Positions 1 through 64,000 of a stretch of 64,000 bases of DNA are shown in pieces. Numbering within the stretch: the stretch's first letter is position 1; each line of letters opens with the position of its first letter. A model generated the notes under the pieces. The model ran no database searches and was not told the DNA's origin. It saw nothing but the letters and a program-made list of their open reading frames with translations. The stretch comes from Hormiphora californensis. Its lineage: Eukaryota > Animalia > Ctenophora. The DNA is taken from positions 6,076,001 to 6,140,000 of the forward strand of contig CM035360.1 in the NCBI GenBank assembly GCA_020137815.1, given 5' to 3'. Both the position numbers and the translations under genes were made by a program.

Positions 1-255
1 ATGAACAGTAATAAGGGATGATGATGATGACTCTGTCTGAGCATCAGTTTGTTTATGTGGATTAATTCAAGAATCTAGACATGGTTCCCAAGAGTTGCCG
101 CGGACACAAATAACTGATATTTTGGTGGCGTAAAAAAGGTTGTCATATTGATACACAAACATTCAGATACACAACATTCACATTCACAAAGATTGTTACG
201 GTATTCTGGCTAAGAGTTTTCTCAATTAAAAGTCCAGCTTTCGACCCAAAGTTTA

Positions 256-3200
256 TTATTTTAGTTTAACCGTTATCGTGTGCCATGCATTGCTAAGGCA
301 GCCCCGTAGATTCCAGATATTTCGAACTTTTTCAGGTTGTCGGTTGTAATTTGCATCCACCGCACAACACGTCACCTTCACTTCATCACCAGGGTTCACT
401 CCCTCTGGTAGGGGCACTTCAATCTGAAATAGAGAGAGAGTTGTTATGTTCTAACCCTCCCTTTACATTTGTAAACACAGTCTAGCGGTCTAGCTAGGCA
501 AAGAGTTGGAGTGAACAATTACAAAGTAGGTAATATGAATATTTAATTGTTTGATAGGGGTAATTCCTGTGTGAAACCAATGTTATTGTTTGATCTATCC
601 CTTGTTTTATCTATTAAATTATCCAGAAACTTATGTGAGTGTGTTTGTATAAGAAACATAAACGTGGCCTATTATGGCGCCAGCACAAAAACCGGTAATG
701 CAATGGATAAACCGGATACAGCCGCATATGCAGGAAAATTATCCCACGGTATACGACTTCTGCGCGCTGGTCTCTATTCAGTGTGTATCGCGCGTTACGT
801 TTATGCGATGGAGTTTCAAACTTTTCAACACTACTTTAAACAAATTAATTTGAGATCTCTTCCAACCCGGCCCTCGCGGTCGGCTAGGTATAGTCATGAC
901 GAAAAGAACGAAGAAGAGAACGACGAAGATCACCGTTCCCCCTTCCTCGTCATCGGATTCATGCCCAACATGTAACATCCACTGGGACGATGAAGACGAC
1001 ATCCCCTGTGTGGCTTGTGACAATTGTAACACGTGGTTTCACATCAGATGTGTCGGTATCCCCGATCATTCTTTCTCAAACCTCTCTGAGTCCACCAAAT
1101 GGTACTGTGCTCGCTGTCTTAGAATCCCAGATATTGTACCCGCTACCCCCCTCAAGGCATCATGGGGAAAGCTGTCAGGTCCAGCTCTATCAAACTCTTT
1201 GTTCAGCATCCACTCCAAAATCTCTTCTTTCCGGCCAAACCTTTTCAAACTACCTTCTGGCAAAGCTGGTAAAATGTTTGTAAGTGAGGCTACGAGACTC
1301 GTCAGTGAATGGACTTCTTCTTCCCCCCTCGAGAGTGTTGCACTGACTGCACTACACCTCATGGGTCCTCTTCTTCTTCAAAACCCGGGGCGTAAATCAA
1401 AAACATCTGAGCAATCTGCTGCCCTTCTCCGTCGATTTCTCCTTTGGCAGACGGGAGATTTCGATGCTCTTTTGTCGGAATGCACTGTTATTCAATCCAG
1501 GTTACCCAAGTCCACCGCTGCCGACAATAGGAAAGGTTTTGTTCGGATGATGTTTATCGGGAGAGTAGGGGCTGCTATGAGACTTCTTAGTGCCACTCCA
1601 TCGGCTGCCCTAGAGATAACTCCAGCAGTGGTGAAAGACCTAAAGGAGAAACACCCAGAGGCAGCTCCTCTAAACCCTGACCACGTCATTTCTACCGACG
1701 TACCCCCTTCTTTTGAGCCTGCCATATTTTTCAATCTTAATGCTGACAGCATCAAACGAGCTGCAGCAGCCACGAAAGGCGGTGCTGGACCCAGTGGGAT
1801 GTCAGACCATCTATGGGCCCGTATGTTGTGCAGTAAAGCATTCGGAAAATCATCGGAGTCCCTTGCCCATGAAGTGGCTCTGATGACTAGAAGACTGTGT
1901 ACAGTGTACGTTGACCCTATCTCGCTGAGTGCACTACTATCGTGTAAACTGATCGCTCTAGACAAGAATCCGGGTGTCCGTCCTATTGGTGTAGGTGAGG
2001 TTCTACGTCGGATTATTGGCCGTTCTGTTTCCCAACACCTGAAACCAGAAATCATCCAAGCTGCTGGCCCTCTTCAACTCGCTGCTGGCCAACAGGGTGG
2101 AGCCGAAGCGGCGGTGCACTCAATGAGAGCTTTCTTTGACGATGAGAACGCAGAGGCGGTACTATTGGCTGATGCTCGTAATGCCTTCAATGTTCTGAAT
2201 CGTCGGAATGCATTGGTGAACATTCAGTATCTTTGTCCTGCTCTTTCTATCTTCGCCATAAACCTCTACCGCTCTCCTGTCCGTCTTTACCTCTCCGATG
2301 GCTCTTTCATCCTGTCATCTGAGGGAACCACCCAAGGCTGCAACATCGCCTCTCCCCTTTATTGTATAAGTCTTCGTCCTTTGGTGGATAAACTTTCAAC
2401 CACTTCCCCAAATCAAATTTTCTATGCTGACGATGGAGCAGCTGTTGGCTCCCTTCTCGGTGTTAGGGAATGGTGGGACTCCCTTGTTGCAAATGGTCCT
2501 GGCTATGGCTACTTTCCCCGTCCTGATAAATCAGTGTTGATCGTAAAACCCGAACATATGGAGGAGGCCAAAACGATTTTCATTGACACTGACGTCATCA
2601 TCAAATCAGACGGTCATCGCTATCTTGGGGCACCTTTAGGTACAACAGAATATCAGCAAATGTATATCTCCAAGAAAATTGAGGAATGGGTCTCAGATAT
2701 ACAGAACATCTCCAAAATTGCTGAAACAGAGCCTCACGCGGCTTATTCGGGTTACTGCATGGGTCTATCAAAACGTTGGCTTTTTCTCATGCGAACAACA
2801 CCCAACACAGCCGAGCTCTTTGCCCCCTTGGAATCAGCCATAACCTCCTTGTTGCTACCTTCTATCCTACGCAACCACTTCAGCCCATTACACCGAGAGC
2901 TCTTTTCCCTCCCATGCAGACAGGGTGGCCTTGGAATAAACAACCCCTGTGAGATCGCCGAACTTGAGCACCAACGATCTCTTGTCGCAACTGCACCGCT
3001 CTCTCAAATCATCACCGAACAGAAAACAAATATTGACGATGAGAGAGCAGTGCTAGTTGCCAAGAGATTGAAGGCTGCCAAACAGGAGGTCCTACACTCT
3101 AAGCTTGAAGTGCAGAAGAAACGCCTTGCCGAGGTTGCCGAGAAACTAACACCATCTCAACGGCGGCTTCATGAAGAGCTATGTAGGCGAGGTTCCTCAA

Positions 3201-6200
3201 CCTGGCTAACCACTCTACCTTTGGAGGAACACGGTTTTGTCCTGAACAAATTAGAGTTTAGAGACGCTCTGTCTCTGAGATATGACCTTCCTCTCCACGA
3301 ATTCCCCAACCACTGTGCATGTGGCAAACTAAACTCGATCGAACACAGTCTAAGCTGCTCTCGTGGAGGTTATGTCAACCTTAGACACAATCAGATGCGT
3401 GATCTCACTGCGAACCTCTTAGCTGAGGCTGGGCTTCCACTAACTGGAGAGGAGTTCAAATACCGTTCCGCCATCACCACCGAAGAGGCTCGATTAGATG
3501 TCTCAGCACGTGACCTCTGGTCTCCTATGGCAAAGCTATTCCTTGATTTCCGCGTCTTTAACTCTCGAGCCCCCACCAATCAATCTCTTCCTATTACCAA
3601 GGCTCTCAAGAAACACGAGGATGAGAAGAAGCGAGCATATGGTGAACGTGTCTTGCAGGTCGAAAAAAGTTCCTTCACACCGGTTGTCTTCTCGACATCA
3701 GGAATTATGGGCGATGAAGCAGACAAGTTCTATAAGAAGCTTGCTTCTAAACTTTCCGATAAAACGAAACAATCCTATCCCGACTCTATCCGGTACATTA
3801 GGCAACGATTATCATTCTGCCTCTTGAGGACACTTGTGATCAGTCTAAGGGGTCACCGTGGCACTAGCCCAAAACGTTTCAGCGACAGGAATGATATTAA
3901 CATTTTATACATGATTAAAAACAATTCGAATTAATTTATTATATCCATTTTATGTACAGATAACCTTGATTTCTATATCCATTTTACTAATTGAACCGGT
4001 ACCCCGGCTTTTGCAAAAAAATTTATGCGATGGAGAACCTTCTCTGAAACATATCAGAGCATTTGGGTTCGGTGATCCCTTCTCAACATTGACCCAGTTC
4101 ATTGTACAAGACAGTGCTGGCTTGGGTCCAAGAACGGCCCACCAATCCCCCTGTCAAGCTAGCACGTGCTAGAAGTGTGCCAAATCTGGTCAGTTACCAT
4201 GGCTACCAGGAGGTCTATATAAACCCGGTCACCACGTGCAGATTCTTTGTCCGTTTACTGCTATTGATTTGCTGTTGTTTTCACACCGCACGTCAAGTTC
4301 CGTAAACTATGATTTCTCCTGTAGAAATCTGTCTTCTCTTCGTCGGCATCCTCGTCCTTGTGGCGTTGTCTACGATACTTGCCGGCCTTCACGCTTTTGC
4401 GAGGAGGCTCAGTTCTCTGGAGGCGTCTGTTCAGGGTGTCTCTGTTGACCTTGCTTCTTCGGGAGCTCGCGTCACTGACAACTTGACAGTACTGAAGTGG
4501 GGAGTCATTCACGTGGCAGACCAGATCAAGAGACACCAGACAGACTGCAAGGCCCACAGTCTAGCTGCACTGGTGAAACTCCTAGAGGCACTCGTGCGTG
4601 AGCACGTAACGTCTCGGGAGCTAATCAGGAACGCTCAGGCGCAATCCTGGCTGGCAATTTCCCAGGTCGTAGACCGGGCAGCACGGAGGATAGCTGGCCA
4701 GTCAGGTAATTCCTCTACCGTTGAGGTCCAGACGGATGTCGAGCTCGGTCTTGTACCGGGCAAGGACGCACCCGTCCCCTCAGCGGATTCCGTTATCCTT
4801 CAGATGGAGTAAGCCTTTAGTGAGACGTGTGTGCTCCGGCTCTCCATCATGTCTGGTTCTCTTGGTCTCAATGCCCCGTGACTGACTATCCTGCTTCAAC
4901 CTCCAGAGATTCTACTGGCAAGTAGGCCAATTGACGAAGAAAGACCTTTTGCTGTTTATCAGCGGTTCCCGGGTCCTCTCACTCTGACTCCTATTCTGCC
5001 TGGCAAGCAGGATACGGGGAAGGCGTGAGGGGGTTCGGGTTCCCAGAGGGGGGAGTCACTGTGCAATTGCCAGGCGATATCTGACCTCCTTTATTGGAGG
5101 TCAGATAACGCCTAACAATTGCATAGTGACTCTTCGTACCAGCGATGGCCACACAAACTTCTTGTGTGATCATCGTCCCTCTGCCGTGAGCCTGGTTGGT
5201 TGATGGCTCCGTGGGTACGGTCAATCCCACAAAACCCTATATCCCAATAGATCCTTGTAGACCAATAGATCAAGTCAAGTCAAGTCAAGTCAAGTCAAGT
5301 CAAGTCAAGTCAAGTCAAGTCAAGTCAAGTCAAGTCAAGTCAAGTCAAGTCAAGTCAAGTCAAGTCAAGATTAAGTCAAATCAAGTCAAGTCAAGTCATG
5401 ACGATGAAACGGGAACAAGATAAAAACATATGGCATCAAAACCATTGTACTCGAAGATCAGAACATCAAAAGTCAAGGATACCAAAAGTCGAGAACATCA
5501 AAAGACAGCACAATACATCAAGACAGTACAGATAAAGACCACAAGACAGTGTGAACATTTACTTGTACATTTTGCTTCTTTTCGTTTATGAAAAAAGTGT
5601 CTGATATCTTTGTCTACTCTCTAAATTTAAAAGGTGGTTACTCTACTCTACAATAACTGGTCATCATGGACCACATCACCACCAGATTCTGGTCCTGGTT
5701 GTGTTTTGGATCACGTCCCAACTCACCTTCCAGATGGACCAGGACCAGGTCCTGTTTAGCGGAGACTCCTCGTCCTGTATTAGTTCTGCTGTGTGCCATG
5801 TGTCACCCCCATCCAGAGTTACATCCACCCTTATCACCTAGTGGAGGAGTTGTATGAGAGAGTTGTAAAAGATGTGGAATTGGGGAATCAGGAATGGGGA
5901 GATCACGACGGAAACTATCCTACTTTATGTTTATAGTCACTACCCGGTTCTCAGTGTGCAGCACTATAACAGTTGGTTTGGATGAACAGCGAACAATACA
6001 AGGGCTAACATTGTGTTATACACTATCTGTGCAGTGTTATAGTCCGTGGGGGTGGAATATGGATACAATGAGTTTTACCTTGGCGCCTGCCCCACTATAA
6101 GCGTATCCTCTAAGAGGTATCTTGTTCCCAGGTAACACCGTTACAGTATCTTCATTAAGCGGGTCACACACCTGGCAAGGGATCGATGCAGTATTAGGGA

Positions 6201-9026
6201 CACAGGATAAAGTAATATTGAAAACAAGAAAATTACATAGTACTAAAGAGGAACAATTGAGTCGTATACACGACACAAAAGATAGGGACAAAACTATCAC
6301 AAATCTGCTCAGTTTTACCATGCTATTAATTGGTTGATTCTGGATTGAAACTGCAGTTTTGTTGTCAAAATCCACGTTGTGCCAGTCAATACTCGGGTTG
6401 AACCCTGTAGCAGGAAGAGAGGTGTTGCTCAGAAAGAGAGGTGTCACAGTTCACAAACTGGAACAAGAAACATCACAATGAGGGAGAACTTTAAAAATAC
6501 CAATTTCTAAATTCAATATTTCTAGTACCTACCTTTGTAATCTCTCCGCTGCCAATGACTGTGACTCTCCTCGTGGCTGATAGTCATGTTGCCCACCCAT
6601 TTGACGTTCCTTGCACCCACTACACCAGGTGCCACTAATCGCACTGGATATCCGTGATCCCGGGGCAGAGTCTCACCTGAAATTGGGGGGTGTCAGGCCA
6701 TTGACCACTGTAATTCTCACTCAATGCTCTGACCACTGTAATTCTCACTCAATGCTCTAACCACTGTTCTCAGTTCTCACTCAATACTCTAACCACTGAC
6801 CACTGTAATTCTCACTCAATGCTCTGACAGAGGTGGGTTCTTGGAAGAGGAGGAGAAGTGTAGATTAACAAGGAGGGTGACACATGTCTACCAATAGCAG
6901 GTGGCCGGTGGGTAGAGGAATTTGAATGGAATGATGGTTGGCTATGAATTATAATTGGATAATGTTTTTTGGAAGTTATCTACTCGTAGATTTAGAATTG
7001 CTAACCTACCGTTCATGGTCAGCGCTAAGATAACATCTTGTCGTGGATCCATTGCTTTTTCTATCAGTATTGAAGCACCGTAGGGTGTTCCATCAGGACC
7101 AAAATCTAGACCTGGAGAGTTAGGTTTTAGTGACTTTATCTTGTTACATGAAGATCTAGGTATTATTGAGTACATCATGTTTGTTGTTAGAACAAAGTCT
7201 CCCAGATGTCCAACAAATGTACATATAACTGCACTGTGAGCAGCTTCTAACGATCTCGGGCGGTAGGAGGAGGAAGGAAAATGGGAATAAGATAGAGAGA
7301 AGAGTTATACGGTTTACTTTACACAATTCGATAATGCGTTTGTTTCTGTTATTCTGCTGCTGCTTCATCGGTGGTTCAGGGATTTCCGCCTCCCGACGTA
7401 AGCGGATTCTAAACAATCCTATAGATAACTTATCGGGAACTATGACAAGCACACCACCTAAGACCAGAGCAAACTCTTCACCTACCATTGCACCGGAAAC
7501 CACCCCAGATAATAGTGTCGTTACTAATTTTCAATACAAAGGCCAACGAAATGCACATCCATGCACATCTGATTCAAAATCATGGAGGTGTAAGTTTGAA
7601 AGCTGTAAGAATCAACTGGAAGCTCACCAAAGTAACTCAACAATAGGGTCAAATGCAACCTCAACACCTCCATTTTCAACGGAGCAGCAAAGCACAAACT
7701 GGAGCAGCTATGAGGTACAAAACAAATCACAAAGCAACTGCAGCAGCTGTACTTCATTGAAGGTCCTGGTGGGTATTCTGCTTGTTATTGTCGTTACCCT
7801 TACAATCGGTATAATTGTACTACTACGACTTCAGATCATCAACCTACAAACCAATCAGTCCCAGTTGGAAGTCCATAACACAGTCCAGCAATCGGAGGGG
7901 TGCTATGAAACACTACCTATCCCAGCAGCAGGAGTCGGAGAGCAGCATTCCAATCTACAAGTGGGCCCTACTACTAGTACAGCAGCAGCTGACCAAGAGG
8001 AGGACTGCTATGCTACCTTACCAGAAGGTTGTTACGAGTGTCTACCTGGTCTACCTGGGCTACAGCTGGATGTGAAGGAAGATTGCTATGATACATTGAA
8101 CTTCTCCAACAATTCCAGACCACCCCTGGTTACCATAGCAACCACCCAGGTTACCATAGCAGCAAGACCACCCCCATCCCAACGTGACGTTTCGCCCTGG
8201 TGTGGTGGAGGAGGAGGAGTGAGTCACAGAGAGTCTCTAAACAAGGCACCTGGAGGCTCTGGAGAGAACATGGAGGGGTACTCAACAGGAAGACACCTTT
8301 ACAATCACTGCCCAGAGGATACCGCATGTTATGAGATGGGATTAGTTATTGAGAACCCGTGTACAGAGAGTGAAATAATCGAAATAGCAAGTGGAGTAGA
8401 GAGGGTTCACGCTGGTGAAGAGGAGGAGGAGGAGGAGGGTCATTATGAAGTGCCAGACATGGAGGATTAGTTGGCATACGAAGGTCGAAGGAGAACTTGA
8501 CAATTGAGGAATTTGAAAAATTTTAAAGAACAGTAACTAACAGTGTTAAACAGTGAACTGTAGTAGGATTAGAAGTTTTTGGATCACTATGTATATATTT
8601 TTCATTATCTTCAAGAAGTATGACAGTATAACAGACCTATAACTACCTATGATATAACCTGAGAAAGGTATTCAACTCACCATCCACCCAAACATGTTTT
8701 GCCTCTGGGTATTTCTCCTCGCTCCACCCGTAGTGTTTCAGAACATCACACAGCCGGGGTCCAGACCACACGGCATTACTAATAGCTGCCCCTCCCCAGT
8801 TCATACCCCGTACTGGTTTGTGCTGAGGATGGGATCAATTAGGGGAATGGGGGTCAGTGGGGATGAGGATCAAGGGGGATTACACAACTAACCTGTAACA
8901 TGTCTGCTCGTCTGTTTCCAGCACACTGAATGGAGACAGTAACGGTGTGTTGTTCAAACTTAGTTTTTAGATCTTCCAAGGATAAGGTCACTCCATCCTC
9001 TCCCATTCCCATGCCATCGATCTGGT

Positions 9027-9093
<67 letters not shown>

Positions 9094-9115
9094 GAAGAGA
9101 GAGAGAGAGAGGAAT

Positions 9116-9149
<34 letters not shown>

Positions 9150-9217
9150 CGAGAGATGCTATCTCGATAGAGCTCTATCTCTCGCTCGCGATCGCCTTCG
9201 CTCTCTCTCTCTTACTC

Positions 9218-9251
<34 letters not shown>

Positions 9252-9253
9252 AT

Positions 9254-9335
<82 letters not shown>

Positions 9336-9395
9336 CTCTCTCTCTCTCTCATCTCTCTCTGCTCTTTTCTCTCTCCTCTCTCTCTCCTCTCTCTA

Positions 9396-9431
<36 letters not shown>

Positions 9432-11754
9432 TCTCCTGCTCTCTCCATGGAGGTTTAGCTCATGATGGGGGTCATTATCTCCTTACCGTTCCAGAGCCCA
9501 CGTGAGTATGTGAGATACATGGAAAACAAATAAGGAAAGTCAAAGAACTCCATTTTAAATGGATCCAGCCCGTGCCCATGCCCACGTGGAAAACAGATAA
9601 CTCTAAGTTCAGGAAGCAGGACGTTATATCAAGCTATATTTTGACAGTTGTTATTGACTCTTTATCAGAATGTTTTGTTTCGTGGTTGCGATTTTATTAT
9701 TAGCTGTAACAGGTGAGAATGCTTTACACTTTACAGATATTTCTGGTGAATAAACCGATTAAAATTTTCAAGTTTTTGTACAATTTGTGTTGCCATTTCA
9801 GCATGGAGCCCAGTTGAACGCGATATCAAAATACCATTTGATCTGGAGAGCACCCCTCTTCAAATCAAAACTGACTCTCTTACCGGGAGTAAAGAAAAGA
9901 TAAGAGTGGGGACATACACGGTGGATGGACACTTCATTGGAGCAGTGGAAGTGTGGTTTCAAAGTTCTTTGAAATACAAAATTGCAGGTTCCTGTATGAA
10001 ATGGTATGTCAGTTTTCCAATACAGCTATCAGGAGAAGTGGACAAGACGTGGACATTTCGCAAGACGAACACCACTCTTAGTATTGATTGCAACAGGGTG
10101 GAGGTTCTGAACTACCAGTTCAGTGACAGTGATGATAGTAGGTGTGTACCAAGCTGGGGAGGAGATGTAGTGGAATTGATAAAATTTAGTGGGGATCATG
10201 ACTCTGCATCTAACACTTATCGGGCAAAACCAGTAGGTAAGAAAATTATTGATTGTTACAAGAATATCACTAAACTTTCAAATTATTATTCAATTCCTTT
10301 CTCAGCGTGCCCAGGGTTTACCGTGGACGGATCAGTGCAAAGAAGTTGGAACGATACAGATCCAGGACAGACGGTGACAATCAACTGTCAAGAGAGCAGC
10401 TTTGAGCGGACGTGTACTGACAACGGAGAGTGGAGCACTGACATTCCAGCTTGCGAGAAACAAGGTAAGTTGGGAGCTTAGCGCCATAGTTACCCATACT
10501 CGGGTGGTATGTGGTTTGCTCAGCGTGTGGCTAAGTGACCCAAAAAAACAAGGTAAGTCAAATCGGGTAAAATATTGAGTTCAAAAACTGGAGCAATTTT
10601 AAAATGTAATTGCAATGTTTCGTCTGAAATTGCTACAAAAGACAGGGACCTTTTGTAGCGATACGATCGATACATATACAAAACACCCAACTCTACAAAT
10701 TACCTACTTATTTTTATCCGACCCTACCTGAAGTTCATAGGTCTCAGGGTCGATATTTGGAACAGGGTGGTGGTGCCTGACGTAGAACAACTCACTGAAA
10801 AATGTACTTTGTTGGAGCTGTCTGAAAACTAATTTTGAACGTGTATTGTATTTTCATAGATTTCCAGATGGTAAAGTCCGTTTCAAGCGACTTGACCCCT
10901 AATTCTTGGAATTTGGCGCATTGCGTGTGTATTTACAAAGGGGAAATCCTGAATTTCCAGGAATCTCAGGTCAAGTCGTTTGAAACGCACTTTAGTCGGT
11001 CTACATTCAACATATAGGTGAACTTACTTGGGGGTAATAAAATTATCAGCGAGAATGTTGAGGGGAGGTTCAGCGTTGAATGGTCGGGCATTGTTAACTG
11101 AAAAAGCAGGATGCCTGGTCGGTTCATCTTTGTATGGATCATTGGGATCTTCTGCAACCACGTCTGCCACAGCTAGATTTCCAATCCTGTACTTTTCTAG
11201 CAGATCAAATACCTGGAGTTGGAATCAAGTTAAAAAAAGATTCGTTATATTATGTTCTAACATTTGTACTGGATACGGGGAAACAGCTCAGGGTCGAGCA
11301 AGGTAAAGAAAGAGTCGTAAAACAAAAATAAAATATTACTTACGTAAGGTTTCTTATGGACAGCATACAGGGCCCAAAATGGTTCGATGGGTCCCCCAGC
11401 ACCGATAAGCAACTTTTCTCCCCCTGGGTGTTCTGCAATGAACTCTGTGACGTCATAAACACCCTCCTTGAAGGAAACCCAAACTCTACTGCCAGGAGTT
11501 GCCCCATCTCGCTCCATCACATCCTTCGCTGTGTAGGTTGGTAGGTCAACCCGGGGTTGCCCCGCTTTTTCCTCTTCCTCGGACAGGAATACAGCGGCTG
11601 CGGCAGCTGCAGCGAGTTTTACTGGATATCTTGGTTGAGAGTTGTGTTCTTCATACCGGTTGTCATGACGACAGGACGCTCCCCAGCTGGCTCGGGAAGT
11701 TGATAGCCGTCTTACTGTTGATCGACTTAACAGTCTCAAATGGTTTTGGTACAT
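256..11754 (-). CDS. SUOX: Sulfite oxidase (mitochondrial), complete multi-exon gene (~11 exons)
   Basis: Exon 1 (11754-11344): transit peptide plus cytochrome b5 domain ([25 protein letters not shown]). Later exons read PFNAEPP..NFITP (~11212-11028), [10 protein letters not shown] (~10760), IQCAGNRR with the Mo-ligand Cys (~8920), [13 protein letters not shown] (~8822-8681), PYGASI (~7080), [24 protein letters not shown] (~6677-6533), [20 protein letters not shown] (~5838-5727). Last exon [20 protein letters not shown] (423-256). GT-AG junctions. Confidence 0.95.
811..854 (+). other. Spliced-leader (SL) exon copy 1, forming the 5' end of the CRE element
   Basis: GAGTTTCAAACTTTTCAACACTACTTTAAACAAATTAATTTGAG; identical to 59969-60012 and 43/44 identical to revcomp 16238-16281. 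Matches the ctenophore SL as I recall it. Not followed by GT, so not an SL RNA gene. Confidence 0.88.
896..3934 (+). CDS. CRE ORF: PHD finger - reverse transcriptase - CCHC knuckle - restriction-like endonuclease
   Basis: C4HC3 PHD ([22 protein letters not shown]). RT motifs [36 protein letters not shown] followed by [40 protein letters not shown]. Confidence 0.93.
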   Translation: MTKRTKKRTTKITVPPSSSSDSCPTCNIHWDDEDDIPCVACDNCNTWFHIRCVGIPDHSFSNLSESTKWYCARCLRIPDIVPATPLKASWGKLSGPALSNSLFSIHSKISSFRPNLFKLPSGKAGKMFVSEATRLVSEWTSSSPLESVALTALHLMGPLLLQNPGRKSKTSEQSAALLRRFLLWQTGDFDALLSECTVIQSRLPKSTAADNRKGFVRMMFIGRVGAAMRLLSATPSAALEITPAVVKDLKEKHPEAAPLNPDHVISTDVPPSFEPAIFFNLNADSIKRAAAATKGGAGPSGMSDHLWARMLCSKAFGKSSESLAHEVALMTRRLCTVYVDPISLSALLSCKLIALDKNPGVRPIGVGEVLRRIIGRSVSQHLKPEIIQAAGPLQLAAGQQGGAEAAVHSMRAFFDDENAEAVLLADARNAFNVLNRRNALVNIQYLCPALSIFAINLYRSPVRLYLSDGSFILSSEGTTQGCNIASPLYCISLRPLVDKLSTTSPNQIFYADDGAAVGSLLGVREWWDSLVANGPGYGYFPRPDKSVLIVKPEHMEEAKTIFIDTDVIIKSDGHRYLGAPLGTTEYQQMYISKKIEEWVSDIQNISKIAETEPHAAYSGYCMGLSKRWLFLMRTTPNTAELFAPLESAITSLLLPSILRNHFSPLHRELFSLPCRQGGLGINNPCEIAELEHQRSLVATAPLSQIITEQKTNIDDERAVLVAKRLKAAKQEVLHSKLEVQKKRLAEVAEKLTPSQRRLHEELCRRGSSTWLTTLPLEEHGFVLNKLEFRDALSLRYDLPLHEFPNHCACGKLNSIEHSLSCSRGGYVNLRHNQMRDLTANLLAEAGLPLTGEEFKYRSAITTEEARLDVSARDLWSPMAKLFLDFRVFNSRAPTNQSLPITKALKKHEDEKKRAYGERVLQVEKSSFTPVVFSTSGIMGDEADKFYKKLASKLSDKTKQSYPDSIRYIRQRLSFCLLRTLVISLRGHRGTSPKRFSDRNDINILYMIKNNSN
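4309..4812 (+). CDS. Orphan 167-aa ORF with N-terminal hydrophobic helix, in the sequence interrupted by the CRE element
   Basis: ATG-initiated; hydrophobic residues ~6-30; TATATAAA at ~4216; no recognisable family. Confidence 0.3.
   Translation: MISPVEICLLFVGILVLVALSTILAGLHAFARRLSSLEASVQGVSVDLASSGARVTDNLTVLKWGVIHVADQIKRHQTDCKAHSLAALVKLLEALVREHVTSRELIRNAQAQSWLAISQVVDRAARRIAGQSGNSSTVEVQTDVELGLVPGKDAPVPSADSVILQME
5270..5397. repeat. (TCAAG)n pentanucleotide microsatellite, possibly a LINE 3' tail
   Basis: About 25 near-perfect copies. Confidence 0.95.
6703..6827. repeat. ~28-bp intronic minisatellite
   Basis: GACCACTGTAATTCTCACTCAATGCTCT about 4 times, imperfect. Confidence 0.85.
7334..8470 (+). 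CDS. Intronless type I membrane protein with multiple cytoplasmic Tyr motifs, nested antisense in a SUOX intron
   Basis: Signal peptide [14 protein letters not shown]; S/T/N-rich ectodomain; [23 protein letters not shown]; tail with CYETL, CYATL, CYECL, CYDTL, CYEM, HYEV. Lies between SUOX exons at ~7111 and ~8681. Confidence 0.75.
   Translation: MRLFLLFCCCFIGGSGISASRRKRILNNPIDNLSGTMTSTPPKTRANSSPTIAPETTPDNSVVTNFQYKGQRNAHPCTSDSKSWRCKFESCKNQLEAHQSNSTIGSNATSTPPFSTEQQSTNWSSYEVQNKSQSNCSSCTSLKVLVGILLVIVVTLTIGIIVLLRLQIINLQTNQSQLEVHNTVQQSEGCYETLPIPAAGVGEQHSNLQVGPTTSTAAADQEEDCYATLPEGCYECLPGLPGLQLDVKEDCYDTLNFSNNSRPPLVTIATTQVTIAARPPPSQRDVSPWCGGGGGVSHRESLNKAPGGSGENMEGYSTGRHLYNHCPEDTACYEMGLVIENPCTESEIIEIASGVERVHAGEEEEEEEGHYEVPDMED
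9029..9445. repeat. (GA)n tract followed directly by (CT)n tract
   Basis: About 125 bp GA-rich, then about 260 bp CT-rich. Confidence 0.9.
9670..10464 (+). CDS. Secreted/surface protein: signal peptide, ctenophore-type extracellular domain, sushi/CCP-like module; 3' end unresolved; nested in a SUOX intron
   Basis: Exon 9670-9712 [14 protein letters not shown]|gtgag. Exon from ~9802 [40 protein letters not shown]..gtaag (~10237). Exon ~10306-10464 [25 protein letters not shown]|gtaag. Confidence 0.7.
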
Positions 11755-12129
11755 TCAGACTAAAAGGTTAACAATAAAAACATGGTTAAAGCTGGGTAGT
11801 ATGACATAGGACATGAACATCGACCATGCATATTGCCTACACTTTACAATATCACAAGTTTGAGCTTTACATTATTTCAAGAATCAAAGTGAGCAATGAG
11901 TCAGAAACAGCTGCTGAGTGACCCATTATCTCCTACAATCAGCCTGCTCACTATCAAATGAGTAAAATTACAAGACGTCAAAAGCAATTTGATGAAAATC
12001 AGATGTCATGAAATAACAAGCTGTATCTCATTACATTAGGGCCCAACAAAAGGTCGCATTTGGATGGACATGTTGTTGTGGTGGAACTGGTTGTTACTTT
12101 TCTAATCCTCCTAATGGACAACGCTGTCG

Positions 12130-12590
12130 CTTGTACTGGCATTACCGTAATATAATTACAGTAATAAGACGCAGACTTTGCATAATGAGTGGCAAAAGTG
12201 CATGTGTTCAGCACGTACTAGTGCACTGATTGGCTACGCTTGTGCGTCTTCTTACCGTATCTCTGTTTTCCATTACCGTTATGGTAATTTTGGTATGTAA
12301 TTTTAATGAAGAGTTGGTATAATATTTCTCCCTCTATTATCAAATATCAAATAAGTAGTAACGGCACAGATATATAATTGAATGACCCCCACGGTCCTAT
12401 GTCACACGGTCGCTTGTAGTGGGAAAACGGTAATGGAAAACGAAAGATACAGTAAGACGACACGCAACCGTGACCAATCAGGGCGCTAGTACGTGCTGAC
12501 ACATGAACTTTTTGCCGCGCGTTATGCACCGTGCACGTCTCCTTACTGTATTTTCATTACGGTAATTTGACTACAAGCAGCACTGTCATG
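12130..12590. mobile_element. MITE-like dispersed repeat with imperfect inverted arms
   Basis: 12404-12560 is nearly identical to 39896-40040; a degenerate inverted arm lies at ~12130-12290. Confidence 0.7.
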
Positions 12591-12699
12591 CGCCACGAAG
12601 GGGGGGGGGGGGGTGACAACTTCAAAAAATCCGACTTTAGTATTGCCTCACTCTTCATCTGTCAAATGGGGTATGTCGCCTTCATACAGCCCTTCATAC

Positions 12700-12960
12700 A
12701 AAAACTCATACTTTTGTTCGATGGATTGTCTCGGGACGGTACCATATGTTATTCAAATTATCCGATCATCGCACCTCCCTGCTCCGCCCCACTTGGTAAT
12801 TTCGTTGGTCCTCCTATTTTCTTCTTTTTATTTCCTCCTAAAACTCATACTTTTGTTCGATGGATTGTCTCGGGACGGTACCATATGTTATTCAAATTAT
12901 CCGTTCATCGCACCTCCCTGCTCCGCCCCACTTGGCAATGTATTTGGTCCTCCTATTTTC
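12700..12960. repeat. ~140-bp tandem duplication
   Basis: AAAACTCATACTTTTGTTCGATGG..GGTCCTCCTATTTTC occurs twice. Confidence 0.85.
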
Positions 12961-13184
12961 TCATTACCGGGCACCGGCGGCCTGTTTCTCATGTAACACT
13001 GTGTTCTGCACTTCCTTTTGCGAAGTTTTGGTGGTTGTGATCTCAAAAGTTTTCATAAGTTTCAAGTTTGAGTTTTGTCATTTTTAGCAGCCTTCAGTAT
13101 AATTTATATTTGCCTGGGCCCATTTGTTGTCAAGGGATTGTCTTGGATGGTATCATATATTGGTATTCACATTTTTTTCAGGTC

Positions 13185-14147
13185 ATGACATCGTTTATTG
13201 ACCTGTTTGATCAAGTTTTCCTGACCACAATCGTTCTAATTGGAACCCCCCTAAACGTCATATGTTTTCTCTACTACCTGATTGGGCAAGAAGTACGGAC
13301 AGCATCGAGAATAGTGTATATTTGGATAACGTTCGTGGACATTTCGATCTGCTTTCTCACAATTGTTTCAGCAGTGTCCGCCTTTTCAATCTACCCTGAA
13401 ATTGGACTATTCAAATTTCCGATCCTTTGCAACATTCACGGCGTTTTGGGCGATATCACTCGCTTGATGTCAGTCTTTCTCATTTCAATTCTCAGTGCTT
13501 CCAGGGCAGTAGCCCTCAAGTATCCCCTTAGAGTTACTACGCTGATCACCAAACGAAAGGTCCTGGGAGTTATGATTGGATACTTGGTATTTACGGTGAT
13601 ATATACTTGTTTTCCATTCGCATGGAACAAACAATGTCAGTACACCGAGTTAATCCGACTCTGTATGGGATATATAATACTGCAACTTTTTCCAGAACAA
13701 CCGGCTGTTGCGATAGCATCCTACCTTCTACTTATAGTTTTACCCGCAATTGTAAAATTAGCAGGTGCAATAATATCCTTCATTTCCCTGAAAAGGGTAC
13801 GGGTGGGAAACCATCTTTCAACGCTAAGTCACCAAGACGCATCGGGAAACGTTGACAATAGCAGAAGTAGGAAGAGATATGCAACTGTTACGATTATTTA
13901 TCTCACAATAGCGTGTTTAATCATCAACGCACCCATACATATTTCAACTGCACTTGGTTTCATAAGTTTTTTCTTAGATAGGCCTGACTTAATGCTGCAA
14001 GAGTCGGTGTATCTGTATCGCTTTGCTTTTAACCATTCTGTTCCATTAAATGCGATTGTTAATGTGGTGATTTGTATTTGTCGAATCAAGGCATTACGAC
14101 AATTTCTGCATGTTCGTTTAACACAATTATTTCGTAGGACGGTATGA
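13185..14147 (+). CDS. Intronless class A (rhodopsin-like) GPCR, orphan
   Basis: Seven hydrophobic segments; TM1 GTPLN, TM2 D, TM3 C..SRAVALKYPL (DRY variant), TM6 INAP, TM7 LNAIVN. ATG 13185 follows a TTTTTTTCAG acceptor. Confidence 0.85.
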   Translation: MTSFIDLFDQVFLTTIVLIGTPLNVICFLYYLIGQEVRTASRIVYIWITFVDISICFLTIVSAVSAFSIYPEIGLFKFPILCNIHGVLGDITRLMSVFLISILSASRAVALKYPLRVTTLITKRKVLGVMIGYLVFTVIYTCFPFAWNKQCQYTELIRLCMGYIILQLFPEQPAVAIASYLLLIVLPAIVKLAGAIISFISLKRVRVGNHLSTLSHQDASGNVDNSRSRKRYATVTIIYLTIACLIINAPIHISTALGFISFFLDRPDLMLQESVYLYRFAFNHSVPLNAIVNVVICICRIKALRQFLHVRLTQLFRRTV

Positions 14148-14192
14148 ATATGAACTTTACAATTTATATTGAGTTAATGTAGAAAAATATGA

Positions 14193-14342
14193 GCATACTC
14201 GGAAATTTTCAGGTCGAGCATATTCGTCATTCAGGTCACGCCCACCAATCACAGCTCAGAACGTGCGGATGATCAGCACGTTCTGAGCTGTGATTGGTGG
14301 GCGTGACCTGAATGTGCTCGACCTGAACATTTCCGAGTATGC
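14193..14342. mobile_element. 150-bp palindromic MITE
   Basis: GCATACTCGGAAA..TTTCCGAGTATGC; near-perfect hairpin over its length. Confidence 0.8.
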
Positions 14343-14462
14343 ACAACAGCGGGTTGACCAATATCAATAGCAAAGTACATTCATGTTATTGCACTTTTCT
14401 TCTTATTTCAAAAAGTTGCTTTCGATTGTTAAAATGTTTCCAAAATAATAATAATAATAATA

Positions 14463-15096
14463 ACTAGTAAACCCGCTCGCCCTACGGGCGAATGTCGGGG
14501 ATGGTCATACAGTAAACTAAGCAAATAGTGTAGTTTCATTTGAAATTTTTTAAATCAGTAAATTTATCAGGTAAATTAACCACAGGGATTCTTTCGACAG
14601 AAAATTCACGGGTCCTCTTTTGCCAGGTCCTGTTGTATTTTATGAAGGAGCACATTTACAAAATACTTTCACGTATTACTGTCATTTCTTATTAGTGCCA
14701 TTGATACTTTGTTATTACGTGTGTTGACAACATTTTTTGAATTTAAATAATCACCTCTTTTGTAGGATTCTATCACGTAGTCTATAGGTGTCAGCGCCAG
14801 TTTGGGACATATAGCTCCTCCAAACTCGCTGGCGATTGTGTTGAAGTTGAGTAGTCATGTTCACGAAACGTGGTGAACAGATCAAATCGAGCAAACGATC
14901 AATCACACAACCGGCAGAGAGATGAATCAAGGATGCACGTGCAGTTTAAGGCTCAAGCTGGCAGGTTGCCAAGGTCCCTTTAGGGACAACACGTGCAAAA
15001 GGCCATTTCCAGGAATTTTTGCGTGGCACTATTTGCCATATTTGGTTAAAAAAACGGGACATGGGATTTCCCTATTTGCTTTAATAATAGTATGAT
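14463..15096 (+). mobile_element. Probable Helentron-associated non-autonomous element (HINE-like)
   Basis: Starts ACTAG..CCCG..CGGG short hairpin and ends GCTTTAATAATAGTATGAT. Splits the 3' end of the SL-ORF1 element from its (ATT)n tail. Confidence 0.45.
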
Positions 15097-15224
15097 AGTA
15101 ACAGTTTATATCCCGCACTGACACAGTTTGTATACAGACAACTCGTTTTCCTTAATTTGAAAGGGACTGCAGTAGACTGCCTGCTCCTAGCACGGTTCTC
15201 TGATAACGGTGAGTTAGTGGGGAA

Positions 15225-16181
15225 CTATCCCACTTGGATAACATTATTACGGATGAAGTAGCAGCCGTCAGGATCTTCTGATCGTATCCGCTTCAAAGTG
15301 GACCTTAGAGCTTTTTGCTCTTTCAGTTCAGAGGGCGTAAGATCCGGAGAGAGATAAACAGCCGAAAATTGTTTGGAATCTTTGAGGTTTCGTGCCTTTC
15401 TGAGGAGTGCGAGGAGAGTCGCTCTCTTCTCCAGGGATACTAAGAGCGGTCTAGGGCGCTTCTCATTTCTTTCGCCGATGCGTTTCATCGTAGTCACTTT
15501 CGGTTTCTCTTTTAATTCCTCAAAAAGTTCGTCTAAAGTAGTTTTAGCTACTCTATCGGTTGTTTCTGGGAGACCAAACACAACCATGTTCTTCTCTCTT
15601 CCAGGCTGTAGGACGGGAGTAGGATGATTCACTGGTAGTGATTTTCCCACTTTGGGGGAGGTTGCAGCACAATTCTGTGCTAGCACAGTAGAGTAGGCTT
15701 TCACCTTCTGCACCGATGCTGTCACTGTACTGAGTTGTTGGTTCTGGTGGTTGATGACCGTTTGCTGAAGCTCGATCACGCTAACCCGATGGCGGTCAAG
15801 TTCTTCTTTACATTCACGCAGCTGTTTCTCGAGGTTTTCTGCACTGATAACCGTTTCAAAATTGTTCATTGTTGCTCGGGCAAGTTTCATACTGGAGAGA
15901 AAAATACGCGAAGTAGCCTCGATTATTTCACTCGTAGTTCGGTCCTTGAGACAATGTCTAAAGTACGAACCCCAGTGCTTGCCAGGCGAAGCTATGCTGT
16001 CGTTGGTTAACATTGAATCGGGTGCAGCTCGAATCGATCTATAACATTGAGTAAACTCATCTGGTGTGATGCTCGTCGTGTTGTCCGAATTCAACAGGTA
16101 AACTTCAGAAACAAACTCATTTACTGTCTCTTCTAATCGTTTTATCACAGGGTTATCGCCCTCGTACTTCGCTTCCGACAT
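15225..16181 (-). CDS. CR1/L2-type ORF1 protein (coiled coil + RRM-like + CTD)
   Basis: Coiled coil, then KNMVVFGLPE..KRIG..RPRPLLVSL..LK..VYLSPDLT..YFIRN, the typical LINE ORF1 C-terminal signature. Confidence 0.8.
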   Translation of the reverse strand: MSEAKYEGDNPVIKRLEETVNEFVSEVYLLNSDNTTSITPDEFTQCYRSIRAAPDSMLTNDSIASPGKHWGSYFRHCLKDRTTSEIIEATSRIFLSSMKLARATMNNFETVISAENLEKQLRECKEELDRHRVSVIELQQTVINHQNQQLSTVTASVQKVKAYSTVLAQNCAATSPKVGKSLPVNHPTPVLQPGREKNMVVFGLPETTDRVAKTTLDELFEELKEKPKVTTMKRIGERNEKRPRPLLVSLEKRATLLALLRKARNLKDSKQFSAVYLSPDLTPSELKEQKALRSTLKRIRSEDPDGCYFIRNNVIQVG

Positions 16182-16237
16182 TATCAGCGTTTCGTTTTTC
16201 TGCCCTTCGGGGCTGTTACATCGGATTCATCTTCCTG

Positions 16238-16281
16238 CTCAAATTAATTTGTTTAAAGTAGTGTTGAAAAGTTTGAAAATC
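16238..16281 (-). other. SL exon copy 2
   Basis: Revcomp GATTTTCAAACTTTTCAACACTACTTTAAACAAATTAATTTGAG; one mismatch to the other two copies. Confidence 0.85.
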
Positions 16282-17006
16282 ACCGTCCGGGGCCTGGAGC
16301 GGCAGCCCCGGTGAGGGGTTTCGGGGGCGAAACCCCCAATAAACAGGGTCCAGGGGCCTAGCCCCGGCGGGGTGTAGCCTGTAGGGGGCGCCCCTGCAAG
16401 CAGGGTCCAGACTTCAGGGGCTGCAAGCCGCTCCGTCATGTTGATTCCTGTTGATTATTGGCCGCCCACAGTCGCGAATCGTGAAAAAAGCAAACAATGT
16501 TAGCGGACTTAGGCAATGCTTTAAGCGGGCGACCAATATAATATGACGGAGCACTCAGCACCAGTAAGTAGTAACCACAGTATTAACTAACAGCGGTGCT
16601 CCGTCTGGCGTCTGCCTTCTAACAACAAAATTTGCCGCACACTTTGGCCTATGCTACAGGCCCTAAAGAAGCCGTGGAAAACGCGCGCACTTGGGGTCTG
16701 CAGCGCATGCCAACCGCACACTTTTCAAGTTTTTTATCCTAGCTGAGGAGATAAATCCCGCTCGAACGCCGCGCAGTTATTTGCGCGTTCTTGTTTTGCG
16801 CGTGACATTTTTTGCCAATCTGTCTCCCAATTAAAATCTCTCTTCCTACATCCATATTCTGTTCATAATTGATATGCCATTGACAGATTATTAAATCCTG
16901 GTAAGTTAAATAAGACGATCCAATTAAAAGTGTTGAAAATAAGTTAAATGTGTTGTTCAGATCCTGTTAATAAATTAAAACCGGGTTAAAATAGACTGTC
17001 CGTGTC

Positions 17007-20000
17007 TCACTGATCACTACTCTCAATAAAGTCTCTGGCAAGTTTTCGAACCTTCTCCGCCCTCTCTTCTTCTCCCTGCTGCACTTCAAAGTCAATGTAT
17101 CGTTTAAAAAAGAATTTCATCTTCTTGGCCGGGAGTTTCAGCCCCACAACTCGGTCCATCAATAGTCTGAGAAAGAAAAGGGCAAATGTTAGGGCTTGAT
17201 AAGGGTCAGAAGGAGGGACATACTAAATGCAACATTCAAACTTGTACAACTGTACCTAGTTTGCTCGTGGTCACCCTGAGCGATGGTTTTGTCAAGGTAG
17301 ACACTCCACAGATCCAGTCTACCTGGGTAGCTGGTCAGGACATTCTCAAACATCGTGGCACCCTTAGCGGGCTCCCCGTGTTTGTATTCCAGTTGAGCAA
17401 AGTGAGATATCGTCCTGACATCTGGAGGGGAAAGGAGGTGATAGAGTGGTTTAATATTGAGATTTTCAGATGAGTGGATGAGACGGAGTAGAGATTATGA
17501 GATGAGTATATAAGCGAGGGCCGGAATTTGTAAAAAAAAGTTCATTGATAACGCACGTTTATGTTTGGGTAGAGATTTGAGGGCCTTTGTGAGTAGCTCC
17601 CTTGCCTCGGTCATCCTTCCCTCTTGTCCTGCCAGGGAGGTCCCATACCCGCACCACACATTCCTACTGCGGCGGTGCTTTTTCAGTAGTACAGAGCTGT
17701 AAATCTCGTCAAGCTCCTAGGGGGACAATGTGATTAGATGCAAAGATAAGTTTGATAGAGACAAAACGAAAAACAAACTTTTCAGAAATATATCTGTCCT
17801 ACTCCTACTTTCTCAGAACCTACCTCAAACTTGTGTGACTTGTCAAGCACTGCTGCTAGTCGGGTAAACACCGCCTTTGGGTCATTAACAGCAGCGGCAG
17901 CCTGGCAGCTTGCCATCAGACTATCAGATGTTCCAAAAGAATTCTCCAGGTTAAACAGGGCAGACCAGACATTCAGTTTTTCTGATTCCAGTCTACAGAG
18001 GGAAGGTGTTGGTTAGGAAAGTAGTAGGGGAAAAAGGGGGGGGGGGGTAGTCCTGGAAAGAGGGAACGGAGAGGGAACGGAGAGGGAACTGACAAACAAT
18101 ATTCTCCAACTTACCGGTAGTTAATTGTATCAAAGGCACGTTTAGCAACAGCCCTTGCTCTCTCCACATTACCCCTGCCCAGCCAGTACGCCATAAAGCT
18201 CACCCAGCTCGCACTACAGTCCGGACTTGCCGCTACCAATCTCTCAAAGTCTTCCTCAGTCTCTGCAGCAGTGGTGTCTGTCTTTCTCTCCGCACTCCTT
18301 AGCTTCTCTTCCTCTTCTATCTTCCGTCTCTTGGCTTCCCTCTTAGCTGCACTCTTGCTCTGAAATGCAATGTTAGATGTAGTGTTACATTATTTAAATC
18401 ATGTTAGCAGGGGTTATCTCCGGGGAGATTCTCCCCGATTTTGAGAAACTTATTCTGCCGAGATGAAAAAACAAACTACATACCAGTGGTTTGGCCTCTT
18501 CTTCTTTCTCCTTTTCTTCCTCTTCCTCCTCCTCCACCTCTTCCTTCTCTTCAAGTGCGTCACTTAGTGAGAGACCTTTGGGGGCTGAGGGGAAGATAAT
18601 TATTGCCAATCCGAAACCCATCCGAAATGACAAGTGAACAATGGCCAGAGGATTGATAAAATCACCACACTTACAACTCCCACACGTAGCGCGGCAAAAT
18701 GAGGCCGAGGTGACTGCACCACTACTAGTCATTTACCGGTTGAAGTTAGTTTCGGTTCTGGTTGGGCGAATGTAATCTTTGGACCATCATCCTCTTCGTC
18801 TTCCTCATCTCCCTCGTCTCCAGACTGTGGAATAGGGGGAATTCAATTTGAATGAGGTAACTAATCAGTAACAATTGTATCCATGGTAACACCTCGATAA
18901 CTGAGGTAACCATGGTAACACATTGGTTATCAAGGTAACCATACTGTGTAACTGACCTGTTCAGATTGTTCACTCTCACTATTAGCCAGCCTCTCCATCA
19001 GTATATCATCCAGGCACTTCTGCACATCACCCTCCTCATCATCATCCTCACTACCATCCTGTTCCTTCCTGGCCTTCCTCAGATCACTGGCCTTCATGCT
19101 TAACTCGATCTTGGGTTCCGTTACCATGACAACCGCACGGACTAACTTTCCAGCGGGGAACATTGGCTGCCAGTGCTTCAGAAACTGATCACTCATGTTC
19201 TTCAACATTACCCGACCTGGGGAAGACATGTCGTGAATTAGGAGGGATCTACACACAACTAAATGTTTTGACTGCATCATTCAACCTCCAAATGGAAAGT
19301 ACACAATCGAGGCTCAAGAGGACATGATAAGATAAGATTTAAAAAAGTGTCAACAATTGCTGATAGGATCCACCACAGCACCCAGGGAGGGATCAGTTAC
19401 TAACCTGTTACATTGTGTCCCAAGGAAATATAGACACCCAGAGAGGGATTAGTAGACCGGACATAACCATAAACAACCTTCCCCACAGCCACATCTTTAG
19501 CATCAGATATTACTGGGTTAGTAACTTTACGTGTACCACCTGAGAAGTGTATCACACCATCAAATAACAGGTAACTAATTTCGTGGATTGAATACAGATT
19601 ACAGAGCCAAATTGATGTAGTGGACCCTTGTTCAATAAGTGGTACGCATAACACCAAACTATCCCGTAGCGATCTATATGTCATGCCTGGTGTTAATTTC
19701 GCCAGCTCAAACCCCGCTCAAACAAAGTTAAGTTAACTCACCACCGCCAGCTTTCTTCCACCGCTGGCTAAGCCTGCTCTTCCTACTGGAGAGAACCAGT
19801 TGTCGTTCCTCTCTCTTTACAACAGAGCAGTGTACCAGGGTATCAGATTCAAAGGGCGCCAGAGGGTCCTTATGGTATGTATCTGGAATTATAACGTGGT
19901 ATAATGGAGGGCTGTTTTGAATATAATGCCAGTGCAGCGTCCAATCATCAAATCCTAATCAGTGGTTGTCCACATCCAATTAATTAGATAATTAGTTGTT

Positions 20001-23000
20001 AGTTTTGTACCTGATATCTCTGTTAGTGGTATGATGCCATACTCCCGTGGTGTAACCTGTACCTTCACACCAATACCAGGTAGGGTAGATTTAACGGTAC
20101 ACCAGAACTTAGCTCCCTCTGAGCAGGGTCCTGGAGAAGGGGTACATCGTGAGGGTGATTTGTGTAACCATGGTAACCATGGCGATATGTGTAACCATAC
20201 ATGGTGATCCGTGTAACCATGGTAACAAGGTGATCTGTGTAACTGCACTTACCAACAAGAGATAGATCCAGCCGGTTATCTTGAATACTGAACACAGTAG
20301 CGGTAACTGGCTGACCAATAACAAACCTCTCCGTCCACCCGTCTATTTCTGATTTACTCTGCGAGGTCAGAGTCCGAACTAGCCGACCATCTACACCCGG
20401 TGATACACCTGAAATGTACCAGTATAATGTGGTTGTTATATCAGAGCCCCATCAGAGCTCTTTCAGCACTGCACAGATTTCAGTTGGCAGAGCGATCAGG
20501 GGAAATTTATACACCTTTAAAGTTTAAATACATAGTTATATTAGTTCAAATTAGTATGTTGAAGATGAGTTAGCTAGATGAGCTTGTAGGTAATAGTTCT
20601 GTAAGACTTACTAATCCAGATGAAACCACGGTTGTCAAAGGCCCGAACAAATCCAGATATCTCTTGGCCTACCACAAGGGTCTTTATCAAATCAGCTGAC
20701 TCATCAACCTAGAGGGTTATATTGTTGTATCTAATACGAGGGACTATGTTGGGATTGGGAACAGTGGTTGCCACTCAGAATCAGCTGTGATTTAGACAAA
20801 GATTGACACAGCAAATAGAAACATGATACGAGCAAGAGAGAAGGGGTAGAAAACGTAAGTTTGGAGTCTCTAACTTAGACAATAAGAAGAAACAATTCAC
20901 ACAACTTACCGTGTATTTTTGAGTTTGTATGACGTTATGTTTGTCAGTTTGTGGCACGCACAGGGGCGGCGGATAAGCATATATCATGGATATTGGAAAA
21001 TGAAATAACTGCCAGAACTAATCTGACTTTATAGTGTGTGGTGTACCGTAGACATGTTGTGTCTAGCAAGTTTATATCTTTTCCCCTAGTTCTCACCTTC
21101 TCCTTTTCACCTATCTCTCTCACTTTTCCCTCACTCCCAGCCTGTTTGATACTGAACTCCCCGACCGACATTACAAAGTTGGTAGCGGTAATGGGCAGGT
21201 AGCGGTGTGTTTTGGAGTGCCTGGAAGGGAGTAGTTGAGAAATGAAGCGATAGATAATAGTAGAGGGACAGCGACTACTGTATACAATTTCAGGACAAGT
21301 CACAAAAAACCAGTTTTTACCTGAATCCGATAAGTTTAGCTTCGAACTTGTCCCCCTGTTTGAATTGTGTCAGAGGGTTGAGATCAGCGGTGGGTGTATC
21401 TGTCACTTCCGTTATGTGAACTCTACCTTTCACCTGAACAACACATGAGAACGGTTAGACAACGATGCCAGGGATACATTGTGACATAGCAATGGGATAA
21501 AACGAAACTATAGGATTGTCAGACCTGTTAGGACAAAGATGAATATGAATTGTTCATACATTGTTAGTTTAGTAACACAAGGATAAATGTAGGATAAATG
21601 TAGGATAAATGTAGGATCGTCATCTGTTAGGGCAAGGATGAATATGATATGAATTATTTTAACCTTTTTGCCAAGTTGCACGTTCAATTGTATTGCTTTC
21701 ACTGAAGTAACGGTGACAGTGTAAACTTGTCCTAGTTTAATGTCATCGAATGTGACACTATCACCCTCACTCTTTGTCCTCTTCCTCTTCTCTCCTCCCG
21801 CTGTCTTGACAAACTCCAACAAGATTGGTTTACCTAAAATAGAAGGGGAAATAGTGGAGACGGATGGGTAATGGATCCTGAAATATTTTACGAATAAACC
21901 AATCATACAAACACATGTGTTTCAGAAATGTCAAGGAGACAAAAACAACTGATACCTTTCTCAGCAGTGCTAACAGTAAACTTCTTCTTGTCTCCACATG
22001 TCACTTCCTTGTTAACTAGCCTCCTTGAATCGTTGGTGTTGCCCCTTCGGGGTGCGTAGCACAATCTGGTACAGGGCGGTTATAAATAAGTGAACCAGGG
22101 ATTAATGAGGTTGGCGAGAAAAAAGGGGCTTGGCGTCACAGTGATTTGAATTGAACTTCCATGCGATATAGTACATCACACGCATGTAATTGCACTATTG
22201 TTAGCTTGTTCGCCCGGGTTTGGTACAGTCTGCGGCGCGCAGTGTTGAGACGAACACGTTCCGAAAATGCAGGATTATGGGAATGCAAATGAAAGTTAAA
22301 TAAAAATATAAATATTACCTGTGTCCCTTGTCAGCAACGTAAACAACAAAATACTCCTCCGTCACCAGAACAATCTCCCCCTCCACTTCCTCTCCCTCCT
22401 TCATCTTCTTCTTCTTCTTCCCCTCCTTCAACCCTTCTACCATCTCAGCACCATTACCGATACTGTATATATTCTGGGCAGCATCATAATCCAGTACCAC
22501 CCCCTCCATCTCAGTCCCGACATGTTGTTCCTGTGTCCCAGAAATAAATCCAACACCGGACCCAGTTAGAGATACAAAAGTGCCCTCTTTGGCCACCCTC
22601 GTTACTTCGCATGTAACTAGGCAACCGGGCGTATGTGCTGGCTGTCGTCCAAACTTCTCCCACTCAACAAACAGGCGTGAGAGCTGATCGACAGTGTTGC
22701 CCTCTATATCTGATCCCTTGAGAGACACCAGAAATCGGCCTTTTTCAAGATCAATATTTGTGACCTTACACACCACACTCTCGTTTGCTTTGAAGACCTC
22801 CGTGGGATCGCTCACAAAATCATCGCAAAGACAGGCCTTGGGACAGAGACCAATAAACCCGTTCGCTGTCTCAACAAAACATCCATAGTTCTGGAAATCT
22901 TTGATGTAACCAGGAACTAGGGTTCCAACTTCGAAATCCGTTATTTGCTTCTTGTTAGGGTTTGATTCCATCCATCCGAGAAGAGATGGTTTGGTGGTGA

Positions 23001-24769
23001 CAATTATCTTCTTCTGCCGCTTGCTCAATACCAAGACTTTGGGGAAGGAGGACCCGGGCGCGAGGAGGAGAAGGGGTTGTTCAAGAGCTGGGAAATCTGT
23101 TAGATGTCCGACCGGTAAATCAGCCTGTTCCCCAGTGCTCAACTGGACTAGGATGTTGTCTGTTGTTGTTGAGATGACCTATAGGAGGGAAGGAGTAATA
23201 TTAAACGTGGGAGGAGGAGTTGAAAGTAAAGGAAGGGGTGACGGGGATACGAGGAGTTGTTACAGAAAAAGAATAGAGATGGAAATTATTGACTTACTGT
23301 CGCGGAGTAGGTTTGCCCCTTTCTGGCCCATTTTGAATCATTAGAGTTTTTAGTAGCCGTCTCTTCTATCAGGTTGAGGCTGAGAGTCAATTTCTGATTT
23401 TCTGCATCAACACTTACAACACGGCAAGTTAACACCTGAGATAGAGTGATCATACAATACAACATAGAACATTCATTTACTTCCTCAGTGACTGAGTCAA
23501 TCCTCGTGTATTTTGAATTGACGCGGTTTCGTCTGACACTAAACCGAGGGAGACGCGCACACTGCTATGCTGTACGTAGTCCTTCTTTTACAATTCACAC
23601 ATCGCGCGTTACAAACAAGTAGTGTAATAAGGGGTGGGTTTTAGGGACAATGCGTGGTGCCACAAAATACACAGATCAGGGAACAAGGGACGGTACATGA
23701 CAGTGTGATTCTGTTACCAATTTGTGTCCAAATTGTCATGTACTAGTAAATAAAACGATTCTTAGACAACATCATAATTACCTGCCCGATCTTGTACATT
23801 CCTTCTATCTGTTCCACACTCAGAGGAACGTTGGATATTTGGCTGTTGTGAACTAGACCCTGAAATACAGAATAATGGTTTTATTTAAGTTTTATTTTAA
23901 GGAATTCAAGGCTTGTAATGAAAATGACACAACAGGGTGATTTCCACTTACCCTAACGTTTCCAGTAAAGTTCATGATAATTCCAAATGGTTTCACAGCA
24001 GCAACCCACCCTGTGACCTGTTCCCCAACCTTCATACCATCAAATCCCTGGACATCCGCTGTGTTGTTCCGGACCAGACTCTTTTTTAGGGTCAAAGAGA
24101 CACGTCGCTTAGCAACGTCTACAGAGATTACTTTCGCTTTCACTTTCTGGTTTTCCTTAAACTTTAGGGAGGGGTTCTTGATTCGGATATCGGCAAGGTG
24201 CAGCTTGGGCACCAGTGCTGAAAGAGAGATTGACTGTTGTTCAATGACTGTTTCTGTAAAGCAGTTGCCTTTTTCGACCCTGTCTCACAGCGCCCCACAC
24301 TCTTTAATAAATATTTTAAAGGAATACTAAATAAGTACCTCTGATGTTTTCAGCAAGTTTGACGATCAGCCCGAATTCCTCAACAGTCACAACAGTTCCT
24401 GATACTGTAGAGGCTACTACCACATCAGCATAGGATAGGAACTGTTTCGATAGGTCACTATCTCGTAGTGATACCTAGCAATGGGATAACAATGAAAAGA
24501 GGAGATGGAAAAGATCAAGTGGTTACTTCTACTGTTAGCTGGCTTTTGAAAGCTATAGTTCATATTCACTTTTCTCTATAAATTTGAGATTTATTTGTTC
24601 TCATCATGCATTTATTTGTTTTTGTTTCACTTACCTGGACCAGATTATCTGCACGTCGATATCCCATCACCCTAACTTTATGGGTCGTACCAGCCTTGTG
24701 CTTAGCTCCAATCTTCTCAGAATCCTTGTCCGTGATCTTGGATCTATGAGCAAAACCAAACACTCCTGC

Positions 24770-24806
<37 letters not shown>

Positions 24807-27131
24807 TATCAGTTTTTGGGATATAATAAGAGACTTGGACTTATCACATTATACTGATTATTTCTTAGTTTTAACAACTGTTTGACAACTAACCTGTGTC
24901 AAGTTCCAGAAATATTCCATCTTTGGTAACCCTGGTAACAGTAGCATCCTCAACTAGTTGGCCCCGATCCAGGGGAGGTGATCCAGCTGATTCTTCCAAT
25001 GTCAAGTGACATGATAGAGTACTGAGGAGGACACCCTGAAGAGAGAGAGAGGAGGTTGAAATAAGTCATCGCGGTAGTAGGGTACATTTTAGCGTTCCCG
25101 CGGGTCATTTTGTTACCAAGAGAGGGTTGGAGGTTGAAATAAGGGGATATATATTCACACTCAGCATAATATTTTTCTCGGTGTAAAGGAAGTGAAATAT
25201 AATTTACCTTATTTTCAGGGTTTATAAAAACAACGCGGGCCTGTAATTTTCTCTTGATTGGATACACCTCTTTTATAGTCCTCTCATTTCCATAAAGATC
25301 ACCCAGGTGGACTAGATGAATAGCACCCTGAAAATATACACGTCATTGCAAACTCCATATATATGGGAATCAGCTGCCATGGGACAGTGAACGCCATATA
25401 TGGGCATAAAACACTATGTTCACATGAATTTTATGCCTATATTTGGGTATCACGTGACTCACCTGCATGCCGTTGAGGAAGGAGCATCTGAGGCCGTTGA
25501 CAGTGTGTTTCTTGACCGATACATTGACCAGATGTCCGGGGAGAAGGGAAGAGAAGTTTCCAATCACCTTATCTGACTGAATCCTATCTTTTTTAGTGTA
25601 CCAATCTGGAAACATTGATACGTTGTGGTAACACAACTAAGTAGAAAGCTTGATGAGAAAAACAGTCAATAATAATATTAGTTTGTCCCAAAAATAATCA
25701 CCCCTTAGTCCTTACCCAGTATAACACTGCTCTCAGTAGCACTCTTTACGGTTGCCATGACAACGTCACACGGTTTCAGGGTGACGTCAGCAGACTTGGA
25801 AAGGAAGGCCGTGGTGTTGGATATACCGACATTAACCAGATACCCATGATCTTCAACACTACTTACTACACCCTGTACCACCTGGGAGAATTATTGGGTT
25901 ACACCCAAGTTACACAAAAGTCCCGGCACTTTTACAATCCATACTGAATAGATCGAAGACTCCCAAAGCAAACTGATAAAAAATTGTTCAAATGTTATCA
26001 AGGACTGCCGGAAAAACTTCAAATTCAACAAAACTAACTCATTTCCCACGTTATATGATTCTCACCAGATGTTTGTTGAGGTCTTGTAGTTTGAGATGTT
26101 TGTTAACAACAGAGGGTTTGGTAGTCAGGTAGCACTTTTTAGCCTTGTTAACTGTGTCCACTGAGAGGACACTACACAGGAGGGACTGTCCAACACTAAC
26201 AATGTCACATAGATCTGGTACCGACTAAAGGGGGGGGGGTTAGGAGAATACAACCTCCTTGATCTGAAACAAGTGTCCAAGCTACTTTATGATCAGCTAA
26301 TTTCGAGCTACTTTAATTTCACTGCTATTTCTAATACTCAGTACCACAGATGGCATGCCCCATCCTATTGTCCCTTACCGTATCTTCGGTGTTCCCTTCT
26401 TCACTGGATAGAAGGCTGTTAAACTCGTCACTCAACTCAGTGCCTGAGTGACAAGTGTTTTAAAACCCGCGTGTGGAAGCTGTCAAGTATCATCTTACTT
26501 TTACATGTTATCTTAGTTTGGGTTTCCAGGGGACATGAATATTGAATATTCAACCAGAGCCCAGAATAAATTAAACTTCAACATTAAAATTGCAGGGGCG
26601 AAGTGTGTTCCACATACCTTTTATAAAACCTGTGAGACCGAATGGGAGATTTAACACAACATCAACCTCCCCAACCTCACTCACAACTCCAAGGAGAATA
26701 GTACCCGGCTGAAGTTTCTGAAAAAATGAAAGATATATAAAGATCTAGATTATAATCTGTTGTACTGTGTTCTGAACAACAGTCGAGATTCAACAACTAA
26801 ATCCTATACCTTGTATGAGACTTGTTCCAGAGGTTTTCCCAGGTCCAGCTCATCTTTCAACGTGTTCTTCTTAGGTTCCTCAACTGGGACTTTCTAAAAG
26901 AAATGGATGTCACATTTCAAAAGATGTGAAACAAACTATATCGTGCCTGCCATCTAGTCTGACGTAAAATATCAATGTTTTGAAGAACAGGAAACTTACG
27001 AATAAATTATCACTTTCTGGTCCTTCCTTAGTTTTTAGTTTTTTAGTGGTCGATCGACCTCTGACAAAGTCAACTTCTTCTGTCAGCTTTCGTTTTTCTT
27101 TTGTCTCTGATTCATCTCCGGCAACCGCCAT
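17007..27131 (-). CDS. PDCD11: rRNA biogenesis protein RRP5 (S1 repeats + C-terminal HAT repeats), many exons
   Basis: N-terminus MAVAGD..VDFVRG. S1-domain exons, e.g. GYIKDFQNYGCFVE (22315-23142) and FKENQKVKAKVISVD. C-terminal HAT exons ending LPAKKMKFFFKRYIDFE..ARDFIESSDQ* (stop 17007-17009). Confidence 0.92.
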
Positions 27132-27540
27132 TGTTCTAAAAAATAGGGTAAGAGAGAGAAAGATATTGAAACGAGAGGCTAGGAAGGGAGAGAGAGATGG
27201 AGGGGGAAGATAGAGATGGGGAAACCGAAATGCAAATGTGAACAAAAAATGGAAAGAATCGAGATGCATTTTCAATCAATCGAACACAAACGTCAAACAT
27301 ATACATACATTTCACATACAAAAATTAAAACTTTTCCAAAGGTATTTTAAAGTTTAAACCTACAATATGTACATACATACTTATTTTAAAATAATTTTAT
27401 GAAGCAGGATCAAGGTTGATTATAAGTATGTAATCAGATTATACCTACAACCCTATAAAATAAGTCTGCACATACAGCATGCATATTGTATGATACAAGT
27501 TTAAAATACCTTTGGAAAAGTTATATTTGTGACGCATATA

Positions 27541-27657
27541 CAGTCGGACCCCGACTTACCGGGGAGAATGAACTTCCCCTGTTACAGGAAGTTAACAGAC
27601 CCCGGGCCGATGTACACCCCTTTCCCCCGAGCATCCCAGTAAATAGGGGTCCGACTG
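27541..27657. mobile_element. Tc1/pogo-type MITE, family copy 1
   Basis: TIR CAGTCGGACCCC..GGGGTCCGACTG, preceded by TA; same family as 34570-34724. Confidence 0.8.
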
Positions 27658-27811
27658 TCTCACAAAATATGCCTGTAAAAATAACCTCTGCCATAACGGG
27701 CATAATATACACAAACAAAAGTGACTATTCTCAAGGCAAAAAAAAACATTAAAGCTTTATGTCGGAAATTTATCCGTTGGCCGTCTGCGGTAAACTCAGC
27801 AATGTTTTGAA

Positions 27812-29368
27812 TTATTCAACAAGTGATCGAAAAGACTTTGAGTCCTGGAAAATATCACTTCTCACTGCTAAACACAAATTTACTTTTGAAATGTCAGGCC
27901 CAGCGACATTAAAAATTTTGGAGAAAGTGGACTTGGCTGACTCGACAAGAGTTTCCCGACTCTCATCATTCGTTCCATAAAAAAAGTTTTTCCCTCTCAC
28001 ATCACAATACACATAATTAAATAACCAGTAGCATATGTAAGCCATAGGAAGGACTGGGGCAAATTTTCCCTTGAAGCAGTATCGATAGAAATCCTCAGAA
28101 GTTCCAGAGCCAAGCCTCTCAGGGCAATAAAGATCTGTACGGTGAAGCTCAGGATGCTGTACTCGATTTCGAATCAGCCGAATTATATCACTAAGGTTAC
28201 TATCGCTAGCCAGTTTAAACCCATAAAGTTGTTCTGGAAGTAGGCCTAGAGGCTCTTGTTTTTTCTTTGAGCCTTTCTTTTTTTTCGGTGGTACAGAAAA
28301 CTGTTTCCAGTATTGTTCAACTTGTGCTTTCAATGCTCCTCCAATGAATGGAGGGGTTGTGAGTAAAGTATTGCACTCGTTGAGAAAGGTCATCTTTTTT
28401 TCAATACTCCAAAAGAGTGGGTGATTAAGAATCTGCGGGGCGGAAATACGCTTTTCAGCAGCTGTTACAACACAAACGTCAATCAACAAGTCGGCAAACA
28501 ATGTGTCAGCGTGTAAATTTTTCTCCGAAATAAAAGATACCCTCAATGATTTGGCTATGTTTCCGTTGCGATGATGATCAACCCCAAATGGATGCTCAGC
28601 TTTAACAGATGTCCACTCAGAACTTCGTTGAAATGTCATTATGAATTGTGCCAAACAACCGAAAGCAAACACGTCTCCAGAACACCCGGCTTTCTTTGAG
28701 CCATTTAATGTTTCTGGTGGCATCCAACCGTGTGATCCAACTCTTTGTTGACTTACAGTAACACACTTCCTGTAGGGATCAACTTCTCGAGACAGGCCAA
28801 AATCAGATATTACGGGAATGAATTTGTTAAGCTGAGGGTTGTATTTAACCAAGATATTCGAGGGTTTCAAATCCCGGTGGACAACTCCTTCCCGGTGCAT
28901 GTAGTCCATTCCATTTGCAATCTCCAATAACATTTCCTTTTTACTTGACCAATTTCCATCCAAGTCGTTTTTTGGATACGGGGTCCCAAAAACAGTTGTT
29001 CCATTCGATAGAAGAGTGACCAAAGATCCAAGACAAAGCTCAAGGGCAATTTTCTCGAAATCATCGTCGAAGTCGTAGAAATAATACCGTATGATATTTT
29101 CGTGCTTTAGTTTCAAAAGGGCACTAATCTGGTGATTCACATTCTTCTTTAGCTCCTCATCATCACTCTGGATCCTTTTCACAGCAACAATCTTTTCACT
29201 TGGACCTTGGACGAACAGCCCGAAGTAAACGATTCCTTCACTGCCTTTATCAATACGAAAAGCCGGTTTAGCTATGAGCTTGATTGGACTCCCAAACTTG
29301 CCGTAGAGATCCTGGAAATTTGCATTCCCTTTCAAGAATCTGCGAGCCACAATGTTTTCGTATGACAT
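27812..29368 (-). CDS. IRE1/RNase L-like kinase + KEN ribonuclease, copy 1 (intronless, no sensor or TM domain seen)
   Basis: VAVKRI, HENIIRYY, IALELC, HRDLKPSN, ISDFGLS, GSHGWMPPE, DVFAFGC, HPFG, HPLFWS; KEN motif DIIRLIRNRVQH. Likely start MSYENI at 29368; the ORF extension upstream is (CT)n. Confidence 0.88.
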   Translation of the reverse strand: MSYENIVARRFLKGNANFQDLYGKFGSPIKLIAKPAFRIDKGSEGIVYFGLFVQGPSEKIVAVKRIQSDDEELKKNVNHQISALLKLKHENIIRYYFYDFDDDFEKIALELCLGSLVTLLSNGTTVFGTPYPKNDLDGNWSSKKEMLLEIANGMDYMHREGVVHRDLKPSNILVKYNPQLNKFIPVISDFGLSREVDPYRKCVTVSQQRVGSHGWMPPETLNGSKKAGCSGDVFAFGCLAQFIMTFQRSSEWTSVKAEHPFGVDHHRNGNIAKSLRVSFISEKNLHADTLFADLLIDVCVVTAAEKRISAPQILNHPLFWSIEKKMTFLNECNTLLTTPPFIGGALKAQVEQYWKQFSVPPKKKKGSKKKQEPLGLLPEQLYGFKLASDSNLSDIIRLIRNRVQHPELHRTDLYCPERLGSGTSEDFYRYCFKGKFAPVLPMAYICYWLFNYVYCDVRGKNFFYGTNDESRETLVESAKSTFSKIFNVAGPDISKVNLCLAVRSDIFQDSKSFRSLVE

Positions 29369-29464
29369 GGCTAAACAGAGGATAACAGTGGGGTTTACAG
29401 TGGGAGAACAATATAGGGAATAGGGATTTTGATTGCGGGGTGAGTCGGGAGAGAGAGAGAGAGA

Positions 29465-29536
<72 letters not shown>

Positions 29537-30034
29537 AAGAGAGAGAGAGAGAGAAAAAATCAGAGAGGGAAAGATAATGATGAAACCCGGAGAGGGCAAA
29601 GGTGTCAGTTTGACAACAAAAGTGGTCACCTTTCCAGTCAACTAATTTCTGATTTTTCCATAATATTTACAATTTACATTGTCAAAAAATATTGTACTCT
29701 AAAAAAACCCAAACGGTTCGGGTACTTCAATAAATCGTGCTTAGATTATGGGTTTATAATTTACGAGAGAGCAAATTTTACTCTCAAACCCACACCTCTG
29801 ACCTCCAAACCCACACCTCTGACCAGAACACTGTCACCACACCCATGGCCATACAATTGCGATTACAGATACCCCAAGTTTCAAGTAAGCGTAAGAGGTG
29901 TAAAAAATTGTTAAAGAGGGCTACCCGCTGAGTGGTCCATCCGGCAAAACCAGGTCGATCAACGTAAACTTTTGCGGCTTACCGTATCTTTCAGTCATTT
30001 CCATAGCAAAAAACTACCGGTAGTACAGACTTGA

Positions 30035-31657
30035 TTATTCTGTGTGTGATGAGCTTGGCCCCAATCCCATTGCAGCCGATTCAGCACTCATTTGCTTAGT
30101 AGATCGGAGCATATCACTCATGGATTTCCTCATACTTTCATTAGTCATCGAAAACGAAACAAAGCTGAACAAATTCTTAAACCAAACACTTGAAATAAGA
30201 AGCCCAGCAAGCTTGAAAATCTTAGTAAAAGTAGCGTTAGCTGATTCAATAAGAGTTTCATGTCCGTACTTGTAAATGTCCCCCTCGCAGTATAACTTAT
30301 CATGAGAGTAGCATATGTAAGCCATAGGAAGGACTGGGGCGAATTTTCCGTTGAAGCAGTATCGATAGAAATCCTCAGACGTTCCAGAGCCAAGCCTCTC
30401 AGGGCAATAAAGATCAGTACGGTGAAGCTCAGGGTGTTGAGCTTCATTAGTAATTAACATAATTATTTCGCTAAGTCGACTGTCACTAGTCAGTTGAAAC
30501 CCATAAAGTGATTCCGGGACAGGCTGTTGCTTCTTTTTCGACCTTTTGCCTTTTTTCTTCGGAATAGACAACTGCTTCCAGTAGTTTTCAACTTCTCCAG
30601 CTCCCCTCACCCCTCTATTTAAGGAGCTTTGAGGTGTTGTGAGTGAAGTATTGCACTCTTTAAGGAAGGTCATCATTTTTTCAGCAGACCAAAACAAAGG
30701 ATGCTTCAAAATCTGTTGAGCAGAAATTCGCTTTTCAGCAGATTTATATACACAAACGTCAATCAACAAGTCAGCAAACAATGTGTCGGCGTGTAAATTT
30801 TTCTCCGAAATAAAAGATACTCTCAAAGCCCTTGTGATATTTCCGTTCCGTTCATGGTCAACTCCAAATGGATGCTCAGCTTTAACAGATGTCCATTCAG
30901 AACTTCGTTGGAATGTCATTATGAATTGTGCCAAACAACCGAAAGCAAACACGTCTCCAGAACACCCGGCTTTCTTTGAACCATTTAATGTTTCTGGTGG
31001 CATCCATCCGTGTGATCCTACTCGTTGTTGACTTACAGTAATACACTTCCTAGAAGGATCAATTTCTCGAGACAGGCCAAAATCAGATATTACGGGAATG
31101 AACTTCTCAATCTGATGGTTGTATTTAACCAAGATGTTGGAGGGCTTCAAATCCCTGTGGACAACTCCTTCCCGGTGCATGTAGTCCAGTCCATTAGCAA
31201 TTTCCAATAACATTTCCTTTTTACTTGACCAGTTTTCATCTACGTTGTTACCTGGATATGGGCCCCCAAAAACGGTTGTACCATTCGACAGAAGAGTGAC
31301 CAAAGATCCAAGACACAGCTCAAGGGCAATTTTCTCAAAATCATCATCATAGTCGTAAAAGTAATACCGTATGATATTTTCGTGCTTTAGTTTCAAAAGG
31401 GCACTAATCTGGCGATAAACATTCTTTTTTAGCTCATCATCATCACTCTGGATCCTTTTGATAGCCACAATCTTTTCACTTGGACCTTGGACGAACAGCC
31501 CGAAGTAGACTAATCCTTCGCTGCCTTTACCAATTCGGAAGGCCGGTTTAGCCTTGAGCTTGATCGGACTCCCATCACCAAACTTGCCGTAGAGTGTCTG
31601 GAAATCTGCATTGTTTTTCAGAAAACCTTGAGCCACACTATCCTCATAAATTGACAT
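30035..31657 (-). CDS. IRE1/RNase L-like kinase + KEN, copy 2
   Basis: Close paralog of copy 1; KEN motif altered to EIIMLITNEAQH. Start MSIYED at 31657. Confidence 0.88.
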   Translation of the reverse strand: MSIYEDSVAQGFLKNNADFQTLYGKFGDGSPIKLKAKPAFRIGKGSEGLVYFGLFVQGPSEKIVAIKRIQSDDDELKKNVYRQISALLKLKHENIIRYYFYDYDDDFEKIALELCLGSLVTLLSNGTTVFGGPYPGNNVDENWSSKKEMLLEIANGLDYMHREGVVHRDLKPSNILVKYNHQIEKFIPVISDFGLSREIDPSRKCITVSQQRVGSHGWMPPETLNGSKKAGCSGDVFAFGCLAQFIMTFQRSSEWTSVKAEHPFGVDHERNGNITRALRVSFISEKNLHADTLFADLLIDVCVYKSAEKRISAQQILKHPLFWSAEKMMTFLKECNTSLTTPQSSLNRGVRGAGEVENYWKQLSIPKKKGKRSKKKQQPVPESLYGFQLTSDSRLSEIIMLITNEAQHPELHRTDLYCPERLGSGTSEDFYRYCFNGKFAPVLPMAYICYSHDKLYCEGDIYKYGHETLIESANATFTKIFKLAGLLISSVWFKNLFSFVSFSMTNESMRKSMSDMLRSTKQMSAESAAMGLGPSSSHTE

Positions 31658-32358
31658 GGCTTTAAGAAAATAAGGAGAGTGGACAGAAACAGAATTGGAG
31701 AAGATTGTTTTAGCAGAGGATAGCTCTCCAATCTCCGAGCATTGTCTTTTTATGCATTTATCACTGAGATATTTCCCCCGCCCGGGTAAAGGCCGAAGGC
31801 CTTCACCTGGATACCTTTTGCAAAAAGACATAGGGTTTTAGAAATCTGTAACGGATATAGTGACTATGTGTAGCAAGACCATCACAGATGTCCCGTTTCA
31901 GTTGCGAGGGGCAACGTGTAGCAACTAGAGCCATACACACAACAAAAAACGTCTCCTTCATAAACCACTTCATTGACACGTTTTCAGAAAATGTGTGGTG
32001 CGCAATGCCACAATGTGGTGCACAGTTTAGCGCTACTAAAACACAATGATTTATTCTATACTGTTTGAGTGATATATCAATGATCGGAAATGTCAGCCCG
32101 CTTTCACATTAGATGGTTATGAAAATAAGGATTGGCAGGGAAACATAGCATTATGAAACATAATGCAGGTATTTTTGTTGATACAACGGGGCAAAGAAAA
32201 CAACCGCATGCAATTAAGTTTTACATAATTATATCTTTGCCTCTTATTATCTCTTATAAAATAAGAATAATTTTGAAGAAATAATATCAAGTAATTTTCT
32301 CCGCCCGTATGCGTTTTGCAGAAAGGCATAGGGGTGTAGAAATCTTTAACGGATATAC

Positions 32359-33379
32359 TAGTTAGGGAATTTTAGCATATTTTTCAGCAAAATTTTTAAC
32401 AAGCTAATTTCTTCACCAATAGATCCGGATAGGTGTCTAGTATCACCAAAAAAAAGTACACGATAATCGGAAGTGCGCACACGCGCTGAGCGCGCAAGAA
32501 GTAAACACATGTAAATACATGTATTTCTAGCCTGGCACGAAAACCCAAAAACCATCTTAGGAGACGAGTAGAGAAAAAATCAAGGGCACTAGATTGTGTA
32601 GCGTCCTCGCATTAGTGGGGGTAGGTGCTGAAATTAAGTCTCTATCTCATCTGGTTAATTAGATAATTGGATAATTAGATATGCGCATAACCGTATTTTG
32701 GCTATATGGCTATAGCCACTTAGGAATGGTTTAGAGACTTTTCAATGGTGCCATTTTGTTCAGAAAAAAATTTCAATCTAAGAGTTGTGGAAAAATTTAG
32801 AGCCTATCTCTTACCGTTTTGGCGTAATTCGCAGTCAAAGAAGGCCAATTAACTGATTTTTTGGCATTTTCGGCTGATTTGGCATACTTTGACCGCAAAT
32901 AACGCCAAAACGGTAAGAGATAGGCTCTAAATTTTTCCACAACTCTTAGATTGAAATTTTTTTCTGAACAAAATGGCACCAATGAAAAGTCTCTAAACCA
33001 TTCCTAAGTGGCTATAGCCATATAGCCAAAAAACGGTTATGCGCATATCTAATTATCCAATTATCTAATTAACCAGATGAGATAGAGACTTAATTCCAGC
33101 ACCTACCCCCACTAATGGGAGGACGCTACACAATCTAGTGCCCTTGATTTTTTCTCTACTCGTCTCCTAAGATGGTTTTTGGGTTTTCGTGCCAGGCTAG
33201 AAATACATGTATTTACATGTGTTTACTTCTTGCGCGCTCAGCGTGTGTGCGCACTTCCGATTATCGTGTACTTTTTTTTGGTGATACTAGACACCTATCC
33301 GGACCTATTGGTGAAGAAATTAGCTTGTTAAAAATTTTGCTGAAAACTTGGCCCTTTTTTTACTAAAATTCCCTTACTA
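32359..33379. mobile_element. ~1-kb foldback (near-perfect palindromic) element
   Basis: Arms of ~490 bp are reverse complements, centred near 32865; the ORF track shows mirror ORFs at 32358-32555 and 33172-33366. Confidence 0.88.
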
Positions 33380-34569
33380 TACATACACTGTGGGATTATA
33401 ATACACTGTGCGATATTATGTATATTTAGTATAATGTACTAAATTTCTTTAGCATGACCAATGACCATTGATGGTTGACTAGAAAATTGTCCCGTAGAAT
33501 AACACACGGCACACAAGAAAAGAACTTGACCGAGGAAGTCTGTGCATTTTGAGCATCGTCATCTTGTTGCAATGGCGGCTGATGGGTGTTGGATAGCTAG
33601 TTAGCAAGGTTTGATTGTATTGCAAGAAGTGAAGAAACATCGTATGTATCTCTGATCTCACATTACATTATGATCTATGACCAAGCCTTAAAGAGGGGGA
33701 AACAGAGCAGTATGACCACAGTATGACTACAGATTGCACTAATTTTATAATTCTTTCAAAGATATCAAAATTTATTTCACACAGTATTTTCCTTGTTTTC
33801 GTGACTCCGAAACTTACACCCTCACTTGCACTCAGCGGTATTAAAGACGTTTTGAATTTCTGTGATACACATATCGTAACTTTCAGGTCAGTTTTTACTT
33901 GAGTTTGCCATCACAGCCTCTTTTGATTCAGTCACCTGTAAATATACATATAATTTAATTTAGCCGGTACCCCCTCATAATGAATGCCGAAATGCCCAAA
34001 ATCAACAATCAGGATACTGGAGTGTACTGCAGTAAAACGTAATACTTTCAGCACTCACCCAATAAAATGTAACGATGTGGCATCTAGAAATTCATCTTAT
34101 CACACTCACCGTCTGTTGAACCCGTCTCCAATGACCTGACCATTGTGCTAAATATATAAGAGAGTGAGATTGAGAGAGTGTGAAAGAAAGGGTATCCCGT
34201 TGCAGGGGAAAAGAGTTTGACACCTGAACTCAAAGATCTGAAAAGATGTAAATAGGTACATAGAACTTGACACAATTTCACATTCATGATAGTTTGTCAC
34301 TGTTATTGAACAAACACAGTCTGGAATTCACTTTTTTCAAGTAAAGAATTCAATTTCAACTTGGTTAAAAACCCAAATGTTTGATTACATAAAAAGGTAC
34401 AATACTTAAGAACTAAAAACACATATCTCGCTAAAAACTCCTAGAAAGTTGGAATGAATCATACCATCGGACCGAAAAAGAGCCCTGTTTTCATTTAACT
34501 GTTCCCTTTTGTAACAAAAGAGATAGAGGGGGTCAGAAGCCCTTACATACAAACAGGAGTTAGCATATA

Positions 34570-34724
34570 CAGTCGGACCCCGATTTACGGGGATGCTCGG
34601 GGAAAGGGTTTTACCCGGTAAATCGGGGTGCCCGGTATATCGGGGTCAAATACCGTTAATTTCCTATATCGGGGAATTTTATCCTCCCGGTAAATCGGGG
34701 TTCCGGTAAATCGGGGTCCGACTG
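34570..34724. mobile_element. Tc1/pogo-type MITE, family copy 2
   Basis: TA-CAGTCGGACCCCGATTTAC..GTAAATCGGGGTCCGACTG-TA. Confidence 0.85.
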
Positions 34725-34936
34725 TATGACTAAAATATCCATCTTTCTCTCTCTTAGATTCATAATATGTAATTAGTGAATATCCATTCTTGGTTACCGT
34801 AGCAACAAACAACACGGATAGCTACACAGATTTACCTCTTCACAAGACCAGATAAATGGGATATATTATCTATAGAGTATTGATATAACACGGTGGGACA
34901 GATGGGATAAAAATTCAGAAGAAAAATTAATGTAGT

Positions 34937-35180
34937 GTGCCTGATAAAATTTTAACCTGGGCTAGAATTTGGGTACAGTGTCCCCTCTCTTCTTGAGAGA
35001 GACAGCACAGGAGGATAGAAGAAGGGGGGATATCATACCCAACGCTAGAATGCTTCCAGAAACCACCACTTGTCTACTTAAATACTTTGTTGTCGCACCG
35101 TAGCGGCATCATATAAACCCTTAGCTACAAGTGGTGGTTTCTGGTAGAATTCTAGGCGGTGTTAAAATTTCACCAGGCAC
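34937..35180. mobile_element. MITE-like element
   Basis: GTGCCTGATAAAATTTTAAC..GTTAAAATTTCACCAGGCAC, plus internal inverted repeat CCAGAAACCACCACTTGT/ACAAGTGGTGGTTTCTGG. Confidence 0.65.
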
Positions 35181-36497
35181 GCCATGAGGCATACATGCTA
35201 CAACAGCCCATTAAAATACTATTAAATATTTGTCAATTTAATAAACACTGTCAAATTACTGTATAGATCAAAATATCAAGAATTAGTTTTCTTCTGAAAC
35301 TGTGGATCCAGGATTTTTCAAGATGTTTGATAATCCTTCAAACTGAGAATCCACAGAAGAAAACACCTGATTTGCCGAATCACAAAGGTCTGCAAAATTT
35401 TCTTGTTTACCGTCTAGATCCCGAAAATCCGCCAATATTTGGAAAAAAATGTAAACGAGTGGAAGTATGAATGCAAACCTTTTACCGAAGCAGTAGTGAT
35501 AGAAATCTGCAGAGGTCCATTCCTCGAAGTTTTGAGGAAAGTTGAGCTCTACTGGAATTTTTTCCTTCGTTTCACGATGCTGCACCCTATTACGAATTTT
35601 ACGGACAATGACAGAAAAATCATCACTGGGGACACAGCCAAATCCGATCAACTTGACATCGTTTTTCTTGTTAAACTGCTGCCAATAAGAGTCAAAATGC
35701 TTGATATAAATTTTGTTAGATTGTAGCTTTATGTTAAACTCATTAAGCAGATTCATCTTTTCTTCCTCGGACCAAAATAGAGGATGTTGCAAGATACTCT
35801 TCGCGTTGAGCCTCCTGTCAGGCTTGTTGCAAATGCAACTAGAAATTAGCATGTCAGCAAAGATAGTATCTGCTTTTCTGGTTGTGTTGCTAGAAATGAA
35901 AGAGACTCTGGATTTTTTAATAATATTGTCTTCCCGTTGACGGTCAACTCCAAATGGGTGCTCAGAGCACTCCTCAGCCTTCGCCGACATCGGCTTTTCA
36001 CTTCGTTGAAAGGTCATAATAAATTGAGCCACACAACCGAAAGCAAAGATATCAAAAGAAAAATAAGCCTTACGTGATCCATTCAAGGCTTCGGGAGCCA
36101 TCCACCCATGGGTACCAACTCTTTGTTGAGTCACTGTGACATATCTCCTGCTGTCATCGATTTCTCGAGATAAGCCAAAGTCAGAGATGACAGGAATATA
36201 TTTCTGAGATCGTGGATTAAACTTGACCAGTATGTTAGAAGGCTTGAAATCCCTATGGACAACTCCTTGTTCGTGCATGTAGGAAAGACCTTCCACAATT
36301 TCAAGCAGCAGTTGCTTCTTCTGCGTCCAGTCTTTATCCAAATCGTTCCCGGGAAAAGGTTCTCCAAATACAGTCTTTTTGTTTGTTAGAAGAGTGACCA
36401 AAGAACCCAGGCATAACTCCGTAGCTATTATTTTAAAATCATCAGTTAAGTCATAAAAAGTTGTTGAGCCAGTCCAAGTGGGCTGGGGGCACCGTCC

Positions 36498-39145
36498 GTG
36501 GTGGATGAAGGTGGGTTGCAGCTGATAGCAGCTGATAGGAGTGTAGGCACCGAGCGACGGACAGCACAAGAGGAACTGCACCGCAAACACCAGAGGAAAC
36601 TAGAGGATGCAAGGGTACGTGTAACCGTCGGAGACACCCCTCCCCCTTCCCCTCCTAACACCGCTCCACCCACCCCTCTCCCCCAAGTTGCAAGCCCCCC
36701 TTCTCCCCTCCCCCACCCTTCTCCTCCTCCCTCACCCACTTCCCAGCCCTCCGCCACCCCCACCCCCTCCCTTCCCCCCATCCCCCTCCCCACTCCCCAC
36801 ACCTCCCATCACCCCCTCACCACCCCACACCCATCACCAGCACCATCACCAGCATGTGACATAGCCGAACACGCACCCACTCAGCTAACCACCGCCAGCA
36901 AGACCCTCCTTGCCATGGGACCGAGCTTCATGCTGAGCCCCACCACATCTCACCGGCAACTGTCCACAATGGCCACCCTGGGGCTCGAAAGAGCTATCTG
37001 CTCCATCAGATACGCTTTCACCTCAGCAGAGCCAGGATCACCACCAGCGAGAGAACGGCAGGACGAAGCACCACCATCCCTCCACAGAGTTGCTGGCAAG
37101 TTTGAACACCTTGGGATCAAACAACCCAGGTTGGCAGACGAGCCCACAGAGGCAGCTATCACTGAACTACGAGGAACTCTGACCCCCATTCTCAAATCAA
37201 GGGCCAACTGGAAGGTGACAACCAACCACAAGAGGACGGACCTCGACAGCCTAAGGGATGCTACTGCGAACCTCACGGATGTAACAATCATCCCAACGGA
37301 CAAGACGAACAGGTTCTGCACCCTCCCAACATCAGCCTGTGAAGAGAGACTGAAACAACACCTCTCAAACGGTTGGATAGAGCTGAGTGGGGACCCATCT
37401 ACAATGTACCAACTGGAGGCAAACCAGCTGCTGCAGGACTGCCTGAAAGTAGGTAGAGTCAGTCAGACGCTACCTCCACGACCGCTCCATCCAGGCATGC
37501 CACCGCCCCCATCATCTACCCCCTGGCCAAAGACCATAAGCCGGACTTTCCCAACACCAAGGTCAGGGTGGTACAACCAGTGGCAGGCAGCGCAGTGGAG
37601 AAACTAGATGTAATCGTGGCCAGCATTTTGTCACAACTGCTCCCCCTCCTGAGATACAGGGTGGACTCCAGCTCTACCTTCATCTCCAGTTGCCTGGCCC
37701 CCTGGGTCGAAGGAGGGCACACATCACCAACCCCAGCCCCGCTCCTGGGTCCGGAACACGTCATAGTGTCCATGGACATTGAGGCAATGTATCCGTCCCT
37801 GCCAACCCACAGGATTGCAATGGACGTCCTCTTTGACTACCTACAGGAACACAAGGACAACATCGACATGCTGGGATTCGACCCACATCACATCACCAAG
37901 TTCATGCAGTTCATCACTTCCCATACATATGCACGGGCATGCGGGAACCACTACCTGCAAACCACCGGTGTCGGAACAGGGTACCATTCCTCGGGAGCCT
38001 ACGCCGAAATCCTAGTCGACTTCACCTACAGGCGTGCCCTCACCAACACGGAACCTGACAAAAGACCCCTCTACCTGGGAACCTACGTGGACGACTCCAA
38101 CTCCATGTGGAAGACAATAGGAGACGCCCACAACTTCCTGAACCGTCTCAACAACGTATGGGAAGGGGAGCTAAGATTCACCATGGAGGAGCCGAGTCAC
38201 CGCCGCATCAGCTTCCTTGACACCCTGCTAACCATAACAGATGAAGGGAAGATACAGCACCAGCTGTACCAAAAAGAAACACACTCGGGAATGTACCTAC
38301 CCTACAACTCCCACTGTGAAACAAAGACTAAACTCAACATAGTCACAACGGAGGCCAGAAGGATCCTCAGACTGTGCTCCAGCAAGGAGCTCGCCTGGCC
38401 CCACCTGGAAACACTCCGCCGCAACCTGATCAACTCCGGGTACCCACAGGAACACGTCGCCATCACCATCACAAGAGAAGCAGCGAGGCACACGCCCCAC
38501 ATACACGCCACACAACCACCCACCACTATCACACCCCTTCCCCCTACCTCTCCCCCTCCCCCCACCCACCCTACCCACCCAGCTCCCTCGGACACGGACC
38601 CCAAATTCATCCTGAAGATCCCCTATGTAAACGAGGCTCTCACAAGAAAGATCCGGACAACAACAGCCAGGTCCGGCATCCCCATACGAGTCGTGACAAC
38701 AAGCGGGAGAACAGTGAAGAGTGAGGTCAAAACAGCCCTAGTCCGGAAGGTTGCCCCATCACCCACTTGCAACTGCAGACTGCACCTAGCCGAGCTCCCA
38801 TGCAACATCAGGAACGTGGTGTACAAGGCCACATGCAGACACTGCTCCCAAGTCTACATCGGAGCTACGGCACGGCCTCTAAGGGAAAGGGTGAAGGAGC
38901 ATGAGAGCAGCCAGCGCCTAGGAAACGACAGGAGCACCTTGGGGAAACATCTTGTTACGGCCCACCCATCATCAGTAACCGGAGAGAGACACGCCAGAGA
39001 CTATGAGAGATTTTTTGAGAACTATGATTTTAGAATTTTAGACCGAGGGAGAGATTGTCTGGACACGTTTTTGAGAGAGAATATAGCAATTCAGCGGGAA
39101 CAGCCACGTCTGAATGAGTGCCAAACAAACGGGTTCATATTCTGA
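36498..39145 (+). CDS. Penelope RT + GIY-YIG endonuclease, one frameshift near 37500 (ORFs 36498-37607 and 37568-39145)
   Basis: TDKTN, SMDIEAMYPS, GVGTG, YVDDS, ISFLD, LYQKETH; VVYKATC..C..VYIGAT..LRERVKEH. Confidence 0.88.
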
Positions 39146-39295
39146 TTACCACCTAGACCACAGCTACCATACTGCAAAGTAATCAGAATATGATCCCACC
39201 TGTTCTCACATTTCGGGCGAGACTGCAACCGCTAATTGATAGTTTCATAGTAGGGATCGTGAGCATAAAATATGTCAAACACATTTTCACCAGTA

Positions 39296-39332
39296 TTGTA
39301 CTGAAGAGGGCATTCTGCCGAAACGTTTATTT
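39296..39332 (+). ncRNA. Putative minimal hammerhead ribozyme in the Penelope 3' region
   Basis: CTGAAGA-g-GGCA-ttc-TGCC-GAAAC-GTT; minimal hammerheads are known in Penelope termini. Stem I pairing is weak. Confidence 0.5.
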
Positions 39333-39895
39333 TTGTTTTGAAAATTCCTTGTTCTGAATGTCTGATACAACTCCGGAAAACGTGAGGAACACAGCAGCTA
39401 TCAGCTGCAACCCACCCAAGTCATAAAAATAAAAACGCACGATATTTGTGTGTTGCAACTTAAAAAGAGCTTCAATTTGATGGTCAAACTCCTTCTTTTC
39501 CTTTTCATCGTCACTCATTATTCGTTTAACCGCCGCGATCTTCGCAGTAGTACCTTGAACAAATAGTCCAAAATATATAAACCCCTCACTTCCTTTGCCA
39601 ATTCGAAGAGATACATCAGCTTTTAGTCGGATTGGTGATCGGGTGTCCCCAAAGTCACCATAGAGATCTTGAAAGAATTCAGATTTAGCCAGATGAATTT
39701 TAGCCAATTTCTGCTCATACGACATCCCGATCACTAAATTGGGAAGCGGAAAGTTTAGCAGCGATAAACAGTAACTTTTTAATAAAACACAATTAACTGG
39801 AGTGAACAGGTACAATAACTCATAACAAATTAATATTTTATTAATTACAGTGTGCATAATACAAAATAATATCAATATTCCGGACTGGGTGATCT

Positions 39896-40040
39896 TACAC
39901 GGTCGCTTGTAGTGGGAAAACGGTAATGGAAAACGAAGATACAGTAAGACGACGCACAACCGTGACCAATCAGGGCGCTAGTACGTGCTGACACATGAAC
40001 TTTGCCGCGCGGTATGCACCGTGCGCGTCTCCTTACTGTA
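39896..40040. mobile_element. Second copy of the 12404-12560 repeat
   Basis: ACACGGTCGCTTGTAGTGGGAAAACGG..CTCCTTACTGTATTTT is shared. Confidence 0.75.
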
Positions 40041-40234
40041 TTTTGCGGTACCGTATTTTGACTGCAAGCACACTGTAACTGCAAGAATTTTTATGTTATT
40101 AAATAATAAACATATTTTAAAACACATGTGTTGTGTGAAAAATCAACATCATGGGAAACTATTTTACTATTTGTTTCCCTGTTTTTATTTTTGAAACTCA
40201 TTCGAAACTCATCATATATCCAGGATTTGTCATG

Positions 40235-40786
40235 AGAACTAACATCTCGACTAGCAGAGCTAACATCTCGACTAGCAGAGCTAACATCTCGACTAGCAGA
40301 ACTAACATCTCGACTAGCAGAGCTAACATCTCGACTAGCAGAGCTAACATCTCGACTAGCAGAACTAACATCTCGACTAGCAGAACTAACATCTCGACTA
40401 GCAGATAACATCTCGACTAGCAGAACTAACATCTCGACTAGCAGAACTAACATCTCGACTAGCAGAACTAACATCTCGACTAGCAGAACTAACATCTCGA
40501 CTAGCAGAACTAACATTCGACTAGCAGAACTAACATCTCGACTAGCAGAACTAACATCTCGACTAGCAGAACTAACATCTCGACTAGCAGAACTAACATC
40601 TCGACTAGCAGAACTAACATCTCGACTAGCAGAACTAACATCTCGACTAGCAGAACTAACATCTCGACTAGCAGAACTAACATCTCGACTAGCAGAACTA
40701 ATATCTCGACTAGCAGAACTAACATCTCGACTAACAGAGCTAACATCTCGACTAGCAGAACTAACATCTCGACTAGCAGATAACAT
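40235..40786. repeat. 21-bp minisatellite, ~26 copies
   Basis: AGAACTAACATCTCGACTAGC, highly homogeneous. Confidence 0.97.
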
Positions 40787-40862
40787 TTAAACTTAGTTTA
40801 GAATGGAACAATATAGAGGTTATAGATATAGAGGTTATATAGCACATAATATATTGTGTATC

Positions 40863-40998
40863 TAGATCACACATATTGTGTAAATACAAAACAGTCTCCG
40901 CCACAGTACTACCACCCCTCAGGGTCAAGGTATTGACGATAGATCACACATATTGTGTAAATACAAAACAGTCTTCACACTTGTACTACCACCACTCA
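40863..40998. repeat. ~77-bp tandem duplication
   Basis: TAGATCACACATATTGTGTAAATACAAAACAGTCT..CTCAGGGTCAAGG twice. Confidence 0.8.
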
Positions 40999-41298
40999 GG
41001 GTCAAGGAATTGACGATGACCGAATCTGGGCAAAAAACAGGGAATTCGGCCGACCAGAAGAGCATTTTGTCAAGGCGTCCACCCTGGAAGATATTGTTGT
41101 CATCATGACCAGTGTAAGTTGGTTAAAATTAACTTAATTATTATGAGTGAGATCTGGTCAGGATTGAATACCCTAACCCAAAAGTCTGAGAGTGGACTTG
41201 GAGTCCAAATTTTTAGGAGAAATATGACTTGTAAACCTATCATGGCCCTTGTCAGCGCCTCACGTTGTAAACGTATCATGGCCCTTGTCAGCGCCTTG

Positions 41299-41364
<66 letters not shown>

Positions 41365-43454
41365 ATTATTAAAAAAATATTCATTAGTTTTTTATGAGTT
41401 TTGCGGGAATTGGACACGAGTCGCCTGCTTTAGAGTCGGAGCTGCTAACCGTTGCACCATGGAAGAGGTGCTACTTTTACAATTCAAGAGACTATAAATC
41501 GCGCGCGACTTGTAAAGCCGCGCGAGTTGGAGTCAGAATCAACAAGTATGGAGTCGGAAGAGTGAGAGTCATTTTATATGGAGTCTAAATACTGGGTGCG
41601 AGCGATCGCCGCCCTTAATTGACGGGGGTAGGGGATCTCATGGAGGGCGCCGGGCGGTATTTCCCATCAAATGCATGTCCTTCTCGTCTCGGTCTCGATT
41701 GACAAGTTACTAGCGCTGAGCAAGGGCCATGAGTATGTGTTACAAAGAGGCGAAGGGCTGGACAGCTGGCGCGCGAGCCTTGAGAATCAAATTGGGGGGT
41801 TGGCGGCCGCCAGAAGGACAGGGCGCGACAAGGGCCGGAGATCTGGATTTACAGGCAGGCGCTGACGAAGGGCCATGATATGTTGAAAAGCAAGCGGCTG
41901 ACAAGGGGCCACATGATATGATTTACAGAAGGGACAGGGCATGACAAGTCCATAGATATGTAACAAGCAAGGGCTGGACAAGGGCCATGATATGTTTTCC
42001 AAGACGAGGCGCTGAAGAGGGCGAGTGATAGCAGCACAGCAGTTAAGCTGCTTAAGGGCTCTCTTTCTCCCTCTCCATCGTCTCTCTCTCTCTCTCTCTC
42101 TCTGCTCTATCTCTCTCTCTGCTCGCATCTCTCTCTTCTCCTCTCTCTTTCCCTCGTGTTTAGTTCGACTTTTTCCCTCATTCTACTCATACGAATGGCG
42201 ACTGGAAGGTCGAAGACCCGCAACTCCCCGGACTTTGCTGTATGGGATTGAGAGGGAGGAAACTAGCACAAATCGGGCGAAGGGCCGGCGACTCGAACCG
42301 ACAACCTCCTAGCAGAGAAGCTAGAATATTATCTATCTGAGGGGAGAGACACCCTTGTTCAAATTAGGAGAGTAACCAAAAAAGGCCCTGGTTTTAACCC
42401 ATTTTCCATATATCTTTTTCGAAATCCCATTCTAGGATTCACTAATTTAGTCATATATCCATTCAGAAACCCGAGTTTGTTGATGAGTTGGAACGACTAT
42501 TCTTCTAAGGGGAAGGGGCGGAGACGAAGGAGAAAGAGAGAGTGTAGCAGATACAGAACGGAAGGAAGATGAGTAAGGCATTCGAGGCATCGCTGTATCC
42601 TGTGCAGACCGAAACCTTCGCTGTATCCGACATTATGGGATACCGCTTATTTATACGCCATTATTGTGAGTTATTCATGCCGCTGCATAGGTGACATATT
42701 AAAACCATCCGCAATCTGCAATGTCTAATGTTGAAACCTTCAATTGCGCGGACAGGGTAAGGGGAAACATGGAGGGCCTCTTATTAGTTTCCTGACCCTT
42801 CTTTACATTCCTATTAGCCATTACGGTGGGAAATTGATTGACAACACGGTGCACCCGGCGAATAGGATTCGAGGGGCCGAAGGCGACGGAAGTAGAAGAC
42901 CATTGAAAACGTATGTTGGGAGCAGAGACAAAACAACTTAACAGCGACGAGGGAACCATCTAGAAAGCGATGAGTCTATAGAACGAACAGAGAGGATCCG
43001 TATCAGTGACACAGGACCACCAGAGACAGCGGAAAAAGGAAGACTCGGGGAGACACCAGTGTAGTAAGACGGTGTAGTTGAGCAGGAAGAGGAGCACTAA
43101 AATAATATAAGGTTAAAGGCCAAGGAGGATAAGAAAGCTTTCGTAACCCTATTTGCAGGGGAAAAAACAACTTTCAATCACGAAGGTGAAAAGAATGTTT
43201 ACTGACCTTGATGTTCGACAGACCAGCATAGGTATCTCGTAATAATTGAATCATTTTATGAAACTATAGAGGCGAGCTCATGAAGCGTTCTGATTACTCG
43301 ATGACTGAGAGTAGAACACACTTCGAGAGTCGATATCGGGTCTACATCGGCTCTGAGATCTGTCTATACAATATTCTCTTATAGCCTCTCTCTGAGTTAG
43401 AGCTTATATAGAGGCATAGATTAGTATATATCTCCTCACCTCTCTCTCCTTCTC

Positions 43455-43488
<34 letters not shown>

Positions 43489-44555
43489 CCTCTTCCCTCC
43501 CTATCCGGCGCTCGCCGTGATCACACTAACAGCAATGTGCACATGCAAAAAACTGTGTCTTACCTCCATCCCAAGTGATCTGGTTGCGGAAAATTTGAAT
43601 TTTCTCTGACCGAGTTGGGAGGAGGTTGGAGTTAGGTAGGGAGGGGTAGAAGAAGGGGGCCAAGGAGAGGTAAATGAGACTTTTTTGTTTTGATCTCTTT
43701 TTTTTCTTTGGGTCTGGGAGGGGAGCGGGATAGAGAGGGAAGGAGAGAGGAGGCGCGGAGGGAAAAGCCAGAGAAGCAGAGAAGAGGGGATAAGGTAGAG
43801 AGAGAGAGAGCGGCAGAACACGAGATAGATGAGAGAGAGCGATAGATAATATATAAAAAGAGATCGTAGAGCGAGCGACTTCTCTATTGAGAGATATCTC
43901 TATCTATCTCTCGTCTAGATCTCTCTCTCGCTCTATCTCTAGCTAAATATCACCCATTATATCACCCTAATCTCTCTGACTCTCCCTCACAGTTGTTGTA
44001 GTCTCGATCTCACCCTCTGTCCGTATGCAACTATCACATCCCTCTGTAGCTGAGCTACAGCAGATGTCTAGTGTCTCCCCACTCATCGAACGATTAGGTA
44101 ATATGGTAGTTCTGGGCTGAACATTTTCGACCGCTTTAAAGCGCTTTTTAATTAAGCGTTCGAGAAGAAAGGCGCTGTATAGCCCCCGCTTTAAAGCGCT
44201 GTTAAAAGCGATACGCTTTAAAGTACGCCAGCGCTTTAAAGCGCTTTTAAGCGCTAAAAGCGCTTTTATAGCGGTTTCTGAAGCAATATTAAAGCGCTTT
44301 CGAAGCGCTTATCTATAAAGCGCTTTTTAAAAGCGCTTTAAAGCGCCACCGATTTAAAGCGCTTTATTTTCAAAATTTAGCGCTTTAAAGCGTTTTGCAA
44401 GCGCTTTAAAAAGCGCTATGAAGCGCTATAAAGCGCTTCGTCAGATCGCTTTTAAAGCGCTATTTAGCGCTATTTAGCGCTTTATAGCGCTTTCGAAAGC
44501 GCTTTTAAAAGCGCTATAAAGCGCTAAATAGCGCTAGAAAGCGCTTTTAAAAGCG

Positions 44556-46248
44556 CTATAAAGCGCTTTATATTTATAGCGCTTTTAAAAGCGCTAGAAA
44601 TCGCTTTCAATAGCGCTATAAAGCGCTACAAAGCGCTTTATAGCGCTTTTTAAAGCGCTTTATATAGCATATTTGAAAGCGCTTTATAGCTCTATACAGC
44701 GCTTTTAAAAGCGCTTTTTAGCGCTTTTAAAATCGCTTTAGAAAGCGCTTTAAAGCGCTTTAAAGAGCGCTTTAAAGCGCTTTTTATAGCGCTAAAAAGC
44801 GCTTTCTAAAGCGCTATGAAGCACTATTTAAAGCGCTATAAGAAGCGCTTTAAAGCGCTTTATAGTGCATTTAAAAGCGCTTTTAAAAGCACTTTAAAGC
44901 GCTTTAAAGCGCTCTAGAAATCGCTTTTTAAAGCGCTTTATAGCGCTTTTAAAAGCGCTTTAAAGCGCTTTAAAGCGTTTTTAGAAACGCTTTCTGAAGC
45001 GATATAAGCGCTTTTTAAAGCGCTGTGCAGGGTAGAAGGGTCACGGCCCTTGAACACCGCCATGTGGCGGTTTTAACCGCCACGTGGCCCCTGGATGTGG
45101 CGTCAATTCTCAGGACGTGGCGCCAATGAGCCTTTTTGGCGGTGTTCATGTGGCGTTAATAGTCGAAATTGGCGCTTCGAATTGGCGCTTTTCTTTTTTG
45201 GCCCCAGGGACGTGGCGTTGGCCCCAGGACGTGGCGTCAATTTTTGAGTGGCGGAGATGTCAAAATTTTTTGGCGCTTTTCGGATGACGCCACACCCAAA
45301 AAATTCGAATCGCCAATTTGTTTTTTTGGCCTATCATTTGGCGCTAATTTTTGGCGCTAATTTTTTGGCGCCATGTAAATTGGCGCCATATAAACTGATA
45401 CTATAAAGCGCTTTATATTTATAGCGCTTTTAAAAGCGCTAGAAATCGCTTTCAATAGCGCTATAAAGCGCTACAAAGCGCTTTATAGCGCTTTTTAAAG
45501 CGCTTTATATAGCATATTTGAAAGCGCTTTATAGCTCTATACAGCGCTTTTAAAAGCGCTTTTTAGCGCTTTTAAAATCGCTTTAGAAAGCGCTTTAAAG
45601 CGCTTTAAAGAGCGCTTTAAAGCGCTTTTTATAGCGCTAAAAAGCGCTTTCTAAAGCGCTTATATGAAGCACTATTTAAAGCGCTATAAGAAGCGCTTTA
45701 AAGCGCTTTATAGTGCATTTAAAAGCGCTTTTAAAAGCACTTTAAAGCGCTTTAAAGCGCTCTAGAAATCGCTTTTTAAAGCGCTTTATAGCGCTTTTAA
45801 AAGCGCTTTAAAGCGCTTTAAAGCGTTTTTAGAAACGCTTTCTGAAGCGATATAAAGCGCTTTTTAAAGCGCTGTGCAGGGTAGAAGGGTCACGGCCCTT
45901 GAACACCGCCATGTGGCGGTTTTAACCGCCACGTGGCCCCTGGATGTGGCGTCAATTCTCAGGACGTGGCGCCAATGAGCCTTTTTGGCGGTGTTCATGT
46001 GGCGTTAATAGTCGAAATTGGCGCTTCGAATTGGCGCTTTTCTTTTTTGGCCCCAGGGACGTGGCGTTGGCCCCAGGACGTGGCGTCAATTTTTGAGTGG
46101 CGGAGATGTCAAAATTTTTTGGCGCTTTCGGATGACGCCACACCCAAAAAATTCGAATCGCCAATTTGTTTTTTTGGCCTATCATTTGGCGCTAATTTTT
46201 GGCGCTAATTTTTTGGCGCCATGTAAATTGGCGCCATATAAACTGATA
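44556..46248. repeat. ~845-bp tandem duplication
   Basis: 44556-45400 is repeated almost exactly at 45401-46248. Confidence 0.85.
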
Positions 46249-46951
46249 CCAGAAACCCCCTAGTGGCCCCTAGGGACCCCCAGGAGGCGCTAGAGTCACG
46301 TAAAAGCCCCCTAGAAGGCTCCAAGAGACCCCTAGAGGCCACTAGAGTCGATTAGAGTCCCTCAAAAGCCCAGAAAGATCGAATGCAGCCCCAGATGAGC
46401 ACACAAGGCCCCCAAAAAGCCACTAGAGTTCTCTAGAGTCCCCTGAAACGCCCCAAGAGGACACCAGAGGTCCCTGAATGTCCGTAGAAGTCCCTAAAGA
46501 CCCACAGAGGCATCAAGGATTGAACAGTTAAAAAAGAGCTGTGTTTATATAAATATATCGCCATGTAAGAACTTAATTAGCGCCATGTAAATGGCGCTAA
46601 TAATTACTTTGGCGCTTTGATGTGGCGGAGTTTATGTGGCGCCAACTATGTGGCGTCAATTATTGACGCCACACCGAAAATTCAAAAAACCACGTGGCGC
46701 TAAAATCGACTAAAAATCCATTGGCGCCATCCTCTCAAAATTGACGCCACGTCCTGGGGCCAACGCCACGTCCCTGGGGCCAAAAAAGAAAAGCGCCAAT
46801 TCGAAGCGCCAATTTCGACTATTAACGCCACATGAACACCGCCAAAAAGGCTCATTGGCGCCACGTCCTGAGAATTGACACCACGTCCAGGGGCCACGTG
46901 GCGGTTAAAACCGCCACGTGGCGGTGTTCAAGGGCCGTGACCCTTCTACCC
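45030..46951. mobile_element. Inner TIR element rich in GGCGCC/GTGGCG
   Basis: ~215-bp inverted arms GGGTAGAAGGGTCACGG../..CCGTGACCCTTCTACCC, flanked by TGTGCA on both sides. Confidence 0.65.
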
Positions 46952-48777
46952 TGTGCAGCGCTTTTAAAAGCGCTATAAAGCGCTTTTTAAAGCGCTTTTT
47001 AAAGCGCTTTAAAAAGCGCTTTTTAAAGCGCTTTATAGCGCTTTTAAAAGCGCTGTAAAGCGCTTTAAAAAGCGATTTTTCAACACCGCTTTTAAAAGCG
47101 CTTTTTATAGCGCTTTAAAGCGATATTCACCGCTTTAAAGCGCTTAAAAGCGCTTGAAAGCGCTAAAAGCGCTTTAAAGCGCTATAAAGCGTTTTGAAAA
47201 GCGCTTTATAGCGCTTTTAAAAGCGCTTTTAAAGCGCTTTAAAGCGCTTTATTTTTTCTCGCCATCAAAAAAAAGCGCTTTAAATCGGTGGCGCTTTAAA
47301 GCGCTTTTGAAAGCGCTTTAAAGCGCTTTCGGAAGCGCTTTATATCGCTACAAAAACCGCTATAAAGCGCTTTTAGCGCTTTAAAAGCGCTTTAAAGCGG
47401 TATCGCTTTAAAGCGCTTTAAAGCGCTTTATAGCGCTTTCTCAAACGCTTTAAAGCGGTCGAAAGTGTTCAGCCCAGAACTACCATATTACCAACGATTA
47501 TAATGTCCCTTGATCTCAATTCTCCCGCAACATCATTCATCAGCTTCTCTCCCTCTATCTCTCCCTCTCTCCCTCTATCTCTCTTGTTCAGACTAACAAG
47601 TATGAACAAAGAATACCTCCCATTTCTTATAGCTCTCACGATATAAGTCTATCAATTGAGGTCTGTCTATGGAACAAGGTCTGACCATCAATTGAGTTTG
47701 CTATCCCGACACAGTCTTACGCTTTCTCTCCATTTATCGATCAGACTTACACGACACCTATCATTCTAGTTTTACAATCCAGCCATCTCTCGCTGTCTCT
47801 CTCTTTCTCCCACTCTCCGTCTACTTCTCGAGACGACAAGTGTCTAGTGGGGGGAGACGCAAATTTGTGACAGTCCTTCATGAAGGTAGGAAGGATGAGA
47901 GAGAGAGAAAGATATAATGGGGAGAGAGAGAAAGAAAGGTGTAATGGGGAGAGAGAGAGAGAGTCCCGAGACATAGCAAGTTAAAAGAAGGGGAAAGAAT
48001 TGTTTCGATTGGACCCGACCAATGGATAAATTAAAAAAACGATGCATATTTTACGTGTTTCATGGAAGGAATCATTCCTGGAATTTGAAAGCTAAACATC
48101 TTCTTCACACAGTGGATGAACAATGAAGGTTCAAGATACGTACATAAAATGTTACAAAGTTGTAACACTTGGTAACATACCACGCAACACATTTTGTAAC
48201 GGATTTGTAGACACACCATTTAGAGGAACACACAAAGATTGAAAGACACAGGACCCACAAATCAGAGTGACAGACAGTTCAAATCAGAGCTCAAATCTTA
48301 GGAGCTGTAAGGTGCTGATATCATTATGCTTTATTTGCCTACCTTTTCTCCAAAATCCTCTCTCCCGTATTGCAGCAGATTTACCCACCAGTCATGGCCT
48401 ACTGAGGGGTTGGTAATGATATGGGAAAGATATGGTGGTGAGGGGGGTAGGGAAAATATAAACACATCGACTCAATGAATGATCAACTAAATTTGTGTGT
48501 ACATAACAGAATATTTTTTATTTCGCTCAAATTTCACATTCCCTCCTTCACCCTCCTCACGAAAAATAGGTTTGCAAAAATTGTCTTTCATCACCAAAAA
48601 TGCGGAGTGATTGGTACAAAAAACGTAAAAAAGAAGCACGAGATGAAATCAACACGCTAATTAGTAATTGCATAATTTTGTAATTAATAACATATACACC
48701 GTCAGAGAATAAGTAACTAGCACTAAATAATAATAACTCCCAATGAGAGAAAGATTCCAGAAAATAATCCCATTTTT

Positions 48778-50169
48778 TTATCCAACAACCTCGTACAGCT
48801 CAGTAACAAACTTTCCATCCTTGTATTTTGTGAGGAACTGTTCAGCAATGGAGGACTCGGACTGAAAAAAGGGATGTATAGTTAGAAAATAGAACAAATT
48901 AGGACAAACTTTGTCTTGTTGACGTCCTCCACATTGACAAGAGAAGGAAGTTGATAATTGAACAGTGCGCGGCGCACAGGGAGAGGTAGAGTTCGCGCGC
49001 GCCAACTGCTGACAATCTATGTAGACTCACATATTCTCCGTTTTCTTCCACCAGGCAGATATTCACTTCAGACGACTTGGCCGTGACGAATTCCGTATCC
49101 AGTCCAGTGGCTTTCTTGACAAAGACCTGGCAACCGTCAGTCTTGTCAATGTTTAGGATAGGAGCCTTGTCGTTAACCTGGCGGGGAGAATCGGTTTAGA
49201 ATACTGCCAAGAGGAGGAATTTGATTTGAACCACAAATTTCAGAGAGTCTGGAAATTCATCTTCTGATCCCTGAGTTAACTCAATTAATATGGGGAATGC
49301 CAATCATGTGCTCGTTGGGTGTATTTTACCTGTACTTTGACGCTGGTACAATTGACACAGTCCATACTGGCGACCAGAGTGTCCACAATAATTGCAACCT
49401 TTTTACAGTTGTCTAGGGTAACAGAGTTGATTTTACCTGGGGAGAGATATATGTTTTTTAATAAAACAAATAATGAACTGTTCTGTATAGATTAAAGGTG
49501 AATCAACACGAAAGAGTGCTCACAAATACTATACCTTTAACGGTAATAACAGAGTTGTCGCACTTAAAGACGTACAGAGCCTGGGACACCTGAGCATCGA
49601 TAACAATATCGTTGTTTCCACTCTGGTACTCCTGTGGAAGAGAAAGTTTGTTAGAAGCGAGCTGTAAGTGAGGTATTAGTTTAGGAAATTGGAACATTGG
49701 GGATAGACAAGTGAAAAGCAAGCTCTAATCTAGGCTGGGGTGAAGTAGTAGGGGAAGTGAGTTATCAAATTTAGGGAACATTGGGGGTTTGAGTTGTCAA
49801 GTGGTGAAAAATGGAGAAAGTAAAATGTCGAAAGTACTTTTGTAGTTAAAAGAATGGTTATTTAGCTAAACAGTTACTTGGTTGAATTGTTTATAATACT
49901 GTCTCCGTATTGCTTTTGTTAAAAACAGTTTAAGTGGTTTAGATTTTTAGTTAATGACTTGAAAAACTCTGTGCCTCCATATTTCTCTAACTTATTTCAA
50001 TTTCTTGATATTCAGACTGACACCTCATCTTTCCTCAATCATTCTTTTGGGGAAGTAAGCTCTAACAGCGAAATTTTGCAGTAACTTTTTCATCACCATA
50101 TTTGGTCAACGGACCTATCTTTCTCTTTGTGTCGCTGAGATTCGTGTTCATGAGCAGCTTTCATTTGTT

Positions 50170-50245
<76 letters not shown>

Positions 50246-50654
50246 AATAGAAGAGTGAAGGCAGTAACATTTGCATTGTACCAACCGACAACTTTCTTTC
50301 TCAGTGGAGTATGATTTATACTGTATGAATTTGGATAATAAACTCAACAAATTAGGACAGACCCAGAACAACATCTTATTACACTTACGCAGATCCATTT
50401 CTTTCCCTCAAGTTGGAATTTGGGTGGCCTCTGGACAGCAGCTGCCTTGGCAGCAGGAGCGGGTGATTTCTTGTTTTTGTTGACATCACTAGCCTTCACA
50501 ACACTGGACCCCCTTAGTTCGGGGTTCTTGTGTGTCTTTTGGTCGTCAGTAACCTTCCTTAGACCTGAAAGGGATAATTCATTATTTGCGTTAAAGATAA
50601 TTCATTATTATAGAGATAAACTGATATATTGTCCTTCTGTGGAACAGTAGGTAG

Positions 50655-50724
<70 letters not shown>

Positions 50725-53700
50725 GAGAGATATTTAATGTTAATAGAATGTGTAATGGCCCATTGACCAACCAAGAGATAAATAGCGTTATATATCCCCC
50801 CTTGTACAATGTCTCTCCAAACTAACCTGAAGTCACGGCAGATCCCTTGTTTAGAGCTGCGAACAGGTCCGCACTGGCCGGTTTGGAAGACTGTTGAGCA
50901 GGGGCAGCTGCCACTGCACAGGGAGGAGGGGGAGGAGGAGCCTTGGGTGCGGAGGGGGCAGCAGGGGCGCTCCCACCACCGTACACTTTAGCAGCGGCTG
51001 ACTTAGCATCACTTCCCTGTGTGAGAGAGAGGTAGGAGATAAGGAGATAACAGGTGTCTGTGTAACACGGAGCAGTGTACAATTCAATTGGAGGACAAGA
51101 AATTGGAGAACAAGGAACACAGGGGATGATGGTGACAAACAGACAAACAAACAGGCAGACAAACTGATAAAACACGCCCTTATAATTCTATAACTGACTC
51201 CGATCCCGGTGGTGTTTAATTAATTGTTTTATGAAGGAGCAGTTAGCAGAGCAAACTTTCGAATACTTCCTTTCATTCTCCAGTAATGATGTTAATATTT
51301 TGCTCTGTGCTGTTATTGGCCACTGCTCAGTCGACCTTGTTAGATGAATTCAAAGAGCTGGAAAGTCGTTATTTCCCCGAAAATGGCCTCCTGACAGCCA
51401 ACCCACAAGTTCGGAAACAGAGATTTTTGGCTTTTAAAAGATCCAAAAACGAGGTCAATGACATCAACAGTGATTTGAGTAACACATATGTGGCCGAGAC
51501 GAATATGTTCTCCCTTATGTCTGAAGAGGAGAGGCGCTCTTATAGCGGCCTCAACATCTCTCTACAATCGATCAAGGAAGAACCTTTAGTTTCAGTATCT
51601 TCACTATCTTCACAATATGACCTACAAGCTCTACCTAACTCAGTTGATCACACTGGTAGGCTACCTCCGGTGAAGAATCAGGGCACATGTGGCTCTTGCT
51701 GGGCATTCACACTAACTGCCACTTTTGAAGGAGAGTATAACCGAGTAACGGGAGAGAAGGTAAGCTTTTCTGATCAAGAGCTTCTCGATTGTGGGCTTTG
51801 GTCTCACGTAGACGGATGCGATGGTGGTTGGTTTGACACAAGTTACAAGTACGTCCAAGAAAGCGGCCGACTGGCAACAGAAAAAGACGTGCCGTACTTG
51901 GGTAAATGGCAAAAGTACAGATGTAGCAAATACCTCGACAAACCTAACGGAATGACGAAAGCTCGGATCATCAATGCTGGTATCTTGGATAAAACAGATG
52001 AGGGATTACAAAAAGCAGCTGCGGTTACGACAGTAGCAGTTGGCATTAAAATCGTTCGTGGGTTTCATCAGTATAAGTCTGGTGTTTTCAATCCTAAAAT
52101 GTGGATTCACATACCCGATCACGCTGTAACTGTTGTTGGATACGGGCAGATAGGAAACAGTGAGAGTGGACAGTATTGGAAGGTTAGTATCAAATTTCCT
52201 TCACTAGATGTTTATGTAAGCTTTCGTTTAACCCGGTATTCGTCCCCTTTAGATTCGGAATTCGTGGGGAGTCGATTATGGAGACCAGGGATACATTCTA
52301 CTGTCTCGACAGAAGAAAAACGCTGTTCTTATTGCAAGTTTCGCCCATGCCGCATTCATGGAAAAATGCGCTGGTGGGGTGTGTCACCGATTTGAGGAGT
52401 ATAAGAGGGAACAGGAAGAGAAAAAGCGAGAGAGACTACGACAGAAGGAGATCAGAAAAAACCCATGCAACGACCAACAAAAAATATGTGACAGTTTCGG
52501 GGACTATCAATGTACAAAACCATATCCGTAAGTACAAAATGTATAAATGAGCAACGTACTTCATTGATCTTGTGTGTATCATGTATGACTATGAATAACC
52601 CACTCTTTAATTCGATCAGGGGTATGCAGTGGTTTAAAAGGGATTGCCCTCAAACGTGCAAAACACCCAAGTGTATAGGAAAGGGTGCTAGGTACAGTGC
52701 GTGGACGACTAACGACATATTTGAGTACCAGGATGTTATTGATCAAAATAAGAGGGACTTTAAAAAGCTAATAGAAGAACAGAAGAGAAAAGCAGAGGAA
52801 AAGAAGAGACAGGAAGAGGAAAAGAAACGACAAGAAGAGGAAGAGAAGAAGAAGGAAAATGAACAAGATGAGGAAGAGAAGAAAGAAAATGGAGAAGATG
52901 AATCGGAAAAAGAAGATGAATGGGAGAAAGAAGATGAAGATGAAGAAGAAGAAGAAGATGAAGAATGGGAGAAAGAAGATGAAGAAGAAAAGGGCAATAA
53001 AAAGAAGCGAAGACGGAAGAATAAGAAGAATAGGAGGAAGGGAAGGAAGGACAAGAAGGGAGGAAAGTGTTATGACTACCCTGGACAGGAGAAAATGTGT
53101 ATCAAGTATTCCAAGCACTGCAAACCTGGAAGGTACGTTGTAATGCATATCATAAACTATACCCCTACAGTGCAATAACTAATTATTAAATAATCAACCT
53201 TAATCAGGAGACCCCTTGTGACACATTGGTGAAAGAAACAGCTTTTTTCCAATTTTTTCCCAGTCTCACGGCTTTTTGACCTAACTACCGATTTATTTTC
53301 AGTGAATACTACGGTTGGGCGGCCGACAATTGCCGTGCTACATGTAACCTATGCTAAGAATGAATGACAGCTTCTGATGAGAAAAACATGGATTTGTTCA
53401 CTGAGAGACGAGAGTATTAATTGATGTTTTCATTTTAAAATCATGAGCTTAATTTGTTGCCCTGGACAAGTAGTAATAACAAACGAACGTTACATAGCAA
53501 CAAAGAAAAAACAAACAAACAAAGAAACAAAGAAACAAAGAAACAAAGAAACAAACAAACAAACGAACGTAACAAACAAACAAACGAACGTAACTAACAA
53601 ACAAAGCAACAAAGAAACAAACAAAGAAACAAAGAAACAAACAAACAAAGAAACAAACAAACAAACAAACTAACACTCACATTAGGATTCCAGTTGACTC

Positions 53701-56700
53701 CCTTCTTGTGGTTCTCGGTTACATACTCCTTGAGTGCGGAAAATACAGCTCGTACCGCTGTACACCACTGCTTGTGAGCCGCACTGATGGAGGGATCTCT
53801 AGTTTGTGGGTTAACAATATGTGCAACATATTTGTAAATTTGTTCAGTGTCTAGTTGGCGGTTTTGTTTGGTTTGCTCGTGTTGGCAGTAGCTAGCTGGG
53901 CACGTACGACGTGGAATGTTGGAACTATCAATTATTCATAGCTGTTGTCTTGCAAGCATTGTATATCATTACGTGTTAACTGTTAATAAACATTGTGTCA
54001 GCATGATCTCAATCAGATCGCGTCATTCTACCACACACCATATAAGGGCAGCACGTGATACTCACACTTCTTTAAAGTCCTTGAGGACCCTGTTCAGGTA
54101 AAAGTCAGCTGCACCAATCATTTCACCCATGTAATCGAGGGGTCTGGGAGCCACACACACCCATCCAAAAGCAGGGACGGCCTCACTCACAGCAGAGAGA
54201 TGGTTGAACTGCTTACTACCCCTGTTCTTGTCTCGGAACTCCTGTGGGGGGAGTATAATTATAACATGTTGATAATATATACAGGATTATTTTGGGACTT
54301 TTATCCATTTAAGTCAGTGATTGTCATCAGTTTTTTCCCCACTTTATGTGAGCCGTTTTATTTCAGTTTTTCCAAGTTGGTCTTCTAAGAGAGTGTTTTT
54401 TTCTAACTTTGCATCCCGCTCTGATTGCCGTCAGTGGTAGTAGTTATATTTTGATCTATTGCCCCTGGACGGTATGGGCGGAATATAATAAGTACGTGTA
54501 TTATTATTATTATTATTATATCGAATATACAATTCGAGTATAAATACAAACACGAGTGTTTGTATTTGTACAGTACTCCAGGGAAATTTCATTGCCCTGT
54601 CGAGTACTCCTGAGGACACAATCCCCACAAACCACAGCAATTCGAGTATATATATGTATATTTGCTTATAAAGGGATTTCTGGTAAAGCGCTTGACAGGA
54701 TCAAGATTCTGGAGCTGATTACAAAGTAATACAATTCGAGTATATATATGTACTTTGTTTCCTTCTACAGAATATTTATGCAACTCATTTGCTTTCTTGC
54801 TAGTGTTAGAAAGAGCTAGCTTCTAAACCATTTAAGAAGAAAAGAGTTACACGGCAAATAAACTAATTTACAATATACAGAGACTAGTTTCTATATTACA
54901 GAGACTAGTTTCTTACCCCGATAGCACTGATGGCGTCGTTTAGAGGCTTGATTACAGTAGGTAGGTCCGCCTGAAAATAAAGTGTGTGTTAGATCCATCT
55001 TTCTCAGGAAGGAATATACATCAAAGGAAGGAGGACTTGATTTGTTATCTGGAGCTTGAACAAAATTTATCATTTGAAGGAAGTGGGACACGTTTCATAT
55101 TTTTCATGTAGGAAGTGAATGACTTTATATTGTAATATGCTCTAGAGATCACCAGATACAGCTGATTGTTTTGAAAGAATAACAATCATCAGTTCTCCCA
55201 GAGGCAGCTGGTAGTTGTTTACACACAACACACACCGACACTACTACTCAGGTTACACTTTCTGTCATCACAATATATCTTTTCCACCACACGACACTCG
55301 CCTTCCACTAGAATTTGATATTGGGAAAGTCTTTAAATATTCTCTTTCGATCTGCGACGAACAGACTATACTTTTGGAAACATACATCTATGACTATACA
55401 AATTAAAAGCTAGATTTTAGAGTACAAATATTGCTTCAAGTCTCCTTCCCATTTACTAACACTATAAATTTGGCAGATACTAATTGAATTTACCGCCGCC
55501 AGCCACACGTACATAAGCAGAGAAAATAGGAGGGTAGTAGAACTGAAGAAGTAGTAGGACACGGATATAAAGAAGAAAGGAGCTGAGTAAGCTGGTAAAG
55601 TGGTGACCATGGTAATTACCTGGGGAGGCATCTTGGCTCGTACAGACACCCTCATGAACTCCCTGTTCTTATCACACACCAATTTGAGCATCTTTGACTG
55701 AAATAGACGACAATGTTACTTTCATATGCTGCACTGGTATAAATTTTAGTAAAACAGCATCGATATCGAATTTGAATCAAGTGAATGTTTTATCGAAATC
55801 ACTTACGATCTGCTGGACGTCCTCAGGGAGAGAGTTTGCAACAGAGACAAGGGCCTCTGCCTTGGCGATGACTTTGGAAAACTCTGTAACTGACTCCAGG
55901 GTATCTAAAAATGGGGAGATCAATACAATTGGTCTATTGTTCAATCATGAATCACCTCTTAGTAGAGTCGATAACTACATCGACCTCTCCCAATTGTTCC
56001 AGTTTTTGTCACATCTGTTTGGAGCCTCGACACGACCTCTAAACAGGTGTTACTTTTTCACAAACTGTTTTCATCTTGGTGTAATCAGCAGTTGAAATGT
56101 TGCTGATCATAACAAAAACCTGACTAAATTTTTTCAACTTGGGGTAAAACCATGGGTGTCAAAAGTTAGCTCTAGGTCCCCTGAGTAACCATCCGGAGAC
56201 TCTAAGAGATATTTCAAGCCGTTCTCCCGTAATCATTAATCCCGGTGGAGAAAAAAATACAATGCGGACGTACGTGAGCGCTGGCAGGCTGTTTACATGT
56301 TATTGTATGTCTCTCACTCTCTCTGGAAAAACCGCACGTGCGGTTGCGCCGCGCGAGATAACTCTTTCTCAAGGGGGAGAAAAGAGAGAGACGCACATTA
56401 ACGTTATACATTAAAGTTGAGGTTGTAGGCAATTGCACGTACGTCCATACTCAAATATGTGCTCTACCGGGATTAATGATTACAGGAGAACGGCTTGAAA
56501 TATCTCTTGGAGTCTCCGGATGGTTACTCAGGGGACCTAGAGCTAACTTTTGACACCCATGGTTTTACCCCAAGTTGAAAAAATTTAGTCAGGTTTTTGT
56601 TATGATCAACAACATTTCAACTGCTGATTACACCAAGATGAAAACAGTTTGTGAAAAAGTAACACCTGTTTAGAGGTCGTGTCGAGGCCCCAAACAGATG

Positions 56701-57325
56701 TGACAAAAACTGGAACAATTGGGAGAGGTCGATGTAGTTATCGACTCTACTATCTCTGAAAACGTCCTGAATTATGGAGGCCCGAAAACGTGTTCCGACG
56801 CGCACCCTACGACTTGAAATTTAGTGCTTGACAGTGTGCGGCGCGCATAGTGGAAGCTATTACGGTATTTCCCACGCACCGTGTGAAAGTTTTTGACCGT
56901 GGGAAAGTTTCCGAACCGTGGGAAAAGAAAGATTTACAGAAATGGTAAGAGTGAGAAATTTTTCTCTTTCACGTTTTCTATCTATCTCTCTTTTCCCACG
57001 GGTCGGAAACTTTCCCACGATGCGTGGGAAATACCGTAAGAGCTTCCACTATGCGCGCCGCACACTGTCAAGCACTAAATTTCAAGTCGTAGGGTGCGCG
57101 TCGGAACACGTTTTCGGGCCTCCATACCGTTCAAAGAGCTTGGTAGAACGTCGGCTTAGTATCACCAACCAACGTCCTGAATCTCTAACGATAATTATTC
57201 TTGTTCTCACCGTAATCATCGTCGTCATCAGCACCACCAGCAGGAGCACCCCGTCCGCTGGCACACTTCTCCAGACGAGTAGTGACGGATTCCAACCGCG
57301 CTACCAGCTTCTCCATATCAGACAT
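48778..57325 (-). CDS. CAP1: Adenylyl cyclase-associated protein (CAP/Srv2), multi-exon
   Basis: Exon 1 [19 protein letters not shown] (RLE motifs); [17 protein letters not shown]; poly-Pro then [26 protein letters not shown] (WH2); CARP exons [40 protein letters not shown]. Confidence 0.95.
51286..53357 (+). CDS. Secreted papain-family (C1A) cysteine protease with I29 prodomain and two C-terminal ShKT-like domains; nested antisense in a CAP intron; 4 exons
   Basis: Signal peptide; [24 protein letters not shown]|IRNSWG. ShKT-1 [20 protein letters not shown]|..[15 protein letters not shown]; E/K-rich linker; ShKT-2 [21 protein letters not shown]|..[13 protein letters not shown] (stop 53355-53357). 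Confidence 0.88.
53505..53672. repeat. (AAAC/AAAG)n microsatellite
   Basis: Direct inspection. Confidence 0.9.
55960..56752. mobile_element. Foldback/MITE with ~280-bp inverted arms in CAP intron 1
   Basis: TAGTAGAGTCGATAACTAC..GTAGTTATCGACTCTACTA. Confidence 0.85.
56773..57126. mobile_element. Palindromic MITE containing the TAGTGGAAGCT-family core
   Basis: TATGGAGGCCCGAAAAC..GTTTTCGGGCCTCCATA; the core is homologous to 58973-59194. Confidence 0.8.
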
Positions 57326-57492
57326 GGTGCTGAAGATTGAAAAGATTGTGTTAAAGCGAGTAGCTGACTTACAGGCCTCATAAAATTAAAATACGAAAGA
57401 TGCGACGCTGGACGAAGAAATTAGAAAAGTTCAAATTTCAAAAAGTCTCAGAAATTTCGTCTGACTCAGCCAAAAAATGTGAAAGTTTGAAA

Positions 57493-58857
57493 ATAACGTG
57501 TTGGGCAAAAAAAATGTCCCCCCTAGACTAGCATAGTTCCAGATATCGTAGAGCTCTAAAATTTTACACAGCTGTTCTATGGGACAAATAAATAGGTTCC
57601 ACAAAATTTCAGACTTTTAGCTCAAAGTTCATTTTTTTGATCGGAATGAACATTGCCATTCATTCCAAAAAACATGATTATTCGGTCCAGAAGTCAAGCA
57701 TTTGTCTTTGGCTATCGATTTTCTTTCAAATGCGACGAAGAAAAGTCAAAACGGACAACCACAAGGCACACAGTGATCATGTTTCTGACTGTTAGTCAGG
57801 TCATGTGATCCCCACCGAATCGTGCAAGTTATTCAGAATTGCTAATCAGGCTTAGTGGTGGAGAATCACGTATCACAGCCGCTAATGAGGGATGACGATG
57901 ACGATTGGTCATGAGATCCGAAGCTCATTAACAAGTGGCCTCTTTAGCCAAGTGCTCTCGAATCACATGTCGCTTTTTCGATACACATCCCTCATTAGCG
58001 ACTGTGATACGTGATTCTTCCCCACTAAGCCTGATTAACAATTCTCGATTCGTTGGGGATCACATGACCTTGTGGTTGTCCGTTTTGGCTTTTCTTGGTC
58101 GCATTTGAAAGAAAATCGATAGCCAAAGACAATTGCTTAGCTTCTGGACCGAATAATCATGTTTTTTGGAATGAATGACAATGTTCATTCCTATCAAAAA
58201 AATGAACTTTGAGCTAGAAGTCTGAAATTTTGTGGAACCTATTTATTTGTACCATAGAACAGCTGTTTAAAATTTTAGACCTCTACGATATCTGGAACTA
58301 TGCTAGTCGGAAAACGTTAAAATCTGGGTGCCTTCCATTGCTAACAATTCATGGATTTTGGTATTCGAGACGGGTTAGGGCTGTTGTTAGGGTCTGGTTA
58401 GGGTTCGGGTTAGGGGTATCGGTTAGTGCTATCGATTCTCTATCAGATGCCGTTTAGTTTACTCAAATCGGCCATGTGGTTGCGTGGCTATAGCCGTTTG
58501 AAAAAAGTTGGTCTACAAAATAAAAGTGTGCTCTTTTTGCTAGCGCGCACCTGTAAACAGGCCTCAAGGCACCCAGATTATAATCGCGCCCATGCTAGTC
58601 TATACTCGGATTTTTTGAAACTGTCACCCCCCTAAAATAACAAAATTTGTCATATCTCCGGTTCCTGATAAGATAGAGACTTGAAATTTGGAGGTTCGAA
58701 AGAACTTAGCAAGATCTTCGTAACTTCCAAATTTCAAGTCTCTATCTCATCAGGAACAGGACTTATGGTCATTTAAAGAAATTTGAAAACTCTAGGGGGG
58801 TGACAGTTTCAAAAAATCCGACTTTAGGGGGGACATTTTTTTTGCCCAACACGTTAT
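57493..58857. mobile_element. Nested inverted-repeat elements
   Basis: Outer TIR ATAACGTGTTGGGCAAAAAAAATGTCCCCCCTA; inner inverted repeats at ~57526-58308 and ~58605-58822. Confidence 0.75.
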
Positions 58858-58972
58858 AACCGAAAGTGAGGCATTTTTAGCGTTGCACAAAATACGACTC
58901 CGCGGATAAAATAAAATAAACGCCGCATTTACAGCCGCGCATAAAGTTAAGCGTTTTCCCAAATTTTCGTCC

Positions 58973-59194
58973 TAGTGGAAGCTCTTACGGTAATTCCCAC
59001 GCCCCGTGGGAAAGTTTTCGACCGTGGGAAAGTTTTCAAAGCGTGGGAAAAGAAAGATACATACAATAACGTTTAAAAAATAATTGTTTTTTAAACCTTA
59101 TTGTATGTATCTCTCTTTTCCCACGCTTTGAAAACTTTCCCACGGTCAAAAACTTTCCCACGGGGCGTGGGAATTACCGTAAGAGCTTCCACTA
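58973..59194. mobile_element. Palindromic MITE, Academ-like termini
   Basis: TAGTGGAAGCTCTTACGG..CCGTAAGAGCTTCCACTA, 3-bp TSD TCC. Confidence 0.75.
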
Positions 59195-59364
59195 TCCTAT
59201 CTGCAAACTTTGAAATTTTGGATTTCCGTTCGCGAGTGGTGGATTGTGAAGCCACTCTTGTTGTGTCCCTCTCCCACCTTCTCCGTGTGCCAACACAACA
59301 CTATACTGGTACACCCGCACAGTCGTGTTCCATTTTTTCCGATTTTTTATTTCCGTTCGCGAAC

Positions 59365-59785
59365 AATAACGGACGATCACGCTCGACTGGACATTTCTAC
59401 ACGGGACTTCTGGACACCAATGGACAAGGCATTTTTCGACGTAAGAGTATTAAACTCCCAAGCCACATCCAATGCTGTCCAGTCGATCCCCCAGACATTC
59501 TTAAAACATGAGAAAGAAAAGAAGACGGGATACAACCATAGGGTGTTGGAAGTGGATGGTGGAGTGTTTACTCCCCTTGTAATGGCAACTACTGGCGGTC
59601 TCGGGCGAGAGTTCTCCCGCTTCGTAAAGCATCTTGCAGAACAGAAATCAGACAAGAGTGGCAACAGATACGAAGAATGTGTGAGTCGTGAGATATATTC
59701 GCCTAAGATTTTCCTTCTCGATGGTGAGGAGTGTCACTCTTTCACTTCGAGGGTTCAGAGGAAGACTGAGAGAGGACACTACTGA
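59365..59785 (+). pseudogene. 5'-truncated fragment of a second CRE family (RLE domain)
   Basis: ARLDISTRDFWTPMDKAFFDVRV..KHEKEKKTGY..RVLEVDGGVFTPLVMATTGG; homologous to the C-terminus of 896-3934; frameshifted near the end. Confidence 0.85.
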
Positions 59786-59968
59786 AGATTTATATCTGAT
59801 GTAATTGGTTGTTGTAGTGCCTTATACTTTATAGCACAGAGTTCCATTGGCGCCAGAGAGCGCATTCATCATGTACATCCGAGTACTCTCGGAACCAAGG
59901 TTTTAATACGGGAGCGCTCTCCCCCCTATGACAGACCACCGGTGCGTGGCTATATGACGGTCCCTAAT

Positions 59969-60012
59969 GAGTTTCAAACTTTTCAACACTACTTTAAACA
60001 AATTAATTTGAG
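59969..60012 (+). other. SL exon copy 3
   Basis: Identical to 811-854; followed by TTTTAG, not GT. Confidence 0.88.
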
Positions 60013-60058
60013 TTTTAGGATAAAGCTGATGTAACAGCCCACGAGGGGCAGAAAGAAA

Positions 60059-61078
60059 ATGGTAAATACTGATAATGAAGAAGAAGCAACTCCTCGGATT
60101 TACCTGGCAGCTCATCCTGGAAAACCGGCTACTGATATTGATAGGAGGAAGGTCAACGACTGCCAAAGTGATACAGTATATTGGGTAAAAGACTTGTTGT
60201 CGGATTGTTCAGGGTTTGGATACAGTAACCCAGAGGCAGTGAGATATGGAACTGGTCCTCCACCAAGGTCTACCTGGGATGATTTAGAGGTTCCGTCTGC
60301 GAGCAAGCTTAATACGCTGTCGAAGAAAAAGCTTTTAGATTTTACTAAGAGGGCGTGTAGTATTTTTCTTGAACAGACATTTCCACTAATTGAAAAGTTG
60401 CGTGACAAGGGTTCTGAAAGTATGATGGTGAGAGAGTGCGAAAAGGAGCTCAGACAACATGGAAAGGAGCTAATTAAAGCTCAACGAGACCTCGTAGCAG
60501 CACAAGAGGAACTACTCAATATCCAGAGGCAGTTGCTTGAGAAGAGGGAGGTTGAGATTACAGCTGTGCAGTCAACGGCACAGCAAGAATTGAAGAGCTT
60601 CGCATCCGTTTTGGAGAAAGAATGTGCCTCGGCTCTGGCTCCAAGGAAGATTCAATCAGCGATTGTGGCTGCCTCTGAGGACCGTGGGTGCAACATCATC
60701 ATCCATGGCCTGGAAGAGTCAATAAATAGTAGCGTAGAGCTTGAAACTCAAGTTGAGTCTCTTCTTGTTGAGCTAGGAGAAACTCAGAACGTGAAATCAG
60801 TGGAGCGCATGGGAAGGCAGTCTTTAACTGTCAGACCAGTGAAAGTCGTACTGAAGAGCAGAGACGCTCAGATGTCGATCCTGTCGAAAAAATCCCGACT
60901 AAAAAGGACCGGCAAGTTCGATAAAGTCTACATTTCGCCTGACAGGACTTTGGAGGAACGAAATGAGAGAAAACAGCTTGTTGATCGACTGAAGGAAATG
61001 GTTCAAAGGTCTCCTGGAAAACACTACTTCATTCGTGGGAAGGAGGTGGTAGAAGCACCAGGGACTACTGAGAATTGA
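60059..61078 (+). CDS. CR1/L2-type ORF1 protein of SL-headed ORF1-only element B (~59969-61189)
   Basis: Coiled coil; NIIIHGLEE..ERMG..RPVKVVL..LK..VYISPDRT..YFIRG. No ORF2; short TTTCAAG-type tail at ~61166-61189. Confidence 0.8.
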   Translation: MVNTDNEEEATPRIYLAAHPGKPATDIDRRKVNDCQSDTVYWVKDLLSDCSGFGYSNPEAVRYGTGPPPRSTWDDLEVPSASKLNTLSKKKLLDFTKRACSIFLEQTFPLIEKLRDKGSESMMVRECEKELRQHGKELIKAQRDLVAAQEELLNIQRQLLEKREVEITAVQSTAQQELKSFASVLEKECASALAPRKIQSAIVAASEDRGCNIIIHGLEESINSSVELETQVESLLVELGETQNVKSVERMGRQSLTVRPVKVVLKSRDAQMSILSKKSRLKRTGKFDKVYISPDRTLEERNERKQLVDRLKEMVQRSPGKHYFIRGKEVVEAPGTTEN

Positions 61079-61718
61079 AATTAATTTTGTTGAGTTTAGA
61101 AGTGGTGAGCGAGGAAAGGACAGTTGAGTTGAAAGGTGGTCATTTGTTTGATAGCCTCAATTTATTTTCAAGTTTCAAGTAAGTTTCAAGAAAGGAAGAG
61201 CGTTGTGTGAAGCTGTATTGTTGTTTGCTGCTGACGCTGTTTATCTGAGTAGGGACTTGTAAATTTATTTGAACTTGAACTTGAACAGGCCAATATAGCT
61301 CGAGCATAAGCCAAGGTTTTGGTAACTTTTTCATTTGACGACGATTTTCGGGCATCAACAGCTTTATAAATCCCTGTATCGGAGATATTGATGCACAAAA
61401 TCAAGATTCAAACCCAAGATGTGCAGTTTTTGCTGTCAAAATGAAAAGTTGTTAAGGAACAGTTAAAAGATGCAAACAATTTTGTGTTTTTAGACCTTTT
61501 GGTCTCAACTCTCATTCGAGTAGAAAATATTGTTAGAAAATGCATGAATGATGACAACAAATTTTCCGGGTCAATACAACTGCAACAGCTTTTCTGACCC
61601 ACTGTTTCCAGGGGCCTAACCACCATGCCAGGCGTTTAATATTATGGTCCCGTCCAATTCAGCAGGAATAAAGGATCCAGATTGCTAACAATTCCATTTG
61701 GATTTAGGGTTCGGGGCG

Positions 61719-63888
61719 ATGAATGGGGAAATGGTAAAGGTTGATGACGATAGTTTTATAGTCAAGGTTCGAGGGTTACCCTACTCAGCCACTGCCCACG
61801 ATGTTGCTCTCTTCTTCTCCGGGTGTGATATTAAGGGTGGTAAAGCTGAGGGTGTCAGCTTCCTGTTTAACCCCCAGACAGGTGAGACAAGTTATTATCA
61901 TAAGTTAGAACAAGTAGCCGATCTCGATCCTTTTGTGAACGATCAAATTTTATCGATTCGATCTTTGGGTGAGCAAAAAATATCGATACGATCTCGATTC
62001 GATACGTTATCGTTCAATAATTATCGAGATCGGATGAATATCAAGTTCCTATTTATTAGTTTGGGCAAGTAGTTTAGTTTATCTACATAGTGTTCACCAT
62101 TCGTCACAACTTACCACCAAATCAAATTAGGTAAACCGACGGGAGAGTGCTTTGTTGAGTTTATATCTGCCCCCGACATGAGGAAAGCCCTTCTTCAGCA
62201 TCACAGGTAGGCACTAGGCACCCACCACCCCCCCCCCCCTTGATGCTTGAACCAGCATCACACCTTTTATCGTTTCCTGAATTCTTGTTCTTCGATTGTA
62301 CATGATTGTACATGATTGTACATGATTGAACATGATTGTACATGATTGGACGATTGGGTAATTAATTGAGATTCTCTCAGCTTCAACTCTGATTCCCCCA
62401 AACACAGTGGTTTTTAGGTGGACATAGGAAAAAAAATTTTTTTCTGAAAATGGTTCTATCCGATAGATATTAGTCCATAGAGTTGTATGCTATGCGACCC
62501 ACCGATTGATTGCTTCAGAATCGATGCGTTATTTGAGTTTTTCGTCATTTTTGACTGTCATTTTTGACTGTCTTTTTTGACTGCCATTTAACTTGCAGGG
62601 TTTTAGGACGAGACGAAAAATAGACATATTCTTCAATGTATGTTGTCTTGGAAGGGCAATTAGGTGAAATTTCAAAATTTTTGGAAATTTTTGAAATTTT
62701 TTTTTTCGGAAAGTCATTTTTCAGCCAAAAACGAAACATAAAGCTATGTCATACACAGAGTCGTCATGAGTCGTCACGGGAGACCAGTTTTATTTGAAAG
62801 GCCTGACAAATATCTATCTTTTAGTGTATGGGGCACTTCTCCGAAACGATCCGAAAATTGGGTAAAATAGCGTTGAAGGAAGCGTGTTTTTCACTTTTAA
62901 AAAATGATTTTTTATAAATGAGTAGCTGAGGCCTGACTTGACATGTTTTCCGACCTATTTTTGCACGTTAAATCGATTGCCATCAATATCGGAGCTCTAA
63001 AACCATTGCATCATACGGCTATTTGCTATTTTGTGAAAAAATCCATATTTAACCAAAATATGAAAAAAATAACAAAAAAGCGTTTTTCGCCTTTTCACTT
63101 CTTATTCAGGCTCATAATTTTATCAGCAATCGATTTCTCGTCCAAAACAAGTGTGGGATAATATGAAAAACATCTTAGTAACTGCATTTTGAAAGAAATC
63201 TTAAAATCTGGCAGTTCTTAGTCTTCATAAATAGAACAAAAATTAATCAAAATAGATGAAATTTTCAAATCTAGCCAAAAAATGTCCAAAATTTCATTTT
63301 AAAATGTTTTCTGCTTTCTATCTCATCATCTTGACCACTTTTTTGCAAAATAACGACGAAAAAAGACGAAAAAACGCGTTTTGACCCCTTTCCTTTAAGT
63401 AAATCGTCTTAATTTTATCAGCAATCGATTCCTCGTCAAAAAATAGTCCGGGTTGACTACGTAAATTTATGCTTTGAAAAAAAATATTTTCCAGCACCAT
63501 AATGATTCGCCGATATCTCCGTAACCTTTCAACCTAGAGCTTTGAAACTATGTGGAAACGTATTTTTTGCATCGGTTTACCCTAGAAACTACCCCATGTG
63601 ATCCAAACATGTGTTGATCTACCCTATGTCACCCTACCCCCCTCAAAATTACCACTGTGCCAAATAACTCCTCCAGCTCCCTGTTCCAACCCTCCAGCTC
63701 CCTATTCTAACGGCCTGTCTCCCCGTTCTAACGGCCTGTCTCCCTATTCTAACGGCCTGTTTCCCACGACAGGTACCTGGGTAGGCGTTATTTAGAGGTT
63801 GAACGATGTAGTACAGAGGTGATGGAACAGACATTAAAGACTCACGGAGAGGCCGTTAGAAATAGTTGCCCTATCGTCCGCTTACGAG
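61719..63888 (+). CDS. hnRNP F/H-GRSF1/ESRP-family qRRM protein, first three exons (continues past the window)
   Basis: Exon 61719-61881 IVKVRGLPYSAT..FFSGC; exon 62131-62206 GKPTGECFVEF; exon 63773-63888 YLGRRYLEV..IVRLRG. Confidence 0.88.
62295..62348. repeat. (ATTGTACATG)n
   Basis: About 5 copies. Confidence 0.9.
62403..63659. mobile_element. Non-autonomous Transib/RAG-like DNA transposon
   Basis: Both ends read CACAGTGGT inward; 5-bp TSD CCAAA at 62398-62402 and 63660-63664; no transposase ORF. Confidence 0.85.
63665..63762. repeat. 21-bp imperfect tandem repeat
   Basis: CTCCCTATTCTAACGGCCTGT-like units. Confidence 0.75.
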
Positions 63889-63904
63889 GTACAAATAAAG
63901 TAAT

Positions 63905-64000
63905 ACCACCTCCTGATTATTTTAGACACCACCTCCCCTCTTCTGATTATTTTAGACACCATCTCCCCTCTTCTGATTATTTTAGACACCACCTCCCCTC
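63905..64000. repeat. 39-bp tandem repeat running off the window
   Basis: CTGATTATTTTTAGACACCACCTCCCCTCTT-like unit, at least 3 copies; the unit measures about 30 bp between starts. Confidence 0.75.

Follow-up and report, generated by a model that had tools for sequence, protein, structure and literature searches.

A non-LTR retrotransposon that carries the complete 44-nt spliced leader (SL) of its host as its own 5' end is present in the genome of Hormiphora californensis, in the stretch of 64,000 nucleotides (contig CM035360.1, positions 6,076,001 to 6,140,000) that was the subject of our analysis and is referred to below as the window. The insertion of this element is probably the result of reverse transcription of its own trans-spliced, polyadenylated mRNA via target-primed reverse transcription (TPRT). 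That the SL belongs to the element, and is not part of an SL gene into which it inserted, is supported by an empty allele that does not contain the SL, by the identity of the 44-mer with the host leader, by the GTAAG that directly follows the SL in true SL genes, and by the unrelated upstream flanks of other SL-headed copies.

Structure of the insertion and its empty allele

The features of the element, of its predicted protein and of other SL-headed copies are listed in Table 1. The element insert corresponds to positions 814-4035 of the window (3,222 bp) and is polymorphic, i.e., present in the window and absent from this site in other DNA samples. It has no LTRs, and both its A7 tail and the target-site duplication (TSD) of 11-14 bp are those of a TPRT-type insertion.

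Table 1. Features of the SL-headed element of the window and of other SL-headed retroelement copies (nucleotide positions are those of the window)
Feature	Position	Strand	Basis or remarks
TSD, left copy, TTTATGCGATGGAG	800..813	+	sequence; last 3 bases GAG (811-813) double as SL nt 1-3
DNA copy of SL exon, 44 nt	811..854	+	ends exactly at SL 3' end (..TTTGAG); no GT or intron after it
Element 5' UTR, 41 nt, SL junction to ATG	855..895	+	sequence
Intact ORF, 1012 aa, ATG to stop	896..3934	+	sequence, Pfam, AF2 model, Foldseek, conserved residues
PHD finger	aa 23-74, nt 962-1117	+	Pfam, 29.4 bits (cut-off 24)
RT, extent of Pfam match	aa 359-514, nt 1970-2437; ADD aa 511-513	+	Pfam RVT_1
CCHC motif	aa 807-821, nt 3314-3358	+	C807, C809, H817 and C821 conserved
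Putative restriction-like endonuclease residues R830/H831/N832, D868, D884, E908, K911	nt 3383-3628	+	conservation
Element 3' UTR	3935..4014	+	sequence
Short poly(A) tail, A7, at 3' junction	4015..4021	+	sequence
TSD, right copy, TTTATGCGATGGAG	4022..4035	+	sequence and empty-allele joints
Second SL-headed retrocopy	15225..16281	-	SL 16281..16238 (43/44, GAT for GAG); 318-aa coiled-coil ORF 16181..15225
Third SL-headed retrocopy	59969..61190	+	SL 59969-60012 (44/44); 339-aa ORF 60059-61078
L029, L032, L049			SL-headed; ORF1 and ORF2 with Exo_endo_phos and RVT_1
L020, L066			SL-headed; ORF1 and start of ORF2
L098, L105			SL-headed short fragments; same LINE cluster as L029, L032, L049, L020 and L066
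L054, L009, L063, L096, L101			SL-headed; coiled-coil ORF type

An earlier note on this DNA, based on the sequence alone, had described the element as starting at SL nt 1 and ending in A7. Both the 44-mer and the A7 stand at the positions given there, while the first SL base that belongs to the insert can be placed only to SL nt 1-4, because GAG exists in the empty site. The target-site duplication that the note had proposed proved to be well founded: TTTATGCGATGGAG has only two matches in the 64 kb at up to one mismatch, and these are the two flanks of the element, while in shuffled sequences the mean number of matches was 0.05 and only 1 of 100 shuffles reached two. Its last three bases are indeed the first three bases of the SL, and the SL is followed by ATCT rather than by GT or any remainder of the SL intron, as had also been claimed.

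The SL-free empty site, which had previously only been reconstructed, turned out to be real. Contigs from three DNA runs, representing three samples, skip exactly 3,222 bases and have no SL at the site. In X4 and X5 the joint leads from 799 to 4022; 14 letters there can be assigned to either side, and the shorter side comprises 154 and 177 letters, respectively. In X1 it leads from 803 to 4026, and 10 letters can be so assigned. The skip of exactly this length indicates that the SL, the ORF and the A7 tail entered an SL-free site as one unit. The junction between the flank and the SL in the filled allele is bridged by none of the listed contig pieces, and therefore the filled allele rests on the assembly of the window.

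The depth of contigs climbs toward the 3' end of the element; this would fit 5'-truncated copies, but such depth is not a copy number.

Encoded protein

The 1012-aa product of the element ORF was assigned to the reverse transcriptases with the use of Pfam (RVT_1, E-value 2.3e-05, but 24.6 bits, which is below the cut-off of 29.6) and of structural comparison. Its AF2 model has a pLDDT of 88.8, and the best Foldseek matches of this model in the PDB are R2 proteins initiating TPRT (9nl3, 8gh6, 9nl2 and 9dou; E-values 8e-19 to 3e-17), which align over ~900-1100 columns, i.e., over nearly the whole element protein. Matches to R2 proteins and to LINE-1 ORF2p together span E-values of 8e-19 to 5e-11, LINE-1 being aligned over only ~600 columns. 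The sequence identity to R2 proteins is 14-16%, and the element, unlike R2, lies outside rDNA. The N-terminus of R2 is of the ZF/Myb type; the element protein has a PHD finger in its place. A PDB search with the sequence of the protein returned PHD-finger matches only.

One of the relatives found for the protein is an 'uncharacterized protein' of Clytia. Conservation among 58 aligned relatives concerns ADD and other RT residues, as well as the CCHC, RHN, D, D and E..K positions, each of which is kept in at least 90% of these relatives. The predicted endonuclease, C-terminal to the RT, is of the PD-(D/E)XK type, and the assignment of its catalytic residues is by analogy. No relative of the 1012-aa ORF was found in viral contigs. 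The model and the conserved residues support the placement of the element in the wider R2-like group of non-LTR elements with a restriction-like endonuclease (RLE), which comprises R2, CRE, NeSL, R4 and HERO, and the placement extends to that level only; the narrower label 'CRE' given in the earlier note is a candidate assignment. As modelled, the protein is suited to TPRT.

Spliced leader and SL RNA genes of the host

The 44-mer at the head of the element is letter for letter the published SL of H. californensis, which is present on 56% of the Iso-Seq reads of this species; 718 genomic "leader loci" are also listed for it (PMC8527503). The comparison with host mRNA 5' ends that the earlier note had called for thus came out in favour of a genuine leader.

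In metagenome data, 106 loci with the 25-mer of the SL 3' end were collected. As many as 96 of the 107 occurrences of this 25-mer are located less than 10 non-SL letters from a contig end, most of these being followed by ordinary genes. Of 78 ORFs from the whole set of loci that were compared with Pfam, 57 match cellular families. The loci were picked by an exact 25-mer, and the apparent perfection of the SL in them is partly by construction. In viral contigs the 25-mer had 0 matches.

A true SL gene is present in one of these loci (L068) in two copies 778 nt apart, each with an identical upstream flank. In both copies the SL continues into GTAAGCTGAG.., followed by the Sm-like site CCUUUUGG; the unit also includes 5S rRNA (106 bits), and in the predicted fold of the SL RNA the donor site is paired inside the first stem-loop. 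Host DNA contigs span this gene, starting ~120 nt before the SL and reaching ~100 nt beyond it, and no difference from L068 is listed for its region 664-774. None of the runs listed is registered as RNA, no RNA of the window element came to light, and contigs do not distinguish an SL added by splicing from one encoded in DNA. Run X14, which we guess to be an RNA run, covered only the SL bin within window positions 500-4400, and only positions 673-756 within L068. True SL genes are thus characterized by GTAAG directly after the SL, the Sm-like site and a conserved upstream flank; at the head of the element the GT is lacking.

Other SL-headed retroelement copies

Three copies of the 44-mer are present in the window at up to three mismatches (0 expected), and all of them head retrocopies that differ in their upstream flanks and are joined at the same SL base. 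The second copy is 82% identical over 1040 nt to the SL-led contig L009, and the third one is 82% identical over 1226 nt to L054, whose upstream flank differs; the likely 3' end of the third copy is in a short TTTCAAG-like repeat near 61160-61190. The ORFs of these two copies have ~30% of residues in common. They yielded nothing credible in Pfam, one of them adjoins ctenophore clusters (Atlas), and our impression is that both are LINE ORF1-like. No TSD of at least 8 nt was found for either copy.

The SL also heads retroelement families in 12 metagenome loci, with the SL start varying between nt 2 and 17 and with unrelated upstream sequences where these are present; L063 may be a read-through precursor in which a flank precedes the SL and the element. 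In the two record sets in which the SL occurs inside contigs, the loci are heads of retroelements in 10 of 11 cases, and an SL gene array in the remaining one. A common upstream flank, which the earlier note had named as a sign of SL-gene targeting, was not seen, the flanks of the other SL-headed retroelement families being unrelated. A second full-length copy of the window 811-4035 element was not found, and its RT type is encoded by none of the 106 SL-bearing metagenome loci; nor was a copy found that would have an upstream acceptor instead of the SL.

Origin of the SL at the element 5' end

The above results support the proposal that the SL is the 5' end of the element itself, and not part of an SL gene in which the element sits; the trans-splicing of its RNA, which was part of the same proposal, we infer from the exact junction at the SL exon end. 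In the course of such an insertion, the spliceosome would add the SL to the primary transcript of the element, using an acceptor immediately before ATCTCTTCC. After nicking of the target by the element protein, reverse transcription would be primed on the A-tail and would proceed to the capped end of the RNA, and the end of the cDNA would then be joined through the GAG microhomology. It may be speculated further that the DNA-encoded SL, which ends in UUUGAG, would accept a fresh SL on any read-through transcript, in which case the element could do without a promoter.

The SL could instead be a fixed, inherited 5' module that was captured once and has since been transcribed from DNA in each generation, perhaps as a promoter or initiator, without fresh trans-splicing. 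The SL is present in the DNA of every retro-copy seen, and progeny RNA could carry it unspliced; for dinoflagellates, it has been proposed that retro-copied SLs act as promoters (PMC5585692). Additionally, the 50 nt that follow the SL are as conserved as the SL itself, with no difference between L054 and the third copy of the window (59969-60062), and conservation of the SL alone is for this reason no proof of its renewal in each cycle. We nevertheless consider this explanation unlikely. Elements of at least three unrelated kinds (the RLE type, APE-type LINEs and the coiled-coil ORF type) are joined to the SL at the exact exon end, so that repeated, independent acquisition by splicing is needed anyway. 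The SLs of the window match the leader in 44, 44 and 43 of 44 positions, in spite of the ~30% similarity to which the second and third ORFs are limited, and there is no known basis on which transcription from arbitrary insertion sites would start exactly at the first nucleotide of the SL.

Switching of the template during reverse transcription, in which the RT, having copied an unspliced element RNA to its 5' end, would move on to SL RNA or to a free SL exon, appears highly improbable. Non-LTR RTs do switch templates, as exemplified by U6-L1 chimeras, SL RNA is abundant, and the PDB matches to the element model include a template-switching complex of a group II intron RT. However, the copying of whole SL RNA would bring in its intron part (GTAAGCTGAG..), of which there is no trace in the three copies of the window or in any of the 12 metagenome loci with retroelements. 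The junctions involve the same SL base, and in the LINE cluster they are at homologous positions (TGTTCC/GTTCC/GTTTC), as expected of a splice acceptor, while SL-led contigs of the second-copy family (L009) occur in a record set that is otherwise mRNA-like. Targeting of an SL RNA gene by the element, in the manner of SLACS, CZAR, CRE and NeSL, has a negligible probability despite the affiliation of its protein with the group of RLE-bearing elements, some clades of which target SL genes (PMC4640811), as the target duplication encloses the SL, the sequence upstream does not resemble the flank of SL genes (..CCATCAGC), no SL intron follows the insert, and the SL-free empty allele rules such targeting out for the window 811-4035 copy.

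Comparison with known SL-associated elements and retrocopies

Known elements associated with spliced leaders are SLACS, CZAR, CRE1/CRE2 and NeSL-1. Like the Hormiphora element, they are single-ORF non-LTR elements in which the RT is followed by a restriction-like endonuclease. They insert, however, into SL RNA genes, whereas the Hormiphora element brought its own SL to a site that had none. The N-terminal finger of the latter scores as a PHD finger; CRE elements have one or more N-terminal zinc fingers of C2H2 type. Relatives of the Utopia/NeSL type have one to three ZF motifs, and both NeSL and SL exons as targets are mentioned in the same source (PMC4640811).

Retroposition headed by an SL is not new in kind, being preceded by dinoflagellate retrogenes, by a suggestion made for flatworms and by TE transcripts of Hydra. 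In the 'recycled' cDNAs of dinoflagellates, retrogenes are preceded by DinoSL relics (Slamovits & Keeling 2008, referred to by PMC5585692, PMC3229502 and PMC7245778): SL-bearing, trans-spliced mRNA was reverse transcribed and reintegrated, which left the SL 5' in the DNA, and the dinoflagellate SL, like that of Hormiphora, ends in AG and is thus re-spliceable. There, host genes are mobilised in trans, and splicing again at a point within the SL has shortened the relics, whereas in Hormiphora an autonomous retrotransposon of an animal is concerned, with a full-length SL, a polymorphic insertion and a clean TSD. In parasitic flatworms, 597 candidate SL loci on mobile elements were discarded by the authors, who suggest the same origin in one sentence for LINE/LTR-associated SL-like loci with partial leaders (PMC12582326, 2025). 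The passages concerned give no element anatomy, TSD or empty site; the Hormiphora case, from a different phylum, comprises the entire leader, an element that is intact, and the allele that lacks it. In Hydra, ~30% of TE Iso-Seq reads carry an SL, which indicates that TE RNAs use host trans-splicing; this evidence is at the RNA level only, and the copying of the SL into DNA is outside its scope (PMC12220107, 2025). No report of SL-headed retrotransposons in ctenophores was found in the literature that we searched.

Implications

The reverse transcription of a trans-spliced element mRNA, which we favour, may be part of a broader pattern. We tentatively propose, as a possibility that we hold with less than even confidence, that non-LTR elements of ctenophores, in three or more unrelated designs, lack promoters and exploit SL trans-splicing instead, in a cycle in which the retro-copied SL re-accepts an SL on read-through or host-intron transcripts and a capped, full-length template is regenerated every time. 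By the same proposal, retro-copies, and not SL genes, would account for most of the 718 'leader loci' of Hormiphora and for some of its 'parallel nested intronic genes'.

For genome annotation, the finding means that a count of genomic SL copies in ctenophores is no count of SL genes, and that such copies can mislead gene annotation based on long reads; artefactual 'shared first exons' were pointed out in the 2021 H. californensis genome paper. Many of the genomic "leader loci" would likely be re-read as retro-copies, and SL-headed copies are a ready marker for the dating and counting of full-length insertions.

The intact element, the full leader, the TSD and the living empty allele make this an unusually clean case of an animal retrotransposon that probably moves from SL-capped mRNA. 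It bears on the old question of how non-LTR elements come by a complete 5' end and by expression after landing without a promoter, and extends 'mRNA recycling' from the genes of dinoflagellates to elements that are autonomous and belong to an animal phylum among the earliest to branch off.

Structure of the element and its insertion site

The arrangement proposed for this retrotransposon in an earlier note, in which a target-site duplication (TSD), the spliced leader (SL), an ORF, a poly(A) tract and a second TSD copy follow one another, is borne out by the window sequence (see the table). The TSD 14-mer has only two matches in the 64-kb window at up to one mismatch (shuffled controls: mean of 0.05 matches, two reached in 1 of 100), and the 44-nt SL occurs three times at up to three mismatches, as compared to none expected. 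An empty allele, free of the SL, was found in contigs of three DNA sequencing runs from three samples (X1, X4 and X5). Each skips 3,222 nt, which indicates that SL, ORF and A7 tail are a single inserted unit, and the target site was without SL before the insertion. In X4 and X5 the join leads from 799 to 4022, with 14 letters fitting both sides and with 154 and 177 letters, respectively, on the shorter side of the joint. In X1 it leads from 803 to 4026, with 10 letters common to both sides, and the contig bears further differences, as expected of another haplotype. The target duplication is 11-14 bp long; the breakpoint cannot be placed inside GAG (811-813), since these letters, in which the end of the TSD had been noticed to overlap the start of the SL, are SL nt 1-3 and are present in the empty site as well. 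None of the listed contig pieces from the three DNA runs bridges the filled junction, and thus the evidence for the filled state comes from the window assembly. Just 3' of the insertion (4168-4400), the summed contig depth is several-fold higher than that of the single-copy flank in all three runs, so that the landing site may adjoin another repeat. Contig depth of this kind is no measure of copy number.

Features of the window and of metagenome loci containing the SL 3' 25-mer
Feature	Position or loci	Strand	Source or remark
TSD copies, TTTATGCGATGGAG	800-813 and 4022-4035	+	window sequence
SL 44-mer, GAGTTTCAAAC...AATTTGAG	811-854	+	window sequence; next letters ATCT, not GT
Main ORF, 1012 aa	896-3934	+	ORF scan
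A7 tail	4015-4021	+	window sequence
SL 44-mer occurrences	811 (+), 59969 (+), 16281..16238 (-, one mismatch)		window scan, up to 3 mismatches
Neighbouring ORFs of 230 aa (first) and 457 aa (second)	36915-39145	+	ORF scan
Tandem paralogous ORFs, 518, 598, 331 and 176 aa	27812-36278 and 39327-39857	-	kinase-like motifs
5S rRNA segments of SL gene locus L068	263-381 and 1041-1159 of L068		Rfam
APE-type LINE cluster, ORF1 + ORF2 (Exo_endo_phos, RVT_1)	L029, L032, L049
APE-type LINE cluster, ORF1 + start of ORF2	L020, L066
APE-type LINE cluster, short fragments	L098, L105

Encoded protein

The inserted unit encodes an intact RT-endonuclease. In the case of Pfam, the main ORF matches a PHD finger above the cut-off and RVT_1 just below it. 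Its relatives form a large family (752 proteins at E <= 0.001, with up to 75% identity), almost all of them unnamed and one from the hydrozoan Clytia, and the nearest Atlas clusters bear PHD and RVT_1. The best PDB matches of its AlphaFold model (58 relatives, pLDDT 88.8) are R2 proteins captured at the start of target-primed reverse transcription, with E 8e-19 to 3e-17 over some 900-1100 aligned columns, followed by LINE-1 ORF2p (about 600 columns). Residues C807, C809, H817, C821, R830-H831-N832, D868, D884, E908 and K911 are kept in at least 90% of 58 sequences. The element is R2-like, of the restriction-like-endonuclease type; this assignment is at the level of the wider group, within which the CRE clade is a candidate placement. 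A decayed, 5'-truncated piece of a related RT-endonuclease element lies at 59345-59762 (+), about 200 nt 5' of the third SL copy; it matches residues 854-965 of the main-ORF protein at 46% identity and has a frame shift.

The leader and its genes

The Hormiphora californensis genome paper gives exactly this 44-mer as the trans-spliced leader and, in the passages available, places it on 56% of Iso-Seq reads and reports 718 genomic copies, regarded by its authors as 'spliced-leader loci' (PMC8527503). This was the single paper matched in a full-text literature search with pieces of the 44-mer. A scan of metagenome contigs for the exact last 25 nt of the SL gave 107 stretches; 106 loci, ascertained by this exact 25-mer, were examined. 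In 96 of the 107 occurrences, fewer than 10 non-SL letters separate the SL stretch from the contig end. Considering the 78 downstream ORFs of at least 100 aa from all SL-bearing metagenome loci, 57 match ordinary cellular Pfam families (among them Ras, G-alpha, dynamin, collagen, cathepsin, proteasome, ribosomal proteins), which indicates that the leader heads many different mRNAs; 3 match endonuclease and reverse transcriptase, and 18 have no Pfam match.

The true SL gene locus, L068, contains two SL copies 778 nt apart with the same upstream flank (..CCATCAGC), both followed by GTAAGCTGAG.. and the Sm-like site CCUUUUGG, and in each 778-nt tandem unit Rfam detects a 5S rRNA gene at 106 bits. 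In the predicted fold of the SL RNA (-32.8 kcal/mol, z -2.76), the donor site is paired inside the first stem-loop. Contigs of the element-bearing DNA runs, with a high summed depth, span this gene between points about 120 nt before the SL and about 100 nt past it, with no listed difference in L068 664-774, which indicates that SL genes built as flank-SL-GTAAG are present in the host. In the comparison stretch (L068 400-1000, outside which the 5S segments lie) host DNA contigs match only the SL-gene core of about 270 nt. Contigs are interrupted in the repeated SL, and for this reason none of the listed host pieces reaches across the exon/intron border with 31 letters on each side.

While the SL of L068 is followed by GTAAG and the Sm-like site, that of the element is followed by ATCT, and the window copy differs from host SL genes on both sides. 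Together with the SL-free empty allele, these flanks uphold the claim of the earlier note that the element carries the SL as its own 5' end rather than sitting in an SL gene. A small additional hint on the mechanism comes from the first SL base, which is C in the host SL gene (CAGTTTC, L068 690-693), as opposed to G in the published SL (GAGTTTC); the latter form is also present in two retro-copies (including window 59968-59971) and two mRNA-like contigs, L045 and L069. This initial G may stem from the cap, may otherwise be untemplated, or may reflect a minor variant of the SL gene.

Other SL-headed retroelements and remaining features of the window

The second and third SL copies head related, divergent retrocopies with coiled-coil ORFs (about 30% of residues in common), whose upstream flanks are unrelated and whose junction is at the identical SL base. 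The third copy has 82% identity over 1.2 kb with L054, where a different flank lies upstream; for the second copy, the SL-led contig L009 gives 82%. In 10 metagenome loci, 11 occurrences of the SL have 10 nt or more of non-SL sequence in front of them: the SL gene (L068) accounts for two, a peptidase mRNA with a partial leader of 25 nt (L013) for one, and the other eight head retroelement-like units (L020, L029, L054, L063, L066, L098, L101, L105). Upstream sequence is shorter or absent in four further SL-headed units (L032, L049, L096, L009). Pairwise identities in the LINE cluster are 32-59% for ORF1 and 45-82% for ORF2, and their SLs start variously at nt 2-17, as expected of small 5' truncations. 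In two record sets with the SL inside contigs, which are probably DNA, 10 of the 11 loci are retroelement heads and one is the SL gene. The SL bin in host DNA runs gathers hundreds of contigs, and the mutual agreement of their loose ends on both sides (0.4-0.5) indicates that SL flanks in host DNA are many and different. The expectation of copies that begin with the SL on unrelated flanks holds for other retroelement families, with the start at nt 2-17 in LINEs; among the 106 SL-bearing metagenome loci, no second full-length copy of the element's own family was found.

The coiled-coil-ORF families have a common 5'-UTR motif, GTAAC(A/C)GCCC-NNNN(N)-GGGCAGAA (window 16197-16237 (-) and 60013-60058 (+), L054, L096, L101), a 4-bp GC hairpin just 5' of the ATG. 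Bases directly 3' of their SL resemble spare acceptors (TTTTAG, TTTCAG, CAG).

In the 457-aa ORF, a weak GIY-YIG match short of the cut-off (E 0.00088) suggests a Penelope-like element, at the head of which no SL was seen. It interrupts, at about 36.9-39.1 kb, the tandem ORF family, characterized by the motif HRDLKPSNILV and a common C-terminal domain. Two 'ORFs' (8930-9505 and 40091-40786) were rejected as genes, being low-complexity (GA/TC)n-like and 24-nt tandem repeats.

Possible origin of the SL-headed unit

An SL-free site has received a unit that is headed by the SL exon, ended precisely at the exon's 3' border, and that closes in a short A-tail, with target duplication. Template switching onto whole SL RNA, a rival route to the SL-element junction, would not yield the exact exon-end junction. 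Splicing predicts such a junction, and its independent presence in three unrelated kinds of element leads us to infer trans-splicing: the element transcript was probably trans-spliced and polyadenylated, and the element protein probably took this mRNA as template for target-primed reverse transcription, copying it as far as its 5' terminus. Speculatively, a retro-copied SL, since it ends in UUUGAG, could in turn act as acceptor when read-through transcripts receive a new SL. One candidate for such a precursor, read through a DNA-encoded SL, is L063 (1922-2289, -): its embedded SL is preceded by AT-rich non-coding sequence of 351 nt, and the other SL contigs in its record set are mRNA-like.

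A literature search for SL-headed retrotransposons in ctenophores found none, and the available passages of the Hormiphora paper do not link the 718 leader copies to retroelements (PMC8527503). SL relics from reintegrated mRNAs are described as well known in dinoflagellates (PMC5585692, PMC3229502, PMC7245778, in the parts available). As far as the accessible text goes, a flatworm SL gene paper of 2025 excluded 597 SL-like loci located on LTR and LINE elements, and one of its sentences suggests the same origin, from reintegrated SL mRNAs (PMC12582326). A 2025 Hydra study, in its available sections, reports that about 30% of TE Iso-Seq reads bear an SL (PMC12220107). SL-headed reintegrated mRNAs are, as a kind, already known, and the H. 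californensis element is an unusually clean new case of them.

Follow-up and report, generated by a model that had tools for sequence, protein, structure and literature searches.

Spliced leaders at the 5' ends of ctenophore retroelements and their probable renewal by trans-splicing

The window, a stretch of 64,000 nucleotides from Hormiphora californensis, contains three copies of a 44-nt spliced leader (SL), two exact and one with a single mismatch (Table 1). The 44-mer is identical to the consensus that PMC8527503 gives for the ctenophore leader. Decayed copies are absent from the window, where the next best ungapped matches on both strands have 17 mismatches. A chance origin of the SL heads was rejected. 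An earlier sequence-only reading had recognized the three copies, placing each 41-56 nt before the ATG of a retroelement ORF, and the spacings to the main ATG (41, 56 and 46 nt in copies 1, 2 and 3) agree. Its further statements that the upstream flanks are mutually unrelated and that no host gene in the window carries a genomic SL were borne out by a flank comparison and a 44-mer search, respectively.

Table 1. Features of the three SL-headed copies and their surroundings (window positions)
Feature	Position	Strand	Remarks
Left target-site duplication, copy 1	800..813	+	14 nt; its final 3 nt are also the first 3 nt of the leader
Spliced leader, copy 1	811..854	+	44/44 match
Intact single ORF, copy 1	896..3934	+	1012 aa; PHD finger, RT, C-terminal CCHC and RLE-like region
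A-tail, copy 1	4015-4021	+	7 nt
Right target-site duplication, copy 1	4022-4035	+	14 nt
Helitron-like insertion in copy 2, later	14464..15095	-	TC...hairpin-CTAG, between A and T; by eye
Short 3' part, copy 2	15096..15224	-	elsewhere runs straight into (TAT)n tail
ORF1-type protein, copy 2	15225..16181	-	318 aa, no RT; multi-copy family
5' UTR, copy 2	16182..16237	-	CAG directly after leader; two tiny uORFs; GCCC/GGGC hairpin and AGAAA
Spliced leader, copy 2	16238..16281	-	43/44 match; no change in the 41-nt core; junctional loss of the first bases probable
Host RRP5 gene	17007..27000	-	ends 726 nt upstream of copy 2, same strand
Spliced leader, copy 3	59969..60012	+	44/44 match
5' UTR, copy 3	60013..60058	+	TTTTAG directly after leader; start-stop uORF; hairpin and AGAAA; identical in L006
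ORF1-type protein, copy 3	60059..61078	+	339 aa, no RT; 82% DNA identity to SL-headed L006
3' UTR and (TTGAAC)3 tail, copy 3	61079..61286	+	no clear target duplication

Copy 1 is a complete element with the hallmarks of the CRE group: a single ORF with an N-terminal zinc finger, RT (YADD at 510) and C-terminal CCHC plus an RLE-like region, followed by a 3' tail and a target-site duplication. The RLE motif and the CRE-clade label are putative. In the profile search the PHD finger scored above the cut-off, and RVT_1 gave an E of 2e-5 yet fell below it. The sequence search gave 752 relatives of the ORF; no named CRE reference is present among the 120 relatives listed or in the PDB, where the only matches are PHD fingers. 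Because the 14-nt target duplication brackets the SL, the leader is part of the inserted unit.

Retroelement ORFs do follow all three leaders, as the sequence-only reading had stated, but copies 2 and 3 encode ORF1 only, without RT. This ORF1 may be CR1/L2-like; it has no Pfam match above the cut-off, and its neighbours in the Atlas are unnamed ctenophore clusters. A tblastn search of the whole window with three ORF2 queries found no ORF2 (APE and RT) after either ORF1, and both copies reach microsatellite tails soon after it. Lacking an ORF2, they are not autonomous LINEs of the CR1/L2 group. No target duplications were found around them. The two proteins are 30% identical over 210 aa and a 5' UTR motif is common to both copies. 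Since copies 2 and 3 are thus related to each other, the three elements, which had been described as unrelated, represent two lineages, copy 1 being separate.

The tail of copy 2, at about 14445-14463, is cut off from the rest of the copy by an insertion whose end pattern presumably marks a Helitron. In three contigs of DNA run X1 the (TAT)n tail follows directly on the 3' part at 15095. The insertion has a high summed contig depth; depths in this region are sums over contigs and are not read as copy numbers. The joint 16278-16644 is present in DNA runs X1 and X5. In RNA run X7 one contig has the final 14 nt of the leader connected to the copy-2 ORF1; RNA run X18 has no cover over the element body, which is not evidence of silence. 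The mismatch of copy 2 falls in the two bases preceding the 41-nt core of the leader. It had been proposed as a marker for SL replacement (T at position 3). Of the 10 retroelement heads seen, 7 lack one or both of these bases, so the mismatch is probably a loss at the junction rather than an SL variant.

The exact 41-nt core was found in 11 public loci, comprising seven retroelement-like heads, three host mRNA-like sequences and one SL RNA/5S array. The scan required an exact core, so that diverged or leaderless heads are invisible to it. Five of the seven heads belong to two-ORF LINEs, and four of the seven loci form one related group. Four loci outside SL genes have a flank of over 10 nt, and every one of them is retroelement-like. 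The SL heads several unrelated non-LTR lineages, including APE-type and ORF1-only elements. In the host mRNA-like loci (L001, L004, L009), which are unrelated to one another, an ATG lies 1-3 nt past the leader. The SL RNA gene signature is seen in L008, in which the core is followed by GTAAG (GT donor), twice, alternating with 5S rRNA genes. The sequence behind the leader begins with GT in L005 as well, so that a following GT does not by itself identify an SL gene. A 29-nt leader pattern had no matches in viral and genome contig collections. The SL is carried by 56% of Iso-Seq reads, according to the passages available from PMC8527503.

The elements are joined at the last base of the SL exon, and the leaders are very probably DNA copies of trans-spliced element RNA, captured by trans-splicing and then reverse-transcribed at full length. 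Each head carries a single exact leader rather than stacked relics, as the sequence-only reading had observed; no second full leader lies beside any of the 10 retroelement heads. A common junction is seen in copy 3 and L006 (82% identical) and in L003 and L011 (5' UTRs 76% identical), with heads of 41/41, and the junction is kept across families that are only 44-60% identical in ORF1. The 5' UTRs of four related LINEs are 47-76% identical, whereas their heads stay exact; therefore the leader has likely been added repeatedly by trans-splicing. At the divergence rates of the related UTRs the chance of unchanged heads is 0.003 to 4e-10, with an ascertainment bias present in these values. It is probable that each leader comes anew from the SL RNA pool instead of being handed down.

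If the leader had been captured once and inherited thereafter, either the leader or the 5' UTR could be an internal promoter, transcription then beginning at the leader's first base without further trans-splicing. Such a promoter would account for the hairpin and AGAAA conserved behind the leader in copy 2, copy 3/L006 and L010, and for the 46-nt UTR that is identical in copy 3 and L006 although the start of the ORF has diverged; promoter activity is also said to reside inside a nematode SL exon. Inheritance is quite improbable, given that heads remain 41/41 beside diverging related UTRs and that heads, 7 of 10 of which miss part of their first two bases, would be expected to erode if they were not renewed. 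Since uORFs of 1-4 codons lie at the UTR motif, it may control translation instead of serving as a promoter. As to a 5' ribozyme, no Rfam match was found in the window (gathering score) or in seven head loci (E<=1), searches that divergent ribozymes could escape; compared by eye with the hammerhead core pattern, the UTR hairpin is a poor fit. The leader might also be a target or a chimera and not a spliced head, if the elements target SL RNA genes or if the RT switches template onto SL RNA. The CRE-like architecture of copy 1 is in line with such an origin, and RLE elements that target SL exons are known from the available text of PMC4640811. However, apart from the 3-nt overlap the target-site duplication of copy 1 contains no SL sequence, pieces of SL occur at no 3' end, the flanks do not resemble the SL/5S unit of L008, none of the 10 heads runs on into the SL intron, and the same head is found on APE-type and ORF1-only elements. 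Targeting and template switching are thus highly improbable, and for the copies in the window are largely refuted.

How the leader would be renewed is less certain. A headed copy would be transcribed from upstream, either by read-through from a host gene or from an element-directed start in the flank; the flank and the old leader would together form the outron; and a splice made at the old leader's terminal AG would rebuild the same 5' end, repairing the 0-2 nt lost at integration. We consider this route plausible, its chances falling a little short of even. In its favour, copy 2 lies behind a same-strand host gene, RRP5, a possible source of read-through, and in dinoflagellates the AG of an integrated SL is reused (PMC3229502, in the portion available). 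Against it, the AT-rich flank of L006 contains a leader-like patch (13/15, reached in 1/300 shuffles), a weak signal, and upstream of copy 2 the A+T content over 98 nt is just 28%, unlike an outron. The integrated leader ends in GAG, which would be the acceptor, and the 30 cis-acceptors tested in RRP5, the single host gene of this set, comprise 23 CAG, 6 TAG and one GAG, a call that has an in-frame CAG alternative. Host acceptors are therefore YAG in at least 29/30 cases versus a GAG background of 176/688. A YAG is kept 3-6 nt downstream of the leader in three families (copy 2, copy 3/L006 and L007); if re-splicing were routine it should win and vanish, which counts against the terminal AG. 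One may speculate that in some families this YAG helps to attract the spliceosome, the splice itself being made at the AG upstream of it. Moreover, an AG is what the SL exon ordinarily ends in before the GT donor, as in L008. Alternatively, source copies may have a promoter, an outron and a YAG acceptor of their own and be maintained by unspliced RNAs, headed copies being mostly dead ends comparable to processed pseudogenes. This agrees with the YAG preference of the host and with the retained downstream YAGs, is compatible with exact heads, and matches an interpretation given in passing for flatworms (PMC12582326, available in part). A few contigs of the copy-2 region (one each in DNA runs X1 and X5), a minority, lack the CAG after the leader. 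This shorter form resembles use of a tandem acceptor; in favour of renewal, it is what a further splice placed 3 nt beyond the first would give, and it might equally reflect a simple deletion or a different family. Against dead ends, no non-SL 5' end occurs among the loose ends listed at the copy-2 junction, a weak argument in view of 318 further loose ends outside that listing, and a junction common to such diverged ORF1s would need long persistence even though spliced RNAs lose the promoter. On balance we regard the dead-end explanation as unlikely.

Non-LTR retrotransposons regenerate their 5' ends through an internal promoter or through a ribozyme that cuts the co-transcript; renewal by host trans-splicing, if true, would be a third way. 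It is a doubtful though conceivable extension that unrelated ctenophore lineages (RLE-type, two APE-type and ORF1-only) converged on a promoter-free cycle, each integrated leader providing the acceptor for its own trans-splicing, and that most dispersed leaders are such heads. SL-headed retroelements offer an explanation for the dispersed leader copies of Hormiphora californensis (718) and Mnemiopsis leidyi (491) counted in the passages available from PMC8527503. Dispersed loci of this kind should be taken neither for SL RNA genes nor for shared first exons, and the 41-nt core can serve as a tag marking full-length retroelement copies across many families. SL-bearing retroelements in flatworms, noted in passing, and SL recycling in dinoflagellates are already known. 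No SL-headed ctenophore retroelement and no exact renewal was found in the literature searched, to which Repbase Reports and most subscription journals did not belong.

Among known systems, CRE1, SLACS and CZAR of trypanosomatids are RLE elements that insert into SL genes, and the bdelloid Athena elements may also be linked to the SL. In contrast to the SL-targeting RLE retrotransposons, the ctenophore elements take the leader along to unrelated sites. In NeSL of nematodes, as in copy 1, an RLE element adjoins an SL exon, but NeSL inserts into the SL gene itself (PMC4640811, available text). About 30% of transposable-element Iso-Seq reads in Hydra bear the SL; this trans-splicing is described at the RNA level only in the available part of PMC12220107, whereas the ctenophore case consists of SL-headed genomic copies. 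The Hormiphora study gives the same 44-nt consensus and many dispersed genomic copies; its available passages treat these as leader loci with artefactual read mapping and make no link to retroelements, and the word stem 'retrotranspos' has 0 occurrences in its main text (PMC8527503). In flatworms, leaders lie beside LTR and LINE elements at 597 loci (PMC12582326) and 6 elements (PMC5832876), and genomic SL exons without SL RNA features near retroelements were likewise read as integrated trans-spliced element RNA. In the portions of these papers available, the flatworm leaders are partial, were discarded from SL-gene searches and come with no analysis of junction, target duplication, family or renewal. 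In the mRNA recycling of dinoflagellates, trans-spliced RNA is reverse-transcribed together with its leader and re-splicing could excise relics (Slamovits and Keeling 2008, after the account in the available part of Jaeckisch et al. 2011, PMC3229502). Dinoflagellate relics sit in stacks on host genes, truncated and decaying, and stem from an internal AG; in the ctenophore such tandem relict SLs are absent from the 10 heads and the window host genes checked, and it is retroelements that carry one exact leader.

The 44-mer that opens copy 1 recurs unchanged in copy 3 and with a single mismatch in copy 2; the next best matches in an ungapped scan of the window carry 17 mismatches. It is the spliced leader (SL) exon, since it equals the Hormiphora leader consensus printed in PMC8527503 and a GT donor follows its 41-nt core in L008, a public contig locus where the core alternates with 5S rRNA genes. 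At 692-735 of L008 this SL RNA gene has a C at the first G of the published 44-nt consensus and of copies 1 and 3; the exon may therefore be 43 nt long, with the first G derived from the cap or the target. SL-headed retroelements are a real feature of the window: each of the three copies, two exact and one with the mismatch, stands before a retroelement ORF as the sequence-only reading proposed, and the main ATGs agree with its spacing of 41-56 nt.

Features of the window around the SL-headed elements and other repeats
Feature	Position (strand)	Description
Copy 1, SL	811-854 (+)	main ATG at 41 nt; intact ORF, 1012 aa (PHD finger, RT with YADD, C-terminal CCHC/RLE-like region); A tail, 7 nt
Copy 1, target duplication	800-813 and 4022-4035	14 nt
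Segment directly after copy 1	4060-5398 (+)	167-aa ORF (4309-4812; no convincing Pfam match), then (TCAAG)25 array; may be a further SL-less non-autonomous element
Copy 2, SL	16281-16238 (-)	main ATG at 56 nt; ORF1-type protein only, 318 aa; microsatellite tail
Copy 2, skipped flank	16279-16643	365 nt, GC-rich, hairpin-forming; single contigs in DNA runs X1 and X5 join the SL to 16644 (allele or other locus)
Kinase cluster	27812-39977 (-)	at least three related protein kinase ORFs in tandem, few or no introns; presumably like IRE1-type kinase domains
Inverted repeat	32381-33346	near-perfect, arms 468 nt; probably MITE or foldback element
Penelope-like element	36460-39417 (+)	RT-like region and GIY-YIG, frameshifted; inverted terminal segment; in kinase gene; no SL head
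Penelope-like, target duplication	36448-36459 and 39418-39429	12 nt
Penelope-like, hammerhead-like core	39301-39324	seen by eye; no Rfam detection
Satellite	44100-47460	long palindromic satellite of AAAGCGCTTT type, degenerate; large repeats in both inverted and direct orientation
Inverted repeat	55960-56752	near-perfect, arms 317 nt; probably MITE or foldback element
Inverted repeat	57526-58308	near-perfect, arms 241 nt; probably MITE or foldback element
CRE-like 3' remnant	59345-59800 (+)	46% identical to copy 1 RLE region; ends ~170 nt upstream of copy 3 SL; no SL of its own
Copy 3, SL	59969-60012 (+)	main ATG at 46 nt; ORF1-type protein only, 339 aa; microsatellite tail
Host gene start	61720 onward (+)	~430 nt after copy 3, same strand; presumably hnRNP F/H-like; no Pfam match

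The target duplication of copy 1 encloses the leader and overlaps it by three bases at the 5' end, which makes this SL part of the insertion; by its architecture the element is putatively of the CRE clade. Three ORF2 queries detected no ORF2 in the whole window. The earlier count of three elements holds for SL-headed copies but not for lineages, which number two, as the proteins of copies 2 and 3 are related (30% identity across 210 aa). Copy 2 is cut off from its own tail by a later Helitron-like insert, and three contigs of X1 pass straight into (TAT)n at the insert point.

Metagenome contigs, which may be DNA or RNA, were scanned for the exact 41-nt core, giving 12 matches at 11 loci: the SL/5S array, three host mRNA-like loci (ATG 1-3 nt after the SL) and seven retroelement-like loci. 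The latter comprise four related two-ORF LINEs with APE and RT (L002, L003, L005, L011), an unrelated two-ORF element with APE (L007), a relative of copy 3 (L006; 82% identical, flank different) and an ORF1-like ORF without a Pfam match, the least secure assignment (L010). With the SL gene set aside, four loci have flanks longer than 10 nt, and all four are of the retroelement-like kind; the scan is blind to diverged or leaderless heads.

In all ten retroelement heads, three from the window and seven public, the join falls at the last base of the SL exon, with no SL intron sequence beyond it; the insertion targets are not SL genes. Targeting of SL genes is excluded by these junctions and targets, which also make template switching unlikely. 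The simple reading, very probably correct, is that element RNA was trans-spliced and then fully reverse-transcribed. Only 3/10 heads retain both bases before the core, versus 3/3 host mRNA-like loci. This is probably ordinary junction loss, because of which the T at position 3, put forward earlier as a marker of copy 2, is a doubtful one.

Every head is intact (41/41), with 5' UTRs 47-76% identical among the four related LINEs and 76% between L003 and L011, which have a common junction. The chance of an intact unconstrained head at those UTR rates is at most 0.003, a figure subject to exact-match bias; the window scan, free of that bias, found the exact core in 3/3 heads. SL capture with likely renewal is well supported, and the SL has probably been added repeatedly from SL RNA. 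Inheritance of the head with an internal promoter is quite improbable. uORFs of 1-4 codons precede the main ATG in four families (copy 2, copy 3/L006, L007, L010), three of which have in common a GCCC/GGGC hairpin followed by AGAAA. Judged by sequence, these features could modulate the translation of ORF1, help splicing or form a promoter element; since the last of these is conceivable, the earlier contention that no internal promoter is needed is not established. The U-rich 5' UTRs of L002, L003 and L011 (145-162 nt) close with TTTTAG, which adjoins the start codon context of ORF1. This motif resembles a second trans-splice acceptor, and copy 3 has it right after the SL. One contig in each of X1 and X5 lacks the CAG after the copy-2 SL, which is what splicing to another acceptor 3 nt further downstream would produce; this form may instead be a plain deletion or another family.

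Under the self-acceptor model, the terminal AG of the old SL would accept a new SL in each cycle. The model is a live, unproven hypothesis with one clear objection, and we hold it slightly short of evenly balanced. It is favored by the junction being fixed across long divergence, by the repair of eroded 5' bases that it would bring, by the position of copy 2, which follows RRP5 at a distance of 726 nt in the same orientation, by the dinoflagellate precedent, in which the AG of the SL itself is used again (PMC3229502), and by the lack of stacked SLs beside the heads, where the single-head claim stood but for a weak patch (13/15; 1/300 shuffles) in L006, within its AT-rich flank. It is disfavored because the site is GAG, because a YAG kept 3-6 nt after the SL in copy 2, copy 3/L006 and L007 should compete, and because the copy 2 flank is GC-rich. 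Three ctenophore RRP5 proteins served as guides for a spliced alignment that scored GT and AG alone. With support from at least two guides required (four singly supported calls excluded), it gave 30 acceptors, all cis-splicing and from one gene: 23 CAG, 6 TAG and 1 GAG, the last with an in-frame CAG alternative. GAG accounts for 176/688 AGs in the RRP5-region background (acceptors versus background, P 0.0016). The alternative that the sources have an outron and the SL-headed copies are dead ends is rather unlikely. The RNA evidence is thin: in RNA run X7 one contig links ORF1 with the final 14 nt of the SL, and a spliced RRP5 intron is also present; in RNA run X18 the element body has no cover. 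The RRP5 exon near copy 2 has its best named matches in Mnemiopsis and Bolinopsis (41-43% identity), which marks the host as a ctenophore.

A literature search that did not extend to Derelle et al. 2010 or Repbase Reports turned up no account of ctenophore retroelements headed by an SL, nor of exact renewal. Related associations are reported in several papers: flatworm SLs lie beside LTR and LINE elements at 597 loci (PMC12582326) and adjoin six elements (PMC5832876), an SL is present on about 30% of the long reads from Hydra TEs (PMC12220107), and dinoflagellate retrogenes are an established case of SL recycling (PMC3229502). Dispersed SLs number 718 in Hormiphora and 491 in Mnemiopsis (PMC8527503); in main-text passages of that paper they are not tied to retroelements.

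Follow-up and report, generated by a model that had tools for sequence, protein, structure and literature searches.

A spliced-leader-headed, ORF1-only LINE-derived element, probably non-autonomous, in the ctenophore Hormiphora californensis

The window, by which we mean the whole stretch of DNA analysed here, comprises 64,000 nucleotides of Hormiphora californensis (contig CM035360.1, positions 6,076,001 to 6,140,000) and is intron-containing, repeat-rich animal DNA; all coordinates below are counted within it. At 14443..16281 on the minus strand, a single unit, element A, is flanked by a 7TM gene on one side and an RRP5-like gene on the other, with no head-to-tail array; without an insertion that it carries, it measures 1205 nt. 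The stop codon of the RRP5-like gene (S1 and weak RRP5 domains; the last exon was located) is about 730 nt upstream of element A on the same strand, and this gene is a possible source of read-through transcription into the element. The stretch immediately upstream of element A, 16282–16440, is GC-rich and resembles a low-copy repeat.

Read in its own direction, element A begins with a copy of the ctenophore spliced leader (16238..16281), which agrees with the leader copy at 811–854 of the window at 43 of 44 bases and is not followed by a GT donor. The left copy (16276..16280) of a likely 5-bp target-site duplication, ATTTT, overlaps the start of the leader. There follow a 56-nt 5' UTR (16182..16237), common to element B, to L001 and, by translation, to P0045, and an intact, stop-free open reading frame of 318 aa, ORF1 (15225..16181). 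The 3' region of 129 nt (15096..15224) consists of a decayed ORF2 stub and the first bases of the tail. It is followed by a non-autonomous Helitron-like insertion of 632 bp (14464..15095), a later arrival, and by the (TAT)n / (ATT)n tail (14443..14463), which shares its final bases with the right copy of the likely duplication (14446–14442, ATTTT on this side of the element too). The tail contains (ATT)6 at 14444–14461, and just two runs of six units occur in the whole window. The leader head, the intact ORF1 (16181–15225) and the spacing of about 130 nt between the ORF1 stop and the tail, ignoring the insertion, are all as the initial annotation had described them.

The model of the ORF1 product, built on a 19-row alignment, predicts a long helix at residues 83–174 and then an alpha/beta part like an RRM and CTD at about 195–317, with a pLDDT of 60 overall and of 74–88 across the last 120 residues. 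In a Foldseek search with this model, the best 11 rows were all human LINE-1 ORF1p (E from 3e-6 to 2.4e-4), and the TM score against the isolated central domain of human LINE-1 ORF1p was 0.68. Pfam assigned no ORF1 family to the ORF1 of element A, and the sequence searches of Pfam and PDB returned coiled-coil noise alone. A complete LINE on two metagenome contigs, L004/L005, retrieved with the alignment used for the model, with an ORF1, then an APE-RT ORF2, then a (CTA)n tail, has an ORF1 that aligns with residues 192–312 at 26–27%. This two-ORF LINE comes from another organism, has an intact ORF2 frame of 1048 codons, and served as a reference only; we take it to be CR1-type, a label that comes from motifs rather than from an RT tree. 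On the predicted fold, we regard the ORF of element A as a LINE ORF1 that encodes an ORF1p-like protein.

Relatives of this ORF1 in the protein collection number 27, at 40–98% identity, and include Pleurobrachia bachei gene models; the cluster at 90% adjoining element A holds 11 proteins. Few members of the best three Atlas clusters have a record, and the phylum most often given for these is Ctenophora; the ORF1 alignment found no relatives in the viral and prokaryote collections. The Nei–Gojobori dN/dS ratio, which the initial annotation had named as a check on ORF1, is 0.21 for element A and L001 and 0.16 for L002 and L003, the two unsaturated pairs, while four deeper pairs give 0.12–0.20 with dS close to saturation. 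Among variants between copies, 14 of 26 ORF1 letters are synonymous against 24% expected (p = 0.001; 40 of 82 variant rows listed). ORF1 is under purifying selection.

Behind the ORF1 stop, the frame remains open in register with ORF1 and ends in a decayed N-terminal motif of a CR1-type endonuclease, which we take to be the start of such an enzyme. Compared with the ORF2 start of L004, this stub scores 34, a value reached by one of 3042 tiled background windows. A matrix of CR1-type APE starts was also built: 35 proteins gave 28 segments kept, 27 of them distinct (7 proteins were without the motif by rule, and 3 segments are misplaced). With it, the stub ranks top of 127,840 six-frame positions at 16.3 bits, the runner-up having 7.8, although it stays below 24 of the 27 training segments (28–52 bits; the other three are the misplaced ones). 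Judged by its sequence, the ORF2 stub of element A is real but decayed, with about 42 codons. The same matrix found no stub in element B, L002 or L003. A profile of 34 CR1-type ORF2 proteins, run against all six reading frames of the window, gave no match at E ≤ 1, and the 42-aa stub, a weak query, matched none of the longer proteins and nothing in the sequence searches of Pfam and PDB.

The ORF2-like register extends to the last codons before the tail, with no clear room for the 3' UTR of a parent LINE; the tail appears to have been joined inside ORF2. The initial annotation's simple-repeat tail without ORF2 therefore stands as far as any RT or APE coding remnant is concerned, of which there is none, but not as a clean absence of ORF2, since some 42 decayed codons of its start persist in frame. 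A tail sitting directly on the stub would fit a truncation fixed in a master copy better than new cuts of the RNA by trans-splicing. No stable 3' stem-loop precedes any of the four tails examined (z from −0.4 to +1.1 against shuffles).

Among public sequencing runs, 20 of the 24 listed contain part of the stretch of element A, nine of them with at least half of its words; four runs were aligned to 14350–16450, of which three (X1, X2, X3) are DNA runs. The summed contig depth in X1 is 3,100–10,300 on ORF1 against 6–10 in the outermost flank bins, a contrast that is not a copy number; X2 and X3 repeat it, and in the three DNA runs the ORF1 depth is tens to a thousand times that of single flank contigs. 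Element A is accordingly not single-copy, and we estimate that it likely has tens to hundreds of copies. From position 15095, other copies run into the tail and then other flanks in 12 contigs (seven in X1, three in X3 and two in X4; three of four runs compared at this junction). None of 21 loose ends among the matches listed (21 of 78) reads through into ORF2 or APE: the 3' ends seen there are the tail, and a majority of copies continuing into ORF2, which would have spoken against the initial annotation, was not seen. Three long contigs, partly read, leave element A at 15133, 15134 and 15151 (X3 record 20; X17 records 11 and 12), and those leaving at 15133 and 15134 could be ORF2 continuations, so a minority of copies may still bear ORF2.

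All four elements with readable 3' DNA (A, B, L002 and L003) lack ORF2 and terminate in a simple repeat no more than about 230 nt past the stop; the sequence of L001 stops at the ORF1 stop and is uninformative on the 3' end. The 10 full-length members of the nearest cluster lie on contigs of 1133–1382 nt (mean 1304, sd 80), against a unit of 1205 nt. Short contigs as proof of ORF2 loss were set aside as not discriminating, a control of 28 full-length distant ORF1s having a median of 1607 nt, with 19 of 28 below 2 kb. The depth on ORF1 falls 3-fold from the 3' to the 5' end; 5' truncation would fit this fall, which is nevertheless uninformative on that point and was not used as evidence, because relatives match the conserved C-terminal half better. 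The proposal of a non-autonomous family is supported by repeated copies that share the truncated structure and the same tail base, and by the selection on ORF1.

The insertion at 15095–14464 begins with TC, ends with CTAG, sits between A and T and has a subterminal 3' hairpin, which are the Helitron hallmarks given in PMC4778049. The predicted hairpin has z = −1.9 and was equalled by 7 of 200 shuffles. Depth dips at the insertion junction in X1, X3 and X17, and the insertion also occurs with other flanks: two X17 contigs exit at 15096 and 15099 into other DNA. We considered whether it belongs to the family of element A, with a depth equal to that of ORF1; the contigs that bypass it at 15095 and the dips at its junction rule this out. 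The insertion is an independent, non-autonomous Helitron-like repeat family that arrived later than element A, and the initial annotation's view of it as a later insertion is confirmed by the copies that go from 15095 directly into the tail.

The flanks suggest that the site itself varies. In X1 and X3, the match of flank contigs to the window ends exactly at 16276. One 321-nt contig of X3 matches the upstream flank to this base and has 128 letters left over, and the depth of the downstream flank bin in X3, 464.8, equals that of the 321-nt contig to the decimal; one X3 record alone overruns the ends of the stretch. By arithmetic, an empty allele would leave the window exactly at 16276, and 92 letters would suffice to span the far flank. 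These lengths and the depth make it likely that the site is empty in X3, with a duplication no longer than 5 bp; the listing of joints for this site covers all but 14437–14472 and a single joint in repeats. In X2 the junction is filled (record 16). Element A is thus likely a young and polymorphic insertion. In the RNA contigs of X5, most of ORF1 and part of the 632-bp insertion are covered; in one contig the leader is reduced to its final 14 bases, preceded by 43 other letters, and it should be noted that such contigs cannot show ends or strand.

Leader copies of 44 nt occur three times in the window, at 811–854 (+), 16281–16238 (−) and 59969–60012 (+). The two plus-strand copies are identical, while that of element A differs at one base; the copy at 811–854 equals, when compared by eye, the ctenophore leader printed in PMC8527503. 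A GT donor follows none of the three window leaders and neither of the two locus leaders, and the window has no Rfam match. The leader of element A was accordingly rejected as an SL RNA gene, there being no GT donor behind it. The leader pattern had no match in the viral and prokaryote collections.

The third copy heads element B (59969–61288, +), which has the leader at 44 of 44 bases, the 5' UTR core of element A, an intact ORF1 of 339 aa and a (TTGAAC)3 tail. Including the leader, the 5' ends of A and B are 83% identical over 110 nt. The ORF1 of B shares only 30% with that of A over the C-terminal 210 aa and stands far from it on the tree, its nearest relative being P0145 at 74%; the same 5' UTR on so distant an ORF suggests 5' UTR swapping. 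Tails differ as well: besides (TAT)n, three are found among the relatives of element A, namely (TTGAAC)n in B, (TTTGTA)n in L002 and (TTGATA)n in L003, the latter two being ORF1-only elements with unrelated 3' UTRs.

The copy at 811–854 heads a full-length element at 811–4030 (+), which has one intact ORF of 1012 aa with matches to PHD and, weakly, to RVT_1, and a perfect 14-bp duplication on both sides. We take it, on its motifs, to be CRE-like, and regard it as an intact autonomous element with the leader as its 5' start. As an RT donor for element A it was rejected by inference, its 14-bp duplication and A-rich end being unlike those of A. A 3' fragment at 59345–59762 (+), about 200 nt upstream of the leader of B, shares 46% over 113 aa with the 1012-aa element and is related to it.

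A second leader complicates the picture. The head of L002 is a different 44-nt leader-like sequence that has both ends in common with the published leader; on its sequence, it is a candidate ctenophore SL RNA variant, and it may be the leader of another species rather than a within-species variant. By translation, it also precedes the ORF in P0045, P0025, P0071 and P0117. In P0045, which is 80% identical to A, it joins the A-type 5' UTR at the very base where A and L001 have the published leader. The published leader is found on A, L001, B and the CRE-like element, and the second one on L002 and the distant P0025, P0071 and P0117; when the C-terminal 205 residues are placed on a tree, the second leader appears at three separate places and the published one on A, L001 and the distant B. 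Two leaders on the same 5' UTR at the same base suggest that the leader is renewed from the host. Whichever origin the second leader has, this suggests that the head tracks the host and not the descent of the element.

Renewal meets a difficulty at the splice acceptor. The usual acceptor rule is YAG, and GAG is a poor acceptor. The leader ends in GAG, and YAG|G sites 3–33 nt further on, present in all five leader-headed elements, are evidently unused. No tandem relict leaders were found in the five heads examined.

Taken together, these data lead us to propose, with a probability of roughly 0.75, that element A is a copy of a repeated, leader-headed, ORF1-only LINE-derived family that is likely non-autonomous, its leader-spliced RNA being copied by the RT of another LINE, likely of CR1 type. 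In the ancestor, ORF2 would have been lost from about codon 42 on, and the (TAT)n tail would have come onto the stub. The 5' end of the RNA would be made by SL trans-splicing, so that full-length copies bear the current leader of the host. The simplest route of leader renewal would be transcription that reads through from the flanks, with splicing repeated at the terminal AG of the old leader, which would explain both the exact exchange of leaders and the lack of tandem relicts. After translation, the element's own ORF1p would coat its RNA, and we propose that the ORF1 frame is kept because of this; the APE-RT of the partner would then prime on the simple-repeat tail. The Helitron would have inserted afterwards into the tail of copy A. 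The weakest step is the re-expression of a leader-headed copy, since GAG is a poor acceptor and the better ones downstream are unused. This step might instead rely on a small number of masters with promoters, or on a promoter within the leader, which has been proposed for dinoflagellates (PMC6050394). Neither the profile search of the window nor the stub query against longer proteins found an autonomous partner, and the source of the RT is assumed.

It is also conceivable, but in our judgement unlikely, that we are looking at one half of an obligate two-part LINE, the bipartite option of the initial annotation, in which ORF1-only and ORF2-only elements, separately leader-capped, supply ORF1p and RT to each other. 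The ORF1 clade has radiated deeply (28 rows, one starred clade), ORF2 was not seen in any of its members, none of 44 full-length members is on a contig longer than 4 kb, none of 11 longer matches scanned has an RT or endonuclease family, and selection on ORF1 persists across the depth of the clade. The only fusion-sized near match in the best 150 profile matches, P0119 (671 aa), was discarded as an ORF1–ORF2 fusion, being a gene model joined to host PSF3. SL trans-splicing could, moreover, provide an ATG-less ORF2 with its own 5' end. The short contigs lose force, however, with the distant-ORF1 control, which is also mostly on short contigs, and an ORF1p acting in cis accounts for the selection without mutual dependence. 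No ORF2-only APE-RT element was seen with the window profile or the stub query, and none that is leader-headed lies within the window; the stub in A implies that the ancestor was an ordinary two-ORF element, and known ORF1-only families coexist with two-ORF partners (PMC5786205). We hold equally doubtful a wider form of this idea, in which pleurobrachiid comb jellies would harbour an old radiation of promoterless ORF1-only elements, with the leader renewed at each cycle, 3' tails exchanged to match different RT donors, and ORF1p supplied to leader-capped ORF2-only partners, that is, a LINE split by trans-splicing; such a radiation would explain most of the unexplained ctenophore leader copies, which run to hundreds.

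Another explanation would dispose of the acceptor problem altogether: a small number of fixed source loci, either a domesticated ORF1 gene or promoter-bearing masters with an outron, would have given rise to the leader-headed copies as processed pseudogenes without offspring of their own, which simply mark trans-spliced mRNA, as dinoflagellate retrogenes do. It agrees with the lack of an evident promoter in the leader-headed copies, and a leader on a retrocopy is to be expected when about 30% of Hydra TE reads bear one (PMC12220107). Set against this are the many subfamilies at 40–97% identity with differing 3' UTRs and four tails, and the synonymous skew of variants among copies, which points to several source lineages under selection; among the loose ends listed (24 of 609), none showed an upstream outron form. 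We therefore think this origin quite improbable. The presence of the stub and the absence of a separate LINE 3' UTR could also be accounted for by a single accident, a complete LINE having lost its ORF2 at this locus through internal priming or a Helitron-linked deletion. In three runs, 12 contigs enter the tail at an identical base but have other flanks, and this largely refutes such an accident; in addition, the stub is decayed while ORF1 is intact, and L002, L003 and B independently follow the same plan, so a one-off loss is very improbable indeed.

The preferred reading, a non-autonomous family that keeps its ORF1, has known counterparts. ORF1-present non-autonomous LINEs have been described as HAL1 (L1 clade, mammals), HeT-A (Jockey, Drosophila) and Ag-Sponge (CR1, Anopheles) (PMC5786205, PMC5753468). 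Like them, element A encodes ORF1p only, is repeated and has kept its frame, and would need a foreign RT; by clade, Ag-Sponge is the nearest to it. Unlike them, it begins with a host leader, shows no promoter region of its own, and switches the type of leader at a fixed base; its tail sits directly on the ORF2 stub, with no separate LINE 3' UTR seen, and its subfamilies differ in microsatellite tails. It is also neither telomeric, lying between host genes, nor provided with poly(A). HAL1 proper (L1 clade, poly(A)) was excluded by the (TAT)n tail and by a stub that resembles CR1-type APE starts, and HeT-A (telomeric head-to-tail arrays) by the single unit between the 7TM and RRP5-like genes. 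We conclude that element A works like Ag-Sponge or HAL1 and bears the tested marks of ORF1-present non-autonomous LINEs.

Leader-tagged copies are known as well. As in element A, the genomic copies of DinoSL-tagged dinoflagellate retrogenes start with a trans-spliced leader that marks an RNA intermediate, and both raise the question of whether the leader copy serves as a promoter (PMC6050394); the body of element A, in contrast, is a selfish ORF1 element and not a host gene, and its kin show no tandem relict leaders in five heads. In Hydra, TE RNAs likewise use host SL trans-splicing, the leaders being reported on reads (PMC12220107), whereas here a leader-headed, ORF1-only family is present in the genome.

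Retrotransposons that target SL genes, CRE/SLACS in trypanosomes and NeSL in nematodes, also have a leader abutting the element, as in A. In the present case, however, neither an SL intron nor a GT donor is present, copies have varying flanks, and the likely duplication comes from the flank; the leader therefore belongs to what was inserted and is not the target.

What was known already, then, are ORF1-only LINEs in three clades (PMC5786205), leader-tagged retrocopies in dinoflagellates (PMC6050394) and leader-bearing TE reads in Hydra (PMC12220107). We found no published description of leader-headed ORF1-only LINEs in ctenophores; the scope of this search was listings of the literature apart from most subscription journals, Repbase and the Hormiphora supplement, the last of which may bear on the point. 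Within the same scope, the combination of an exchanged leader head, a tail on an ORF2 stub and a multi-tail radiation was not found in print. A young, likely polymorphic family whose ORF1 is under selection allows a test of why half-elements retain ORF1. That the leader switches at one fixed position suggests that this retrotransposon leaves the making of its 5' end to the host, a counterpart to what R2-like elements achieve with ribozymes (ribozymes: PMC5786205).

Genome counts of 718 leader copies in Hormiphora and 491 in Mnemiopsis have been treated as leader loci (PMC8527503). In this window, at a density about seven times the Hormiphora average, all three leader copies head retroelements and none is an SL RNA gene; leader-headed retroelements could explain the published copies in both genomes.

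The rest of the window is rich in other repeats. A Penelope-like element with RT-like frames and a weak GIY-YIG match, GC-rich and strand-skewed, lies at 36915–39145 (+), and a (TCAAG)26 array at 5270–5398, with no ORF1 or ORF2 remnant nearby, is possibly the tail of another element. Near-perfect palindromic elements, MITE-like or foldback-like, are found at 14190–14345, 32381–33346, 55960–56752, 56773–57126, 57526–58308, 58600–58827 and 58973–59194; one of the palindromic elements in the window measures 966 bp at 96%. The satellite or foldback at 44100–47500 is rich in AGCGCT and contains a direct duplication of 856 bp at 99%. A cluster at 27812–39857 (−) comprises three or four kinase paralogs, and their post-kinase tail, which has no Pfam match, presumably resembles the KEN domain of IRE1/RNase L.

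Follow-up and report, generated by a model that had tools for sequence, protein, structure and literature searches.

To our knowledge, the only kinase-KEN ribonucleases studied so far are IRE1 and RNase L, each of which is activated through a sensor domain located on its own chain. IRE1/ERN1 (yeast Ire1p, human IRE1alpha; PDB 6w3b, 3fbv and 2rio) has a kinase followed by a C-terminal KEN domain, an arrangement of about 400 residues that is common to the proteins described here. In yeast Ire1, the ribonuclease residues are Y1043, R1056, N1057 and H1061, and the H1061N exchange costs at least 3e5-fold as against about tenfold for Y1043F (PMC3149027). RNase L, which depends on 2-5A and occurs in jawed vertebrates, is likewise a soluble protein with a kinase-like domain and a KEN domain. 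RNase L is proposed to descend from an ancestor with only the kinase and the RNase (PMC10400998). The same paper (Proc Natl Acad Sci 2023) describes kinase+RNase-only homologs of RNase L, devoid of ANK, as widespread in eukaryotes and present in ten clades. In Brassicaceae, the sensor-less IRE1C (Arabidopsis AT3G11870) is an IRE1-type kinase-RNase with no part in the ER stress response (PMC6788458).

The locus considered here lies in the window, that is, the whole 64-kb stretch of Hormiphora californensis DNA that was analysed. Its proteins share the two-domain architecture of the kinase+RNase-only homologs, and like IRE1C they are sensor-less kinase-RNases in layout. The original prediction of a third class of soluble kinase-RNase was overstated, since both kinds of sensor-less protein are already described in PMC10400998 and PMC6788458. 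The survey of PMC10400998 used Pfam PF06479, and the window copies fall below the threshold of that family; its supplement may already list ctenophore kinase-RNase homologs. A literature search returned no paper joining ctenophores with the KEN domain, and among the matches listed there was no ctenophore paper on IRE1, RNase L or the kinome. One Mnemiopsis genome paper appeared in this search and mentioned the RLI domain alone.

Layout of the array

Three paralogs are arranged in tandem on the minus strand at 27812-39725, and all of them contain the predicted HPFG and HPLFWS motifs, the former as EHPFG. Copy 1 (27812-29368, minus strand) is an intact single ORF of 518 aa that comprises a 37-aa N-terminal segment, a Pfam Pkinase match at residues 41-319 and a KEN-like region at about 316-450. 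Copy 2 (30035-31657, minus strand) is a single ORF of 540 aa, running from a conserved ATG at 31657 to a stop at 30035. Its frame remains open upstream of the ATG as far as 31837, and its C-terminal tail is frame-shifted and set apart from that of copy 1 by indels. Copy 3 is divided by a retroelement (36460-39417, plus strand) inserted in its exon. The 5' part of copy 3 (39418-39725, minus strand) begins at the ATG, reaches as far as the target-site duplication and encodes residues about 1-103, and the 3' part (35283-36459, minus strand) encodes the remaining kinase and the KEN domain with IRNRVQH. When the two parts are joined without the insert, a 490-aa ORF with zero internal stops results. 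The expected length of about 520-540 aa is thus correct for copies 1 and 2, but copy 3 is non-contiguous and shorter. Similarly, the short N-terminus is present, but it measures about 37 aa and not about 30 aa.

Copies 1 and 2 are separated by 666 bp (29369-30034, minus strand), in agreement with the earlier figure of about 670 bp, and this spacer includes a (GA)53 microsatellite at 29449-29554. A pyrimidine tract with AG is found 2-10 nt 5' of the ATG in all three copies. The acceptor-like sequence ctgtttag lies in the spacer two bases 5' of the copy 1 ATG, a tract ending in aaag (31658-31680, minus strand) lies two bases 5' of the copy 2 ATG, and a tract with tttag (39726-39750, minus strand) lies eight bases 5' of the copy 3 ATG. 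The description of the genes as intronless therefore holds for the coding ORFs, which are uninterrupted by introns, but it is limited to them, with acceptor-like sites standing before all ATGs. Beyond the stop of copy 1, at a distance of about 680 bp downstream, a Met-initiated stretch of 44 codons (27000-27131, minus strand) encodes a peptide identical at 43 of 44 positions (98%) to the tail of a public gene model, P0002, which was its only match. Judged from its sequence, this stretch probably belongs to the next gene, as its first coding exon, and lies outside the kinases. Its Met start and its match to the P0002 tail only ruled it out as a piece of a fourth kinase copy. A repeat is also present in the window at 40406-40516. 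Contigs from one sequencing run, presumed to be of RNA, covered none of the three genes at 85% likeness, a result that has no bearing on their expression.

Kinase-KEN identity and active site

In a phmmer search against solved structures, IRE1 kinase-RNase chains were the best matches (E 3e-29, query residues 39-445), and the next family was IRAK4 (2e-16). The Pfam family Ribonuc_2-5A (PF06479) reached 14.5 bits on the C-terminus of copy 1 alone, against a cut-off of 23.3 (E 0.041), and gave no match on copies 2 and 3; a relative, P0008, exceeded the cut-off with 26.6 vs 23.3 bits. Because this family is sub-threshold or absent on the window copies, KEN homology was shown by profile-profile comparison together with the fold. 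For the C-terminal domain, 16 short-family rows were compared by hhalign with eight IRE1/RNase L KEN rows, the two sets having been realigned separately, which yielded a probability of 98.0% and E 1.7e-13 over 108 columns.

The AlphaFold2 model of copy 1 has a pLDDT of 74.2 and a pTM of 0.81, with middling confidence in the KEN region, where residues 363-386 and 410-417 fall below pLDDT 50. Since the AlphaFold alignment included IRE1 rows, the IRE1-like shape of this model is not fully independent evidence. In a Foldseek search of the PDB, IRE1 accounted for 30 of 30 among the matches listed (ranks 1-50), with target TM-scores of 0.74-0.79. VIA-align superposed model residues 17-465 on human IRE1 562-963 with Z 31.8 and rmsd 3.2 over 384 of 398 residues, whereas kinase-only chains reached Z of about 25 and ended near model residue 321. 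A contiguous kinase domain and C-terminal KEN domain were thus recovered by phmmer, hhalign and VIA-align. As a lead only, residues 316-470 retrieved top matches of 0.87-0.89 in the ESM Atlas (under the 0.9 level), and PF06479 was present in roughly half of the members of these matches. On these alignments and this model, the window proteins belong to the IRE1/RNase L superfamily as kinase-KEN modules whose KEN domain is divergent.

In the kinase domain, Lys64, Asp166, Asn171, Asp189 and Glu219 are all kept. At the alphaC position, Gln takes the place of Glu in copies 1, 2 and 3 as well as in P0001 and P0002, a departure from IRE1 by which phosphotransfer may be impaired. Judged from their residues, the window copies possibly share pseudokinase-like traits with RNase L, whose pseudokinase domain binds nucleotide without phosphotransfer. 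In the KEN domain, the motif IRNRVQH occurs in copies 1 and 3, and its phmmer alignment with human IRE1 MRNKKHH keeps R, N and the second H. In copy 1, these residues are R400, N401 and H405, and codons 400-405 (RNRVQH, aligned with IRE1 RNKKHH) occupy 28154-28171 on the minus strand. The predicted retention of R, N and the catalytic H is accordingly borne out for copies 1 and 3 but fails for copy 2, in which the motif is ITNEAQH, with the phosphate-binding Arg replaced by Thr and the Asn and His kept. The R-N-H set, like HPFG and HPLFWS, is common to IRE1 and the window family; it is intact in 15 of 20 short-family rows, copy 1 included, and in 4/5 members of the window clade. Arg or His is missing in the other five rows (copy 2, P0009, P0010, P0011 and P0013). 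In the fish RNase L-like protein P0092, R-N-H occupies the same columns as the KEN motif of the window.

A further difference from IRE1 concerns the catalytic Tyr (yeast Y1043): three independent alignments pair it with Ala387 of copy 1, and across the window copies its counterpart is Ala, Thr or Val. The neighbouring Tyr of LYGF is unconserved in copy 3 and P0002. Given the costs of H1061N and Y1043F reported in PMC3149027, Tyr loss need not abolish activity. Taken from the residues present, the RNase activity of the window copies is uncertain. The KEN domain of the window family also differs from that of IRE1 by a Lys-rich insert. A Lys-rich disordered loop at residues about 358-377 precedes the active-site segment.

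Sensors, relatives and ancestry

The window copies differ from both studied systems in lacking a sensor. No lumenal, transmembrane or ankyrin coding, as predicted, and no CARD, PYRIN or BRCT coding was detectable within the 64-kb window, and the copies lack the signal peptide, lumenal sensor and transmembrane segment of IRE1. Pfam returned kinase families and nothing else on the copies, with no Ank and no lumenal-type family, whereas canonical IRE1 members do give PF13360/PF13570 (beta-propeller-like lumenal sensor; PQQ_2 / Beta-prop_ACSF4) in the same database. When 15 sensor-bearing relatives were searched against the window by tblastn, 103 HSPs were obtained, and all those at E <= 0.1 were kinase or KEN parts on the three copies. 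At this level, the lumenal parts of ten canonical IRE1 queries had no HSP in the window; zero window matches were likewise found for the ankyrin parts of P0014, P0082, P0092 and P0128 and for the BRCT part of P0002. No transmembrane segment was apparent, as the maximum Kyte-Doolittle 19-residue mean was 1.47 in copy 1, under the transmembrane level, and 1.39 in copy 2, located in kinase or tail regions. The window copies are without a 2-5A site because they are without the ankyrin repeats that RNase L has.

Relatives of similar design are found in other ctenophores. P0001 is a full-length counterpart of copy 1 with 86% identity, and the short relatives P0003-P0013 span 477-558 aa. Two of these other-ctenophore proteins are RefSeq models of the lobate ctenophore Bolinopsis microptera, XP_063690479.1 ('IRE1-like', 497 aa) and XP_063690065.1 ('IRE2-like', 518 aa), which have a similar length, the same two domains and no sensor. 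The short ctenophore relatives, of which these two are examples, comprise several paralogs on apparently one chromosome or contig; they differ from the window copies in sharing only 30-39% identity with them and in keeping the alphaC Glu. Their names are automatic only, and the literature search found no study of them.

Copies 1 and 2 have been under purifying selection since their duplication, with a dN/dS of 0.23 at dS 0.49 (0.18 in the kinase and 0.28 in the KEN domain). They are identical at 256 of 284 kinase positions and 93 of 123 KEN positions, and the synonymous divergence of copy 3 from both is saturated. Phylogeny with IRE1, one of the checks proposed beforehand, placed the window clade outside the canonical IRE1 clade (SH-aLRT 98). 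The maximum-likelihood tree comprised 59 rows and 380 kinase-KEN columns under LG+G4 and was obtained by a quick search with SH-aLRT only, so that its supports are weaker than those of a careful run. An AU test rejected a grouping of the window clade with 16 animal IRE1 rows (p 5.8e-5), this group having been named after the tree was seen, and did not reject a single clade of short ctenophore relatives and window copies (p 0.35). These sequence comparisons support the view that the window clade did not branch off from within animal IRE1. In the tree, the fish RNase L-like row P0092 also groups apart from the window clade. IRE1C, in contrast, is a recent offshoot within plant IRE1, while the ctenophore clade is not nested in canonical IRE1; P0238, a short row from a plant, is placed together with Arabidopsis IRE1.

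Predicted function and the fate of the copies

The reading that is modestly favoured here is that the locus consists of tandem single-ORF genes, one of them split by a retroelement, for soluble sensor-less kinase-KEN proteins predicted to bind nucleotide, dimerise and cut RNA. In the superfamily of IRE1 and RNase L, endoribonuclease activity depends on dimerisation. By extension, a nucleotide bound in the cleft of the kinase would promote back-to-back dimers in which two KEN domains are brought together, and His405 would serve as the main catalytic residue of a metal-independent RNA cleavage. The trigger is likely to be external to the protein. With no sensor in cis, activation would be governed by protein concentration, by phosphorylation, or by a partner docking to the N-terminal segment of 37 aa, which is conserved. 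Those paralogs in which Arg or His is missing may act as regulatory heterodimer partners, and the Lys-rich loop might aid RNA binding or direct nuclear import.

Possible but rather doubtful is the alternative that these are signalling kinases or pseudokinases in which the KEN domain is a non-catalytic module for dimerisation or scaffolding, the array diversifying kinase signalling and not RNA cleavage. The catalytic Tyr is absent from all window copies, the Arg is gone in copy 2, Arg or His is gone in four further relatives, Ribonuc_2-5A is sub-threshold or absent, and the KEN domain is less conserved than the kinase in both identity and dN/dS. Nevertheless, R-N-H persists in three quarters of the family rows and most of the window clade despite the saturated synonymous divergence of copy 3, purifying selection continues to act on the KEN part, and PMC3149027 indicates that in Ire1 the His matters most and the Tyr about tenfold only. 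Another alternative is that the array is decaying, with its copies pseudogenes or becoming so. The retroelement breaks copy 3, and copy 2 has lost its KEN Arg and has a frame-shifted tail, in line with the turnover that had been suggested for the family. Yet the ORFs of copies 1 and 2 are full-length and evolve under constraint, P0001 is a full-length counterpart of copy 1, and copy 3 has no stop or frameshift besides the insertion; decay of the array is extremely improbable.

A different objection is that the ORFs are 3' exons of larger genes, onto which a sensor or adaptor, such as the BRCT part of P0002, is spliced through the acceptors before the ATGs. Besides those acceptor-like sites, the upstream frames are open over 60-91 codons, and the P0002 public model places BRCT domains ahead of 'IGMSYEQ'. 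However, P0002 is probably a merged model, because its kinase shares only about 52% identity with copy 1, in contrast to a tail almost identical to the Met-initiated piece past that copy; the sole 'sensor-bearing' public model of a relative thus resembles a merged gene model. A search among longer proteins gave 39 matches at E <= 1e-20, with a best identity of 30%, and contained zero fused forms of the window family, and the two Bolinopsis RefSeq models are themselves short. Furthermore, copies 1 and 2 are just 666 bp apart, microsatellite included, and the window holds no sensor-type coding match. Spliced-leader trans-splicing, found on at least 56% of Iso-Seq reads of Hormiphora californensis (PMC8527503), is a simpler reading of the acceptor sites, and the 3'-exon structure is very unlikely. 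The 44-mer spliced leader has exact matches at three places in the window, none near the kinases, so that retrocopies retaining the leader were ruled out.

The favoured reading of soluble, sensor-less kinase-KEN proteins raises the question of what controls a module of this kind when no sensor is built into it. The family has several paralogs, is kept across distant ctenophores, evolves under purifying selection, stands outside canonical IRE1, and could reveal the likely form of the RNase L ancestor. If its members do cut RNA, they would be candidate components of an RNA-decay or defence pathway of early animals; if inactive, they show that catalysis has been lost repeatedly in the KEN fold. 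An antiviral or anti-transposon role of the array can be suggested by analogy only. A broader scenario, regarded as improbable, is that ctenophores hold an old and separate branch of the IRE1/RNase L superfamily. Its tandem stand-alone cytosolic or nuclear kinase-RNases would serve innate immunity as effectors that cleave RNA. They would be activated either when induced to self-associate or when a trans-acting sensor docks on the short N-terminus, and would be tuned through heterodimers with RNase-dead paralogs. Were this true, the sister lineage of the other animals would have arrived at an RNase L-like defence logic that uses neither ankyrin repeats nor 2-5A.

The insertion in copy 3 can be delimited exactly. 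The element measures 2,958 bp, carries two overlapping ORFs and is probably Penelope-like, a type in which a reverse transcriptase precedes a GIY-YIG endonuclease and insertion leaves a target-site duplication. A perfect direct repeat of 12 bp, AAGTCATAAAAA, borders it on both sides at 36448-36459 and 39418-39429; this target-site duplication occurs nowhere else in the window. Inverted repeats of 25 nt are located at 36510-36534 and 39392-39416. As copy 3 is otherwise free of stops and frameshifts despite its saturated synonymous divergence, it was maintained until a recent hit and represents a fresh casualty of the retroelement. The ORFs of the element show a YVDD motif and a C-terminal GIY-YIG, the latter short of the Pfam cut-off (E 0.0009-0.0014), and Pfam RVT_1 gave no match on them. 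In the ESM Atlas, HTH_animal, RVT_1 and GIY-YIG are all present in the nearest clusters (score 0.97).

Gene array and the interrupted copy

Three paralogous ORFs (copies 1, 2, and 3), encoding IRE1/RNase L-like proteins with a kinase and a KEN domain, occupy the minus strand at 27812-39725. Copy 1 (27812-29368, minus strand) is an uninterrupted ORF of 518 aa, and copy 2 (minus strand) runs from a conserved ATG at 31657 to a stop at 30035, giving 540 aa, with its frame open for 60 more codons upstream. The spacer between them measures 666 bp, close to the ~670 bp of the original prediction, and contains a (GA)53 microsatellite. The tandem array of three genes claimed there is confirmed as to three paralogs, two of them whole; however, copy 3 is split by a 2,958-bp insert lying on the plus strand. 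Its 5' piece (39725-39417, minus strand) matches copy 1 residues 1-100 and its 3' piece (36458-35286, minus strand) residues 97-497, both in the same reading frame. On either side of the insert stands the 12-bp direct repeat AAGTCATAAAAA, identical at 36448 and 39418 and occurring nowhere else in the 64 kb, and the insert bears inverted repeats of 25 nt at 36510-36534 and 39392-39416. Once the element and one repeat copy are removed, copy 3 reads through 1,473 nt (490 aa) with zero internal stops. Two overlapping ORFs, a YVDD motif, a weak C-terminal GIY-YIG match, and the closest ESM Atlas clusters (0.97; HTH_animal, RVT_1, and GIY-YIG) indicate that the insert is probably a Penelope-like retroelement, inserted within a coding exon. 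Its ORFs overlap in different frames at 37457-37607 (plus strand), so the element has a frameshift or an intron.

Copies 1 and 2 differ with a dS of 0.49 and a dN/dS of 0.23 (kinase 0.18, KEN 0.28), and synonymous sites between copy 3 and the other two are saturated (pS 0.78-0.81). Since copy 3, though saturated, has acquired neither a stop nor a frameshift apart from the insertion, the array is old and was maintained, and the disruption of copy 3 is recent. Just upstream of copy 3 lies a 21-bp minisatellite of 26 copies (40235-40780, 96% matches). Neighbouring ORFs encode a papain-family (cathepsin-like) protease with an I29 propeptide (51247-52395, plus strand), a protein with an S1 RNA-binding domain (22315-23178, minus strand), and a sub-threshold match to rhodopsin-type 7TM receptors (13059-14147, plus strand).

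Kinase and KEN domains

On the window copies, Pfam reports nothing but protein-kinase families at E <= 0.01. The best solved-structure matches of copy 1 are IRE1 kinase-RNase chains (E 3e-29), aligned over residues 39-445, far past the kinase; the next family, IRAK4 (2e-16), matches in the kinase only. Taken alone, the C-terminal part of copy 1 reaches Pfam Ribonuc_2-5A at E 0.041 and 14.5 bits, below the cut-off of 23.3, those of copies 2 and 3 give no match to this family, and the match to IRE1 chains is weak (E 0.017-0.25). A profile comparison of 16 C-termini from the short family (relatives lacking a sensor) with 8 KEN domains of IRE1/RNase L, the two groups having been realigned separately, gives 98.0% probability and E 1.7e-13 over 108 columns. 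Moreover, one relative, P0008, exceeds the Ribonuc_2-5A threshold with 26.6 bits. The AlphaFold2 model of copy 1 (pLDDT 74.2, pTM 0.81) is not fully independent, because its 26-row input alignment, A1, contained IRE1 rows. Among the matches listed, Foldseek PDB returns IRE1 throughout. VIA-align places model residues 17-465 on human IRE1 562-963 (Z 31.8, rmsd 3.2, 384/398 residues), and kinase-only chains reach about Z 25 at most and end at model residue 321.

The kinase retains Lys64, Asp166, Asn171, Asp189, and Glu219. The alphaC Glu is replaced by Gln in all three copies and in P0001 and P0002, whereas the other 55 rows have Glu, except P0266 (Gln). The motif IRNRVQH, predicted to keep R, N, and H, does so in copy 1 (Arg400-Asn401-His405) and copy 3, but copy 2 reads ITNEAQH. 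R-N-H is retained in 15/20 short-family rows, the exceptions being P0009, P0010, P0011, P0013, and copy 2. The Tyr that partners this His in Ire1 aligns with Ala387 of copy 1 by phmmer, MAFFT, and hhalign; the Tyr of LYGF, five residues upstream, is missing from copy 3 and P0002. In yeast Ire1, Y1043F costs about tenfold and H1061N at least 3e5-fold (PMC3149027, available portion), so the absent Tyr weakens the case for the predicted RNase activity without ending it. A Lys-rich loop, PPKKKKGSKKKQ, precedes the active-site segment of the KEN domain and is modelled as disordered. Several short-family paralogs (the set P0009, P0010, P0011, P0013, and P0130) no longer carry the His or Arg of the KEN motif, reading T-N-F, H-N-N, Q-N-R, or R-N-F, and one of them has Asn for the HRD Asp; such catalytically dead paralogs adjoin intact ones and seem to share their contigs.

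Sensors and upstream sequence

The proposal that the proteins are sensor-less is supported. Lumenal, ankyrin, CARD, PYRIN, and BRCT families are found neither on the copies nor on 18 other long ORFs (of 43 listed). A tblastn search of the window with 15 sensor-bearing relatives gives 103 HSPs, and those with E <= 0.1 are all kinase/KEN parts on the three copies, with none from sensor parts; likewise, neither the ankyrin portion of P0014 nor the BRCT portion of P0002 matches the window. Averaged over 19 residues, hydropathy peaks at 1.47 in copy 1 and at 1.39 in copy 2. None of the 39 proteins of 908-2590 aa with E <= 1e-20 (best 30% identical) is a fused form of the short family. In the gene model P0002 (819 aa, 53% identity), BRCT domains form the N-terminal part. 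Residues 743-786 of this model agree at 43/44 positions with a 44-codon stretch that begins with Met at 27000-27131 (minus strand), ~680 bp past the stop codon of copy 1, whereas its kinase is only ~52% identical to copy 1. Because this fits merged neighbouring genes, the BRCT front is suspect, and P0002 is probably a merged model.

The description of the genes as intronless applies to the coding ORFs only: a pyrimidine tract and an AG stand 2-10 nt before the ATG of all three copies. As a spliced leader is present on at least 56% of Hormiphora californensis Iso-Seq reads (PMC8527503, available text) and the leader 44-mer matches the window, putative trans-splicing at these sites is the simplest reading. 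The matches are exact at 811-854 and 59969-60012 (both plus strand) and have one mismatch at 16238-16281 (minus strand). A GT donor is absent after all three. Their appearance is that of leader-capped retrocopies or retroelements, not of leader RNA genes. The first ends 41 nt before the ATG that opens a 1012-aa ORF matching PHD and reverse transcriptase, and the sequences after the other two are related to each other.

Relatives and proposed mechanism

The closest protein is P0001 (86%, 573 aa), and P0003-P0013 are 30-39% identical over 477-558 aa. The only two named clusters are Bolinopsis microptera RefSeq models, 'IRE1-like' (497 aa) and 'IRE2-like' (518 aa), each on a contig 20.8 Mb long; the other short relatives are presumably of ctenophore origin as well. 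In a quick ML tree (LG+G4, 59 rows, 380 columns, SH-aLRT only), from which copy 3 was omitted on account of its split, canonical IRE1 from plants, fungi, and animals groups as one clade (98). Outside it, in the unresolved base, lies the window clade (copies 1 and 2, P0001, and P0002; 99), and the remaining short forms group with ankyrin-bearing P0014 (86). With groups chosen after the tree was seen, the AU test rejects joining the window clade to 16 animal IRE1 rows (p 5.8e-5) and does not reject one clade with 22 other short rows (p 0.353).

The family had been proposed as a third class of kinase-RNase. However, the available text of PMC10400998 reports kinase+RNase-only homologs in ten clades across eukaryotes and derives RNase L from such a protein that gained ankyrin repeats, and that of PMC6788458 describes a sensor-less IRE1C in Brassicaceae. 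The ctenophore array is thus real and uncharacterised, and is a variant of this published architecture, not a categorically new class. No paper on the short kinase-KEN family turned up in a literature search on ctenophores combined with KEN domain, IRE1, RNase L, or kinome. What makes the family interesting is the control of a kinase-KEN module that has no sensor, and both RNase activity and a defence role are putative. By analogy with IRE1 and RNase L, nucleotide would bind in the kinase cleft, two molecules would pair back to back, and RNA would then be cleaved by the paired KEN domains, with catalysis centred on His405. In place of a cis sensor, activation may depend on the amount of protein, on phosphorylation, or on a partner at the conserved N-terminal segment of 37 aa, in which copies 1 and 2 agree at 29/37 positions and which is modelled as two helices. 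Paralogs without the Arg or His may act as regulatory partners.

Other architectures were also met. P0187 (499 aa; CARD-kinase-KEN) and P0175 (543 aa; PYRIN-kinase-KEN), in which death-fold adaptors are joined to the IRE1-type RNase module, both pass Ribonuc_2-5A and nest within the vertebrate IRE1 clade. P0137 from Anopheles cruzii (1057 aa) has two kinase-KEN units in a single chain, and the P0128 model from Daphnia magna has three kinase stretches with ankyrin repeats; each may reflect either an additional expansion or the merging of tandem genes for related kinases.
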